A stretch of DNA of 64,000 nucleotides, taken from the NCBI GenBank assembly GCA_963514005.1, contig OY740804.1:19654001-19718000 (forward strand), in the 5' to 3' direction. Under the pieces are notes generated by a model. It was not told where the DNA came from and searched no databases. It saw only the letters and a list, made by a program, of their open reading frames with translations. The position numbers and the translations under genes are program-made. The stretch comes from Raja brachyura. Its lineage: Eukaryota. This document shows positions 1 to 64,000 of this stretch, piece by piece. Numbering within the stretch: the first letter of the stretch is position 1; the number at the start of each line of letters is the position of its first letter.

Positions 1-604
1 TGAAGGGGTGCCAGTGGATGTAGTGTATCTAGACTTTCAGAATGCCTTTGATTAAGGTCCCGCACGGGAGACTGGTGACTAAAATTAGAGCACATGGTAT
101 TGGTGGTAGGGTGTTGACATGGATAGAAAATTGGTTAGCAAAGAGTAGGAGTGAACGGGTCCTTTTCAGAATGGCAGGCAGTGGCGAGTGGAGTGCCGCA
201 AGGCTCGGTGTTGGGGCCGCAACTGTTTATCATGTATATTAATGATTTGGAAGAGGAAATTAGGAGCAACACTAGCAAGTTTGCGGAATTACACAAAGCT
301 GGGCGGCAGTGTGAACTGTGAAGAGGATTTTAGGAGGTTGCAAGGTGACCTGGACAGGTTGAGTACGTGGGCAGATGCGTGGCAGATGCAGTATAATATA
401 GATAAATGTGAGGTTATCCACTTTGGCGGCAAAAACAAGGGAGCAGATTATTATCTCAATGGGGTTAGGTTAGGTAATGGGGAGGTGCAACGAGACCTGG
501 GCGTCCTTGTACACCGGTCACTGAAAGGTGGCTTACAGGTACAGCAGGCAGTGAAGAAAGCTAATGGAATGTTGGCCTTCATAACAAGAGAATTTCAGTA
601 TAGG
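1..604 (+). mobile_element. CR1-clade LINE, ORF2 reverse-transcriptase fragment (frameshifted)
   Basis: Translations KVPHGRLVTKIRAHGIGG, LQGDLDRL..WADAWQMQYNIDKCEVIHFG and VQQAVKKANGMLAFI are typical CR1 RT; several frameshifts. Confidence 0.9.
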
Positions 605-1140
605 AGGAAACTTCTCCAGGTGCACAGTGGAGACCATGCTGACTGGATCCATCGTGGTTTGGTTAAGAAACTTGAACGCCCTGGAGCGCAAAAGACTACA
701 AGAAGTGGTTAACACTGCCCAGTCCATCATCGGCTCTGACCTCCCTTCCATCGAGGAGATCTATTGCAGTCACTGCCACAAAAATGCTGGCAGCATCATC
801 ATGGACCCACACCATCCTGATCACACACTCATCTCCCCACTACCTTCGGGTAGAAGGTACAGGAGCCTGAAGACTGCAACGACCAGGTTCAGGAACAGCT
901 TCTTCCCCACAGCCATCAGGCTATTAAACTCGGCTCGGACAAAACTCTGAACATTAAAAGCCAATAATCTGTTTATTTGCACTTTGTTAGTTTAATTATT
1001 CATGTGTGTATATATTTATGCAATGGTATATGGACACACTGATCTGTTCAGTATTCGTGCCTACTATGTTCTAGTGTGCGAAAGCAAAGCAATAATTTCA
1101 TTGTCCTATCAGGGACACATGACAATAAAACTCTCTTGAA
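605..1140 (+). mobile_element. Rex1/Babar-like non-LTR retrotransposon 3' fragment
   Basis: ORF ends LPSGRRYRSLKTATTRFRNSFFPTAIRLLN; 3' UTR with GACAATAAA and a short-repeat tail. Same family as 41945-42930. Confidence 0.75.
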
Positions 1141-1559
1141 CTCTGTCCAATACTAAAGTTGGCCTTCCCTTAATTTAGAATTTTAACTCGTGAGCCTGCA
1201 CATTTGGAAAGTGGTGAAATCAGTGGACAAAGTCAGCATGGATTTATGAAAGGTAAATCATGTCTGACGAATCTTATAGAATTTTTCGAGGATGTAACTA
1301 GTAGAGTAGATAAGGGAGAACCAGTGGATGTGTTATATCTGGACTTTCAGAAGGCTTTCGACAAGGTCCCACATAAGAGATTAGTATGCAAACTTAAAGC
1401 ACACGGTATTGGGGGTTCAGTATTGATGTGGATAGAGAACTGGCTGGCAGACAGGAAGCAAAGCGTAGGAGTAAACGGATCCTTTTCAGAACGGCAGGCA
1501 GGGACTAGTGGGGTACTGCAAGGCTCAGTGCTGGGACCCCAGCTATTTACAATATATAT

Positions 1560-4500
1560 ATATATTTTTAAATATTTTTATTTATTAGAGGTACAGTAAA
1601 TTAGATCAGTGTACATCCCGTATATATTATTACAATCATTGTACCCCTTAGTTTTTAAGGCTATTAAAAAAAGGAATCGAAACAGAGAAAGTGAGAGAGA
1701 ATTGTGAAAGTGAAGATGCGTGACGAAGGGAAAGAAGAGAGAACCCTTAGTCGAGGAGTTAGAGAAAGGAGATTAAGAGATAGACCCTAGAAAAATAGAG
1801 AGAGAAAGAAGAAAAAAGGAAAAGACAGATACTTTATTATAAACATCATGCAAAAGGAATTTACCAACTCGGCAATTTTGCATCCCCCTTTACCAAGACC
1901 TGACGCCGGTACATTTTTGAGGTACTCTTGCACCCTATCCTTATAGATCTATAAATGCAGGCCACGTCTTATAAAAGCAATCTGATTTTCCTGCCACTTG
2001 TAGTCTCATATCTTCCAGATGTAGTGTTTCAAACAGTTGAAATTCACATATTTACTGTTGGTATGGGAGCATTTTTCCAGAATTTTAAGATTAGCTTTTT
2101 TCCAGTTATTAACCCGTATTCAAATAGATTCTTTTGAAACACATTTAATTCAGGGCTACCTTCCGTTGTTCCAAGAAAAATCCATTCTGCTTTTGGTGTC
2201 AGTTTTATTTTAAATAATTTTTTGAAGATTTCAGAAATTTCACTCCAAAGGTTTTGAGTTTTTATACAAACGACAAATGAGTGCGCTATAGTAGCTTCTT
2301 GGGACTGGCATTTATCACAGATAGGTGAGGCGTTGGGAAAAAGTTTACTTATTTTAGTTTTTGAATAGTATAATCTATGTAATATTTTAAATTGTATTAA
2401 AGTGTGTCTTTCGTTAATTGAACATTTGCGCATATTTAAAAAGTATTCTTCCCACCTCTCTTTGGAAATTTTGATAGCTAATTCTTGTTCCCAGTCTCTT
2501 CTAATACCTTCAGTTGTTGGTATTTCTGCATTTAGAATATTATATATATATGATATTGTTTGCTGATTCAGCCTTTATCTTAATCGCTTCATCCAGTAGA
2601 TCTAATGGCATAATGTAATATTCTTGTACATATTTTTTCAGATAGTCACATATTTGAAAATATTTAAAATACTGATTGTTTCCCAAATTGTACTTTAGTT
2701 GTGGTTGTTTAAATGATAGTAATTTTCCCATTTCATACAAGTCTCCCAACATTTTAATCCCTGCTCTTTCCCATTGTATAAATGCTTTATCTATAATTCA
2801 GGGTTTAAACGAAGGGTTTTTAACTATAAGAGATAAGAGAGATAAATTTCTTAATTTTAAGTATTTTATTTGTTTCCAAGTTCCAATTGTACTATATATA
2901 ATTGGATTTTTGTTATAGTTTGTATTATTCAACTTCATTGGTGAGAGAAGGGTCGCTCCAATATTACAAGGGGAGCAGTCCTCTTTCTCCATAATAATCC
3001 AATCCAGTTGCTGGGCACAATTATCCAGCAGTTGAATCATATTTCTAATATTTACAGACCAACAGTAATACATAAAGTTAGGGAGTGCTAATCCCCCTAC
3101 TACTTTGGGTTTATTCAAGTTTATTCTTTGTATTCTATGGGACTTATAATCCCATATAAAATTTATAATGTCTGAATCCAGTTTAAAGAAAAACTTTTTT
3201 GGTAGGTATATTGGAATTGATTGGAACAGGTATAAAATTTGTGGTAGAAAAGTCATTTTATAGCATTTATTCGGCCTATTAAAGACATCTGAAGCGTTTT
3301 CCAGAATTTAATTAAATTATATAATTTCTTAAGTAAAGTATTATAATTTGCATTAAAGATATCTTGATATCTTCTAGTAATTTCAATGCTGAAGTATTTA
3401 AATTTTTCTATAGCTATTTTAAAAGGAAACTGTAAGAGATGTTTTGAATCTTTTGGTTTTATTGACATGATTTCGCTTTTGTTCCAATTTATTCTGTATC
3501 CTGAAAATGATCCAATATCCTCAATTAAATTTAATATATTTGGTATAGTGATATGAGTTTTGTGATGTACAGTAGTACATCATCAGCGTATAATGGTATT
3601 TTATTGTTTGAATATTTTGTATTGTAGCCATGGATATTCGGATGAGTTCTAATTCTTTCTGCTAGGGGTTCAATTATAAGAGCAAATAACAGCGGTGATA
3701 GTGAACATCCTTGTCTATTACCCCTTGACAATTGAAATTTCGTAGATAAAATGTTATTAGTTAATATTCTGGCCATTGGCTTATTATATAGTAATTTAAT
3801 CCATAGAATGAAATTCTCTCCCAGTTGGAATTTTTGCAATACTTTAACCATATAATTCCATTCCACCTGATCGAATGCTTTATCTGCATCCAACGAAATA
3901 ATTGATAATTCTTGATCTTCAATTTGGTGTGAATGCATTATGTTAAGCAGATGTCTTAAATTATTAAATGATTGTCTCTTAGGGATAAACCCCGTTTGAT
4001 CCGGATATATTAATTTACTAGCATACTTACTTAATCTTCTAGCTAATATTTTCGCTAATATTTTTGAATCTGTGTTTAACAACGCAATAGCTCTATATGA
4101 TCCGGGTTCTTCCACATCATTATCTTTCTTAAGTATTAATGTAATCGTTGATTCTGCTAGTGTTTCAGGTAGTATTTGTTCTTTAAAGGCATATGTATAC
4201 ATTTTCTGTAGGAGTGGTGTAAATATGTCGTAAAAACTTTTATAGAATTCATTACTAAATCCATCAGGACCTGGTGTTTTTCCATTCTTTAATGAGATTA
4301 TTGTTTCTTCTATTTCCTTATTTGTGATTTGTGCTCACAATTTCTCTTGTTCCTGCAACTCTAGTTTTGAAAGATTACAGTTATCCAAGAACTCTGTGAC
4401 TTTAATGGTGTCCGTTGTCGTTTTAGATGTATACAAATTCTCATAAAATTGCGCAAATCTTTTATTAATATAATTCAGTAAAGTTAATACTTCCCCTCTA

Positions 4501-5483
4501 TCTGATTTGATCTTTGAGATCATGTGTTCTTTTTCTCGATTTTCTTTTTTTATCCCCAAAATCAAAATGTTCCTGTCTTGTAATTTGGAATAATCTCATA
4601 ACTTTAGCTGATAATAATTTATTTAATTTAAATTTCAGTATTAATATTTTATTGTGTTTATCCATAGTTGGGTCTTTAGCATTATCTATATCCAGTTGTC
4701 TAATTTGTTCTTCTAACTGTCTTTGTTCGTTCTTGTTTTTTTTATTTTGAAAAGCTTGGTATGAAATTATAACACCTCTAATAAATGCTTTGAAAGACTC
4801 CCATAATAATGTAGGTGATATGTCTGGAGTGTCATTTATTTTGAAAAAGAGATCCATTTGCCGTTTTAAATATATACTCCCTTGCGGGTCTTTTAAAATT
4901 TGAGGGTTGTACCTCCAAAACGATTTATTCTTAGACATTCCTTCCAGTTTTAAAAATAAAGTTAGTGGGGAGTGATCTGAAATCATGTTGGGATGGTATT
5001 TTAGATTCAAAGTATACGGAATTAATTTTGTATCCACCAGGAAATAATCTACACGTGAACATGTCTTGTGTACCATTGAATAAAACGAGTATTCCCTGCC
5101 GGTCGGATTTGCAATTCTCCAAACATCTGTTATATTTGTTTTTATTTATGTATGTGTTTAAAAGTTCGCCAGTTTTAGATTTCGTATTACCTCACTGTTT
5201 TTGGCTAGATTTGTCTAGGTAAAGGTCTAAAACACAATTAAAGTCTCCACCTATTATGACATTTTGGTAATTATATTTGCGTTTGTATTCAAGATTTTAT
5301 TGAAACAATGCAGATTGTCAAAGTTGGGCGCATATATATTTACCAAGGTGGTTGGGGTAGCATGGATCTCACCGGTAACTATCAAATATCTCCCATCCTT
5401 ATCTGTTAAGGTAGTTTTTAGTTTAAATGGTATGCCTTTGTGAATAATAATTTACGTGCCTCTAGATTTCGACGTATATGACG
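1560..5483 (-). mobile_element. 5'-truncated L1-clade LINE (ORF2: partial APE endonuclease, RT, C-terminal Cys motif), degenerate
   Basis: Minus-strand ORFs SRVDYFL/ISDHSP (endonuclease), SYRAIALLNTDSKILAK..QTGF..RQGCSLSPLLF..YADD (RT) and CDKCQSQEATIAHSFVVC; A-rich 3' end near 1560; 16-bp TSD TATTTACAATATATAT at 1544-1559 and 5484-5499. Confidence 0.92.
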
Positions 5484-5765
5484 TATTTACAATATATATT
5501 AATGATCTGGATGAGGGAATTGAATGCAACATCTCCAAGTTTGCGGATGACACGAAGCTGGGGGGCAGTGTTAGCTGTGAGGAGGATGCTAGGAGGCTGC
5601 AAGGTGACTTGGATAGGCTGGGAGAGTGTGCAAATGCATGGCACATGCAGTATAATGTGGATAAATGTGAGGTTATCCACTTTGGTGGCAAAAACAGGAA
5701 AGTAAACTATTATCTGAATGGTGGTCGATTAGGAAAAGGGGAGATGAAACGAGACCTGGGTGTCA

Positions 5766-6037
5766 AGTCAAGTGAAGTCAAGTCATGTTTATTCGTCACA
5801 TACACATACGGGATGTGCAGTGAAATGAAAGGTGGCAGTGCCTGCGGACTTTGTGCAAAAAACAAACAAACAAACAACCAACATACTTCAAACAATCACA
5901 TGTTCTTTTCCATAATAAAATATTGTGGGCGGTATTGTGGTACAGTAACTGTTGTAGAGTTAGTCCCTGGTGAGATAGGAGTTTACAGTCCAAATGGCCT
6001 CTGGGAAGAAACTCTTTCTCATCCTCTTCGTTCTCAA
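5766..6037 (-). mobile_element. Short LINE 3'-end fragment (Rex1/L2-like) inserted in CR1
   Basis: Splits the CR1 sequence GACCTGGGTGTCA|TGGTACACC; begins with an (AAGTC)-type repeat and TTTATT, i.e. a minus-strand tail and poly(A) signal. Confidence 0.6.
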
Positions 6038-6393
6038 TCATGGTACACCAGTCATTGAAAGTAGGCATGCAGGTGCAGCAGGCAGTGAAGAAAGCGAATG
6101 GTATGTTAGCATTCATAGCAAAAGGATTTGAGTATAGGAGCAGGGAGGTTCTACTGCAGTTGTACAGGGTCTTGGTGAGACCACACCTGGAGTATTGCAT
6201 ACAGTTCTGGTCTCCTAATCTGAGGAAAGACATTCTTGCCATAGAGGGAGTACAGAGAAGGTTCACCAGACTGATTCTGGGGATAGCAGGACTTTCATAT
6301 GAAGAAAGACTGGATAGACTGGGCTTGTACTCGCTTGAATTTAGAAAATTGAGGGGGGAATCTTATCGAAACTTGCAAAATTCTTAATGGGTT

Positions 6394-6440
6394 CTTCTTC
6401 TTCTTGCGTATGGCGTGCACAGCCTAATGTTGTAGACAAC
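6394..6440 (-). mobile_element. 47-bp retroposed 3' tip with (GAA)n tail (RTE-like)
   Basis: Flanked by TTCTTAATGGGTT (6381-6393) and TTCTTAAGGGGTT (6441-6453); reads ...TACGCAAGAAGAAGAAG on the minus strand. Confidence 0.65.
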
Positions 6441-7249
6441 TTCTTAAGGGGTTGGACAGGCTAGATGCAGGAAGATTGTTCCCCATGTTGGGGAAGTACA
6501 GAACAAGGGGTCACAGTTTAAGGATAAGGGGGCAGTCTTTTAGGACTGAGATGAGAAGAACATTTTTCACACAGAGAGTGGTGAATCTGTGGAACTCTCT
6601 GCCACAGAAGGTAGTTGAGGCCAGTTCATTGGCTATATTTAAGAGGGAGTTAGATGTGGCCCTTGTGGCTAAATGGATCAGGGGGTATGGAGAGGAGGCA
6701 GGTACAGGATACAGAGTTGGATGATCAGCCATGATCATATTGAATGACGGTGCAGGCTCGAAGGGCCGAATGGCCTACTCCTGCACCCATTTTCTATGTT
6801 TCAATGTTTGTATAGCACAATTCCCCAGTTACTACAGAATATGCAGAGCAGCCCACTAAGTCTATATGCAAGAGGCGACATTTTGGCTCAATTTTACAGT
6901 CCCAGCTGCAGCTGGCCACAAAAGCCTGTGGCAGCCGGTGACTCCATTTCAATCGTCCTCCAAACTAATGTCACTCACCTGGGTCTCTGCTATACTTCCG
7001 ATTCTCCTGAGTGAGCAGAATGGTCACTCACTGTTGGCCATCCGTAATGATATGGTGACTCTTCCCCTTCACACTTTGCAAAGGTACCTGCATGTTGAGC
7101 ATTCTCTCAGATTGTGACAATTTTCCCACAAGGGAACTGTCTTCAGCATGACAAACAGCTCACCATGGAGATCACTAGGCTTTTCACAATTCATGCACTC
7201 TGCTATTTCTACAGACTGGAGAAGTCCATGTCCCTAGTATAGTTTTGTT

Positions 7250-7950
7250 TAGGTTAAGTTACTTTAGAGATACAGTGTGGAAACAGGCCATTCGGCCCAG
7301 CGAGTCCACACCAACCAGTCATCCCTGAACATTAACATCATCATTTACACTTATACCAAGCTAATTAACCTACAAACCTGTAGAAACATAGAAAATAGGT
7401 ACAGGAGGAGGCCATTCGCCCCTTCGAGCCAGCACCTCCATTCATTGTGATCATGGTTGATCGTCCGCTATCAATAACCCGTGCCTGCCTTCGCCCCATA
7501 TCCCTTGACTCCACTAGCCCCTAGACCTCTATCCAACTCTCTCTTAAATCCATCCAGTGATTTGGCCTCCACTGCCCTCTGTGGCAGGGCATTCCATAAA
7601 TTCACAACACTCTGGGTGAAAACGTTTTTTCTCGCCTCACTCCTAAATGACCTCCACTTTATTCTAAGACTGTGGCCCCTGGTTCTGGACTCGCCCAACA
7701 TTGGGAACATTTTTCTTGCATCTAGCTTGTCCAGTCCTTTTATAATTTTATATGTTTCTATAAGATTTTCCCCTCATCCTTGTCTTTGAAGTGTGGGAGG
7801 AACCCAAAGATCTTGGAAAAAACGCACGTGGTCACGGGGAGAACGTACAAACTCCGTATAGACAGCACACATAGTCGGGATCGAACCCGTGTCTCCGGCG
7901 CTGCACGTGCTATAAGGCAGCAACTCTACTGCTGCGCCACCATGCCGCCC
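7250..7950 (-). mobile_element. tRNA-derived V-SINE (HE1-like) split by a CR1 3' fragment (7381-7770, minus)
   Basis: Minus strand has A-box-like GGTGGCGCAGCAGTAG, B box GGTTCGATCCC, V-domain GGAGTTTGTACGTTCTCCCCGTGA and a (CTAAA)-like tail; CR1 3' UTR lies in the middle. Confidence 0.8.
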
Positions 7951-7989
7951 TGTAGCTGTGCGAGAGGTTACAGCCCTACATGAGTATTT

Positions 7990-8220
7990 ACAGGGTTGTT
8001 CCTCAGGTTGTGTTGTACTTCAGCCCCACTCTCCTGATCTTTGGGCACCTGCTACTGGGGGTAGTGGATTATTCAGATGATCTTCAACGGATCATCCATC
8101 TGCTGCTGGGCTTGACCAAGGTGGACATTCACAGGAGCAGGCAGTGGGCTGTGGAAGGTTGGTGTCCACTGGCTCCTAGGAGCTTTCTGGGACCGGTGAG
8201 GACTGAAGTACATCCTCAAC
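7990..8220 (+). mobile_element. Tx1-like L1-clade ORF2 C-terminal remnant
   Basis: FSPTLLIFGH...LLLGLTKVDIHRSRQ resembles the Tx1-like fragment at 38570-39190 (LLLGLAKMAIHGSRQ). Confidence 0.55.
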
Positions 8221-8829
8221 AAGGATGGTAGTGCTTTAAGTCGAGAACCATGCGAGTATTGTTATGGAAATTAATTGGCAATAGGTTAGAGAGGAAGATA
8301 GTATGTTTCCCTTGAGTTCAGGTGGTTAAAGCGGCCGTTCCAGGTGTCCCAAGCCGCTGTGAGGACTCTCCCGACGCCAGAACACCAACACCCGGCGAGA
8401 AGGCCTAAAACAGCGGGCCGCCGTAGCGCCGACTGCGGAGGCCTCAATAGGCCTGACTATGGGTGGACTTGGGGATGGGACTGGACTTTGTGCCTTCCCC
8501 ACAGTGGGAACCATTGTGGGGGGATGTTTTTATGTTCATTGTTAATTCTTTAGTGTGGTGTCTTATCTTTATTTGTGTGCTGCATGGCAAGTCAAATTTC
8601 ACTACACCAATTGGTGTATGTGACAATAAATGTCCTTTGTCCTTTAAAAAGGGGTATGACTGAGATATAGATTGAGTAAACTACAGGCAGAAAAAAACGG
8701 GATTAAAATCCAGTTTTGTAATGCCTGTCAGAGGCGGATTTCCATATATATATATATATATCTCAATTATCATTATTTTTAAACTAAATATTCACAACAG
8801 TTTGAGTCACATGTATTGTTCAAAAAACA

Positions 8830-9745
8830 ATTTTGATTATATTTTGAGTGGATGTTTCTGGATTAATTTATGGGAATTAAACATTAAATTCCTTCCATCT
8901 AGCATATAAATCCACGACAGTGAGATTTAAAAATCATGTTATATTGTGAATTCTTGTGTGAATGGGATTAGTTTGTTATTTGTATACTTAGGCTATTAAA
9001 TAAAATTATCCTTTTCTTAAGAAATGGAATCTACAGGACATTCTTAATGGTGAAGTAGTGGGCAGAAAGGCATGTCATGCATGGTTTGAAGAGCAAAAAC
9101 TTGTAGTTTACAATGCCAAATTTGAAAAGTTGAGAAAAAACAAGGTGTACAGAGTTGCTTATTGGTTACAACCTGAGGAGTATGATGATGCTACTGATTA
9201 TGATATACCAATGTACCAGCTAGCAACTGATCTTCTCCATAAAGACTTGGTCTATTGCTAGAAATTGTAATTTATTTACCTATCTGTTACGGACTTACAG
9301 CATATTATACAATAATATTAAAGTTCTGATCTTGAGAATATCACATTTTTGAATTTTCAAGGCAGTCTGGGTGTTTATTACTATTTCCGTCACAACGGTC
9401 AATTTTGTAATTAGCTACAATTAGGTAATTAACTAATTATATGCTTTAATTTCAGGTCATCCAAGTAATTTGTTTTATATTTGTTTCAGAATGCTTCAAT
9501 CTACAATAACTGAAAATTTCATTCAGTTCTCTTAAATTTTAAGAACGTTATGAGCTTTTGATTGTCGTCGATCACAGCTTTTGTGTTAAGTCAATGGAAA
9601 AGCATTAGGGAACAAGATGCTAATTTCCGAGTATGAAAATTGTCATAACTTTTTTAATACTGAAGATATGAGAGTGCATTTGGTGTCAAATTAAACTTCC
9701 TTTTATGCTTTATCTGATGGGATAAATTGCAGACTTGATTTTGCT
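8830..9745 (-). mobile_element. Partial copy of the ~1-kb AT-rich DNA transposon family, carrying a ~370-bp foreign insert
   Basis: Colinear with 51690-52220 (e.g. GCTTTATCTGATGGGATAAATTGCAGACTTGATTTT); 9029-9400 is absent from the other copies. Confidence 0.75.
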
Positions 9746-10607
9746 ATAAAGGGGATGCAATGGGGACATTCTTTACCCCGACTGTGGTAAGTACCTGGAT
9801 CACATTTTCGAAGAGTGATGAAAGCAGTCACCAGCAGAATTTAAGAAGTGTCTAATCGAGCACTTGTATCGCCCAGACACAGAAGGCTACGGGCCAACTC
9901 CTGGGAGATCGGATTAATAAGACACAGACAAAAAGATGCAAAGTGCTGGAGTAAGTCAGCAGGTCAGGCAGCATCTCTGGAGAACATAGATTGAAATGTG
10001 AAGCCAGAAGAAGGGAGATAGTTAGAACTAACCAATTTTAGGTAGTTAACCAACAACAACCCTTTTCTCTGTCCCAGTCCCTTGCCACCCATATCACTTC
10101 CTCTCACTCCAAATTGAATGTCTCTTCTCTCTGTATCGCAAAGCCTTTTGTCTTCCCATCTCTGGAATTTGTCCAACTATACGCCAATCAAAACTCCCTT
10201 ACCTGCATCCACCGATCACTTGCCACGCCCCATCCAGTTTCCACCCCCTACTATATACAACCCGAAATGTTACCCATTCCTTCTCTTCAGAGATGCTGCC
10301 TGTCTCACTGAGTTACTCCAGCATTTTGTGTCTGCCTTCAATTTCATCCAACATCTGCAGTTCTTTCTTAGACAAAATGTTACCTCTGTGTTCTTGAAAG
10401 GTGCTGCTTGACCCGTTGAGTTACTCCAGTACTTAGTGTACACTTTGGGGGATTCATAATGAGGTGCCCCCTAGTTGGCGTTGACATGATTGGCCAAATG
10501 CCCTGTATGACCAATGACTAATATTTAAATAAACCACTTTTTGTTCTTAAACGGTGGGGAATTACAAACTTCTCCAAATCAAACCCAATTCCCCCACTGA
10601 CACTTAC

Positions 10608-10892
10608 CAGGGGGTTCACAGATGTCCTTCAGCGGGATCACTGCTTCCTTCTTACTGATTGGGTTACTGGCCTCGCACTTGTACACAATGCCCGCATCCG
10701 CTCCACTGTGATGAATCTCTACCGTCTCACTGTTTCCCTGGAAGTAATGGATGCTGCCGTTTCCCAGAGGTTCACTGTTCTTCCACCAACTGAATCTGGT
10801 GGGGTTGCCAAAGGGCACGGAGCAGGTCAGGAGGAAGAAGTTGCAGATACTGGTGATGTTCTTTGCCTTGATATGTGTTTCTGATATGGGCG
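10608..10892 (-). CDS. Gene A exon: C2-type Ig domain of a CD2/SLAM-family receptor
   Basis: ccccAG acceptor, GTAAGT donor, 285 nt, phase 1-1; APISETHIK..CNFFLLTCSV..FSWWKN..YKCEASNPISK..DIC with the four-Cys pattern of the CD2/SLAM second domain. Confidence 0.88.
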
Positions 10893-11889
10893 CTGGGGTT
10901 GGAACGGAAATTAAAGATGAGTAAAAGAGATCCTTGTGGATCCAACTTTCCCCCTTCCAAAAATCCCTAACTTTTCCCCAACGCCAACAACCACGAGTGA
11001 ATTTCAAGCCGATCCCATTAATTTCCACCCACCAGTTTAACTCTTCCCCTCATCCCCACTCTCTTCCGTTCAGCCCATTGGCGCAGGAGGAAGTCCATAC
11101 ATATGCTACGCTTCCTTCCCGACCACTGCCCTCACTCATCAGCAATGTCATAAATATTCTCAGCCAATAAACTTGGCCACTGGTGGAGAGATTTCCAAAG
11201 ACACACCCCTCTAAGTAAATAAATTACTCCCCTTCTCTGTCCTGAAAGGCCAACCTTATTCTGAGAATGTAACCACTGATTCCAGGTATCCCAACTTACA
11301 TCTTACGTGCATGACTTGTCCATGTGGATGACAGTAAGGAGGAGCGCTCCAGGCTGCAGAGAGGTGGAGATGGGCTGGTCAGCTGAGTAGGGTTGTGGTA
11401 ATTAGAGTTTAATGGATGGAAGTATGAGGTGATACAATTGGAGAGTTGAAACGGGTCCAGGCAATAGGCAATAAATGGGAGGGTGGGAGTGTGGTGGAGG
11501 ACACAAGGAGCTGGAAGCAAAGATCCCTGATGGAGTTGGGATATCAACAAGGGTTAATCCGGCAGATAGGATGCTTTGCTTTCATTGAGATGGAAGTATA
11601 AGAGCAGGGAGAGAATGCTAGCGTCGTGCCCAACACTGAGGACAGTTCTAGTCACCACATCCCGGGAGGAACAGGCTTGTGTTGGAGGATACAGAGGGGA
11701 TTTATTAGGATTTTACAGACTGGGATATTATCGCTGTGCAGAATCATGGGAGAGACCAAGTTGTTTTCCCCGGAACAGAAGAGGCTGAGAGGAAGCGTTT
11801 GAGGGGTGTAAAATGATGAGAGGACTGGGCACAGTCAACAGGAAGGAGCGGGTTCCCTGAGCAGAGGGGCGGATGGACAGGAATCGGGG

Positions 11890-12900
11890 CAAGGATCAGA
11901 GCATGGATGAAGGAGCTTCTCCAGAGAGTGGGGTCGAGGACCCACTGATTGATGGGAAGGGATGGGTGAACGAAGGAGTTGTAGAGGGAGCAGGCTCTAT
12001 GGAAGGCGGAAAGGGATGGAGATAGGAATATGCAACTGGCGGTAGAATCACTGAGGTGATGGAAATGTCGGATGATGTGTCGGATGCGGAGCCTGGCCAT
12101 ATGAAAGGCGAGGACCAGCAGTACTCTTTCCTTGTTGGAACTCTGGGGGGAGTGAGAACGGAACTATCGGACACAGAGGAGATGAGGGTGAGGGATCCAC
12201 CTATGACAGCAGGGGGGAAACCAGATACAGGCGAGGGTTGGGGTTTGGATAGACAGATGGTTGGACAAAGTCCAGAGATATAAAGGTGTGAGATAAGGAT
12301 AGGAGGGGCAAATAGTAAAGTCGGAGGAAGGAATATAGATGGAAGTGGAGGGGGACGGGGAGAGGATGGGTACGAGTGCCGATGGAGGCACAGGGAAGGG
12401 GGGAGTGAAGAAAAAGAAAGCCAAATTTAGTGGAAAGGGCAAGGGGGTTATAGGTTAGTTACCTAAAATTGGAAAATTCAATGTTCATAGCGTTAGGTTG
12501 TAAGTTACGCTAGCAGAATAGGAGGTACTGTTCCTCCAATGTCCGTGTGGTCTCACTGTGGCAATGGAGATGGCCCAGGACTGAAAGGTCAGTATAGGAA
12601 TGGGAAGAAGAGTCAAAATGGTTAGCAACCAGGAGATCCAGCAGGCCTTGGTGGGCCGAGCAAATATTCGGCGAAACAATCGGCGAGTATACACTTGGTC
12701 TCGTCGATGTACAGGAACCCACATCAGGAACACCAGATGTAGTAGATGAGTTTAGAGGAGGTGCATGTGAACCTCTGCCTCACCTGGAAGGATGTTGGGG
12801 ATACTGGGTGAAGGTGAGAGAGGAGGTATCGGAACAGATGTTACGTTCCCCTGTGACTGCAGGAGATGTATCTGGGGAGGGGGTGGTTTGGGTGGAAAGG
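11890..12900 (-). mobile_element. Penelope-like element fragments (RT C-terminus / GIY-YIG region / pLTR)
   Basis: Minus-strand ANHFDSSSHSYTDLSVLGHLHCHSETTRTLEEQYLLF matches the Penelope GIY-YIG C-terminus also seen at 33840-34090. Confidence 0.7.
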
Positions 12901-12914
12901 GATGCATGAACCAG

Positions 12915-13365
12915 GTTAATTCCTGGGATGGCTGGACATATGATGAAATAATGGGTCGCCTGGGCTTGTATTCACTGGAATTTTAATGGATGAGAAGGAA
13001 TATTATAGAAACATATACAATTCTTAAAGGATTAGGCTGACTAGATGCAGAAAAAATTTTTCCTGATGTTGGGGGAGTCCAGAACCAGGGGTCACAGTTT
13101 AAGAATAAGAGACTGAGATAATTTAGGACTGAGATGAGCCAGAAAGTTGTGAATGTGGAATTGTCTACCACAAAAGGCAGTGAAGGCCAATTCACTGGAT
13201 GTTTTCAAGAGAGAGTTAGATTTAGCTCTTGGGGCTAAAGGAATCAAAGGATATGGGGGGGAAAAGCAAGAATGGGGTACTGATTTTAGACGATCAGCCA
13301 TATTCATAATGAATGGCGGTGCTGGCTCAAACAGCTGAATGGCCTACTCCTGCACCTATTTTTCT
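12915..13365 (+). mobile_element. CR1 3' fragment
   Basis: RLGLYSLEF..WNCLPQKAV and CR1 3' UTR. Confidence 0.8.
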
Positions 13366-13404
13366 GTTTCCCCATGTCCCTTGATTCAGTTAGCCCTATG
13401 ATCT

Positions 13405-14313
13405 TGCTGTATTCCCTCAATAACAAGAATTTCCTTCCTCAAATTAGGAGACCAAAACTGCACAGAATACTCCATGTGCGATCTCACCAGGGCCCTGTAT
13501 AACTGCAGTAAGACCTCCTTGCTGCTATACTCAAATCCTCTCGCTATGTAGGCCAACATGCCATTAACTTTCTTCACTGCCTGCTGTACCTGCATGCTTA
13601 CTTTCAGTGACTGATGTAAAAGGACACCTTGGTCTCATTGCACCTCTCCTTTTACTAATCTGACACCATTCAGATAATCTGCCTTCTTGTTCAGGCCACC
13701 AAAGTGGATAACCTCATTTATCCACATTCGACTGCATCTGCAATGCATCCGCCCACTCACCCAACCTACGCAAGTCACCCTGCAGCCTCATAGAACCTCC
13801 TTGCAGCTCACACTGCCACCCAGCTTTGTATCATCCACAAACTTCGAGATGTTACATTTAAGTCCTTCGTCTCAATCGTTTATATTGTAAATAACTGGGG
13901 TCCCAGCACTGAGCCACCCCATGTCACCCCACTAGTTGCTGCCTGCCATTCTGAAAAGGACTTGTTAAATCTTCCTGTCCGCCAACCAGTTCTCTATCCA
14001 TGTCAATACCTTACTCCCAATATCATGTGCTCTAATTCTGCACACTAATCTCTTGTGTGGGACCTTGTCAAAGGCTTTTTAAAAGTCCAGATACCCCACA
14101 TCCACTGGCTCTCCCTTATCCATTCTACTTGTTACATCCACAAAAAATTCCAGAAGATCAGTCAAGCATGATTCCCCCTTCATAAATCCATGCTGACTTT
14201 GACAGATCCTGTCATTGCCTTTCAAATGTGCTGCTATTACATCTTTAATAATTACATCTTTAATAATTGACGCAAACATCTTCCCTACTACCGATGTCAG
14301 GCTAACTGGTCTG
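13405..14313 (-). mobile_element. CR1 RT fragment
   Basis: SQHGFMKGESCLTDLLEFF and VQQAVKKVNGMLAYI on the minus strand. Confidence 0.8.
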
Positions 14314-14736
14314 TTCTCCCAGCTCCGATTCTTCCGGCAGTCACTGAATTCTTCTGCTGACTGCCTCAGCTAAACAGAAAATGACAGACTACGTATTTGA
14401 CCTGGGGATGCAGTGGAAACTAGTTAATACGATCCACAGAAAAGGTCCTTCTGGCCTGGCCCGGCCCGCCCCCCCCCCCCCACATGCTAAGCTCTTCCAG
14501 CCTTGGAGCCACGGGGATCCCCGTTGACAGTTCTATCCTTCGCAGCCCTTGGCTCAGTCTCCGGCGATGTGGTAGGTCTGTCCCCCAGCCTGGCACTGCT
14601 CCAGTCCCACAATACTGGGACCATGACCGAGGGGGGTTCAATAAACTGGGGAATGCCCAGGATTTGCCCTCACCCATTAATTAGGGGGGGTTCAGGAGCC
14701 GGTGAAACCCGGGACCTCCGTGGCAGTCTCACTCAC

Positions 14737-15054
14737 CGTACACTTCCAGTCGGACTCTTGCTAGAATTTCAGATCCTGAATTTGTTACAAAAATCACCTC
14801 GTAATCAGCAGTGTCTTCTATCCGTAGATCACGGATTTCCAGTTCATACCTCTCAAGATTAAAAGTTACCCGGTTTTTGTACTCCATAGTACCAAAGTAT
14901 TCAATGTTGTTCTTTGAGTATTCCGCTATCCTGATATTGGGTAACCGTTTCCACACCACCTCAGTAATATGTGGTCCAACAGCCATCCCAGTAGGTAACA
15001 AGACGTTTCGACCCACAGTTCCGATCACAGGACGAGGGTCAGCCCCAGTCCCAG
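14737..15054 (-). CDS. Gene A exon: cysteine-less IgV domain (CD2/SLAM type)
   Basis: ctcAG acceptor with upstream CTAAC branch point, GTGAGT donor, 318 nt, phase 1-1; AGTGADPRPVIGTVGRNVLLP..VVWKR..YKNRVTF..LEIRDLRIEDTADYEV..VRLEVY; B- and F-strand Cys are absent. Confidence 0.9.
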
Positions 15055-17239
15055 CTGAGGAGACAAGAGAGACAGTTAGCAGAAGAGTTCAGTGACTGGA
15101 GGAGGAATCGGAGCTGGGAGAATCACAGAGCACAGGAGCAGGGCATGCGGCCCATCGTCTGTCTCCCGGCTCTGTGAGAGACCGGCCCACAGTTGAACAG
15201 AGTGAAGACTCTCTGCACCCGGGGCTGCGGTAGGAAGTTACAGCCTGCAGCCAGATCTCGACAGATGGGTCAGGGTGCAGACACGGTAAATAGGACCCAG
15301 TCTGGAGAAGGGCTGAGGGTTTATGATATTCTATCAGTGCACAGATTAGACACAGAGGGAAGCTCCTCTAAACTGTGCTACATAGGCTGGACATGGAGGT
15401 TGTCCTCTCCACTTACATTGACAGCATGATCCTCACAAACACAGATCCTGTTTAGTCGTGGAAGATGAGCAAGTGCCAGTGGGACTTATTGGCCTCATCC
15501 TCCACACAAATCAATTTGGATAAGTCTTTTGTACTCTCACTACCGTAGAGACGCAGTGATTCCCCTTGTCCCAAAAGGAATCCATCAAATTCTTCTGGAC
15601 CTTGGTGGCAAAGACATGGGGAATGGGCAAAAGTGTCTAACTGGTACAACGGCATGGAGGTCACCAGTTGGTTTTTAGCTAGTGCTCGGTCCTTGTAGGA
15701 AAGCACTCAGAGCAGTTCTGCCAAGTGATGACTTTCACCACCAAATCCTGCCCGTTTGCTGGCCATGCTTCATCAACGGGGCTCAGGTAGAAGCCCCGGT
15801 AGAGGAGGTAGGGGGTGCGCCAAGCAAAAGGTCTCATTTATTCTAGCAGGGAGTCCAGCTGCCACGGATCCACCAAGATCCGTAATGTTTATCGCAATTG
15901 ATCTGAACACAGGACGCGTCTGAAATACTCTCTAGCACTCACATACCCTCTGCAGATTCGCAAACAGTTGTAACTATTCTGTCAGGCTGCACTGAGTGTC
16001 TCTCCTCCTGACACCCTACAGCTTCTCCACTATCTACAAAGCACGTCGGGATGTGATGGAACACTCTCCGCCTGCCTGGGTGAGTGAAGCTCCAACAACT
16101 CACGAGATGTTCAACATCATCAAGAACAAAGCACGTGCTCGAGCAGCTCCCCATCAAGTGCCCTAAACACTCCCTCCACTACTGGTTTACAGTGGCTGCA
16201 GTTGCAGTTATACAACACTGAAACACACTCATCAGCCCAACTCTCCAATGCCGATCATGATGCCTACCTAAGCTAGTCCCCATTTGTCTGTGTTTCGCCT
16301 ATATCCCTCTAAACAGTTTCTATCCATGTATCGTTCCTTTAATTGTAAGTGTACCCAGTTTTACCACTTCCACTGGCAGTTTGATCCATACATCCACCAT
16401 GCTCTGTGTGAAAAACGTGCCCCTCATGGCCCCTTTAATTTTTTTTCCCTCCATCTCACCTCTGCCCTCCAGTTGTAGCTGACATTCCTCACTGTCCACA
16501 ATAGCACCAATTTTGGTGACATTCGCAAACATACTGATTACGCCAGCTAAATTATTAATATATGCGACAAACAGGAGACCCAGCACTAATCGCAATGGCA
16601 CACCACTGGTCACAGACCTCAAATCTGGGGAAAAACAACCCTCAACTCCTTTCAACACAATTTTGCACCCAAATGGTTAGCTCATCCTAGTTCCCCTGTG
16701 ATCTCCCCTTCCAGACTAGTTGACCATTGTCAAAGGTCTTGGTGAGCTCCATGTAGATAACCAATAAGCTCATCAATCCTCCTGGTTACCTCTTACAAAC
16801 TCAGTCACAAAGCCGTGCTGAATTTCTCTAATTGTGGTGACACAATGGGACAGGTGGTAGAGCTGCTGTATCATAGTGCCAGAGACATGGGTTCGATCTT
16901 GACCCTGGGTGCTTGTGTGCACTTTCTCTCTGTGACTGCGTGGATTTCCTCTAGGTGCTCTGCTTCCACCATTTTTCAGATCGACCCTGTCTCTTAGAAT
17001 TCACTCCAGTCGCACCTGCTCTTTTATAATGTTGCCATTCTGCAGGATATCACTGTTCCCTTCTCTGAATGCACTAGTTACCATGTCATTCTCCACAATC
17101 AATGCAGATGAGTATTCATTTAAAACCTCATCCATCTCCCATGGCAACACATACAGATTCCCACACTGATCCTTCACGGCACCTACTCTCTCCCCAATTA
17201 TCTTTTTGCTCATAATATACAGTATATCATAATATAAGT

Positions 17240-18110
17240 CTACAGAGAGATTTGGGCCATTTGGAAAAGTGGGCTGAAAGATGGAAGATGGAGTTTAATG
17301 CTGATAAGTGTGAAGTGCTACATCTCGACAGGACAAATCAAAATAGGATGTACATGGTAAATGGTAGGGAATTGAGGAATGCTGTGGAACAGAGGGATCT
17401 AGGAATAACTGTGCATAGTTCCCTGAAGGTGGAATCGCATGTAGATAGGGTGGTAAAGAAAGCTTTTGGTGTGCTGGACTTTATAAATCAGAGCATTGAA
17501 TATAGGAGTAGGGAAGTCATGTTAAAATTGTACAAGGCATTGGTAAGACCAATTCTGGAGTATGGTGTACAATTTTGGTCGCCTAATTATAGGAAGGATG
17601 TCAACAAAATAGAGAGAGTACAGAGGAAATTTACTAGAATGTTGCCTGGGTTCCAGCAACTAAGTTACAGAGAAAGGTTGAACAAGTTGGGTCTTTATTC
17701 TTTGGAGCGCAGAAGGTTAAGGGGGGGGACTTGATTGAGGTCTTTAAAATGATGAAAGGGATAGACAGAGTTGACGTGGATAAGCTTTTCCCATTGAGGG
17801 TAGGGAAGATTCAAACAAGAGGGCATGACATGAGAATTAAGGGACAGAAGTTTAGGGGTAACATGAGGGGGAACTTCTTTACTGGGAGAGTGCTGGCTGT
17901 GTGGAATGAGCTTCCAGCAGAACTGGTGGAGGCAGGATCGATTTTAACATTTAAAAGTAAAGTGGATAGGTATATGGACGGGAAGGGAATGGAGGGGTAT
18001 GGTCTGAGTGCAGGTAGATGGGACTAGGGGAAAATAAATGGTCGGCACGGACTGGAAGGGCCGAGAGGGCCTGTTTCCGTGCTGTAATTGTTATATGGTT
18101 ATATGGTTAT
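17240..18110 (+). mobile_element. CR1 3' fragment of a second subfamily
   Basis: WAERWKMEFNADKCEVLHL..LVRPILEYGVQFWSP; tail TTATATGG repeats. Confidence 0.85.
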
Positions 18111-19517
18111 ACTGAACCTTTTGAGATTCCCCTTTACCTTATCTTCCAGGGATATCCCCGTCCTCTTTTTGCCCCTCTAATTTCCTTCTCAAGTGTTCTC
18201 CTACATATTTTTTACTCCTCGAGGATTCACTGTGACAAACATAGGCTTTCTTCCTTTTTTGGGCACAAGCTCAATATCTCTCATCAGCCAGGGTTCCTTA
18301 ATCCTTCCAACCTTGCCTTTCACTCAACCAGGAACACGCCAAACTCCCATTTCATTCTCCCACTCTCATTTTTAAAAGCCTCCCACTTACCTTTACCTGC
18401 CAACAGCATTCCCAATCAAACTTTGCAAGTTCCTGTCTAACCCCATCAAAATTAGCATTACCCCAATTTAGGATTTTAACTTGTGGACCTGTCCTATCTC
18501 TTTCCACAAAGCCTTTAAAACTGACTAATAAAATTAAGGTAGCTGCTCCACTCACATATTAATACTCGCCCAAGCTTATTTCCCAATACAAATTCCAGTG
18601 TGGACCCTTCTCTGCTATGGTCATCTACATTTTGTAGAAGAAAACTTCCCCAGACATACTGAACAAATCCTAACCCGTCCAATCGTTCAGCACTCTGACC
18701 GTCTCAGTCAATAAAATCTCCTCCAATTACAGCCCTATTATTCCTACACCTATCAGCAACCTCCCTAATTCCTCCAAAAGTAAAATCCTATTAAAGTGAT
18801 CGTTCCTTACAATTTCTAAATTTTATCCATATGGCCTCACAGAACATTCAAGCAATATTCTCTGTACCACCAAGTTGTTCTCCCAAATCAATACCGTAAC
18901 ACCTCTCCTCTCTTACCTCTGTCTGGTATCTGTGCTCCAGAGCACTGAGATACACCTGCCCACCAATATTGCCGTAATAACCATATTATCCCAGTCCCAT
19001 GCTGTTATACAAAATACATTGCATTTTCTCACCTGGATGAGAACCTCTCCCACTGGGAAGGGACAAAGGCAGCAAGTGCAAGGGAACACCACCACTTGCA
19101 GGTTCCTCTCCAAGTCACACACTAACTCTGTCAGGCTGACCAGACCATCTCAAACCGCCTGCACTCTTGGAGCTCTCCTCCTCACGGACAATTCTTGTTC
19201 CGTCTAAAATCTCTTTTTATCATTTGCTCCCTCCCACGGAGCACCATTTTGGATCCAGTTTGCTGTTCTCGCTCGGGCCCTCTGGCCTTTGGCTTTCTTC
19301 ACCAGCCTAATAAAGACTGATGAAGAAAATCATAACTTATCAAAAGCCAAGGAGGCAGAGATAGAGTGGAGAAATACAGAGAGGCTGAGATTTAAGTCTA
19401 GGGAGGGACGGATGGAGGGAGGCAGAGATCAGTTTTTCCTCTCTCAGGGCGTGGGAAGTTGGGGTCACGGGTGGTTAGGATGAGCTTGGCTTGAAGCTAA
19501 ATCCGATGTGAGCTTAC

Positions 19518-19569
19518 CCAGACAGACGGCAAACACGGCGGCCCGGACCAGGCGGGTGAGCCGCCCCAT
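19518..19569 (-). CDS. Gene A leader (signal-peptide) exon
   Basis: AAGATGG start, MGRLTRLVRAAVFAVCL + G, GTAAG donor in phase 1; splices in frame to the IgV exon giving ...VCLAGTGA|DPRP; lies in a CpG-rich patch. Confidence 0.75.
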
Positions 19570-19599
19570 CTTATACCCTCTCTGGCGCCAAAGATCAGG

Positions 19600-19720
19600 G
19601 AGCGGAGCAGGAATGGGTCGGGTTGTTGGGAAGAACTTCCGGTTCACTGCAGCGGGAGAATTCCCGAAGGAAAGGCGCCGGGAAGCGGCTCGTGAGCTCA
19701 GTGTGTGAGGGCCGAGTCTC
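19600..19720 (-). promoter_or_regulatory. Putative gene A promoter (CpG-rich, ETS motif, kB-like motif)
   Basis: CCGGAAGT on the minus strand at 19635-19642 and the palindromic kB-like GGGAGAATTCCC at 19654-19665, 65-95 bp upstream of the ATG. Confidence 0.45.
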
Positions 19721-20044
19721 CGAAGCCGCCACACTCCCCCCTTCCTCTGCTCGTCTCTTAAACCCCACCGCCTCCCGCACCTCTTCTCCTTCACCACTTT
19801 TACTCAGGGTTTGTCTAATCTCCTGCGCTCCATAGGTGCTGCTGCTGCTGCACCCGCAGAGTTTCTCCAGCATGTCGTGTACCCCCACGTTTACTCTGCC
19901 CGTCTGCCTCTCTCGCCCTCTGCCATTTCTGTCCAATTTCTCTCCCCCCCTATTTCTCCAGTTGAACTGGAGAAACAAGGAGCTGTAGATGTTGGTTTAC
20001 AAAGACGGACACAAAAGGCCCACTGGAATAACAGCGAACCAGGC

Positions 20045-20330
20045 AGTTTAGTTTAGAGATACAGCGTGGAAACAGGGCCATCGGCCCACCAAGTCCCCGC
20101 TGACCAACGATCACCCGTCCCCTATCACTATCCTGCACACTGGAGGACAACTTAAGAAGCCAATTGACCCACAAACCTGCGCATCTTTGGGATGTGGGAT
20201 AAAACGTCCGGAACACCCAGGGAAAGCCCACGTGGTCACAGGAAAAACGTACAAACTCCGTACAGACAGCACCCATAGTCAGGATCGAATCTGGGTCACT
20301 GGCGCAGTAAGGCAGCAACTCCGCCACTGT
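20045..20330 (-). mobile_element. tRNA-derived V-SINE
   Basis: tRNA-like head, V-domain and CTAAA tail as at 7250-7950. Confidence 0.8.
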
Positions 20331-22351
20331 GTTGCTCTATCTTTGGAGAACTTAGAAAGGTGACTTTTATTCACATTTCGGAGCGGAGGGGTGAAAGTTG
20401 GAAGCGAGGAGAGCTGGACAAAAGCTGGCAAGTGATAGGTGGATTGAGTCCAGGTCACTATATAGTCGTGGAGCAACAGGAATCGCAGAGGGGGAGCAGT
20501 GAGAGGGTCTCACAGAGCTCATGTCTAAGAGAGGAAAAATACTTCAAAGTAGGCATACTTTAAGGAGATTTCGCATGGAGCAGTAAAGCGGAGAAAAGAG
20601 GCTGTAGATGCTGATCCACAAAAAAAGGTTTACAAAATAAGTGCTGGAGTACTTTTCCAGCCATTGGTCTTGAAGATATAGGAACTAATGCCTGACCACA
20701 TGCTCCACGTTGCCATGTGCCTGGATGGCTAGTTGTGGCAGTTTGTGAACCTGTACACCATGGGCCTTGCATGATGCAATTCTGCGTATTTCCAGAGATG
20801 TTCAGTCTCTTGAGCTCCATAAACTGCTGCAAGTGTCATATTTGGGAAGGCACCAATTACACATTCAAGGAGGTGGATCACTCTTCAGGGCGGCCAAACC
20901 TCACTGAAGAAGTTGAAGGTCGTCTCCTTGGACTTTAGTTTAGAGATACAGCATGGAAATAGGCCCTTCAGCCCATTGGGCCTGCACTGACCAGCAATCT
21001 CCATACACTAGCTCTATCCTACTCACTAGGGACAATTTACAATCTTTACCGCTTTTGTATGCTGCCACAAAGTGCCGTGTGAATGTCAATGGGTTCTTTG
21101 ATGCAGACCCCACTCTTTGAAGGGAGTGCATCAAGTATGTCTCATGTCCCATGTCTGCACAATTGTATTAGTTCTGCTTGGGGCTATCCCTGTGTCTTCA
21201 GAGACCTCTCCCTATAGCTCTCCCAACCTCTCCCGATAGCTCTGACCCTCAAGTCCTGGTGATATCTTCGTGTCAACACAACCAAGCGGACATTATGGTG
21301 CAGATATTTCAAGAGGAAGTAGATACATTTTTGAATGATCTGGGAAAAGGGCTATGGGAAACAAACACATAAGAGGAGTTGAGATCTGAGGCAGATCAGG
21401 CAGAATCAGGTTGGACACTAGGGCAGGGTTGAATGGCCCTATTCTTTATGTGCAACATTTAGAGAATTGTGTGCAGTTCTAGTCGCTGCATTACAGGAAG
21501 GATGTGGCTTTGTCAAGCCTATAGAGAGTTTTACCACACTGCTGTCCGGATTATGCTGGAAGGCATTATATAAGGAGAGGTTGGACAAACTGATTATTTA
21601 CACTGTTACTTCAGAGGCTGAGCGGGTGACCTGACAGAAACATAAAATTATGAGAGGCATAAATGGGTAGGTTGACAGGAAGAATTTTTCCCCAGGATGG
21701 AAATGTCAAACACGAGAGAGTATTGGTTTAAGGTGGAAGTGGAAAGTTCAAAGGAGTTTGAAGAGGCAAGTTTTTATTTTTATGCAGAGACTCGTCCGTG
21801 CTGGATTGCGCTGCCAGGGAAGTGGTGGAAACAGATATGATAGAAATGCTTAAGAAGTCTGTAGACTGATGCATGAACAGGCACGGACACAGGAAGATAG
21901 GCCTCGTGCAGGCAGATGGAATTAGTTTAGATTGGCATCATTGTTGGCAAAGACATCGTGGGCCAAAAGGCCTCATCTTGTGTCATAGGGTCATGGAGTC
22001 ATACAGCAAGGAAAAAGGCCCTTCGGCCCAACTTGCCCACACCATCCAACATGCCCCATCTAAACTAGTCCCAACTGCCTGCATTTGGCTCATATCCCTC
22101 TAAACCTAGCATATCCATATATCTGCCTAAATGTTTCTTAAACATTGCGATAGTACCTGCCTCATCTACCTCGTCCTGCAGCTTATTCCAGGCACACACC
22201 TTTGTGTAAAAAAAATTATCTCTCATGTTCCCATTAAATCTATCACTCCTCACCTTAAACCTCTGTCTTCTCGTTCTCGATTCCCCTACTCTGGGCTCAA
22301 GACTGCGATTACCCGATCTATTCCTCTCATCATTTTGCACATGTCTATAAC

Positions 22352-25300
22352 AAACGTAGAAAATAGGTGCAGGAGGAGGCCATTCGGCCCTTCGAGCCAG
22401 CACCGCCATTCATTGTGATCATGGCTGATCATCCCAAATCAATAACCCGTGCCTGCCTTCTCCCCATATCCCTTGATTCCACTAGCCCCTAGAGTTCTAT
22501 CCAACTCTCTCTTAAATCAATCCAGTGATTTGACCTCCACTACCCTCTGTGGCAGGGAAGTCCACAAATTCACAACTCTGGGTGAAAAAGTTTTTTTCTC
22601 ACCTCAGTCTTAAATGGCTTTCCCTTTATTGTAAGACTGTGGCCCCTGGTTCTAGACTCGCCCAACATAGGGAACATTATTCCTGCATCTAACTTGTCCA
22701 GTCCTTTTATAATTTTATATGTTTCTATAAGATCACCCCTTATCCTTCTAAACTCCAGTGAATACAAGCCTAGTCTTTTCATTCTTTCTTCATATGACAG
22801 TCCCACCATCCCAGGGATCAATCTCGTGAACCTACACTGCACTGCCTCAATCACGAGGATGTCCTTCCTCAAATTAGGAGACCAAAACTGTACACAATAC
22901 TCCAGATGTGGTCTTACCAGAGCCCCATACAATTGCAGAAGAACCTCTTTACTCCTATAGTGAAATCCTCTTGTTATGAAGGCCAACATTCAATTAGCTT
23001 TCTTCACTGCATGCTGTACCTGCATGCCAACTTTAAGTGACTGGTGTACAAGGACACCCAGGTTTCGCTGCACCTCCCCCTTACCTAACCTAACCCTATT
23101 GAGATAATAATCTGCCCCCTTGTTTTTGCTGCCAAAGTGAATAACCTCACATTTATCTATATTATACTGCATCTGCCACGCATCTGCCCACTCACTCAAC
23201 CTGTCCAGATCACCCTGCAACCTCCTAACATCCTCTTCACAGTTCAAACTGCCACCCAGCTTTGTGTCATCCGCAAACTTGCCAGTGTTGCTCCTAATTC
23301 CCTCTTCGAAATCATTAATATATATGGTAAACAGTTGCTGCCCCAACACCGAACCTTGCGGCATTCCACTTGCCACTGCCTGCCATTCTGAAAAGGGCCC
23401 GTTCACTCTTACTCTTTGCTTCCTGTCTGCCAATCAATTTTCTATCCATGTCAACACCCTAGCCGCAATACCATGTGCTCTAATTTTAGTCACCAGTCTC
23501 CCGTGCGGGACCTTATCAAAGGTTTTCTGAAAGTCTAGATACACTACATCCACTGGCTCCTCTTCATCCATTTTACTTGTCACATCTTCACAAAATTCCA
23601 GAAGATTAGTCAAGCATGATTTCCCTTTTATAAATCCATGTTGACTTGGACTAATCCTTTTACTGCTATCCAAATGCCCCATTATTACCTCTTTAATGAT
23701 TGACTCCAGCATCTTTCCCACCACCGGTCAGGCTAACTGGTCTGTAATTCCCCGTTTTCTCTCTCGCTCCTTTCTTGAACAGTGAGATAACATTGGCTAT
23801 CCTCTAATCCACAGGAACTGATCATGAATCTATTGAACATTGGAAAATGATCGCCAATGCATCCACTATTTCTAGAGCCACCTCCCTGAGGACCCTAGAA
23901 TGCAGACCATCCGGCCCAGGGGATTTATCATCCTACAGTCCCATTAACTTACCCAATACCATTTCTCACCTAATGAAAATTTATTTCAGTTCCTCTACCC
24001 CCTTAGATCCTCTGTCCTCTAGTACATCTGGGAGATTGTTTGTGTCTTCCTTAGTGAACACAGATCCGAAGTACATAGAAACATAGAAACATAGAAAATA
24101 GGTGCAGGAGTAGGCCATTCGGCCCTTCGAGCCTGCACCGCCATTCAATGTGATCATGGCTGATCATCCAACTCAGTATCCCGTACCTGCCTTCTCTCCA
24201 TACCCCCTGATCCCTTTAGCCACAAGTGCCACATCTAACGCCCTCTTAAATATAGCCAATGAACTGGCCTCAACTACCTTCTGTGGCAGAGAATTCCAGA
24301 GACTCACCACTCTCTGTGTAAAGAATGTTTTCCTCATTTCGGTCCTAAAGGAATTCCCCCTTATCCTTAGACTGTGACCCCTTGTTCTGGACTCCCCCAA
24401 CATCGGGAACAATCTTCCAGCATCTAGCTTGTCCAACCCCTTAAGAATTTTGTAGGTTTCTATAAGATCCCCCCTCAATCTTCTAAATTCCATCGAGTAC
24501 AAACCGAGTCTATCCAATCTTTCCTCATATGAAAGTCCTGACATCCCAGGAATCAGTCTGGTGAATCTTCTCTGTACCCCCTCTATGGCAAGGATGTCTT
24601 TCCTCAGATTTGGAGACCAAAACTGTACGCAGTACTCCAGGTGTGGCCTCACCAAAACCCTGTACAACTGCAGTAGAACCTCCCTGCTCCTATACTCAAA
24701 TCCTTTCGCTATGAACTCAAATCCTTTCGCTATGAACTCGACTGTTACCTCGACTGTACCTGTTCAACTCTTCTGCCATTTCCTTGTTACCCATAATAAT
24801 TTCACCCGTGTCTGCCCTCAAGGGACCCACATTTGACTTTGCTACTCTTTTTCCCTTAACATATCTAAAGAAGCTTTTACTGTCCTTCTTTATATTCCTT
24901 CTTCCCTTCGTACGCCATCTTCCCTTGCCAGCTTCCCTTCGTACATCATCTTTTCAGCCCGTATTGCCCGTTTTGTTTCCTTCTGTTGTCCAATGAAAGT
25001 TTCCCAATTCTCTGGCTTCCGGCTACTCTTTTGGGTGTTATACATCTTTTCTTTTAGTTTTATTCTATCCCTAACTTCTCTTCAGCCACGGTTGCCTCCT
25101 ACTCCCCTTAGAATCTTTCTTCCTTTTTGGAATGAAATGATCCTGCGTCTTCCGGATTATGCCCAGAAATTCCTGCCATTGCTGTTCCACTGTCATCCCT
25201 GCTAGGATCCCTTTTCAGTCTATCTTGACCAGCTCCTCTCTCATGTCTTCATAGTCCCCTTTGTTCAACTGCATCACTGCCACTTCCGATTTAACCTTCT

Positions 25301-25905
25301 CCTTCTCCAATTGCAGATCAAAACTAATCATATTATGATCATTACCTCCAAGCGGTTCCTTTACCTCGAGTTCTCTTATCAAATCTGGTTCATTAGACAA
25401 CACTAAATCCAGAATTGCCTTTTCTCTGGTCGGCTCCATCACAAGCTGCTCTAAGAATCCATCTCGGAGGCACTCTACAAACTCTCTTTCTTGGGGCCCT
25501 GAACCAACCTGATTTTCCCAGTCTACCTGCATATTGAAATCCCCTATCACCACAGTGGCATTACCTTTGTTACATGCCAGTTTTAACTCCTGCTGCAACT
25601 TACACCCTACATCCAGGCTACTATTTTGGGATCTGTAGATAACACCAATTAGTGTCTTCTTGCCGTTATAATTCCTCAACTTAATCCACAGTGACTCTAC
25701 CTCGTCAGTTCCTATGTCTTCCTTCGCAAGGGACTGAATTCCATCCCTCACCAGCAGAGCTACCCCACCTCCTCTGCCCAACTGCCTGCCCTTTCAATGG
25801 GATGTATGACCCTGAATATTAAGTTCCCAGGCCGATCCTCCTGCAGCCACGTCTCAGTAATCCCCACAATGTCATATCTACCAACCTCTAACTGAGCCTC
25901 AAGCT
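22352..25905 (-). mobile_element. Long CR1 ORF2 (APE endonuclease + RT + 3' UTR), with a younger CR1 nested at ~24075-24755
   Basis: ITETWL, GGGVALLVR, VIGDFN, LDLVL and NDHNMI endonuclease motifs; RT FADDTK; host sequence CCGAAGTAC|CTGTTCAAC split by a CR1 3' fragment with (ATAGAAAC)n tail. Confidence 0.9.
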
Positions 25906-25959
25906 CAGCCCTCATCCTCCAGCACTCCAAAAAATATAGCCCTAGCCTCCTCAACCTTT

Positions 25960-26468
25960 GCCACAGAGGGGGTTCAGAGAAGATTCACCAGACTGATTCC
26001 TGGGATGTCAGGACTTTCATATGAGGAAAGATTGGATAGACTCGGCTTGTACTCGCTGGAATTTAGAAGATTGAGGGGGGATCTTATAGAAACTTACAAA
26101 ATTCTTAAGGGGTTGGACAAGCTAGATGCTGGAAGATTGTTCCCGATGTTGGGGGAGTCCAGAACAAGGGGTCACAGTCTAAGGATAAGGGGGAATTCCT
26201 TTAGGATCGAGATGAGGAAAACATTCTTTTCACAGAGAGTGGTGAGTCTCTGGAATTCTCTGCCGCAGAAGGTAGTTGAGGCCAGTTCATTGGCTATATT
26301 TAAGAGGGCGTTAGATGTGGCACTTGTGGCTAAAGGGATCAGGGGGTATGGAGAGAAGGCAGGTACGGGATACTGAGTTGGATGATCAGCCATGATCACA
26401 TTGAATGGCGGTGCAGGCTCGAAGGGCCGAATGGCCTACTCCTGCACCTATTTTCTATGTCTATGTTC
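25960..26468 (+). mobile_element. Young CR1 3' fragment
   Basis: Near-identical to the reverse complement of ~24090-24585; flanked by AACCTTT on both sides within an older CR1. Confidence 0.85.
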
Positions 26469-27079
26469 TAACCTTTCCCTATAGCTCAGTCTCTTGAGTC
26501 CTGACAACATTCTAGTGAATCGTCCCTGAACCCTTTCAAGCTTGACAAAATGTTTCCTAATCCACAGTGAGCAAAACAAAACACAATTCTCTAAATGTGA
26601 CCTCACCATCGTCCTATAACTGTAGCACAATCTCCCAACTTCTGTTCTCTGTGCTTATGGTTTTACGATCTACTAATGTAATTCAAGGATATGCATTACA
26701 GGAAATGTGACCAGCTGCAGCTCCTGACTGACCATGTTCACACACTGTGGATGGATTCACTATGGAGCACCAGTGATGGTGAGGACAATGTGTGCAGCAG
26801 GTTCAGTGAGCAGTCCCACCAGCGATATCTGTACAGGCAGAAATCAATGGGTGGCCACTAGGTGGAGTACTAGGCAAGCGTAGATAGTAGAGGCATCCCA
26901 TGTGGCCACTCCCTTCCTGACAGAGGTTCTGCATTGCATTCCATTGGGTTAATGGCTTCCTCATTCGTGGCCCATGGGAAAGAGAGGAAATTAGGAGATT
27001 CAAATGTAAGAAGAGCAGGCAGGTATTTCCGTGGGCACAACAAGAGTCATGGATTGTTGCACCTATGTTGTCAGTGTTT

Positions 27080-27370
27080 GGTTTAGTTTAGAGATAAAGC
27101 ATTGAAACAGGCCCAAAGGGTCCACACAGACCATGACATACTAGTTCTATGTTATCCCACTTTCTCATTCACTCTACACACAATGGGCAATTTTGCAGAG
27201 GCCAATCTATCTACAAACTCGTACATCTTTGGTATGTGAGAGGAAATTGGCGCACCCAGAGGAAAGCCACACAGTCACAGGGAGAACTTGCAAACTACAC
27301 ACAGACAGCAGCCAAGGTCGGGATCAAACCTGGGTCTCTGGCACTGTGCGGCAGCAGCTCTATACTGTGT
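27080..27370 (-). mobile_element. V-SINE (degenerate) within old CR1 ORF1-like sequence
   Basis: SINE head and V-domain on the minus strand; flanking GGTACCAATGACATG (GTND) resembles the CR1 ORF1 esterase motif. Confidence 0.55.
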
Positions 27371-27900
27371 TAGGGATGAGTCAGCACCTGCAGGAGATTC
27401 TAATAGCCGAGAGAAAACAGCCAGAGGTCATGGTCAACATTGGTTTTATTGACACGTGGAAAGATGGATGAGGTCTTCCGAGAGGAACAATTCTGAGAGC
27501 TGGGTCATAGGTGCAAGAGTAGGTTGTCATCTCTGCAATGTGATCGTGCTGGTTAGAGGTGTCTTATGGCAGCTACAGGGCATTCTAAAAGGGAAGGGTA
27601 AATAGCCGAGGTCATGGTCAGCACTGGTACCAATGACATGTACAAAGAGGGATAAGGTACTGCATCAGGAATTTTGAGAGCCACAAGATACAAGATACAT
27701 ATATTTGTTACATGTGCCAGTTGGCACGGTGAAATGTGATCACCATACAGCCATACAATAAAATAAAGAACACAACACACGATAGAGTTCAACATAAAAC
27801 ATCCACACACAGCAGAATCAAAAGTTTCCCACTGTGAGGGAAGGCACCAAAGTCAGTCATCTTCCTCTGATGTTTATGCATATGTCATAGTTTAAAGAGT

Positions 27901-28880
27901 ATTTTATTTCGGAGTCACGTGAGTGACTTCGTGAAGACCCCGCCAGCACGCATGCGCGACATATCGTCGCTCACAGTTGCTGTCGATGGCTGGAGGAGAA
28001 GTGCGCTCCACCACCAGCCCTTCATAAGGACCGCTCAGGTAAGGGGAACTAACCTTGAGTTGGTTAGTTCCTGTGGGGAAAACTTGTTTTGTTTCACAGG
28101 AACGATGGACAGGAGTAAGAGCATTTCTAGCCGCAGGACTTCCGATAGAAGTCAGCGGCTGCATACCCCGGAGCTGCCCGCTACAACGGCAGCACCCGCT
28201 CGTCGGGCTAGGAAAAGGGCGCGGAAGTCAGGAAGCCCTACACCAACGGGACCCGACTCTCCACCACAGCTGTCTTTAGAGCAGCAGAGTGGAAGGAGCA
28301 CCGCGCAGGAGCAGGGTAGACAAGATACTGACTCCTTGCCACTGTCCCCTACACATAGGGGCAGCATGGCTAAAATGCGTAGGGGTGTTACCCGCTCAAC
28401 GGCAAGTTCTCTCTCCCCAGCCATTCAGGTCACCAGAGAGCGAACCAGGGGAAGAGCCATACGCCAGTTGGTAAGCCCCGCTGAAGGAGCCGGGGTCGAC
28501 TTTCCACCGGAGCAGGCCGCCAGACTGCGGACCGGTGAGGGATCGAGACCGGGGTCTACTAGCCCCGCAGGTGCGGCCGGCATAGACTCACCACCGGGGG
28601 AGCCCGCCAGATCACGGGCCGGTGCAGTCTCATCTCGGTCACCGCACCCCCCTTTAGCAGCAGGACGTGACCGAACATCGCCTTCGTCCCTAAGGAGGAC
28701 AGGCGGCAAGCCCACGCGGACGTCGGGGTACCACGTTTCGTCGGCCGGGACCGACCTATCACCACTTATGTCCTTTCAGACCAGCGGGCCGCCTCTGTCC
28801 GGAAGACGGCGGACCAGCAGCAGGCCCGCGCGGGAGTCGCCTGAACCCCGCAGCAGCGACATCCTGTCACAGCGACTTCC
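27901..28880 (+). mobile_element. 5' end of a DIRS1-type retrotransposon (left terminus/ITR + start of gag-like ORF)
   Basis: 27901-27937 matches the ICR at 30071-30107 (1 mismatch); 27928-27956 matches the ITR at 29847-29875; S/R/P-rich ORF from ATG 28105. Confidence 0.8.
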
Positions 28881-29746
28881 TGACTTAACACAAAAGCTGT
28901 GATCGAGGACATAAAAGTCCATAACCTTCTTAAAAATTAAGAGAACTGAAATACATTTTCAGTTATTATAGATTGAAGCATTCTGAAACAAATATGAAAC
29001 TATCTTACTTGGATGACCTGAAATTAAAGCATATAATTAGTTAGTTACCCAATTGTAGCTAATTACAAAATTCAATTACTAAATCTAAACATCTATCCAT
29101 TTCTTAAGAAAATATTAACATTTTTAAATACCCTGTCCAAATAACATTCACACAATAATTCACAATATAACATGATTTTTAAATCTCATTGTCATGAATT
29201 TTATGGCCAAATGGAAGGAATTTAGTGTTTAATTCCAATAAATTAATGGCCATTTAAATCATCTTGCGAGTGGGATTTTGTGGAACGCGATCGTTTGAAA
29301 CGTTGCAGTTGCGGTGAATTTAAACCCCATATCGGCAGGAAAAATACTGCCGGTTTGTATGGGGCCTAAATCACATTTCACAACGTAAATGTGGATTAGG
29401 GTAATCCTAAGAAGCACGTTTATATGTAAAATAAACGGCTTTCCTTTAGCTGTTCCATACCTGAAATCCGTCCTGGTTATCAGCGTTGATGGCTTTAGAA
29501 GCGGCATTTTATTTTACTCCATCGCTGAAATTGTCCAGCTATTAAAAATAAAATTCACAGAACGGCAGTCGGAACAAATCTTCAGCATTAACTGGCTCCC
29601 CGAGAAAATATATCCAGGACAGGCGGAAGAAAAACGCATTTGAACCCTGCCCCCCCCCACCCCCCCTCCCCAAAGGTGCCAAAGTCGAGCGCATGGCTAG
29701 TGACAGAACTGCAGCGCCACTGAAGGTAAGTTTTGTAACATACCTA
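28880..29746 (+). mobile_element. Left-truncated copy of the TAG...CTA DNA transposon family
   Basis: Homologous to ~44630-45488 and ends TTTTGTAACATACCTA. Confidence 0.8.
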
Positions 29747-30318
29747 CTGTACTCACTCGGTGGTATCAGTAATAATAGTAAGATTAAATGAGAACTTACC
29801 AGTTTGAAGTTTGATCTTTATTTTATGAGGAGTTGCGATGAGGGATTTCATGACGACCCCGCCAGCACGCATGCGTGCCATTCTTCAAAGCAGCGGTGTG
29901 GAATCACAGAACTATCCAGAAATGACTAGCATGGTAAGATTGAAGAGACTCAATATACCAGTTGACCTTATAGTAGAGGGTTGGGAGCGGAGGGCACAAA
30001 ATCCCTCATCGCAACGCCTCATAAAATAAAGATCAAACTTCAAACTGGTAAATTCTCGTTTAATCTTACTATTTCATTTCGGAGTCACGTGAGTGACTTC
30101 GTGAAGATTTCAAAGCTCTGTGATTACATGCCCTGGATCACGTCCATGCACACACACGGCCACAATATTGATGGAAGGAGTATATTAACGTATTTCAGAC
30201 TTGACAGGCTGAAAAATAATAATGTTTATTAATCACAAAACAAAAGCTCCTCATTCGGGGATTGATGTATGTTGCTGACCAGCACTCAGCACGGTCTCTG
30301 CAAACATAGCAGGAGCGG

Positions 30319-31254
30319 TCACAGGTTTGTTGTAAAACCTCTGGAATGTAGCTTCACTGTGGCGAGGATATGGTTCATGGGCACCTCCATGGTCATCGCC
30401 GCTGATGTGGATGCAGCCCTGGTAGAATGGGATTTAAAGATATTAATATCAATACCTGCTGCATCCAGCACCACCCTGAGCCACCAGGAGATCGTCTGCA
30501 CCGTCACCCTGTGATGGGGTTTCTTATGGCTGATCAGCAGGTTCTTCTCCATTCCCCTGAGGGTATGCGTCACTTTAATGTAGTGACGGATATGGGTGGC
30601 TAAGCAGAGCCTCACATCAGTGGGGTATGCCGGAAATATCAGCTGCAGCCCTGTGAACCCAGGTCTATGCTGCTTGAGTAACTCATCAATATAGAAGGTC
30701 ACTCTCTCAGGGGTAGAGACCATTTTATCCATATTAATGTTATGTAAGGTCTGAACCCGCTGAGCTGATGTTAGCGCCATCAACATAACCAATTTCAGGG
30801 TGAGTTTGTCCAGTGGAAGTCCAATCATAGGTGACCAAGTCCTGAGTAGGGTCAGCACCACCCCAATATCCCAGGTGACATTGTAACGTGGTTGGGGAGG
30901 GTTTGAATTGAAGATACCCCTCATTAATTTGGACACAAGCTGGTGTGATCCTACCCCTATGCAGAGGTAGGAGGACAGTGCGCTCCTGGCACTGTTGATG
31001 GCGCTGTAACTGAGGCATTCATCATGGTGCAGCCCTGCGAGAAATTCCAGCACATGTGGTATCGTGGCAGAGTCATACGAGATGTTAATCCGTGTGCAGT
31101 AGGCCTCCCATTTTCTGGTTTGTGTCAGATACTGCCGTCTGGTAGACTCTCTGCACGATGCTCCGATGGTGTTCATGGTCCTTGGTGTGATTCCGTATTG
31201 TAGCAGAGGTCTCTTCAAAACCTGCAGGCCAACAGGTTCAGATGACTGTGGCAC
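30319..31254 (-). pseudogene. DIRS tyrosine recombinase (frameshifted before the catalytic Tyr)
   Basis: SAINSARSALS, LTSAQRVQTL, KSHSTRAASTS; the final TFQRFYNKP motif lies in another frame. Confidence 0.88.
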
Positions 31255-32216
31255 GGATGGTATCCCCCTGTAGTGTGGTTAGTCACCAAATCTGGGTTCT
31301 TGTTAAAAAGTGCCCATGGTTCTTTAATCATCCCAAGGACCACCGAATACCATGGTTGTGTAGGCCAGTCGGGTATTATTAAAATACCTGTTGCAGAATC
31401 TGATTTAATTTTCCGCAACACCCGACTGATGAAGCAAAATGGAGGAAATGCATAGAAAAACCATTTCCCCCAGTTCAGCGAGAAAGCGTCCATCGCTATT
31501 GCCCCAGGATCTGGTTCCCAAGATACATATGTTGGTATCTGATGGTTCAACCTGGACGCAAAAAGGTCGATATCCGGTGTACCAAATTTGGTTGTGCTTT
31601 TTGTAAATATTTGGGGATTCAACATCCAATCAATGTTATCATTGAATACTCGTGACCTGGTGTCCGCCACTGTATTGAGCTTACCTGGAAGATAGGTAGC
31701 TGATATCCAAATATTTTGTTCTATGCACCAGAGCCAAATTGAATTTGCCAATTCATCACAAGATATTGACTTGATACCACCCATATGATTTAAATATGCC
31801 ACCACAGTGGTATTGTCTATTTGGAGACGGACATGCGTATCATAGAGGCTTGTACAATAAGCTCGTAGTCCGTGAAATACTCCTAGCATCTCCAAATAAT
31901 TTATCCCTTGTGATAATAGAAGGGTAGATTTATGTGAGTCCCATCTGCCGCCACAACTGGAAGTAGCGTTGGTAGCTCCCCAACCTTGGGCGCTTGCGTC
32001 AGTTTGTAAAACCACTGACGGGTAAGGCACAATGATGGGCTTGAATGAGTTACGAATATTATCAATCCACCATTGTAACTCAAATTTTGCCTTGATTGGC
32101 AGCTGCATAGGTCTGTCAAAATGCCCAGCATTCATTTTTATTGCTGAAATCTTTGTTCTTTGTAAATTTTGATAATGTGAAGGTCCAAATTGGGCAGCTG
32201 GAAATGTAGCTACCAA
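31215..32216 (-). pseudogene. DIRS RNase H + DNA N6-adenine methyltransferase-like domain
   Basis: LQTDASAQGWG, INYLEM, IDNTTVVAYLNHMGG, NTVADTRSR (RNase H); DIDLFASRLN, YAFPPF, PDWPTQPWY (MT domain). Confidence 0.88.
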
Positions 32217-32270
32217 TTTCCCAATTACCTTAGCAGCATGTCTGATTGTCGGTGCACTGGCGCAAACAAG

Positions 32271-32783
32271 TTAATTACATGCTCCAATGATATCCATAGC
32301 TTTGTTAGCTAGGATTGAAGCAATCAATTGATCGGTGTCAATCGTGAATCCCAGATAGTCCATAACCTGTGATGGGTAGAACTTAGATTTGTCTGGATGG
32401 ATTACAAACCCCATTTTTTGAAACAATGATGTAGTAGCTGTTACTGCTAAATTTGTTGATTCCATGGTATCTCCTACTATTAAGATGTCATCTAAATAGG
32501 CCAGAACTATATGGTTCTGTCTCCTCAGTGTTGCTAACACTGGTTTCAATAATTTGATAAATAATCTAGGGGCTGTAGTAAGCCCATTAGGCAGGGCTCT
32601 ATATTGCCACAGCTGCTCCATCCAAACAAACTTCAAGAACTTCCGGTGATGTTTCCGTATGGATACTGAATAGTATGCATCTTTTAAATCGATGCATGCC
32701 ATGAAGCAAACTCTAGAAAACAGTAATTTGGCTGTTTCATACGTGTCCATTTTAAAATGGGTATATTGCACAAAGGTTTTCAA
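32271..32783 (-). pseudogene. DIRS reverse transcriptase (fragmented)
   Basis: IDLKDAYYSV..LPNGLTTAPRLF..YLDDILIVG..YLGFTIDT. Confidence 0.9.
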
Positions 32784-33272
32784 ATGGATTAAATCAATAA
32801 TGATACGACATCCACCATCTTTTTTGGTTTTAGTAAAGATGTTGGATATGAACTCAAGGTTCGTGAATCGTTTTTTCTATCACCCCTTTTTCTTGTAGCC
32901 TCAAAATTTCAACATGTCCTTCCGCTATTTCCTTATGGGAAAGTGCAAATTTACGGTCTGGTACATGTTGAGGCGGGGAAGTTGTTCATTCATGAACTCA
33001 ATTTTGTACCCCTGAATACTTTGTAAAATAAACGAGTCTGAAGTGATAGAACTCCATGCATCCCCAAAAAAACGCAATCTCCCACCAATTTGCGAGGTTA
33101 CACATGCAAACCGTGCATGAGAACCAGACCGCCTTATCTCCATGGTTAGCTGCCGACCTGGACATATTTGGTGTTTCGCGGAGGTGCTGGATTTTGGGTT
33201 TGCCGCATCTTCCACGCCGGCCGCTGAGGGCCTTGCCCTAAAAAAGGCTTCTGTTGTTGTTGTGACCTCATG

Positions 33273-34775
33273 ACTACAAGGCATGATTCCCCAAAATCTG
33301 TTTAGGTAACGGTTATTGGGGAAAAGGGACACAACACGTAGAACTCAAAGAGGACTAGATGAAATAGAAGGAGCAGGATATGCATCAGAGATATCCACAC
33401 TTAACATGACAGATCTAGCAGGACTTAGTGAAGACTTAGAGCAGCCGAGAGAGAGGATACAGAGTGGTAACAATGTGATTTAAAGATGCTGAAACACTTA
33501 GAAAGGCAGAAGAGAAAGCAGTGCAAGTATTACTTCAGTTAGTAAAAAGACGCAAGCCAAATGAAGGTACAATAAATAGAATGATAGACAGAGTGAGTAA
33601 TATTTCCAGGAAGAATATAAGAAACAGGTGTGTGTGGTGTCTATTCCAACTGGCTAATGCACCAGGTACAGAATAGCATTCTATAATTAGCCAACCACCA
33701 AATCCCCAAATGGATATCAACTCAACAATTTGCACGGTGCCGCAGTGGTAGAGCTGCTGCCTTGCAGCGCTTGCACCGCCAGAGACCTGGGTTCGATCCT
33801 GACTATGGGTGTTGTCTGTACAGAGTTTGTACGTTCTCTGCTGCTCTAGATGTCAGTTGCTCTACATCGGTGCGACCAAGCGTAGGCCTGGCAATCGCTT
33901 CGCTGAACACCTCCGCACGGTTCGCAATAACCAACCTGATCTCCCGGAGGCTCCTCCTCAACTCTCCCTCCCATTCCGAATCCGACCTTTCTGTCCTCGG
34001 CCTCCTCCATGGCCAGAGTGAGGACCACCGTAAATTGGATGAGCAGCACCTCATATTTCGTTGGGCAGTTTGCACCCCAGCGGTATGAACATTGACTTCT
34101 CTAATTTCAGGTAGTCGTTACTTTCTCCTTCCCTTCTCAGCTCTCCCTCAGCCCACTGGCTCCACCTCTGCCTCTCTCCTTCCCACCCTCACGTCAGTCT
34201 GAAGAAGTTTGACCTGAAATGTTGCCTATTTCCTTCGCTCCGTTGATGCTGCCTCACCCGCTGAGTTTCTCCAGCATTTTTGTCTACCTTCGATTTTCCA
34301 GCATCTGCAATTCCTTCTTAAACAAGGTAACTTTAAGGTCATGTTATGAGAGGCAATAAATCGATTTAGATGGGGTTTAGACTACAAGGCATGATTCTCC
34401 AATATCTGTTTAGGTAACAGTTAATGTGGAAAAGGTAGAACTCAAAGAGGACTAGAAGAAATACAAGGAGCAGGATATGCATCAGAAATATCCACAGTTA
34501 ACATGACAGATCTAGCAGGACTTAGTGAAGAATTAGAGCAGCGAAGAGAGAGGATACAGAGTGGTAGCAATGTGATTTAAAGATGCTGAAGCACTCAGAA
34601 AGGCAGAAGAGAAAGCAGTGCAAGTATTACTTCAGTTAGTTTCAAGACTCAAGCCAAATGGATATCAACTCAACAATTTGCATGGTGCCGCAGCGCCACC
34701 TTACACCCCTTGCAGCGCCAGAGAACTGGGTTCGATCCTGACTATGGGTGATGTCTGTATGGAGTTTGTATGTTC
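33273..34775 (+). repeat. Local direct duplication (33273-~33840 vs 34381-~34775)
   Basis: Both copies start ACTACAAGGCATGATT and run through GGATATCAACTCAACAATTTGCA into a SINE head. Confidence 0.85.
33840..34325 (+). mobile_element. Penelope-like element 3' fragment (GIY-YIG endonuclease + pLTR)
   Basis: CSRCQLLYIGATKRRPGNRFAEHLRTV; downstream pLTR with a degenerate CTGAAGA..GAAA motif. Confidence 0.85.
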
Positions 34776-34985
34776 TCCCTGTGACCTGCGTGGGTTTTTT
34801 TCCAAGATCTTCAATTTCCTCCCACACTCCAAAGGCGTGCAGATTTGTAGATTAATTGGCTTGTTATCAATGTAAATTGTCCCAAGTATGTGTAGGATAG
34901 TGTTCGTGTGCGAGGTCAGCGTGGTCTTGGTGGGCCGAAAGGCCTCTTTCTGTGCTGTTTTCCTGAAGTAAACTAAACTAAACTA
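34680..34985 (+). mobile_element. tRNA-derived V-SINE
   Basis: B box GGTTCGATCC, V-domain, (AAACT)n tail. Confidence 0.85.
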
Positions 34986-35949
34986 ATTGAAACAGTGGAG
35001 TCCGGACATGCACACTGATTGTTACCTACGATTGCGGCTATAGCTAGTCAAGCGAATCATATAGAAGCTGTTCTCAGTGTCCAACATCAGTTGAAGAATA
35101 AGACTTTGTTATATATCAGGTTCATAATACTGGACAATATAAACAGGGAGCTTAGTTAATGCTCCAGACCATGTTATAATAATTGATGAAGAATCGAGGG
35201 GCACGAGGTTGGATAGATGTCAACAAGGCGAGAATCTCTGGGCCTGTCCAGAAGAGATAATAAATGCGATATAGTCTAATTATGGATTTACACATTATAA
35301 CTGTAAGGTTGCAATTGATGTAAAGACTCTTGCCTCCTTTGTGAATGTTGCTACATCACTGATATAACATTATGGTGCTACCTGTGCTAAATGGCATTTA
35401 AAGAATTGCCAGAATTGCTCTCTACTAGGTCATGTCATAATCCAGAGAGTCGTGACACAGATCACCATCAGACACAATAAATTGACAGTACCATAGTTTG
35501 TATTTCCACCAACATTGTTTCCTCAGGCTTCATATTTTACCCACTTTTTTTCCTTATCTTACAGCCTCCTGTTACTTTTTCCATCTCTGGCATTTGTCCT
35601 CCCATCTGACAATCAAAACCCCCCTCACCTGTATCCACCTATCACTATGCCCACCCCACCTTTTTTCCAGTTTTCTCACCCTCATTCTGAAGTGTCCTAG
35701 TCTGAAGTGTCCCAAGCCATAACATTATCTATCCATTTCTTCCAGAGGTGCTGCCTGACCCGTTGAGTTATTCCAGCACTTTGTGTTTTATTTTGTAAAC
35801 CAGCATCTGCAGTTCCTTGTGTCTACATCAAACTGTCTTCATTGACAAGATGGCAGTGGAGAGATCAACAGGTTCAAATTCCGTGAAGTTCTGAAGATCA
35901 GTCCTGGAACCAGCACATTGATGGTTGGGCAAAGCCCAGAGGTGAAAAG

Positions 35950-36610
35950 ACAAGGTGTGAAATAAGGACTGAAGAGAGGTGTGTTATGAAGCGAGTGGAA
36001 AGAATGTAGGTAGAAAGCGAATGGCAGATGAGAAATAGGTGTGAGTCCAGGTGGGCCTCGGGCAAGAGAGTGAAGAAAAGGTGGAAAAAAATGTGTGAGT
36101 GGGTTGTTTGGTTAGTTCCCTAAAGCTGGAGAATTCAGTGTTTACACCAATAAGTTCCCAAAATGGAAAATGAGGTGCTGTTCCACCAGTTTGCGAGTGG
36201 CCTCATGCTGGCAATGGAGGAAGCCCAGAACAGAAAGATCAATATGGGAAATGGAAGAGGAGTAAGAGTGGTTAGCAAACATAGATCCAGTAGGCCATGG
36301 TGGACTGAGCCCAAGTTAGGGGAAACTCCGCTGAGTTTGATCTAACCGATGTCAATGAGGCCACATCGGGAACACCAGATGCATTAGATGATGTTAGCGT
36401 GAGTGCATGTGGAACGTCTGTCTCACCTAGAAGGACTGCTGGGGTCCCTGGTTGGGTGTCAGGGAGGAGGTGGAGGGACAGCACCAGGGTACGGGGTGGA
36501 TTGGCTGAGAAGAGACGAGTGAGCCAAGGAGATGTGGAAGGAGCAGTCTCTGTGGAAAGTGATGTGGATGGAAAGATGTGATTGTTGGTGGAAACAGTTG
36601 ATTCCACCAC
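35950..36610 (-). mobile_element. Degenerate Penelope-like fragment
   Basis: Colinear with the Penelope sequence at 12250-12900. Confidence 0.6.
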
Positions 36611-36881
36611 CATTCTTTTGATGAAAACAACTTCAGTATGAGGGAACTGAATTAACAGTGGAGATACAGTCGGTGACACAGGATGCTGGGAAAAGGGGTA
36701 TCGAAGGAGAGCGTGAGGAGCTGGGTTAATATTAGTGGAGGTATAGTCTGCACAGAGGCATAGGGCACTGGGGGAAAGGGGATACTGAACATCAGTGTGA
36801 GCGAATTGGATTAACATCAGTGGAGCCACAATCAATGACCCACAGCACTGGGGCAGAGGGCTGTTCAGGAAGTGTGTGAAG

Positions 36882-37023
36882 ATGGATTTGAAGCTACTGT
36901 ATCTTTTCTCCTAAGATGGACAAAGAATGCCGGAGTAACTCAGCTGGACAGGCAGCATCTCCGGAGAGAAGGAATGAGTGACATTTCGGGTCGAGACCCA
37001 TCGTCAGGCTCCTCTGCTGCTGG
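36882..37023 (+). pseudogene. Candidate gene B leader exon interrupted by a ~96-bp Penelope pLTR fragment
   Basis: GGAAGT ETS core then AAGATGG; MDLKLLYLFS-[insert starting TAA]-APLLL G|GTAAG (phase 1). Confidence 0.45.
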
Positions 37024-38569
37024 GTAAGATTTCTCCGTGCCTGAATTAACAAGTGCTTTGGATCTGGCCATTTTGGTCAGTATGGTCACCAACATTATCT
37101 GGTCTGTGTCATCGGGGGAAGTACAGCTGGAGAGGAAACAACTCCAGTTACTGGAGACAAGTAGCTGACAGCTAGTCCCAGAAGGGTGGTGGATATTGGA
37201 GGGAATGGAGTAGTGAGGTGTGGGGTGATTGGAGAGGTGCTGAGGGTGGCATTGGTGGGTGACTGGTGTAGGGGTGGGGGTCTGCGCTGTTCATGCTTCC
37301 TTCCCTTGGAAAGGAAAAGAAGGGAGTCTAGAATGGGTTTACAGTTTGGTTGCTGGGATGGTGGGATTATCATGCATTTGAGCCTCCAGAGGTTGTGTGG
37401 GCTCATCCCTGAGGTGAATCAGGGCAGAGATCACCTCTTTTTTGTTAATTGAGAAAATATATATTTTGTCAGGAATGTCCTGCTGAGGTAAATCATTCAT
37501 GGTCTCATTGTAGAGGGAGAGCAGGTATGAGGGGGCCAGGAGTCATGGATGGGGACTGGGGGTTGGGGTCCAGGGGTCAGGAAGCAGTTTGGGGTTGTGT
37601 TGGTTGGAAACAAAGTTTTGTTCCACCACACTGCTTTCCTTTCTGCTTATATAGACACAAGGAACTGCAGGTGTTAAATTACAAAAAAAGAGACAAATTG
37701 CAGGAGTAACAGCAGGTCAGGCAGCATCTCTGGAGGACATGGACAGGCAACATTTCGGGCCATCTATCCATATTCTCCAGAGATGCTGCCTAACCATTGA
37801 GTTACTCCAGCACTTTGTGTCTTTTCTTTTCCGCGTGTTAATTTCCAAAGTGGTTTTATGTGGTTCCTTGGTTCCTGATGGAAATGGCGTTGTAACCAAT
37901 TTTGGCCAGTGTAATATAATAAGCGTTCCGTCATTCATCAGTTCATGTTATTTAAAGACACACTGTAGCAGAACTATCGATATTCTTATTGGTGGTTGAG
38001 GTGGGTAAAAATCAGTTGTTCCTTTTGCATAAACACTTCTCGCATCGGCTGCCAAACAATCAGCATTGTGGCTTTCTGTGTGTGATCACAGCGCCTCCAG
38101 CCTGGACCTCTGTCGCACTTTGTGTCTTTACATTCTTGTTACATGAGCAGACTGCTCACAACGTGTACCCACTGGAAGAGAGCACCTCGCCGAGCCCTCT
38201 ATCTCAACAGACCATTCCCGGAGAGAGATGCACGCTGAGCAACTGCTACTCTGTACCTGGGTGATTCTCCGCATCTCAGTCCGTGAGTTCTTTTCTAAGC
38301 AAATCTTTGTGTTTCACTTTCCTCTATCTGGCGTCTTTATTAAGTTCATAACTGGTATAATCCTGGACTCCACCCACCCAAGGCAGAGAAAATATGAGTT
38401 AGATACAGTGAAGTTCCGTCTAGACTGTCCCGTCACATATACCCAGGGCATGGGTTAACTGCAGAGTAAATCTCTCTCAACACCGTCCCCTCACACACTC
38501 CCAGAGCCCAGATTAGACACAGTGAAACTCCTTCCATAGCGTCCCCACACACTCCCAGGGCACAGGTTG

Positions 38570-39190
38570 GACCTGACGGCGGGAGCGGTACCCAGTGGAG
38601 GTCTCTCTATAAGGGAGTCCTCCCCCTTTACTTCGGGGACCTGTGGTTGGGAGTGTTGCACAGAGCTGTGGCCTGTAACAGGTACTTGAGCCGGTTCACG
38701 GACTCACCAGCCGTCTGTCACTTCCACGTCTACATGGAGTGTGAGAGGTTGCAGCCCCTGTTCGACTATCTGAAGGGGCTGCTCCTCATGTTTTGGCTCC
38801 TGCGTTTTGGGCACCCGGTAAAGAGGGGGGAGGGTCAGGAGGGAGGGGGGATCTCCCTGTTGGACTGCTCCTGGGCCTGGCCAAGATGGCCATTCACGGG
38901 TCCAGGCAGCAGGTAGTCGACAACCACACCTGGGCCGGCTGCCTGCCCCTTTACCGGGCCCACGTCCGTGCCCGCGTGTTCCTGGAAAGGGAACACGTGG
39001 TGTCCACGGGGACTTTGGAGACCTTCCGTGTTCGCTGGTCGCCGCGGGAGGCCGAGTGTGTTACTGATGAGGATGACGATATTTTAAAATTGATTATTGT
39101 TGTTTTATAAACTGCCAGTTTTGATCGTGTTACCCTTTTGTATATTTGTTTTAGTTTTCTGAATAAAAGTATTTGTAATTTAAAAAAAAA
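38570..39190 (+). mobile_element. Tx1-like L1-clade 3' fragment with poly(A) tail
   Basis: VLHRAVACNRYL..HVYMECERLQPLF..LLLGLAKMAI; AATAAA and an A-tail at ~39160-39190. Confidence 0.75.
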
Positions 39191-39279
39191 TGTTTTTAAG
39201 GTGCACAGTTTGGGCACAGAAGGAAATGTTCTCTACACTGTCCCCTCAAACACTCCCAGGGAACACGTGGTGTCAACAG

Positions 39280-40350
39280 ACAATAGGTGCAGGAGTAGGC
39301 CATTCGGCCCTGCGAGCCAGCACCGCCATTCAATGTGATCATGGCTGATCATCCCCAATCAGTACCCAGTTCCTGCTTTGTCCCCATATCCCCTCACTCT
39401 GCTATCTTTAAAAGCCCTATCTAGATCTCTCTTGAAAGTATCCAGAGAATCGGCCACTACCACCCTCTGAGGCAGAGAGTTCCACAGACTTACAACTCTC
39501 TGTGTGAAAAAGTATCCTCGTCTCTGTTCTGAATGGCTTACCCCTTATTCTTAAAATGTGGCCCCTGGTTCTGGACTCCCCCAACATCGGGAACATGTTT
39601 CCTACCTCAAACATGTCCAAACGCTTAATAATCTTATATGTTTCAATAAGATCCCCTCTCAACCTTCTAAACTCCAGAGTACACAAGCCCAGCTGTTCCA
39701 TTCTCTCGGCATATGACAGTCCCGCCATCCCGGGAATTAACCTTGTAAACCTACGCTGCACTCCCTCAATAGCGAGAATGTCCTTCCTCAAATTCCTCCA
39801 AACTGCACACAATACTCCAGGTGTGGTCACACTGGGGCCCTGTACAACTGCAGAAAGACATCTTTGCTCCTATACTCAACTCCTCTTGTTATGAAGGCCA
39901 ATATGCCATTTGTTTTCTTCACTGCCTGCTCTACCTGCATGCTTACTTTCATTGACTGATAAACAAGGACCCCCAGATCCCGTTGTACTTCCCCTTTTCC
40001 CAACTTGACACCATTCAGATAATAATCTACCTTCCTGTTTTTGCTACCAAAGTGGATAACCTCACATTTATCCACATTAAACTGCACCTGCCATGCATCT
40101 GCGCACTAACCCAACCTGTCCAAGTCACCCTGCATTCTCATAGCATCCTCCTCACAGTTCACACCGCCACCCAGCTTTGTGTCACCTGCAAATTTGCTAA
40201 TGTTACTTTGAATCCATTCATCTAAATCATTGATGTATATTGTAAATAGCTGTGGTCCCAGCACCGAGCCTTGCGGTGCCCCATTAGTCACTGCCTGCCA
40301 TTCTGATAGGGACCGGTTAATCCCTACTCTGTTTCCTGTCTGCCAACCAA
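39280..40350 (-). mobile_element. CR1 RT + 3' UTR fragment
   Basis: [27 protein letters not shown]; CR1 3' UTR. Confidence 0.85.
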
Positions 40351-40939
40351 ATGCGGAAGTTCTACTTGGGCCAAAACCTCCTCATGCACTGTGCTCTTTG
40401 CCATTTGGGCAAGAAAGTATTTTAAGACAAAGGCAGAAACTGCTGGTCAGATAGCATCTGCAAAGAAACAAACAGTTCCCGTTTCAGGTCTGAGTCTCTG
40501 TTAGATGGAATGCAAAGTAGTATAAAGCAAGTCCAGTGGGCAAATCAGGCAAAGTAGACAGTAGCAAAATAAGGCACATTGATGAACTGGTTAGCCAAAC
40601 TGCTTTTATCTTAACGCCAGAACCCCCTCATGATTGATGAGTTTTGAGCACCAGCCAACTGGGAATGTGAGGTCTTTGCAACCACAGAAATGTGGTTGAT
40701 AGTTGTTCAGGACTAGAAGCTCAATATTTGAGGGGGAGAAGTTTCAGGGAAAATGTCACGGCGCTATTCAGGGCAGATGTCTTCGAAGTCTCTTCCAAAG
40801 ACGCGATATGGGGAGCTGAGAAATAAGGTAGGGGAGGTTACTTTGTTAGGTCCATACTGTACATACCCCAACAGTCCATGGGAGATAAGGAAGCAGATAT
40901 GTAGACTAATTGCAGAAAGGTATAGGAGCAATAGCGTTA

Positions 40940-41730
40940 TGTCAATGGGAGAGAATGGGTTAATTACGAACTGTTAACATGGATTTGTCCAAGACATGTT
41001 GTGTATTACGAACTTGATCGAGTTTTTAAAGAAGGTGACAAAGATGATTGATGAGGATAGGGCATTGGATGTTGTCTTCATGGATATTAGTGAGGCATTT
41101 GATAAAGTCCCCCATGGTAGATTAAAATTCAGGGGATTAACAGTGACTTGGTTGATTCAGAACTGGCTTACTGATAGAAGACAGAGAATTGTGGTGTAAA
41201 GGACAATATTCAGGCTGGAGGTCTGTGGCCAGTGGAGTTCTGAAAGCATCTGTGATAAGACCACGGCTGTTTGTGATATCTAGTCATGACATAAACGCAA
41301 ACGTAGATTGTTGGTTAGTAAGATGGCAGATGACACTCAAGATTGCGAGGAAGCCTGATAAAGTATACAGTGGAATATAGATCAGCTACAGAAATGGGCA
41401 GAGAAATAGCAGATGGAGTTTAATCCTGTGAGGTGTTGCACTTTGGGATGTTGAATGTAAGAGGAAAATATACAATTACTGGCATGACCCTTAACAGCAT
41501 TGATGTAAGAGGGATCATGGAGTCCAAATCCATAACTACCAGAAAGTGGCAACACAAGTAGCTTGAGTGCTAAAGTAGCTAAGGCACATGGTATACTTGC
41601 TTTCGTAGTTGGGTCATTGAGCATAAGAGTCAGGAAGTCATGATACAGCTTTATAGGACTTTGGTTAGGATGCATATGGAGTATTGCGTATAGCTCTGCT
41701 CGCCTATTTACAGGAAGGATGTGGAGGAGG
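40940..41730 (+). mobile_element. Old degenerate CR1 RT fragment
   Basis: TNLIEFLKKVTKMIDEDRALDVVFMDISEAFDKVPHGRL. Confidence 0.7.
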
Positions 41731-41944
41731 TTTCGCAGAATAATGAAGATGTAGTAACAAAGAACTGCAAGTTCTGCAGATGCTGGTTTACACAGAAGGA
41801 CACAGTGCTGGAGTAACTCAGTAGGTCAGGTAGTATCTCTGAACAATATAGATAGGAGACATTTAGGGTCAGGACTGTTGCCTGATCCGCTGAGTTAATC
41901 CAGCAGTTTATGTCCTTTTACCAGAAAAATGGATGGATCAGGAG

Positions 41945-42930
41945 GTCAAGATTCAAGAGAGCTTATTGTCATGTGTCCCAGATAGGACAATGAAATTCTT
42001 GCTTTGCTTCAGCACAACAGAATTATAGAAGGCATGAATACGGAACAGATCAGTGTGTCCATATACCATTGTATAAATATATACACACATGAATAAATAA
42101 AACAGATAAAGTGCAAATAAACAGATAATTTACTATTAATGTTCAGAGTTTTGTTTGAGTTGAGTTCAATAGCCTGATGGCTGTAGGGAAGAAGCTGTTT
42201 CTGAACCTGGACGTTGCAGTCTTCAGGCTCCTGTACCTTCTACCTGAAGGAAGCGGGGAGATGAGTGTGTGGCCAGGATGGTGTGGGTCTTTGATGATGT
42301 TGGCAGCCTTTTTGAGGCAGCGACTACGATAGGTCGCTTCGATGGTGGGGAGGTCAGAACCGGTGATGGACTAGGCAGTGTTCAAAATTTTCTGCAGTCT
42401 TTTCCGCTCCTGGACGTTCAAGTTGCCGAACCAGGCCATGATGCAGCCAATCAGTATGCTCTCTACTGTGCACCTGTAGAAGTTCGAGAGAGTCCTCCTT
42501 GACATACCGACACTCCGTAATCTTCTCAGGAAGTAGAGGCACTGATGTGCCTTCTTTTTAATTGCATTAGTGTGCTGGGATTAGGAAAGATCTTCGGAAA
42601 TATGCATGCCCAGGAATTTGAAGTTTTTGACCTTCCACCACCGTCCCGTTTATATAAACGGGATAGTGGGTCCCTTTCCTACCCCTTCCAAAGTCCACAA
42701 TCAGTTCCTTGGATTTACTAATGTTGAGAGCCAGTTTGTTGTGCTGGGACCATTTGGTCAATCGGTCGATCTCACTTCTATACTCTGACTCAACTCCATT
42801 TGTGATTTGTTCCACAACAGTGGTGTCGGCGAACTTGATGATGGAGTTCACACTATGTCCGGCTACACAGTCATGAGTATAGAGCGAGTACAGCAGGGGG
42901 CTGAGCACGCAGCCTTGAGGTGCTCCTATG
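41945..42930 (-). mobile_element. Rex1/Babar-like retrotransposon 3' half
   Basis: LSPLLYSLYTHDC..IIKFADTTV..LNISKSKELIVDF; 3' UTR matches 950-1140. Confidence 0.85.
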
Positions 42931-44453
42931 CTGATTCTTACCTCCCTGGTCTTGCAATATCTTTGGTATCTGTACTATCAGCCTTTAAATTTGTCTTTGT
43001 TCCTGCCTACCTCTGCCTCAATATCTTTTTCACACTTTTTCTCTACAGATGGAGACCAGCTCCATTGTATGCTTCACACGTCTAGCTACTTGTTGATCAG
43101 AAGTGCTCTGAACCTCCATCATTTCCTGCCACCATTTGATGTAGTGTTTCATTAACCCCTCGTCTTGTGAGAACCACTTCATCACCTTGACAATAGCTCC
43201 TGATCTTCTCAGGCATCTGGATATTGAGATCCATCAGCTCTCTGATGGTACAAATTAACAGTAGAAGACATAAATACAATGCTCAGAGAGGATATTCATG
43301 GGCGAGTGTCCAATTAAGCTGCATGAGTAGAACTTAGAAACAGGAAGGGTGTGATCAGATTCAAGGGCCATTTATAGACTTCCCATCTCCGCACACCCAC
43401 AATAGCAGGATATTTAAAGAAGTGTAGAGTGATTGCAGAGACCTGTAAAAATAAGAGGATAATATTAGTGGGAAATTTCAACTTCCCTAATATTGAATGC
43501 ATGTCAATAAGAGGAAAATCACTAGGACAAGTGATTGAAGTGCCTTATGAATTTGATTCGGTTTCTGAAGTAATCAAGAAAGCTAACAAGGGCAATGCCG
43601 TTGCTGTTGTTTATATGGACCAGCAAGACTTTTGATAAGATTCAGCATGGTCGTTTTCTCTAGAAGGTCAGATTGCATGGGATCCCGGGGGAGCTAGCTG
43701 GCAGGATACAGAATTGGCTTCACGGAAGGAAGTTTGCAGATGACACTAAAGTAAGTGCTATCATGGACAGTGAAGATGATTCTCTTGGAAGCTAAGGAAT
43801 TGAGGCAAATGATTTGTGTTGCCTTAAATCTTATAGAATTACCAAGGAGGAGGCGTTGACACTGTTATACCACAATAAGGTGGATAAATACCCATGGTCT
43901 AACCAAGTACATATGGTACAATTAAGACAGATATGATGGAGGCCTTTGCAGATATATTTGCATCATTGTTAGCCACAGGTGTTCTGGAAGACTGGAGGGT
44001 GGCTACTGTTGTATTTAAGAAGGATAACTCGGGGAACTACAGACCGATGAGCCTGAAGTAAGTGCGAGTTAAATTATTGGAGGGAATCCTTAGGGAACAG
44101 GATGTACAAGCATTTGGATAAAGCATGATGTCTCAGCTCTTATATTCTATGCTACAGCTGGTGAGGGCATGCATTCATATATCTCCTTCACTATCCTTTC
44201 TCCCTGCAAAGTAATGCATTTCGGCAGTCAAATAAGGAAAGGACTATCTGTTGCCACATTCATGTATCTGTGGACTTGCACCTGAAGATCCTTCTGCCCA
44301 TCTACACTCCCTAGGGTCCGACCATTTACTTCCCTTATTTGACTTCCTAAAAGCGTCACCTTGCCTTTGACAGGATTTAACTGCATCTGCCATTGCTCTG
44401 CCCAACTTTCCATCTGATCAATATCATTATGTAAACTAAGATAGTCCTCCTTG

Positions 44454-45488
44454 TAGCAATGTTACAAAATTTTGAGATTTTAAAAATCAAGTCTGCAATT
44501 TATACCATCAGATAAAGCATAAAAGGAAGTTTAATTTGACACCTAATTCACTTTCATATCTTCAGTATTAAGAAAGTTATGGCCATTTTCATACTCGGAA
44601 ATGAGCATCTTGTTCCCCATTGCCTTTCAATTGACTTAACTCAAAAGCTGTGATCTGGAAAAGTTAAAAGCCCATAACATTCTTAAAAATTAAGAGAACT
44701 CAATGAAATTTTCAGTTATTATAGATTGAAGCATTCTGAAACAAATATTAAACAATCTTACTTGGATTACCTGAAATTAAAGCATATAATTAGTTAGTTA
44801 TCTAATTGTAGCTAATTACAAAATTCAATGAGTAGATCTAAACATCTATCCATTTATTAAGAAAAGATAAACTTTTTTTAAATTGCCTAAGTGTCCAAAT
44901 AACATTCACACAATAATCCACAATATAACATAATTTTTAAATCTAATTTTCATGAATTTCTGGGCCAAATGGAAGGAATTTAGTGTTTGATTCCTGTAAA
45001 TTAATGGCCATTTAAATCAACTAGCAAGTGGGTTTTAGTGGAATGCGGTGGATTAGAACGTTGCGGTTAGCGGTGAAGTCGGGGGGAAAAATACTGGGGG
45101 TTCATACATTTTTTGGGGACCCCATTTCGCAACATAAAAATATTATTAATGCCTCCCGAAAAACCAACTTTTAATATAAAAATAAAGTATTTACCTTTTT
45201 TTCTCCCCTACGGAAAATGCTTCCGGTTGTCTGCGCTCACGGCTTTTGAAGGTGATTTTTAAATTACTCTAGTTAATAAATAATCTAGAGTAATTTAAAA
45301 ATACCACCATTCATGAAATGTCGGAGCGATTTTTCTTCAGCAACCAAATCGCCCGACATTGATCGATTTGTCCTGCCTGTTGAAAAACGGCACTTTAAGC
45401 CCGGCCCCCTCTGCAAGGCGTGAAAGTCGCGCACACGGGGAGCGGCAGAAGTGCAGCGCCGGTAAAGGTACGTTTTGTAACATACCTA
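44454..45488 (+). mobile_element. Complete non-autonomous DNA transposon (~1035 bp), TAG...CTA termini, imperfect 16-bp TIR, 7-bp TSD
   Basis: Starts TAGCAATGTTACAAAA, ends TTTTGTAACATACCTA; CTCCTTG at 44447-44453 and 45489-45495. Confidence 0.9.
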
Positions 45489-46713
45489 CTCCTTGCTACA
45501 GTATATACAGCACCATTATTCATGTAACAGAAAGAGAGAGAGAGGGGCAAAGAGAAAGATTACAGAAGGCAACCCACCTTTTTCTCTCCCTCCCCATCTC
45601 TGTGAGAAACTGTCTCTCCTATGGCTGACATTGCAGTAAGTGCGGAGTGACAACAGGAGTTGCAGTCTGTTCTTTTTTGTTAATATTTTTAGCAGGCAGT
45701 TGACGGGTCTGACTGCCCAAAGTAAAGAGTCAAGAGTGAAGAGTGTTTAAATGTCATGCGTATGAACAATGGAACAATTAAATTCTTACTTGGAGCAGCA
45801 TAAAGGGCCTGTAACAAAAATAAAATAAATACATTCATAACTAACCTCACCCCTCCGTTCAAAAAAATACATGCAAAAAGGGCTGAAGTCCTTAGAGCAA
45901 TCAAAGTCAGTCCACGGTTTATAGTTTAGTTAATGTTTTGTTGTGTTCAAGAACCTAATGTTTGCTGGGACGGAGTTATAATTGAATCTGGTGGTCACCG
46001 TATTCAGACTTTTAAACCTTCTTCCTGATTCTAGGAGTGAACAGAGAGACATTCCAAGGGCTTGTGGGTCTTTCATGATGCTCCCTGCTTTTTATGAAGC
46101 AGTCTATCCTATTGATGGTGGGGTGATCAGTACCCATGATAAAGAAATTGGTGGTGTCCAGCACTTCTTACAATCTCCTTTGTTCCTGCATGTTTCAGTT
46201 TAGTTTAGTTTAGTTTAGAGATGTACAAACTCCGTACAGATCGAACCCAGGTCTCCAGCGTTGCACTCGTTGTAAAGTAGCAACCCTAACGCTGCTCCAC
46301 CATGATCTTGCTGAACAAGATTGTTATACACCTATCTGTAGAAGTTCGAGAGAGTATTCACGTTCACATGTAATAGGAGTAAAATTGGGCCATTCGGTCC
46401 ATCAAGTCTACTCTGCCATTCAATCATGGTTGATCTCTGCCTTCTAATCACATTTCCCTGCCTTCTCCCCATAACTCTTGACGCCCGTTCTAATCAAGAA
46501 TTTGTCTATCTCTGCCTTAAAAATATCCACTGACTTGACCTCCACTGTGGCAATGAATTTCACAGATTAACTACCCTCTGACTAAAAAAGTAACTCCTCA
46601 CCTCCTTTCCAAAAGGGCGGACTTTAATTCTGAGGCTATGACCTCTGGTCCTAGACTCTCCCAGCAATGGAAGCATCCTTTCCACATCCACTCTATTTTT
46701 CATTATTCGGTCA

Positions 46714-47203
46714 AGGGCCTGTCCTACAAGCATGCAACTCTATGCGATGAGCGCAACCTAACGTGATCGCCTGAGCCGTCCGGCGTCGCGGGGCTGGTCC
46801 CACTTCGATCGCCGGAGCCATGCAGAATTATGCGGAGTTTGTCCCGACATCGCGCGGGGCTCCGAAAAACTGACTATGTTCAAAAATTCCGCGCGGCAAC
46901 GGCTTGTCGGCTCGCAGTCGCCTCGACGCATTACACACCGTCTCGACGTCATGCCTCCGTGACCCTCTCTGTAGGTGCCTCCGTGACCCTCTATGTGTGT
47001 GGCTCTGTGGCCCTCTGTGTGTGTGCCTCTGTGCCCCTCTCCGTGTGCCCCTCTCTGTCCTGGCGAACTTACCTTTGAAGACTTCGCTCCAAGTTCGCCT
47101 CACTTTGCGCCGCGTTGCGCCACTCACCCGACCTCCGCGCGGCACTCGCTGCTGGTTTGATCGCGCTCATCGCATGGAGTCGGATGCTGGTAGGACAGGC
47201 CCT
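46714..47203. mobile_element. PIF/Harbinger-type MITE inserted in a CR1 fragment
   Basis: TIR AGGGCCTGTCCTAC...GTAGGACAGGCCCT extending imperfectly ~45 bp; 3-bp target TCA/TAA; internal GTGCCTCCGTGACCCTCT-type tandem repeat. Confidence 0.8.
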
Positions 47204-49234
47204 TAAGTTTCAATTAGGTCACTCCCCAACCTTCTAAACTCCAGCGAGTAGGTGCCCAGTGCTGTCAAACGCTTACCGTTGACATATCAAACCTCCTCAA
47301 GCTTCTAAGGAAGTGGAGGTGTTGATGGGCTTTCGTTACTGCAACATTGTGCTGGGCCCAGAGCCCCAGGTAATCACACCCTGACAGTGGAGGTCAGAGG
47401 CTGCTGACAAGGTGCAATAAGCTTGTTCTCACAAAGTGAGGTGTTAATTAAACATTACAAGAAATGGTGGCAGGAAGCGAGAGAGGCTCAAAACAATTCT
47501 GATCAACAACTTGTGAGATGTGTGAAGTGGAAAATGGAGCTAGAGTCCACATATAGAGAGTGTGTGAGAGAAATACAGAGGGACAGACACACAGGCAGAA
47601 ACAAAAGCAGAGAGATCACAGTTAGAGGCACTAAAAAAGTTGAGGGACCAGGAGGTAATGTAAATTGAATGAAGCAAAACGACAGTGACATAGAAAGAGT
47701 GAGAGTATATTGACTGGTAGAGAGACTGATCGAGACTGAATGGGCCTCAACAAACTGAGGAAAAAGAGTGAGTGGAGGAGAGGGATTAGTACAAAGATAG
47801 ACACAAAGTGCTGGAGTAACTCAGCAGGTCAGGCAGCATCTCTTTCCGACTCACTCCTCTCTGGTTTAAATGGCGAGCAGGCCCAGGTGGGATTGCATCC
47901 CTGCTCTGTGTTTGTGATGAAGGTTGACATTCCATCTGTCCCCTTCGCTGCTTGCTGTCCTTGCCCGTTTCAATGATGCCCTGTCCCCCCCCCCCCCCCC
48001 CCCCCCCCCGTTCACCACCACTTCCATAATACTTTGCCTTTCTGATTTTCCCTACCTACATGTATAACCATGTTTATCCACATTACATCACACATTTGCC
48101 CATTGAACTTGTCTAATTAATTTTGGAGCTGCCTTCCATCCTCTTCAAAACATTCAAGTTCCCTTATCCAAATCATTAATGTATATCATGAACAGAGCAC
48201 AGAAGCAGGCCTTCATCCCACCATCTAGTCCCCATCTGCACTGATTCCTTTTCCCACCCTTGGTCCGTGACCTTCTGAGCCTTGGCCATTTATAGAAAAT
48301 TGAACAGTAAAGCACAGGTATAGGCCAATAGAATGTCCATGCCAAACATGATGCAATTAAACTTATCTCTGTCTGCATATTATTCATAATTTCATGTTAT
48401 AGGAGCAGAATTAGGCCAGTTGGCCCATCAAGTCTACTCCGCCATTCAATCATGGCTGATCTATCTTTCCCACTCAACCCCATTCTCCTGCCTTCTCCCC
48501 AAAACCCCAGACAGTCTTCTGTGGTAATGAATTCTACAGATTCACCAACTTCTGACTAAAGAAATTCCTCGTCAACTCCTTTCTAAAGGTACGTCCTTTT
48601 ATTCTGAGGCTATGGCCTCTGATCCTAGACTAGTGGAAACGTCCTCTCCACATCCACTCTATTCAGGCCTTTCACTTCTAAACTCTAGCGAGTACAGGCC
48701 CAGTGCCGTCAAACGCTCATCATACATTGACCTCAATAATTTGCCTGACAATGTACCGATGTACCATGTACCTACCTAAAAGCATCTTAAATATGACTAT
48801 CAAATCTGCTCTTCTTTCCAGGCACCCAGCGCTGTTTCACTCTTGCATCCCCAGCAATGCTAGTAAGTGAAATATATCCTTTCCATGTAGGCAGAACCAA
48901 AGTACAGGGTTTGATAATGGACTCTCTGTACATGTTAGTGAGTGTTTGGAAGACCAGCGGAAGGGATGGGGGATAGGGTTGGATTTGCCAGCTACTGCGG
49001 CTGTAGCCCGCACCATCTTCTGCCCGTGAGAATGGGTCTTTTCCACCTGCTGCCTCTTCCACTCCATCCCCCCCCCCCCATCCCCTGAGCCTCATCATTC
49101 AAGGTCCGGATCGAGCTGAGCTGAAAGCATTGAGCAGACTTGCTCACAAAATGAGTCAGTGAGGCTGCTGATGGCTATCCGTCCCATGCCCACTGGCACT
49201 TCCGTCATAGTTGTTTCTGTGATTTTCCCCTGCA

Positions 49235-49540
49235 CAGTTGTGCAGGTGTAGATTTGCTGCCCTACAGTGCCAGAGACCCAGGTTCAATCCTGACTGCAGG
49301 TGCTGTCTATACAGATTTTGTACAGTACGTTCCCCCTACATCCATGTGGGTTCTCTCCGGGTGCTCGTGTTTCCACCCACATTCCAAAGACGTGCAGGTT
49401 TGTAGGTTAATTAGCTTCTCTAAATTGTCCATAGAGTGTAAGATAGAGATAGAGTATGAGTCATCACTAGTGGGCATGGACTCGGTGAGCCAAAGGGCCT
49501 GTTTCCACGATGTATCTCTAAAGTTTAGAGTCTAAACTAA
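49235..49540 (+). mobile_element. tRNA-derived V-SINE
   Basis: GGTTCAATCC B box, V-domain, CTAAA tail. Confidence 0.75.
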
Positions 49541-49663
49541 ACACATTTGTTCAAGCTTATCAACAGGTATCAAACATTCTCAGGAAAGGAAATCTGCTCT
49601 AACCTGGTGACTTCCTTATCAGTTTACTTGATCTCCCAGTTCTTTGTCCCCCTTTATGAATTA

Positions 49664-51165
49664 CTAGACTAAGTGCAGACCCGTTGGGTCCGCTTCCCCA
49701 ACGCAACATTCCACCACTCACCCGTTCCCCCAACGCAACCCATTCCCCCAATGCAATATTCCACCACTCTCACATAGCCCTCAACTGCGCAGGCACGGCT
49801 CATTTCCCCTCATCCCCAGCACTCCCTCCTCCTCCTCTTCACCCTCCCTCTTCTTTGCCCTCGCCCAATCCCTCCATCCCCTCTCCCTCTCCTTTCCCCT
49901 ACCCTCAGTCACTCCCTCACACCCTCCATAACTCCTCCCTTCCCTACCCCCTCCTATCCCTCTATCCCCCACTCCTCACCTCCCCCTATCCCCCCCATAT
50001 CCTGACCTCGCCGCTGCCCTCCTCTCTCTCTATTCCCCACTCCCTACCTCCTCCACTACCCCCACTCTCCCTCCTCACCTCCCCCAATCCCCCCCTACCC
50101 CTCCTCTCCCTCAAGGCCCCCACTCTCCCTCCTCACCTCCCCAGGATCTTCCACTCTCCTCCTCCCCTCCCCCAATCCCTGCCACACCTCTCCCTCCCTC
50201 TCCTTTCCCTTATCCTCAGTCACTCCCTCCCTCCATAAAGAGCAGCATCTGCAATTCCTTCCTCCACAGGTCATTCATTGTTAGCTGTGGTTTAGATCCC
50301 GTTGACTTGACGATTGCACCAGTTTGCATCGTGTGTGTGTGTGTGTGTGTGAGTTACTCAAACTCCACCCAAACTGCTCGGCCACCCTGCAACCCAACTC
50401 TCCCTCCCTCCCTCTGCCCACTCCTGCTCGGCCCATCCCCGTCCTGTCCGACTGCCCGCTGCTGCCGCTCGGCCCGTCCACGCCCTGTCCACCGACCTAC
50501 CTGCCTGCCTGCTCGCTGCTGCCATTGGGCTGGGCCACGGGGGGGGATGGAGTTGGTTCATCATGGTTGGCACCACGAGTTTCGACGAGCTGGTGGAGAA
50601 GATCTCCTCAAAGAGGGCCATGTGGGTGAGTTACTGCAGCTGTGGCGGAGGAGAGTGACAGTCACAGCCATTCACCCGGGAGGATGGGTAGGTGGGACCA
50701 CCATTGCCACAGACGGAGGGCAGGGGAGAGGGGTGAGTGAGGGAGAGGGAGACTGAACCAGGGCCTCCACTGAACCTCCCCCCTGCGGCCACCGCCGGTG
50801 GTGGGGGAGACGGTGGATAAGTTACTGTGAGGAGGGGAGAGAGGAGTTTGTGAATGAGGCGGGAAAGGCCACGGTGCAGGAAGGGGAGTCACCAGCCCGG
50901 TCGTGGACTTGACTGACAGGAGAGGAGACCAATCTGCGTGGCGCTGACTGACAGAAGAGAGCAATCTGCGCATGTGCAGTTTTAAAGATAATTAAACCTT
51001 AATAACTTTTAAAGTATACCATCGATGGGAACAAAACTTATTGCACTTGCAGCACAGGAGAATGATGAGTAAGGTGGCGAAAAATTGTAGCGCTATCGTG
51101 TATCATTTTTGTGCAAATAGAAAACCCAGGCAAACTGGAAGATCACAAGATCAGAGTTTTATAGA
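49664..51165 (-). mobile_element. Non-autonomous Helitron
   Basis: Minus strand starts TCTATAAAACTCTGATC and ends CTAG; GC-rich hairpin GCGGACCC-AAC-GGGTCTGC (49675-49693) 11 nt from the 3' end; inserted between A and T with no TSD. Confidence 0.85.
50547..50625 (+). pseudogene. ALG13: Captured ALG13-like first coding exon (2-nt deletion) inside the Helitron
   Basis: ATG GAG TTG G/TTC ATC ATG GTT GGC ACC ACG AGT TTC GAC GAG CTG... = MEL(V)FIMVGTTSFDELVEKISSKRAMW, then GTGAGT; resembles the ALG13 N-terminus MKCVFVTVGTTSFDDL. Confidence 0.75.
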
Positions 51166-51211
51166 TAACCGGCGGGGAGGGAGAGAGGGAGAGAGGGAGA
51201 GAGAGAGAGAG

Positions 51212-52246
51212 TAGGTACGTTACAAAACTTACCTTGAGCAGCGCTGCAGTTCTGCCGCTCCCCGTGTGCGCGACTTTGGCGCCTTTCAGAGGGGGGCGGG
51301 CTTAAAGTGCCGTTTTTCTTCAGACTGGGCAAATCGATCAATGTCGGGCGATTTTGTTGCGGAAGAAAAATCGCTCCGACATTTCATTAATGAAGGTAAT
51401 TTTAAATTACCCTACATTATTTATTATCTAGAGTAATTTAAAAATCACCTTCAAAAGCCGTGAGCGCCGATAACGGGAAGGATTTTGCGTAGGGGAGAAA
51501 AAAAGGTACACAGTTTATTTTTATATTAAAAGTTGGTTTTTATGGAGGCTTTAATAATATTTTCATGTCGCGAAATGGGGTCCAAAAAAAATGTGTGAAC
51601 CAACAGTGTTCTTCATACCGACTTCACAGCAAACCACAACGTTCCAATCCGCCGCATTCCACTAAAACCCACTCGCTAGTTGATTTAAATGGCCATTAAT
51701 TTACAGGCATTAAACACTAAATTCCTTCCATTTGGCCCAGAAATTCATGAAAATTAGATTTAAAAATTATGTTATATTGTGGATTATTGTGTGAATGTTA
51801 TTTGGACACTTAGGCAATTTAAAAAAAGTTTATCTTTTCTTAAGAAATGGATAGATGTTTAGATCTACTCATTGAATTTTGTAATTAGCTACAATTAGAT
51901 AACTAACTAATTATATGGTTTAATTTCAGGTCATCCAAGTAAGATTGTTTCATATTTGTTTCAGAATGCTTCAAACTATAATAACTGAAAATTTCATTGA
52001 GTTCTCTTAATTCTTAAGAAAGTTATGGGCTTTTAACGGTTCCAGATCACAGCTTTTGAGTTAAGTCAATTGAAAGGCAATGGGGAACAAGATGCTAATT
52101 TCCGAGTATGAAAATGGTCATAACTTTCTTAATATTGAAGATATGAAAGTGAATTAGGTGTCAAATTAAACTTCTTTTTATGCTTTATCTGATGGGATAA
52201 ATTGCAGACTTGATTTTTAAAATCTCAAAATTTTGTAACATTGCTA
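51212..52246 (-). mobile_element. Complete copy of the TAG...CTA DNA transposon, inverted relative to 44454-45488
   Basis: Starts TAGGTACGTTACAAAA, ends TTTTGTAACATTGCTA; inserted in a GA microsatellite with GAGAGAG on both sides. Confidence 0.9.
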
Positions 52247-53529
52247 GAGAGAGAGAGAGAGAGAGAGAGTCTGAACTGTAACTCTATTTCCACATGTCCA
52301 CATGGAAGTTAACATCCAATAACAGCTGCTCCTAACTTACACTCTCTAGCTCTTGCTTAATAATATTGTAATCTACTTTATCCCAATGTAGTACCTTTCC
52401 CCAAAGTCCAGACATCCTTATTCATAACTATCTTAAGACCCATGAAGTTGCGATCACTGCTCCAAAATGCTCTCCCACTGAATCACTAGTCTCCTGGCCA
52501 GACCCGTTTCCCAATACAAGGTCTAATATGACAACAAATTATAGATCGATGAGATGTAGTCACATGAATATAGTAAAGCCTTTGATAAGGTTCTGCGCTA
52601 CGATAAAGTATGTGGGATCCAAAGCAAATTGGATCCAAAGTTGGCTTGGTGGGAGGAGACAGAGGGTAACATTTATGATTGGAAGTCTAGCCTATGGTAA
52701 GTGGTGACCCACAGTGATTGGTGCTGGGATCCTTACTGCGTAGCATATACATTAATGATCTTAATATGAATATAATAAGTATGATTAGTAAGTTTGCAAA
52801 TAACATGGACATTCGTGGAATTTTTAACAATAAGGAGAAAGTCGCAGGCTACGGAATGATATTGATTGCCTGGAAATTGGGTGGACAAATAGATTGAAGG
52901 AGAGAATGAAGATGTTGGGATTGTTTTCCTTGAAACAGAGGCTGAGGGGGATGTTCACAATTATGCCCATATAGATATGGTGGATAGTGAGGAACCTCAT
53001 CCCATTACACAGATGTCTAAAATCTGACAGCATAGGTTTCAGGTGAGGAGTGAGAAAGTTAGCAGAGACATCAGGGTTTCTCTTCCATATGGGTTAATCA
53101 GTGAAGGGTATAATCTGGGGCAGTTGAAGAGAATACAGTGGTGGTTGATGGCTGGTACAGACTCAATGGGCTGACGGGCCTGTTTCTCTGATTGTAATCC
53201 CAGCTGGGTTGGAGTCAGATCAGTCTGGATTCCTCCCACTACTGAGGCTTGTTGATGCTTTCACTTGACATATTCCAGGCTGAATGACATCCTCCGGCCT
53301 ATCCATCGATATCTGGCTGGAGCTGTAACTTCCTTCCTCAGACCTGGGCGCAGAATCTTCACTCTGTTCCCCCCGTGAGCTCACTGTGTGATGGAACTGG
53401 GGTCTCTAACAGAGCCGGGAGCCAGACGATGGGCCGCATGGCCTGCTCCTGTGCTCTGTGATTCTCCCAGCTCCGATTCCTCCTCCAGTCGCTGAGCTCT
53501 CCTGCTGACTGCCTCTCTTGTCTCCTCAG

Positions 53530-53847
53530 CAGGGACTGGGGCCGCCACTGGCACCGTGACTGGAGCTCGGGGACACTCGGTCTCCTTGCCTGCTGGGATC
53601 CCAGTCGCACGGGACAATGCAGGGGTTGAGTGGAGGCGGACATCACCCAGAACCAAGATAGCGAAGTACTCGAATGAGAATATTGAATACTATGTCACCA
53701 ATTACACGGGACGGGTAACACTTCACCGCGGGAACTTCAGTCTGGAAATCCGAGATCTACGGAGAGAGGACGCTGGTGATTACGAGATCGTTGTTATTAC
53801 AAGGTCAGGAACGGAAATTCCGGCAAGAGTCCAACTGGAGGTGTACG
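53530..53847 (+). CDS. Gene B exon: cysteine-less IgV domain (CD2/SLAM type)
   Basis: ctcAG acceptor, GTGAGT donor, 318 nt, phase 1-1; AGTGAATGTVTGARGHSVSLP..VEWRR..YTGRVTL..LEIRDLRREDAGDYEI..VQLEVY. Confidence 0.9.
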
Positions 53848-54699
53848 GTGAGTATGACTGCCGCGGACATCCCGGCTTCCTCCGCCTACTGAGCCCCCTA
53901 ATTAATGGGTGAGGGCAAATCCTGCGTGTACCCCAATTTACTGAACCCCACTGACTGCCAGTGTACAGAGTGGGGGTCACAGCACAAGTGTAGTGGGACT
54001 GGGGCAGTGCCAGGCTGGGGGACAGACCTACCACATCCCCGGAGACTGGGCCAGGGGCCGCAAGGGATCGAACCATCAACGGGGAACCTCGTAGCTCCGA
54101 GGCTGGAAGAGCTGAACACATGGGAGGGAAGGGGGGGACTGATCTGACCCTGGCCTCGGCTCCGCTTTCCTGCTTGTTCCCCTCAATCCTTGACTTCCTT
54201 CCTGACCCAAACTCCATCTCAGCTTTGAATATATACATTCAATGACTCAGTCTCTACTGCTCTCTTGGGAGAGAATTCCAAAGAATCCCCACCCTCGGGA
54301 AGCAGAAAGAATCATAAGTGCACCCTTGCCTCCCCATCACCGGAATGCACCTGTTTCTTTCTCCTCTGTGTGGTGATCCAGCTCCCCTTAAATCCCTCAG
54401 TTAGATTCAGTGCAGCAACTCCCTGTGGGAACAAGTACCACATTCCCACTACTCTAAGCATTTTCTCCACATATTAGACCAAGCTGGCCAAGTCCTGAAG
54501 GACAGAACAGCCAGACTGGGTCAGTGACAGGGAGTGAGTGAGCCAAGACCAGGGACAAATCGACCTGACCTGGTCCTCCCCAGTCCAGCTGCGGCAGGTC
54601 CCTGATACCACTGGTGATAGATACCAGTCAGTGTACAGATATCCCCCTGAGAGAGAGTGGCTATAAGACACCAGTCAATGTACAGATATCCAGTCAATG

Positions 54700-55250
54700 T
54701 ACAGATGAGCTGGTCAGAACGCTTTTGGAGTATTGTGAACAATTTTGTGCCCCATATCTGAGAAAAGATGTGCTGGCGCTGGAGAGGGTCCACAAGAGGT
54801 TTACGTGAATGATCCCAGGTATGAGTGGGTTAGCATATGATGAGCGTTTGACAACACTGGGCCACTACTTGCTGGAGTTTGAAGGATGAGGGGACACTTC
54901 ATTGAAACTTATTGAATAGTAAAAGGCTTCGATAGAGTGGATGTGGAGAGAACGTTTCCATTAGTGGGAGAGTCTAGGAGCAGAGATTATAGTCTCAGAA
55001 TAAAAAGACGTTCCTTTGGGAAGGAGTTGAGGAGGAATTTGGTAAATCTGTGGAATTAATTGCTACAGACAGCTGTGGAGGCCGTCAATGGATGTTTTTA
55101 AGGCAGAGATCGATAGATTCCTGATGGGCACGGCAGTCTGGGGTTACAGTATGGGGAGAAGGCAGGAGAATGGGATTGGGAGGGAGAGATAGATCAGGCA
55201 TGATTGAATGGTGAAGTAGATGATGGGCTGAATAGCCTAATACTGCTCCT
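54700..55250 (+). mobile_element. CR1 3' fragment (intronic)
   Basis: LVRTLLEYCEQFCAPYLRKDVLALERV and CR1 3' UTR. Confidence 0.75.
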
Positions 55251-56019
55251 TATGAACTTCCCCCTGAGATACAGGGACTGAGAGACACTAGTCAGTGTAC
55301 AGATATCCCTCTGAGGGATTGAGAGACAGATGTAAAAATAGAGATATGCCCGTTTGAGCGAGGGACTACCATAAACCAATATGTGAACAGTGATGAAACC
55401 TCTGAGAGACTGACACATGCAAGTCAGTATGCAGATATTCCACCGAAAAATCAAGAGATATATTGGTGTATTGTTCTTTCCCAGCCAGTTTCTCAGCATG
55501 TTTACCAACACTTGTCCACACTGGAGCAATCCTCCCCTTGGGAAAACAGTTGATATCCCCTCCCCCAAAGATGACACACCTTCTGCTATCGCTAGAGCTC
55601 AAGAGAGTGGCCACCTCTCAAAATAAGTTGTGGGTATCATGCTGGGAATGGGGGAAGTGCATGTACACTAAGTGCAATGGCACAGTGTCCGGAAGCAGAG
55701 AGGTGGAGCAAGTGGCCAGGCATAAGTTCCTGGACCTTCAAGACTCTGGCTAGAATTTTGGGACAACAAAGTAGCCAGCCTATTAGAAACAGAACTGAGG
55801 TGACATGTGACCCGGCTCTCCACTCCAGTCGCCTCGTGAGTTCTTCCAGAACGGTCTGGGTTGCCCAATCCTTGGACTGAGCGTTTGCAAATCCTGTAGA
55901 AAGACCCCCTGCTGACATTGTTGTTGCGGCTGGCTGTGGTGATCTTCATGTCAAGAATACTTTAACTCCTGTGAAGAAGCAGCAGAAATGCTCATCGCCT
56001 TCCTCTCCGTCAATAGTCC

Positions 56020-56250
56020 AGTGAGTGGTGAGTCTATGGAATTCTCTGCCACAGAAGGTAGTTGAGGCCAGTTCATTGGCTATATTTAAGATTAGATGTG
56101 GCCCTTGTGGCTAAAGGGATCAGGGGGTATGGAGAGAAGGCAGGTACAGGATACTGAGTTGAATGATCAGCCATGATCATAATGATTGGCGGTGCAGGCT
56201 TGAAGGGCCGAATGGCCTACTCCTGCACCTATTTTCTATGTTTCTATGAA
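56020..56250 (+). mobile_element. CR1 3' tip (intronic)
   Basis: CR1 3' UTR ending TTTCTATGTTTCTATG. Confidence 0.8.
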
Positions 56251-57642
56251 ACCCTTGAAGCAGCGCTGCTCAATTGGAGTCACGTCTGCGTCCCTCTCCA
56301 TATTTGTGAGGGTGCTGCAGACAGACAGACCCGCAAACAGTGTCCATTCCAAACAGCAATCAATGCACAGCTGGACCTTGTTGCAGCCATTCCTGCCTTT
56401 TCCAGGGACACCTGGATTCCTCCATGGAGATGTGGGATTACCAGACAGGGGGCACAAAGCTGTCCACAGTCTCACTGCAGCTTGATCTGAATTATTTCCC
56501 ATGCCCCACACTGAATCCTCGTCCTCCTGCTGGCTGTCAATGCAAGAAGTTGGCATGCCCACCCCACAATGTACCACAAGGACATGGGCTGCACAGGCCT
56601 CTCCCACCTCCAACAGGATTCCTGGGATCGAGGGGGAGATGAGGGCATCTGCAGCATTGGGATAGGACCCCTTCCTGAACTGTGGGACAGGACCCCTCCC
56701 TAATACAATGTCTCAGGAGCTCTCCTTGAACAATCGAACAGGAGCCCTCCCTACAGCAATGGGACTGGACCCCTTACTGAACAATGAGACAGGACCCCTC
56801 CCTGCTAGTCCCAGCTCCAACATGACCATTCCCTAGCGCAGATGTCAATCAGGACCAGGGGTTATGTGGGCAAGTTCCCCACAGCATGTCTGCTGTGAGA
56901 AGTCAGCTTAAATGTGAAATGTAAATTTGCAGCCTCATTCACAGTTACAAAGTGAATGCTGCAAAACTCACAAAGTGCTGGAGTAGCTCAGCAGGTCAGA
57001 AAACATCTCTGAAGAATTTTGAAAAGTGAAGTTTTGGGTCGGGATTTCTTTAGTGTCAGCAGTTCCTTGTGTCAAAAATGTGAGGGAGCTGGACCAACAT
57101 CAGTGGAGATACAGTCAGTGGCACAGGGTGCTGGGGAAGATGGGTAACTTGAGGGCCAATGTTGCATTTATCAACGTTCAGGCTCAGTAACTTCTCAGAA
57201 TATCCCTTCACTAATACAATTTATTTTATTCCTCAGTAACGCTGGCCACTGTATCTCCAGTATTTCTGGACTTTTTTTGTGCCTTTCTTTGTGAAATTAG
57301 ACATAGAATTTTTGTTAATTCTTTTCCTTAATTTCCATTGTAGATTCTGCCAAATCCATCTGTCAACACCATGGTTGTGGTTATCTATAGAAGATCAATT
57401 GAGTAGATGTGATGGGTATTGGAGGAGAGGGAATGGAGAGGAGAGATTTGAGGGGACTGAGGAGTACAATGTGGGGAGGGGATGGAAGACAATGATATGT
57501 TAATTGGGTTGGACTGAGGCAAGGCATTGGGATGACAGAGGTTTCCCAGCCTGAGGCTGGATGAGATGGATCCTCTAATCCTATGTCACTGGGAGTGAGA
57601 GGATGGGATTAGTCACGAAAACTGTTCTCATGCCTGTTACAG

Positions 57643-57861
57643 ATCCAAATGGAATAATAACATCAGCAACAACCAATATTACGACAGCACCCAACACAAC
57701 GACAGCACCCAATACAACGACAGCAAACGTGTCTCAGAGAGTGATCCTGCTGATCAATCTGTCGATTCTGGGAACCCTCCTGATCTCTGTTCCCGCCGTG
57801 ATTCTCTGTCTTGTGTGGAGAAGAAGAGCCACAGGAAGGGAAGTGTCTTCAGGCTCTGAAG
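57643..57861 (+). CDS. Gene B exon: Thr-rich glycosylated stalk + transmembrane helix + basic juxtamembrane segment
   Basis: ttacAG acceptor, GTGAGT donor, 219 nt, phase 1-1; DPNGIITSATTNITTAPNTTTAPNTTTANVSQR-VILLINLSILGTLLISVPAVILCLVW-RRR. Confidence 0.88.
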
Positions 57862-58019
57862 GTGAGTGGATCTGACACCCAGTCTGAGTCTGTGGGTTGG
57901 GGGAGTGGGGGATGGGTAGGAATGGTGATGTCGGAGGAATGGAGGGAAGGGGCAGATGGGGTACAGAGTGGGCAAGGGTTTCAGTACTGACCTTGTCACC
58001 TCTCTTCTCTGTCCCTCAG

Positions 58020-58108
58020 GCCCAGCTGAGACTGAAATCGATTATGCAGATCTTCAGTGGATGCAGAACCATCGCACTGCCCAGACACTGCCGGAGGGAA
58101 ACAAGAGG
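58020..58108 (+). CDS. Gene B cytoplasmic exon with ITIM (IDYADL)
   Basis: Strong pyrimidine tract + cAG, GTAACG donor, phase 1-0; GPAETEIDYADLQWMQNHRTAQTLPEGNKR. Confidence 0.82.
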
Positions 58109-58801
58109 GTAACGGCCGACACTTTACACTGGGGGGGGGGGGCAGTGGGACCCCACTATACCCGGGTCAGACAGTACACAAGGCCCCACATGTGAACTAT
58201 TCAGTCCCAGAATCAGCCCGAGGTCCCCGTCACAACCCACTGCTGTTGACCTGATGACCACTGGGCACAGCAAGATCCACATAATTACCCAGTTCAATCA
58301 TTACCTCAGTGACCATCTTGTTCGCTCTGATAGACGTAACACGAATTGGACGCCCCACACCCACTCTCTCCAGTACGCCTCCCTCTCTCTACCGTACACT
58401 CCCCACTCTCCTCTGTACACTCCTCTCTCTCCTCTGTACATTTCCCATGCCCACTCTCCTTGATGATTTCAGAGACATTTGCAACAGAGATTCTGCAGGC
58501 CTCCTGCCCCAAGACAGGGCTTCTCCAGCAGGTCACAGACCAGCATGAAGCAGAAGAGAAAGCACGCGTCCTCCCCATCATTGTCTATCTTCACAATTCA
58601 GGCAATCACAGCCCCGTGGTACACTGTCCCCCACACACTCAGTTACTGGGGTACACTATCCCCCACACACCATTGCAGGGTAAGTGTCTGAAGTCTGAGG
58701 GCCGGTGCTAACTCAATGACCGAGCTCCTGTCTCTGAGCTGCCTTGCTTTGTCTTGCTGATCTGTCCCAGTGTGGCACTAACTGGTTTGTTTTTGTTGTA
58801 G

Positions 58802-58858
58802 TTTGTCAGGGGTGAGATTGCCTCCACTGAGTATGCGGCGGTGGAGTACCGTGCCTGA
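58802..58858 (+). CDS. Gene B terminal coding exon with ITSM (TEYAAV)
   Basis: CACTAAC branch point, T-rich tract, tAG acceptor, phase 0; FVRGEIASTEYAAVEYRA*; several AATAAA at ~59410-59470. Confidence 0.8.
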   Translation, partial: FVRGEIASTEYAAVEYRA

Positions 58859-59500
58859 CCCCTCAATGGATCGGCTGGGCATGGAGCCCATGGACATGAT
58901 CCCGCGGTGTACGCCAGACCCACCGCGCTGCACGTCGAGGGACATAGACAGCGGCTCGTCTGGGCTTGAGTCACAGCTGCTCTGGAGGGTGGGAGGCGCC
59001 GTGGGCCCAGTATAGGATCTTTGGTATGTCAAACTGGGCTGGTGGGACCTGGGGCAATGCTGGTCAATGGGGGGGGGAGGGGGGGGTTGAGAGGTGCTAT
59101 TGACCCAATTGACTGGGGCAACGCTTTTTGCTGGGGGTGGGGGGGGGTGGGGGCTGAGCAGTTGAAGAGCCGGATGGTTGATAAGAAGAAGCAGTTGTTA
59201 AACACGGAGATAACATTTTTTAGTCTCCTGTACCTACTTCCTATGGTAAGAGTGGGATTAAAGTGTCACCACAGAAATGTGGGTCTTTTATGATATTATT
59301 TACTTTATTGAGGCAGTGCTTGATATAAATGTCTTCATTCATCGAGAAACTGACATTTTCTTGGAGACCCCTTCTGGAGAATCTCCAATATGTTTTAACA
59401 TAAAGATAACAATAAAAGATTAACTACAGTTTCAATGCCACACAAATAAAACAATAAACTATGCAATAAACTATTAAGTATAGTTCCAATGGCTACAATT

Positions 59501-59548
59501 GGAGAAGGGTCTGAAGAAGGGTCTTGACCCGAAACGTCGCCTATCTCC
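59501..59548 (+). ncRNA. Minimal type-I hammerhead ribozyme motif in a Penelope pLTR fragment
   Basis: CTGAAGA (59511-17), stem II GGGTC-TT-GACCC, GAAA, palindromic ACGT stem III, GTC triplet; stem I GGAGAAGGGT / GCCTATCTCC. Confidence 0.6.
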
Positions 59549-60756
59549 TTCGCTCCTTAGATGTTGCTGCACCCGCTGAGTTTCTCCAGCCTTTTGTGTA
59601 CCCTCGATTCTCCAGCATCTGCAGTTCCTTCTTTAACAGCTACAATTATCTACTAAGCTTTAACATTTTGAGTGCAGAATCACGTATTCACAATGGGAAA
59701 ATATTATTGCCACCAAGACACAGCTAAATATTCCAATGCTTTGCTGGGACACAGACATCCAAATAGAAGGCCTTTAAGATTAGGTTTTAGGTTTATTTTT
59801 GTTCTGTTTACCAAGGTACAGGGAAAAGCTTTGTTTTGCATGCTATGTAAACAGATCAGATAATACTACAAATACAATCAAATCGCACTCAAGTGCTGAT
59901 GACTTGAAGATTGGTGGAATTATAGAAGGAAGCAAGGAAGGTATTTCAAGAATACTGAGGGACTTCGATCCCTCAGTATTCTCTGCCACAGAAGGCAGTA
60001 GAGGCCAATTCACTGGGTTAATTTAAAAGAGAGTTAGATAGAGCTCTCGGGGCGAGCGGAATCAAGCGTTATGGGGAGAAGGTAGGCACGGGTTACTGAT
60101 TGTGGATGATCAGCCATGATGAAATGAATGGCGGTGCATACCAAATGACCTCCTCCAAGCTAGAAAGTGAGGTTGAGCAATAACAGATGGAATTTAATTC
60201 AGACAAATATGAGGTAATGCATTTGAGGTCATCTAATGCTGGCTGGACATATACAGTATTGGGCAGGGACCATAAAAAGTGTTGATGTAGAGAGGAATAT
60301 TGAGGTACGTTCATAGCTTCCTGACCATGCGAAAGGTCTGAATGACAAAAATAAAATTAAATTTAATTCAATTCAATTCAATGCCAACGCAGGTGGATAG
60401 GATTGTGTTGTAAATGGTTTAGCTTGCTTGTTTTCAAGGGGAGGTAGGTCAAGTACATGTTGGTATATTATGTTGCAGCTCTGCAAGACATTTGTTAGGC
60501 CACACTTGGAATACGGTGTGCCTTTCCGGTCACCAAACTATAGGAAGGATGTAGTAGCACGAGAAAGAGTGGAAGAGATTCACCAAGTTGTTTTCTGGGA
60601 TGGAGAGCTTTAGCTACAGGGACAGTTTGGATAGGTTGGAGCATTGGAGTTCGACAGGTGACCTTGCAGAAATTTATAAACTAAGATGCGCATAGATAAG
60701 GTGAATCAACACAGTCTTTTTCCAAGGATAGGGAGTCTACTCCTGTACAACAACAC

Positions 60757-62510
60757 CTGTAGTGGACCTTGGTCAGACCACACGTGGAGTGTGGTGGGCC
60801 TTGTTGAGACCACAGCTGGAAATATGTTGGGCCTTGGTGAGCCCACACCCTGAATCTGATGAGCTTTTGTGAGACCACACCTTGAGTATGGTGGGCCTCG
60901 GTGAGATTACACTTGGAATCTCATGGGTCTTGGCGAGACCACACCTGAAGTAATGTAGACCTTGGTGAGTGCACATCCAGAGAATGGCAGACCTTGAGGT
61001 GCAACAACAACTGCATTATTATAGGCCTTGGCAAGAACACAGGGATTGGTAGGTCTTGTTCAGACCGCAGCTGGTTTATGTTGGGTCTCGTTTAGACCAC
61101 ACCTAGAGTCTGATGGGCCTTTGTGAGACCACACCTGGAGTCTGCTGGGACTTGGTGAGATTACCCCTTGTGTATGGTGGGCCTTCATGAGATCATACCT
61201 GGAATGTGCTGGGCCTTGAGGACACCACACCTGGAGTAATGTGGACCTTGGTGAGGTCACACCCAGAGTATAGCAGATTTTGGGATGCAAGGACATGTGG
61301 GGTATGGTGCGCCTTTGTGAGACCACATGGAACATGGTGGGTCTCGGGGTTAGCACATCTGGAGTACAGTGAGCCTTAGTGACCACGGAAGTAGGGTGGG
61401 CTTTGAGGTGAGACAACTCCTGTAATGGGCCTTGTTCAGACCACACTTGCAGTATGGTGGGCCTTGGTAGGGCCACACGTGGAGTAGAGTGGTTCTTGGT
61501 GAGATGATACCAAGTGTATGGTGGATCGTAGGGTGAGACGATTCCTGAAGTATGGTAGGTCTTCGTGAGACGACATCTGGCATATGGTGGGCCTTGGTAA
61601 GATGACACCTGGAGAAAAGTGGGTCATGGGTAAGACCACCAGATGTTGTCTTTGGGGTTGAGTTGAACTTTGGGGTGAGATAACACCTGGAGTTTAGTGG
61701 GCCTTGATGAGACCACAGCTGGAATATGGTGGAACTTGGTGACACTTCACCTGGAGTATTGCAGATCTTGGAGTGATTCCACACTTGATGTAATTTAAAC
61801 CTTGGTGAGGCCACACCTAGAGTATGGTGGGACACAGTGAGACCTCACTTAGAGAATAGTGGGCCTTGTTGAGACAATATCAGCAGTATGGTGAACCTTG
61901 GAGAGATTAAGAATGTCATTGTTTTATCTGGGACATACACAATAAGTGACTCTTGACCGCATTTGAAGAACAGTGGATCTTGGTCAGACCACACATGGAG
62001 AACAGTAGACTTTTGAGACCATACCTGGAGTATTGTGAGCCTTGGGGTGAGGCCACACCTGGAATATGGTGGGCCCTGATGAGACCGCAGCTGGACAATG
62101 GAGGGCATGCTGAAGTACGGTTGGCCTTTGTGACACTATACCGGGATTATGGTGGGCCTTTATGAGACTACACGTGGAGCATGGTAGGCCTTGGGGTGAG
62201 ACTACACACGAGTATGCTGGGCCTTTGGATGAGACCACACATGGCCCATGGTAGGACTTGGGGTGAGGCCACACCTGGAATATGGTAGGCCTTAAGGTGA
62301 GACTACACATGGAATATGGTGGGCCTTGGAGCAAGACAACATCTGGAATATGGTGGGATGAGATGAGACCACACCTAGAGTATAGTTTGCCTTGGGGTGG
62401 GACCCACAACTGGAATATGATGGGCTTGGGGTTGAAACTACACCTGAAGAATGGTGTACTGATTTGGGGTCACAGCATAATGATCCACCAGAATATTTCC
62501 AGAGATGGTG
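60757..62510 (+). repeat. Degenerate ~32-bp minisatellite (roughly 55 units) derived from CR1 ORF2
   Basis: Consensus approximately GGGCCTTGGTGAGACCACACCTGGAGTATGGT; compare CR1 GGGTCTTGGTGAGACCACACCTGGAGTATTGC at ~6167-6198. Confidence 0.9.
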
Positions 62511-63859
62511 GATCTGCAAAAAAATAGGGACAGGTCGAATGCACAGGATCGAATTCTCTAAGTTTGGAAGATTTTTCCACAACCGTCACATTAATACTGT
62601 ATTAATCAGTTCCTTGACTGGTGAATTTCACAAAATTCCAGCACTATTGTAGAGGGCTGTTCACATACAGTCACTGCTTCACTCTGTATCTAACCCGTAA
62701 CACCTGAAAGTGTGATTGTACAGTATAGAGCTTCATGCTATGTCTAATTTGTGCCCCGAGGATGTGTGGTGGAGTGACGTGGAGGATGTATCACTCTGTA
62801 TTCAAACCCCTGCCTATTGTGGAAGCAATGGAGGCAATGGAAGAGCAAAGAGGAACAAAACTTCTGAATAAAACTCATGGACTGAAATGGAATAAAGTCA
62901 ATCAGTTCAGACTAACAGGCACTGTGTTCATTTTCTCCACGAATGGGAGCACAGACTGCTGGACAAGCCCAATTCCATCACATCACAAGAGACAGTTAGA
63001 TATAGCTCTTAGGGCAAACGGAATCAAGGGATATTGGGGAAAAAGTAGGAACGGATTACTGATTTTGGATGATCAGCCATCATCGTATTGAATGGCGGTG
63101 CTGGCACGAAGGGCCGAATTGCCTACTCCTGCACCTATTTTCTATGTTTCCATCACAACAGCCCCATCTCTCCCTCCCCAGGTGAGTAATCTCATAAATG
63201 CAAAGAATGCAAAAAATGCAAAGATACAGAGTGAAACACAAAGCCAGCTGGGAGGCGATGTATTTACATTCGCAAGGTCGCAACTGCTGATGTCAGGGAT
63301 CAAGCGGTCTTATGGCAATGTGAGATCAGCGCCGATAGTGTCTCTGCTGCTCCTAACAACCTCTGGGTCGCCATGGGGCTGGGTGCTACTGTGGGTCAGT
63401 CTCCGTCCCAAATCGCCCTCCCTTCTTCCCACGCACATCTGGAAATTGCAGCTGTCCCTTGGCGGAGGGTGGGAGTGGTTTTGTCGATGTGTATCCAGGG
63501 AAGAGGTGGAATGGGATTGTAAAGAGACCTGTGACTGGAGCATCATAGGCCCTCCCTGTCCAACACTGGCATCGGACATGACGTTAAATCCTGGTCAGCC
63601 TCACCCACACCAATCCTCCCTCCCTCGCGCCACTTATCCTCCCTCCCAGTACTAGAGCCCCCCCCCCCCCCCCTCCTTCTACGAGGTGTTGTTTCAGTCC
63701 TTCCTCCCACAACCCTCTCTCTACTGCAAGACCCCCAACCCCACCCCCTAGCCACACTCTATTTTGCCCACACATAAACCTCACTGCGATTTGCCTCTTC
63801 GAGTGGGAGGAACGTCGTTGGGGCGTTGCCTGGTGAGAGGACGTTCCGCGCTAACTTAA

Positions 63860-64000
63860 TTGTGTAGGAAAGAACGACAGATGCTAGTTTAAACCGAAGC
63901 TAGACGCAAAAAGCTGGAGTAACTCAGCGGGTCAGACAGCATCTCTGGAGGAAAGGATAATGGACGTTTCGGGTCGAGATCCACTTTCAGACTGAGTCAG
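63860..64000 (-). mobile_element. Penelope pLTR fragment
   Basis: GCTGGAGTAACTCAGCGGGTCAG..GACGTTTCGGGTCGAG; degenerate hammerhead core on the minus strand. Confidence 0.65.

Follow-up and report, generated by a model that had tools for sequence, protein, structure and literature searches.

In the 64,000-nucleotide stretch of Raja brachyura DNA analysed here (the window), two genes of opposite orientation, called A and B, carry IgV exons that differ far more than the introns next to them. The question raised by this locus is whether such a contrast marks diversifying selection on the binding domains of a linked receptor-ligand or paired-receptor couple, as the original prediction held, or the way in which the introns have evolved. 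Self-BLAST confirmed the inverted duplicated block predicted at 14480-15256 and 53311-54122, aligning 14469-15269 with 54136-53298 at 74.4% over 847 columns. The two V exons (14737-15054 on the minus strand for A, 53530-53847 on the plus strand for B) were 318 bp long each with AG/GT ends, and the anticipated V-domain identity of ~50% (54/107) was reproduced by tblastn (50.5%, 54/107), being 53/104 once gaps and the split first codon were set aside. The ~125 bp of upstream intron were alike as claimed, with slightly fewer differences than the estimated one base in ten (8/125, 6.4%). Over the whole upstream intron block A and B differed at 9/150 positions, and at 40/239 in the downstream one, while identity dropped from 92-98% in the intron to 60-63% in the middle of the exon. 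The divergent orientation of the two genes also stood, but a head-to-head arrangement need not imply adjacency, the start codons at 19569 and 38228 being separated by 18.7 kb.

Structure of genes A and B

Gene models were derived from homology and from the automatic annotation available for other species. Gene A, on the minus strand, starts with a leader (signal peptide) exon (19518..19569, ATG..G/gtaag, phase-1 donor), which matched the N-termini of the skate orthologues P0038/P0039. It is followed by the intron block upstream of V (15055..15269), likely homogenised among the eight paralogues described below and containing a branch point, a pyrimidine tract and a ~55-nt imperfect hairpin, by the CD2/SLAM-type IgV exon (14737..15054), by the intron block downstream of V (14469..14736), aligned with the B block by Self-BLAST and shared over its first ~110-155 bp with a dispersed repeat family, and by an IgC2 exon with four cysteines (10608..10892). 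The transmembrane (TM) exon lies outside the window (G000:C24:19638552-19638370(-)), and the tail, of the same type as in p6 and p7, has no ITSM/ITIM and no tyrosine motif. Moreover, 54 bp of the upstream intron block recur in inverted orientation (14314..14367, plus strand, 89% identity) at the edge of a LINE-like repeat.

Gene B, on the plus strand, has a predicted leader exon (38228..38282); no other de novo candidate appeared within 20000-53400, and this one resembled the leader region of p8 (72%) as well as the leader of P0031, a ray protein. Its likely homogenised intron block upstream of V (53298..53529) precedes an IgV exon (53530..53847) that was identical to paralogue p3 at 87/106 residues, formed a mosaic with a p3-like 5′ part and a p8/A-like FG loop, and matched the folds of CD2, 2B4, CD48 and CD84; parts of the downstream block (53848..54136) occur in many copies across the genome. 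Between the V exon and the exon encoding a Thr-rich stalk and TM (57643..57861) neither a C2 exon nor a remnant of one was found, which gives a V-stalk-TM build like that of ray proteins P0027/P0031. A grouping of B's V domain with V-only ray proteins was rejected (AU p 5e-4). The cytoplasmic exon (58020..58108) carries an ITIM-like IDYADL and matched sawfish P0008/P0026 at 48-52%, and the likely last coding exon of B (58810..58858), with an ITSM-like TEYAAV, matched the P0008 tail at 54% (E 0.026); the splice phase of the latter needs an intervening exon, which was not found. When the stalk-TM exon was used to look for an orthologue of B in skates, 0/1005 candidates passed, which is weak evidence, and the comparison with a related organism gave 3 differences in about 280 exon bases, too few for use.

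An eight-gene SLAM-like cluster

A and B are two of eight IgV paralogues in a SLAMF-like cluster and not a special pair. The upstream intron block precedes all eight. A hidden leader exon within it was discarded, since the block is interrupted by an in-frame stop in A, B and p8, and since leader exons lying elsewhere were identified for A, B, p2, p3, p4, p6 and p8, with a likely one for p7. The concern that the flanks might be a generic interspersed repeat did not hold upstream, where 9/9 candidates were the eight paralogues plus the one 54-bp fragment, but it did for part of the downstream flank (763 first-look candidates, 40 of them scored).

Membership in the CD2 family, proposed originally, was upheld as CD2/SLAM type by sequence, fold and Pfam matches. 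In particular, the best PDB sequence matches of the V domains were CD84 and CD2, the top five fold matches were CD2, 2B4 (two chains), CD48 and CD84, and Pfam Receptor_2B4 was above cut-off for B. The V domains of A and B contain zero cysteines, and a missing V-domain disulfide is a trait of the CD2/SLAM family. An IgC2 domain follows IgV in A and six other paralogues but not in B, matching the V-only ray proteins P0027/P0031, while exons encoding a cytoplasmic ITSM (TxYxxV/I) occur in p2, p4 and probably B, but not in A, p7 and p3. Clustering and linkage to FCER1G-region genes, a trait of SLAMF as opposed to CD2/CD58, were likewise observed: an FcR-gamma-like TM exon lies 145 kb beyond B, with DED-domain and Complex1_49kDa (NDUFS2-like) exons in between (two of the hits among the 79/233 ORFs scanned), and these neighbours presumably resemble the human 1q23 gene order. 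Automatic annotations in other batoids were SLAM5-like, Ly9-like and CD48-like, and no study of this skate cluster was found in a literature search with subscription journals mostly outside its reach.

Furthermore, A and B belong to the old members of the cluster, and the tree rejected them as sister copies. The identity of A to the other paralogues was 42-50% in C2 and 45-54% in V, so that A is as divergent in the one domain as in the other. Three skate genera carry orthologues of A (V identity of 73% in Rhinoraja and 87-89% in Amblyraja and Leucoraja), and where A and p7 retain collinear remnants of intron these agree at 75-82%; the duplication is therefore old.

Divergence of the upstream intron block

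In the ~190 bp preceding the V exon, differences amounted to 3-10% among seven paralogues and to 13-18% for the eighth, and in the intron before C2 to 27-35% in old pairs. Tree lengths for six paralogues were 0.22 for the upstream intron, 0.66 for the C2 intron and 0.90 for V third positions (B and p8 were excluded from the C2-intron tests, and p8 from the downstream-intron trees, as a repeat replaces that part). The upstream tree was star-shaped, and its being merely a slower copy was rejected against both the C2 intron (p 0.0013) and V third positions (1e-5), while these two fitted one tree (rate p 0.095, shape p 0.51). On the other hand, the upstream block of the young pairs had changed about as much as their background, with 14/183 vs. 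411/6259 differences in p6/p7 and 6/185 vs. 138/3382 in p3/p4, where a constraint-only model expects 3.2 and 2.0 upstream differences, respectively (p 8e-6 and 0.018). The star-shaped tree together with the background-rate drift in young pairs points to gene conversion in the upstream intron. Conversion was visible in other parts of the duplicated block by a PHI-type test (p 0.004), and identical runs were found for p6/p7 downstream (p 0.002) and for B/p3 within the exon (p 0.004), both uncorrected. As 8 of the 51 variable upstream columns were informative and no significant A/B conversion run appeared in the block, no donor-acceptor event was pinned down upstream. The downstream contrast cannot be put down to sequence context, since neutral repeat copies were equally diverged in their exon-derived and intron-derived parts (10.2% vs. 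10.5%, nine copies; 4/13 loci, L009, L011, L020 and L021, were left out of the alignment, shortened or deleted).

If the block worked as a splicing enhancer, an RNA hairpin or an intronic enhancer, purifying selection would also keep it alike, with little conversion and approximately neutral exons, although we regard this as improbable. The block is cluster-specific and adjoins the splice acceptor, most copies share a similar hairpin fold (RNA z −1.2 to −3.4 in seven copies, the windows being picked after the fold was seen), its last ~40 nt were apparently unchanged in two Rhinoraja gene models reading into it (P0021, P0022), and proportionality of the upstream tree with C2 third positions was not rejected (p 0.64). 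However, both young pairs diverge there at background rate, the tree was star-like even without the last 40 nt (p 6e-4), and the hairpin showed no covariation, with compensatory change in 0/52 pairs. An intronic snoRNA or miRNA was discarded because none of the seven loci had an Rfam match in the block (four sub-threshold hits fell elsewhere). The splice signals and the modest hairpin make some constraint possible alongside the conversion that we favour.

Selection on the V and C2 exons

The V exons of A and B gave a dS of 0.47-0.55, higher than the dN of 0.35-0.38 (dN/dS 0.67-0.79), next to an intron divergence of 0.06 upstream and 0.19 downstream. The upstream intron, taken in the original prediction as a neutral clock, fails as one at such a dS. 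Moreover, dS far above intron divergence had been named in advance, along with dN/dS well below 1, as evidence against diversifying selection; the former was found, but the latter was not. Across the family, omega was about 1.07 in V and 1.06 in C2, so that little net constraint on V survives from the claim of diversifying selection on the binding domain, but not its being specific to V. The front face of V had an omega of 1.45 (p 0.04 vs. 1), and was not faster than other non-core sites (1.23, p 0.31). Site tests, run with our own codeml-like code and not PAML (five beta classes, NEB, one fixed tree), gave p 0.08-0.11 for M2a/M1a, 0.05-0.06 for M8/M7 and 0.03 for M8/M8a, and recombination inflates such tests. 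As M2a converged to a broad class with an omega of 1.4, no list of selected sites is given. Positive selection in V is borderline.

A strong, V-specific positive selection driving the domains apart, with the introns showing a true and recent duplication age, has very little probability in our judgement. It would agree with a non-synonymous divergence above that of the pooled flanking introns (Fisher p 3e-6), with the M8/M8a and front-face results, and with the lower identity of p2/p3 to p6/p7 in V (44-47%) than in C2 (56-64%). Synonymous sites, however, exceed the introns equally (p 2e-7; 8/31 fourfold sites differ between A and B), the duplication is old, C2 omega equals that of V, and the V exon of A differed from a related organism's contigs at 4/341 bp vs. 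40/1602 bp nearby, which are small counts. Overall, dS far above the intron level largely refutes V-specific selection.

Candidate paired receptors and binding partners

Outside the window, p3 and p4 share 102/106 V residues, and their counterparts 104/106 in Amblyraja and 93/106 in Rhinoraja, vs. 79-85/106 for the same tail type between species; V domains grouped by species and not by tail type in the three skates (AU p 4e-4 and 6e-44). The p4 tail has the ITSM TIYDTV, and p3 has a 17-aa tail and an Arg at the TM start, in CxxR and not NxxR. All V differences between p3 and p4 (4/4) were non-synonymous and on the front face, where 11/19 of the B/p3 differences also fell, this face comprising 28/105 sites (p 0.004-0.005). 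These features suggest that p3 and p4 are likely paired receptors that have a ligand in common but differ in their signalling, and they likely carry a better signature of this kind than A and B, for which that role was not borne out, as their V domains are not near-identical (54/107, and 8/19 modelled interface positions identical).

That A and B form a counter-receptor pair of their own, in the manner of CD48-2B4 or CD58-CD2, with A as the ligand and B as the signalling receptor, is in our view unlikely. The predicted complex of the two V domains scored 0.61, the best of three controls reaching 0.01, with three runs agreeing in at least 95% of contacts, a partner pLDDT of at least 83, and a modelled interface that would set the C-C′ loop against the FG loop on the expected GFCC′ face. 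The predictor's mark was reached by 51/78 solved complexes and 2/108 mismatched pairs in microbes, and by 39/65 solved pairs without a like older complex and 2/126 unrelated pairs in eukaryotes. In addition, interface positions of A had changed at 0/17, 1/17 and 6/17 sites relative to the Amblyraja, Leucoraja and Rhinoraja orthologues, respectively, and the tails are complementary, A lacking a tyrosine motif and B having ITIM/ITSM-like ones. On the other hand, the pass may reflect like complexes that have been solved (2PTT, 1QA9, 2PKD, 2IF7), and the predictor is reported to have passed close cousins of true partners in 10/12 cases and to give no indication of the family member that binds, so that this modelled complex cannot single out A and B. 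The modelled interface is also near-symmetric and homodimer-like, 7/9 mammalian SLAMFs are homophilic (PMC4718992), six other paralogues qualify as partners just as well (A's tail type being found in p6 and p7 too), and head-to-head layout is common in the cluster, which has four genes on each strand.

Proposed explanation

Repeated conversion involving all paralogues has probably homogenised the ~190-bp intron block, while the V exons are likely held apart by selection. Conversion tracts would land in the sole long near-identical stretch left between repeat-filled introns; those that would replace A's V exon by one of B type would be removed by selection, and their removal would produce a divergence peak that includes synonymous sites. 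B, p3 and p4 would still exchange V sequence, with new changes mainly on the GFCC′C′′ face, p3 and p4 acting as the likely paired receptors, and binding between V domains would likely be face to face, as in other SLAMs. A broader scheme is tentative and, taken as a whole, doubtful: skates may possess a SLAM paired-receptor system of ITSM/ITIM-tailed and short-tailed, FcR-gamma-coupled members with a converted, fast-changing shared V, beside an FcR-gamma gene, where A-type genes would have escaped to become the self ligand and the hairpin intron block would be the conversion seed. In a converting cluster a flanking intron is no neutral clock, and the present one is a compact natural case of converting and escaping paralogues side by side. 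If p3 and p4 do signal in opposite ways, the paired-receptor logic of the SLAM family would extend to cartilaginous fish.

Comparison with known systems

Bovine CEACAM32, relative to CEACAM1, escaped from concerted evolution (PMC7042247); as in the skate, its IgV exons are far apart within highly similar surrounding introns, conversion being kept non-coding, and the escaping gene groups by orthology and the others by species. Unlike CEACAM32, the present family is SLAM-like, and a homogenised upstream stretch of ~190 bp is common to eight genes. Human red/green opsins also have converted introns flanking an exon held divergent by selection, but two genes are involved there and the target residues are known (PMC3924837). 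The mammalian SLAMF cluster (CD84, Ly9, CD48, CD244; PMC4718992) shares the IgV-IgC2-TM build, the clustering of genes and the ITSM-type tails seen in p2, p4 and probably B, whereas identity is about 30%, there is no one-to-one orthology, B has no C2, and short-tailed Arg-TM members and species-wise V homogenisation fall outside the consensus build described there. On the other hand, p3/p4-type genes resemble KLRC, PIR and Ly49 (PMC3210942) in sharing V within a species with differing TM and tail, unlike A and B, which share no V domain. Finally, Xenopus CD2/SLAM members have NxxR TMs (PMC4536121), and the p3-type short-tailed TM also starts with Arg, but in CxxR; for charged-TM SLAM members, the literature found mentions Xenopus only.

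Results

The inverted duplicated block put forward in the original prediction proved to be real, with window positions 14469-15269 matching 54136-53298 at 74.4% identity over 847 columns, and each copy holding one 318-bp IgV exon (gene A, minus strand, 14737-15054; gene B, plus strand, 53530-53847). As claimed, the V domains shared about half of their residues (54/107) and the upstream introns were closely similar, with 8 differences in the last 125 bases (9/150 in the upstream block and 40/239 in the downstream block). The possibility that the flanks were generic repeats held for part of the downstream block, a dispersed repeat, and failed for the upstream block, which was specific to the cluster. 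The downstream-intron piece at 53927-54037 sits in a very high-copy repeat, which is probably a shorter or second family; contig depth there was 7,000-19,000, and single-copy DNA had about 10. Moreover, an imperfect ~55-nt hairpin, present in most paralogues, lay 70-125 nt ahead of the acceptor (15123-15177, minus; 53408-53461, plus) and could be a conversion seed or influence splicing.

The window spans positions 19654001-19718000 of contig G000:C24. The V exon appeared eight times between 19.345 and 19.708 Mb of this contig, four times per strand (A, B and the paralogues p2, p3, p4, p6, p7 and p8). By sequence and fold, the V domain belongs beside CD84, CD2, 2B4 and CD48. The nearest named proteins were skate proteins automatically annotated as SLAM5-, Ly9-, CD48- or HEPACAM-like, which makes a skate the probable source of the sequence. 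An FcR-gamma-like exon was located 145 kb past B, with DED-domain and NDUFS2-like exons in between (79 of 233 ORFs scanned), and we take the gene neighbours of the cluster to match human 1q23. More distant V and C2 exons flanking the cluster (G000:C24:19285584, 19719316, 19723644, 19754555, 19772639 and 19778500) probably represent further SLAM/CD2-like genes, and an orphan short-tail TM exon, a 24-bp V-end fragment and an inverted frameshifted C2 between p8 and p3 (G000:C24:19431042, 19437439 and 19442523, respectively) are the remains of a rearranged gene. Within the window, DIRS-like retroelement remnants (27871-33344), whose frames are presumably RT, RNase H/methylase-like and tyrosine-recombinase-like, lay in the stretch that separates the A leader from the B leader. 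A degenerate tandem array occupied 60762-62443 (32-34-bp unit, about 27 plus 8 copies), and a palindromic ~1-kb repeat family had two copies upstream of B (44454-45491 and 51209-52246; 93% identical, inverted orientation) and others at 8862-9742 and 28881-29758.

Gene builds predicted by homology gave A, on the minus strand, a leader (19518-19569), V, C2 (10608-10892) and a TM exon 15 kb left of the window, with a TM type shared by p6 and p7 and a predicted tail lacking ITSM and ITIM. B, on the plus strand, would comprise a leader (38228-38282), V, a Thr-rich stalk with TM and an ITIM-like exon, with no C2; its last exon is probably the ITSM-like one, through a predicted join. ITSM-type tails were found in p2 and p4, and a short-tailed TM type with Arg at the TM start in p3 and p8. 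A tree built on 67 V domains placed A with orthologues of three skate genera and next with p6/p7, and B with p3, p4 and p2; the two genes are thus old non-sisters. In the p2 V exon (L002), the D-x-G-x-Y motif has Cys at the position where Gly is conserved. A broken paralogue (L077-L078, G000:C24:19871632-19883315, plus) had a C2 exon with a stop and a deletion and a B-type stalk-TM exon with a frameshift, and no V exon was found there; C2 beside this stalk-TM suggests that B's ancestor had a C2.

The upstream intron, taken earlier as a measure of neutral divergence, proved unsuitable for this purpose. The upstream block differed by 3-10% within seven paralogues and by 13-18% against p8, and the intron before C2 by 27-35% in old pairs. 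One tree fitted the C2 intron and V third positions, from which the upstream block departed in rate and shape (P = 0.0013 and 1e-5, respectively), being an outlier among the compared regions; its proportionality to C2 third positions was not rejected (P = 0.64). In the young pairs, the upstream block kept pace with the collinear background (p6/p7, 14/183 vs. 411/6259; p3/p4, 6/185 vs. 138/3382), a result that would not be expected from constraint alone. Recombination was detected in the block, with tracts in p6/p7 (downstream) and B/p3 (within the exon); no significant A/B tract was found upstream, where informative sites were few, and splice signals and a modest hairpin lacking covariation argue against conversion there.

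For A/B, dN was 0.35-0.38 and dS 0.47-0.55 by counting and ML, with a bootstrap share of dN ≤ dS of 0.85-0.95, and divergence at non-synonymous and at synonymous sites was higher than in the flanking introns taken together (P = 3e-6 and 2e-7, respectively). The original prediction had held that a dN/dS well below 1 with dS far above intron divergence would speak against diversifying selection; dS did exceed the intron level, and dN/dS was 0.67-0.79. Over the eight paralogues, omega was 1.07 for the V exon and 1.06 for the C2 control, so both Ig domains are fast-evolving. Site models of V, fitted on one tree despite recombination, gave P-values of 0.08-0.11 (M2a/M1a), 0.05-0.06 (M8/M7) and 0.03 (M8/M8a). 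Front-face sites, assigned by us from strands of the structure model, had an omega of 1.45 (28 sites; P = 0.04 vs. 1, P = 0.31 vs. other non-core sites), compared to 1.23 for other non-core sites and 0.41 for the core. Hence, fast V evolution stood, and the evidence that positive selection specific to V drove A and B apart was weak.

A and B do not share a V domain, unlike what is expected of paired receptors. A shared V was found in p3/p4 (102/106 identical, with different TM and tail), with zero synonymous changes and with 4/4 changed residues lying on the front face. Automatic gene models show V shared between these two tail types inside other skate genera as well, at 104/106 in Amblyraja and 93/106 in Rhinoraja, and a grouping of V by tail type was rejected by a tree test. 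The A-B V-V complex, predicted without alignments, scored 0.61 (best control, 0.01), with contact agreement of at least 95% and partner pLDDT of at least 83 across runs. The pass mark was reached by 51/78 solved and 2/108 mismatched microbial pairs, and by 39/65 novel solved and 2/126 unrelated eukaryotic pairs. Since structures of similar complexes already exist, near relatives of a true partner often pass and SLAMFs are mostly described as homophilic (PMC4718992, in part), the model indicates a SLAM-like geometry and does not single out A as the partner of B.

A non-autonomous element of ~1.9 kb, ending in terminal inverted repeats of ~15 bp (L009-L021; contigs C1, C3-C6, C10, C11, C16, C20, C29, C37 and C1421 of G000), had captured the 3′ half of a V exon resembling that of p2, along with ~110 bp of intron, its source being closest to L002. 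Among the best 40 of 882 candidates, 37 lay outside the cluster, about 30 with the exon part, and copies were ~10% different. The 5′ end was found in 8/12 loci and both ends in 3, one of which had an 8-bp target duplication (7/8). It is a likely multicopy Pack-TIR, of which the available part of PMC8277862 counts only four cases in 100 animal genomes. Between p2 and these copies, change was 12.1% in the exon vs. 8.1% in the intron.

Discussion

Overall, the observation was confirmed and its interpretation partly supported. Introns would be converted between paralogues while selection holds the exon apart, and the resulting peak of divergence would take in synonymous sites; selection on V may thus be understood as resistance to homogenisation, not as a measured high dN/dS. 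A looks like an escaped, conserved member of the cluster, its V matching orthologues at 93/105 (Amblyraja) and 91/105 (Leucoraja) residues, with residues 32-60 unchanged, and its C2 at a lower 78/93 and 77/93.

Literature searches, at the level of their listings, yielded no description of the cluster; every ingredient is of a known kind, and the CD2/SLAM family has been noted for rapid diversification (PMC11882424, in part). The short-tailed TM motif was CxxR, different from the NxxR of FcR-gamma partners and Xenopus CD2/SLAM members (PMC4536121, in part), which makes adaptor coupling no more than a lead. V sharing in p3/p4 matches the homogenisation of opposing receptors (PMC3210942) and agrees with the conversion of reptile CEACAM pairs in opposite orientation (PMC13278318, preprint), as far as the available parts of both sources go. 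Finally, the same pattern of converted introns and an exon kept apart appears, in the accessible portions of the respective papers, for bovine CEACAM32 vs. CEACAM1 (PMC7042247) and, with a divergent exon, for opsins (PMC3924837).

Follow-up and report, generated by a model that had tools for sequence, protein, structure and literature searches.

The window analysed here, 64,000 nucleotides of the Raja brachyura contig OY740804.1, contains a gene (gene B) whose exons encode one immunoglobulin V domain, a stalk, a transmembrane helix (TM) and a tail bearing an ITIM followed by an ITSM. The original prediction took this layout for a PD-1-like checkpoint receptor, possibly made by grafting a duplicated V exon onto a different signalling module. 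The locus thus raises the question of whether gene B was assembled from unrelated parts, or is a member of a known family that has lost a domain. Our analysis favors the latter: with a probability of roughly 0.6, gene B is an intact-looking five-exon receptor of the SLAM/CD2 family that lost its C2 exon and kept the family tail, and would serve as a leukocyte surface co-receptor.

The four phase-compatible exons that had been described on the plus strand (IgV, stalk plus TM, IDYADL, and TEYAAV with the stop) do translate as stated, and the count of coding exons becomes five once an upstream leader of the family type is included. The features of gene B are as follows:

38228..38282, + strand: leader (signal peptide) exon; 18 codons plus 1 base, donor TCC/GTGAGT, phase-1 join to the V exon
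53530..53847, + strand: IgV exon, CD2/SLAM type; phase 1/1, 105 in-frame codons, 0 Cys, one N-x-T sequon
57643..57861, + strand: exon for stalk, TM and juxtamembrane segment; phase 1/1, placed by translation and the family HMM
57681..57725, + strand: 18-nt tandem repeat in the stalk, 2.5 copies (TRF: period 18, 96% matches, score 83)
58020..58108, + strand: cytoplasmic exon 1 (cyt1); phase 1/0, ITIM IDYADL, donor AGG/GTAACG
58802..58858, + strand: cytoplasmic exon 2 (cyt2); ITSM TEYAAV, then a TGA stop
59411..59470, + strand: candidate polyadenylation site, four clustered AATAAA signals from a pattern scan, about 0.55–0.6 kb past the stop

All eight splice sites are canonical (donors GTGAGT three times and GTAACG once), with a strong pyrimidine tract at every acceptor. 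Since phase-1/1 exons join in frame in any combination, frame compatibility alone is weak evidence. The gene B searches were run exon by exon: the family exon HMMs, applied to the six-frame translation of the window, gave one match each, at the gene B exons and in family order, with E-values of 1.4e-20 (TM), 1.1e-13 (cyt1) and 2e-4 (cyt2). Together with the Pfam V-set match of the V exon (E = 7e-12), these single matches place the predicted exon set far beyond chance.

For the leader we scored all candidate ORFs globally, tblastn with short leader peptides being too insensitive. Among 1039 candidate ATG-to-phase-1-donor ORFs on both strands, compared with family leader peptides, the one at 38228-38282 ranked second, with a score of 38 over a background of at most 25; the top-ranked candidate was the leader of the neighboring paralogue, gene A. 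We infer that the second-ranked leader belongs to gene B, because it is the sole family-type leader upstream on the plus strand and no other V exon lies between. The two exons are separated by a 15.2 kb intron 1, rich in transposable elements, and the 8.5 kb immediately upstream of the V exon yielded no convincing leader. An in-frame hydrophobic stretch just 5′ of the V acceptor was rejected as a leader, being a stop-closed translation of the polypyrimidine tract.

Gene A, which has both V and C2 domains, lies head-to-head with gene B, the leaders being 18.6 kb apart, an arrangement in keeping with the clustered location of SLAM/CD2 genes. Its features, and the block that it shares with gene B, are:

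19569-19518, − strand: leader exon of gene A, the top-ranked leader candidate
14738..15052, − strand: V exon of gene A (tblastn)
about 10899-10615, − strand: C2 exon of gene A (tblastn; family C2 HMM match at 10582-11049, E = 2.5e-34)
53298..54136, no strand assigned: block homologous to the gene A V-exon region (15269-14469, − strand; blastn, 74% over 847 nt)

Judging from its tblastn identity to the skate proteins P0199 and P0196 (84-87% in V, 75-85% in C2), gene A belongs to another subfamily, as an orthologue of skate 'HEPACAM-like/Ly-9-like' proteins. Its TM/tail exons were looked for in the window and none was found.

By sequence and by modeled fold alike, the V domain of gene B is of the CD2/SLAM type, as originally proposed. 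The Pfam profile Receptor_2B4 scored 22.1 bits against a cutoff of 21, and the best solved relatives in the PDB, aligned over the full domain, were SLAMF5, CD2, CD48 and SLAMF6, although identity to solved mammalian domains is only 20-30%. For an AF2 model (pLDDT 88.7), the top Foldseek matches were CD2, CD48, CD84 and 2B4, with TM-scores of 0.77-0.84. A complex prediction with two copies of the domain scored 0.03, a value that speaks neither for nor against homophilic binding. The canonical B–F disulfide is absent, as is typical of SLAM/CD2-type V domains.

That absence would also be expected if gene B were a CEACAM-family gene, with a Cys-free N domain and a CEACAM1-type ITIM/ITSM tail, rather than a SLAM/CD2 receptor. 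CEACAM N domains are likewise disulfide-free V domains, those of CEACAM6/8 appear among the Foldseek matches (rank 33), and CEACAM genes have been reported down to cartilaginous fish, single-IgV CEACAM1-like genes being known (PMC13278318). In the fold search, however, CD2 and SLAM outrank the CEACAM N domains, and the CEACAM sequence matches are confined to a 30-residue stretch that is not part of the N domain in the chains concerned, whereas the SLAM/CD2 proteins rank first with full-domain alignments. Receptor_2B4 exceeds its cutoff, and the NCBI names of the relatives are SLAM-, CD48- or Ly-9-like. Consequently, we rejected CEACAM membership, which we regard as very unlikely. The C2 domains of gene B paralogues have four conserved cysteines, which we take to be the CD2/SLAM C2 pattern.

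No C2 exon lies between the V and TM exons (53848-57642), as had been claimed: no family C2 HMM hit there is better than E = 17, and tblastn and blastn for an exon or a remnant returned only noise. In the whole window, the only match to this HMM is the minus-strand C2 exon of gene A. Gene B, as read from its exons, is a C2-less variant of the SLAM/CD2 family and not a canonical member, since it is missing the membrane-proximal C2 domain of the V-C2 ectodomain, which gene A and most relatives have.

Could the real gene be V+C2, its C2 exon lost by assembly error or sited outside the V-to-TM interval? The V domains of other skates that are nearest to that of gene B (P0009 and P0186, 75-77% identical) do sit in V+C2 models, and the V–TM intron contains high-copy repeats at which contigs built from short reads break. 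Yet the window contains no N bases, and C2 signal occurs nowhere in it outside gene A. Short-read contigs that two studies produced independently also cover every unique part of the intron, differing by 0-0.8%; the joints listed, a minority of all, are repeat-to-repeat, although no one contig reaches from the V to the TM exon. An artefact of this kind is thus highly improbable.

The part of gene B downstream of the V exon resembles other members of the same family. Its stalk is Thr-rich, 32 residues long and carries four N-glycosylation sequons, the tandem repeat duplicating a six-residue unit, TTAPNT, with an N-T-T sequon; it is followed by an uncharged TM helix and an RRR stop-transfer sequence. 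All three of these exons (stalk/TM, cyt1, cyt2) match V+C2 proteins exon by exon, with equal borders, in blastp and tblastn searches and with exon HMMs. Identity is 48-55% for the stalk/TM exon against its counterpart in batoid proteins of both V+C2 and V-only types, 48-57% for cyt1 against P0167, P0151 and P0154, and 59-65% for cyt2 against P0157, P0167 and P0154. This homology places gene B in a batoid SLAM-like subfamily with an RRR-ITIM/ITSM-PPxGN-TEYAAV tail, its nearest relatives being batoid RefSeq proteins (rays, sawfish) named SLAM family member 5/8/9-like, CD48-like or Ly-9-like.

The signalling portion is consequently not the different module that had been supposed, but the standard tail of the family, found behind V+C2 in many paralogues (P0167, P0157, P0152, P0151, P0014). 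Nor does the ITIM+ITSM pair set gene B apart from V+C2 types, as had been thought, because several V+C2 relatives carry it too. Motif pairs among these relatives include IIYTDL + TEYAAV in P0167 and TVYADL + TEYAAV in P0157; the first motif alternates between ITIM and ITSM across relatives via the pY-2 residue (I or T), and the distal one is TEYAAV in most proteins with this tail and TVYAAV in those of Mobula.

The idea of a chimera, in which a duplicated CD2-family V exon was grafted onto an unrelated stalk/signalling module to give a PD-1-like checkpoint, drew on the resemblance of the motif pair to the PD-1 consensus and on how short the stretch of DNA homologous to gene A is, about 0.84 kb surrounding the V exon. 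The extent of that homology (given as ~0.8 kb) is borne out by blastn, but its shortness is explained by gene A belonging to another subfamily, with its TM/tail exons outside the window. The homology of all three downstream exons (stalk/TM, cyt1, cyt2) to those of same-family V+C2 members in four genera refutes grafting onto a foreign module; moreover, the V domain is without the Cys pair conserved in PD-1, and the thorny skate has a PD-1 of its own (XP_032887962; PMC12151841). We find such a chimera barely credible. Within the homologous block, the flanking introns are 83-87% identical and the V exon 70%; flank identity is 90-97% across 53385-53534, and its maximum, 97%, falls in a 60-nt window immediately 5′ of the acceptor.

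A simpler origin than grafting would be an ancestor of the V-C2-TM-tail type that dropped its C2 exon: with every Ig and TM exon in phase 1/1, the reading frame would outlast the loss. Comparable losses appear to have been repeated in batoids. The V-stalk-TM-two-tyrosine-tail layout also occurs, as automatic RefSeq models, in three rays: P0019 (Mobula; XP_072133953), P0154 (Hemitrygon) and P0155 (Hypanus), with first motifs TVYANI, IVYADI (an ITIM, as in gene B) and TVYADI, respectively. P0154 and P0155 are 76-79% identical to P0019 over their full length, and a single Hemitrygon gene has both a C2-less isoform (P0016) and one that includes C2 (P0210). In the phylogeny, which was built on the V domain, gene B falls inside a skate-only clade of V+C2 proteins (SH-aLRT 96), its V domain being 56-59% identical to those of V-only ray models. 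On the V tree, an AU test rejected the grouping of the four V-only receptors that have this tail into one clade (p = 1.7e-8), and at least 10 changes of state between V-only and C2-bearing are required.

The SLAM/CD2 family is greatly expanded in skates and rays. The expansion is visible in RefSeq, and we found no literature on it: no paper on the V-only ray models, and nothing relevant on the SLAM family in sharks, elasmobranchs or cartilaginous fish. The evidence supports assignment of gene B to this batoid expansion, with no 1:1 mammalian orthologue; to that extent the receptor is lineage-specific, as predicted, though its layout is not unique. More generally, the V type, the missing C2, the motifs and the lineage-specific expansion survive from the original interpretation, and the foreign module and the unique layout do not.

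Gene B might nevertheless be a relic, produced when a deletion or unequal crossover in a tandem array put a V exon beside TM/tail exons, which would still be open only because the event was recent and phase-1/1 exons stay in frame. None of the sequencing runs found to hold the stretch is on record as RNA, and no identical or orthologous protein was found in annotated collections, including those of three skates (Amblyraja, Leucoraja, Rhinoraja). Besides the long, transposon-filled intron 1, the C-terminus could be read in the same way: gene B has a TGA where relatives have Arg, so that ~18 residues kept in rays and sawfish are missing, and the frame past the stop still resembles ray C-termini. 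The truncation, however, falls after the ITSM. In contigs of a second organism label, about 0.8% divergent, coding changes comprise 4 nonsynonymous and 2 synonymous (n = 6, too few to be decisive), exons are no better conserved than introns, and exon 2 is more variable than introns; yet the ORF is intact there, with both tyrosine motifs and the TM helix kept. Five open exons with wholly canonical splice sites, and the conservation of the C2-less layout as full-length genes in three ray genera, also speak against decay, and we consider a relic unlikely, if worth bearing in mind.

If gene B is instead an intact receptor, it would engage a ligand of the SLAM/CD2 family in trans through its V domain, with the glycosylated stalk standing in for C2 as a spacer. 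Phosphorylation of IDYADL and TEYAAV by a Src kinase would then recruit SHP-2/SHP-1 via their tandem SH2 domains; the ITSM may also recruit SAP-type adaptors, and the net output would be inhibitory or switchable. The proximal ITIM and distal ITSM of the original prediction are present, their tyrosines 32 residues apart, the last exon holding the TxYxx(V/I) motif. The N-SH2 domain of SHP-2 prefers (I/L/V)-x-pY-(T/V/A)-x-(I/V/L), its C-SH2 domain prefers T at −2, A at +1 and I/V at +3, and both favor an aromatic residue at +5 (PMC12151841); in gene B the +5 residue is W in the ITIM and Y in the ITSM. The fit to these preferences supports a predicted recruitment of SHP-2.

For this one locus the result is mostly corrective, pointing to an ordinary family member rather than a new kind of checkpoint. 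To our knowledge, a V-C2 unit is common to all SLAM/CD2 receptors described so far; a gene that encodes V alone together with a complete inhibitory tail would mean that at least one vertebrate lineage can do without C2. With V-only, V-C2 and V-V-V forms and charged-TM partners, the family offers a natural series on what C2 contributes (e.g., spacing or cis-interactions), and the batoid expansion could inform the evolution of paired and checkpoint-type receptors by exon loss. Much more tentatively, C2-less SLAM receptors on mucin-like stalks might form a functional batoid class, generated repeatedly and comprising inhibitory (ITIM+ITSM) and activating (charged-TM) members. Gene B would then be a skate SHP-2-recruiting checkpoint convergent with PD-1, its ligand-binding V part driven to diverge while the flanking introns stay near-identical between paralogues. 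We hold this wider scheme to be possible but doubtful.

Among known systems, the mammalian SLAM receptors (SLAMF1 and 3-7, CD84/SLAMF5 being the best solved match) and CD2/CD48 share with gene B a Cys-free CD2-type V domain, the TxYxxV ITSM, an uncharged TM, a cluster of paralogues, and the exon plan L-V-(C2)-TM-cyt with phase-1 Ig exons. Gene B differs in having its V domain on a glycosylated stalk in place of C2, an ITIM rather than a second ITSM next to the membrane, and no 1:1 orthology that we could find.

The closest counterparts are the automatic ray predictions XP_072133953 (Mobula birostris 'CD48 antigen-like'), P0154 (Hemitrygon akajei, uncharacterized protein) and P0155 (Hypanus sabinus LOC132381253). 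These have the same succession of leader, V, Ser/Thr stalk, TM, (I/T)VYA(D/N)I and TEYAAV (TVYAAV in Mobula), with matching exon borders, and P0154 has the same ITIM+ITSM pair. In contrast, the V domain of gene B belongs to another, skate-specific clade, and its tail is shorter.

CEACAM1 and the single-N-domain CEACAMs have a disulfide-free V-type N domain, an ITIM/ITSM tail, rapid evolution and Ig-loss variants in common with gene B, but sequence and profile searches favor SLAM/CD2. PD-1 (CD279) likewise has one IgV on a stalk, a TM, and a tail in which the ITIM is proximal and the ITSM distal. The gene B motifs are near the PD-1 consensus, (I/V)(D/E)YG(E/V)L and (T/V)EYATI (PMC12151841), including the aromatic at pY+5, and gene B may therefore act similarly, through SHP-2. 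This layout, however, is common to many other families and so does not define membership of PD-1/CD28, which we rejected for gene B. PD-1 keeps C54, W67 and C123 from sharks to humans (PMC12151841), whereas in gene B the V domain has no Cys54-Cys123 pair and resembles CD2/SLAM rather than CD28/PD-1, PD-1 not being among its best sequence or fold matches. The tail being homologous to those of SLAM-like paralogues, the likeness in layout to PD-1 is convergent.

Translation of the four stretches that the original prediction had assigned to gene B agreed exactly with their description (the first four rows below), and the window contains no N.

53530–53847, plus strand: V exon, phase 1/1, 105 in-frame codons without a single cysteine (translation)
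57643–57861, plus strand: stalk/TM exon, phase 1/1, encoding a Thr-rich stalk, the TM segment and an RRR stop-transfer sequence (translation)
58020–58108, plus strand: first cytoplasmic exon (cyt1), phase 1/0, encoding IDYADL (translation)
58802–58858, plus strand: second cytoplasmic exon (cyt2), phase 0, encoding TEYAAV, then TGA (translation)
0.55–0.6 kb 3' of the stop, plus strand: four AATAAA polyadenylation-type signals (pattern scan)

The stalk carries four N-x-S/T sequons (translation of 57643–57861) and the translated TM segment is an uncharged hydrophobic helix of 23–25 residues. Three donors read GTGAGT and one GTAACG, with a strong pyrimidine tract before each acceptor. The V exon (53530–53847) matched Pfam V-set with E = 7e-12. 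All gene B searches were made exon by exon: HMMs built from the corresponding segments of homologous proteins, run against the six-frame translation of the 64-kb window, gave one match each, at the gene B exons and in family order (TM, 1.4e-20; cyt1, 1.1e-13; cyt2, 2e-4). The exon set is beyond chance.

The gene B model as originally drawn had no signal peptide, and no convincing leader was found within 8.5 kb upstream of the V exon; a hydrophobic in-frame stretch just 5' of the V acceptor was rejected, being a translated polypyrimidine tract closed by a stop. When all 1039 ORFs lying between an ATG and a phase-1 GT on either strand of the window were scored against family leader peptides, two outliers emerged (scores 45 and 38), the remainder scoring 25 or less.

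38228–38282, plus strand: leader assigned to gene B, score 38, donor GTGAGT
19569–19518, minus strand: leader of gene A (the neighbouring V+C2 paralogue), score 45, top of the scan

The leader at 38228–38282 follows the family pattern M-x3-QLL...W...ISVP in a phase that fits the V exon. Because there is no other V exon between it and 53530, we infer that it is joined to the gene B V exon; intron 1 would then span 15.2 kb.

An IgC2 exon had been reported missing between 53848 and 57642, and every search bore this out. A C2 HMM based on ten proteins of the family reached a best E of only 17 in that interval, its sole match in the window being the gene A C2 exon (10582–11049, minus strand, E = 2.5e-34); tblastn of the window with sixteen homologues, as well as tblastn and blastn limited to the V–TM intron, returned noise only. 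The unique parts of this intron are covered by short-read contigs from four runs in two studies, with differences of 0–0.8%. High-copy repeats interrupt these short-read contigs, so that none of them bridges the V and TM exons; among the contig joints listed for the intron, all are repeat-to-repeat. The repeats, at 54679–55269, 55861–56254 and 56846–57042, have very high copy numbers (summed contig depth up to millions), are probably SINE-like, and recur at some ten further sites in the window.

The V domain was correctly described as CD2-type. It scored above the gathering cutoff of Pfam Receptor_2B4, its best solved relatives by sequence were SLAMF5, CD2, CD48 and SLAMF6, all in full-domain alignments, and the best structural matches of its AF2 model (pLDDT 88.7) were CD2, CD48, CD84 and 2B4. 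At 53555–53783, run X1, the best match to the window, also contained a second V-exon contig that showed 16 differences over 229 nt (depth 6.5 versus 10 for the exact one), a sign either of a paralogous V exon (~93% identical) at another genomic site or of a strongly divergent allele.

A full HMMER scan that took the V exon as query gave 344 proteins. The close relatives were RefSeq models of skates, rays and a sawfish, named SLAM family member 5/8/9-like, CD48 antigen-like, Ly-9-like or uncharacterized, and the nearest V domains (75–77% identity) belonged to two skates, Amblyraja radiata and Rhinoraja longicauda, which places the window in a skate. A domain census by exon HMMs recovered V-C2-TM-tail, V-V-C2, V-V-V, V-C2-V and V-only forms, as well as short-tailed forms whose TM helix contains an arginine, the activating type; this batoid SLAM-like family is unusually modular. 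Literature searches on the elasmobranch SLAM family turned up no paper; the C2-less variant is already in RefSeq as automatic models.

The gene B layout, with matching exon borders, recurs in three orthologous ray proteins, P0019 (Mobula), P0154 (Hemitrygon) and P0155 (Hypanus), with 76–79% full-length identity to P0019; P0154 carries IVYADI and TEYAAV, the same ITIM+ITSM pair as gene B. Two further Hemitrygon proteins, P0016 and P0210, are isoforms of one gene whose sole difference is the C2 exon. Many batoid members, among them P0016, P0205, P0206, P0208 and P0210, have a short tail without tyrosine and an arginine in the TM helix (...GCWLRAT...), P0016 combining this with a V-only ectodomain. 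A tyrosine-free short tail together with a TM arginine is the hallmark of activating partners in paired receptors.

The proposal that a V exon had been grafted onto a different signalling module did not survive comparison with these relatives. The stalk/TM, cyt1 and cyt2 exons each match the corresponding segment in V+C2 family members, to which they are homologous: 55% identity over 62 residues between the stalk/TM exon and the sawfish protein P0151, 57% between cyt1 and P0167 of Hypanus (which has IIYTDL, then TEYAAV), and 65% between cyt2 and P0157 of sawfish. Across the relatives the first tail motif changes only at pY-2 and pY+3 (IIYTDL, IVYADI, TVYADI, TVYANI, TDYEIV), and the distal one is TEYAAV in most and TVYAAV in the Mobula proteins. 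The ITIM+ITSM pair is therefore one state of a family-wide tail rather than an import, and grafting is refuted.

The V-domain tree grouped gene B with skate proteins only (SH-aLRT 96), all of these V+C2, and placed the ray V-only proteins among V+C2 paralogues of their own species. The AU test (p = 1.7e-8) rejected monophyly of the four V-only receptors that carry a gene B-type tail, a group named after the tree was seen, and at least 10 changes between V-only and C2-bearing states were required on the tree. These patterns suggest either repeated C2 loss or V-exon exchange among paralogues, both of which are ordinary in tandem immune-receptor arrays and, as the exons are phase 1/1, would be frame-neutral.

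The limited homology with gene A, about 0.8 kb, was confirmed in extent (53298–54136, 74% DNA identity) but not as a sign of grafting, because gene A is orthologous to another subfamily, the skate genes named 'hepatocyte cell adhesion molecule-like / Ly-9-like' (Leucoraja XP_055510656, Amblyraja XP_032898518; 84–87% V identity).

15052–14738, minus strand: V exon of gene A
about 10899–10615, minus strand: C2 exon of gene A

An HMM search found no gene A TM exon in the window; the open frame past C2 runs into the intron, as in several truncated RefSeq models. Long retroelement ORFs lie on the minus strand at 2047–5145, downstream of this C2 exon (LINE-type endonuclease/reverse transcriptase), and at 30322–32876 (a second element, ORFs of 200–350 residues).

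When 53298–54136 was compared with 15269–14469 (minus strand), the introns flanking the two V exons proved closer than the V exons themselves. The flanks are 83–87% identical, rising to 90–97% across 53385–53534, with a maximum of 97% in a 60-nt window immediately 5' of the acceptor; the V exons are 70% identical (57–72% in the 5' two-thirds), with dS 0.58, about three times the intron divergence, and dN/dS 0.6. The pattern resembles homogenised introns or exchanged V exons, in either case with the part that binds ligand diversifying.

We put the probability that gene B is functional at about 0.6. All its exons are open, its splice sites canonical and its motifs intact, and contigs under a second organism label, ~0.8% divergent, also keep the ORF intact. 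That gene B is instead a relic seems to us unlikely, though several observations lean that way. None of the sequencing runs with the gene B stretch is recorded as RNA, an annotated orthologue appeared in none of three skate proteomes, and exon 2 has five of the six changes relative to the second organism (four nonsynonymous, two synonymous). Moreover, the TGA cuts off ~18 residues conserved in rays and sawfish; at 58856–58909 the frame runs 17 codons past it (PLNGSAGHGAHGHDPAV) and still resembles the conserved ray/sawfish C-terminus (RPPPGSAGEGARRQRPAV), so that the stop looks like a derived truncation. Separately, read-through of the cyt1 donor (58109–58150) gives ...KRVTADTLHWGGG, much as the sawfish isoforms P0151 and P0004 end (...KRVTTDTLPQGGG), and may represent a conserved alternative ending without the ITSM.

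If gene B is functional, its product would be expected, judging from its motifs, to act as a co-receptor of inhibitory or switchable type that would bind a family ligand in trans through its V domain. The uncharged TM helix argues against pairing with an ITAM adaptor. TxYxxV is the SAP/EAT-2 motif of SLAM receptors, and the two motif tyrosines are 32 residues apart, a spacing compatible with bidentate tandem-SH2 binding. IDYADLQW fits the preference of the SHP-2 N-SH2 domain and TEYAAVEY that of the C-SH2 domain. The former favors (I/L/V)-x-pY-(T/V/A)-x-(I/V/L) with an aromatic residue at +5, the latter T at -2, A at +1, V/I at +3 and an aromatic residue at +5. PMC12151841, which summarises both preferences, also reports that sharks and humans share conserved SH2 sites in SHP-1 and SHP-2.

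Gene B is like PD-1 in layout, as the original prediction emphasized. However, PD-1 has a Cys pair from sharks to humans that gene B lacks, and the thorny skate has a PD-1 of its own (PMC12151841); we therefore rejected gene B as a PD-1 relative. The closest known system is the SLAM/CD2 family, and as gene B departs from its V–C2 arrangement, we file it there as a C2-less variant.
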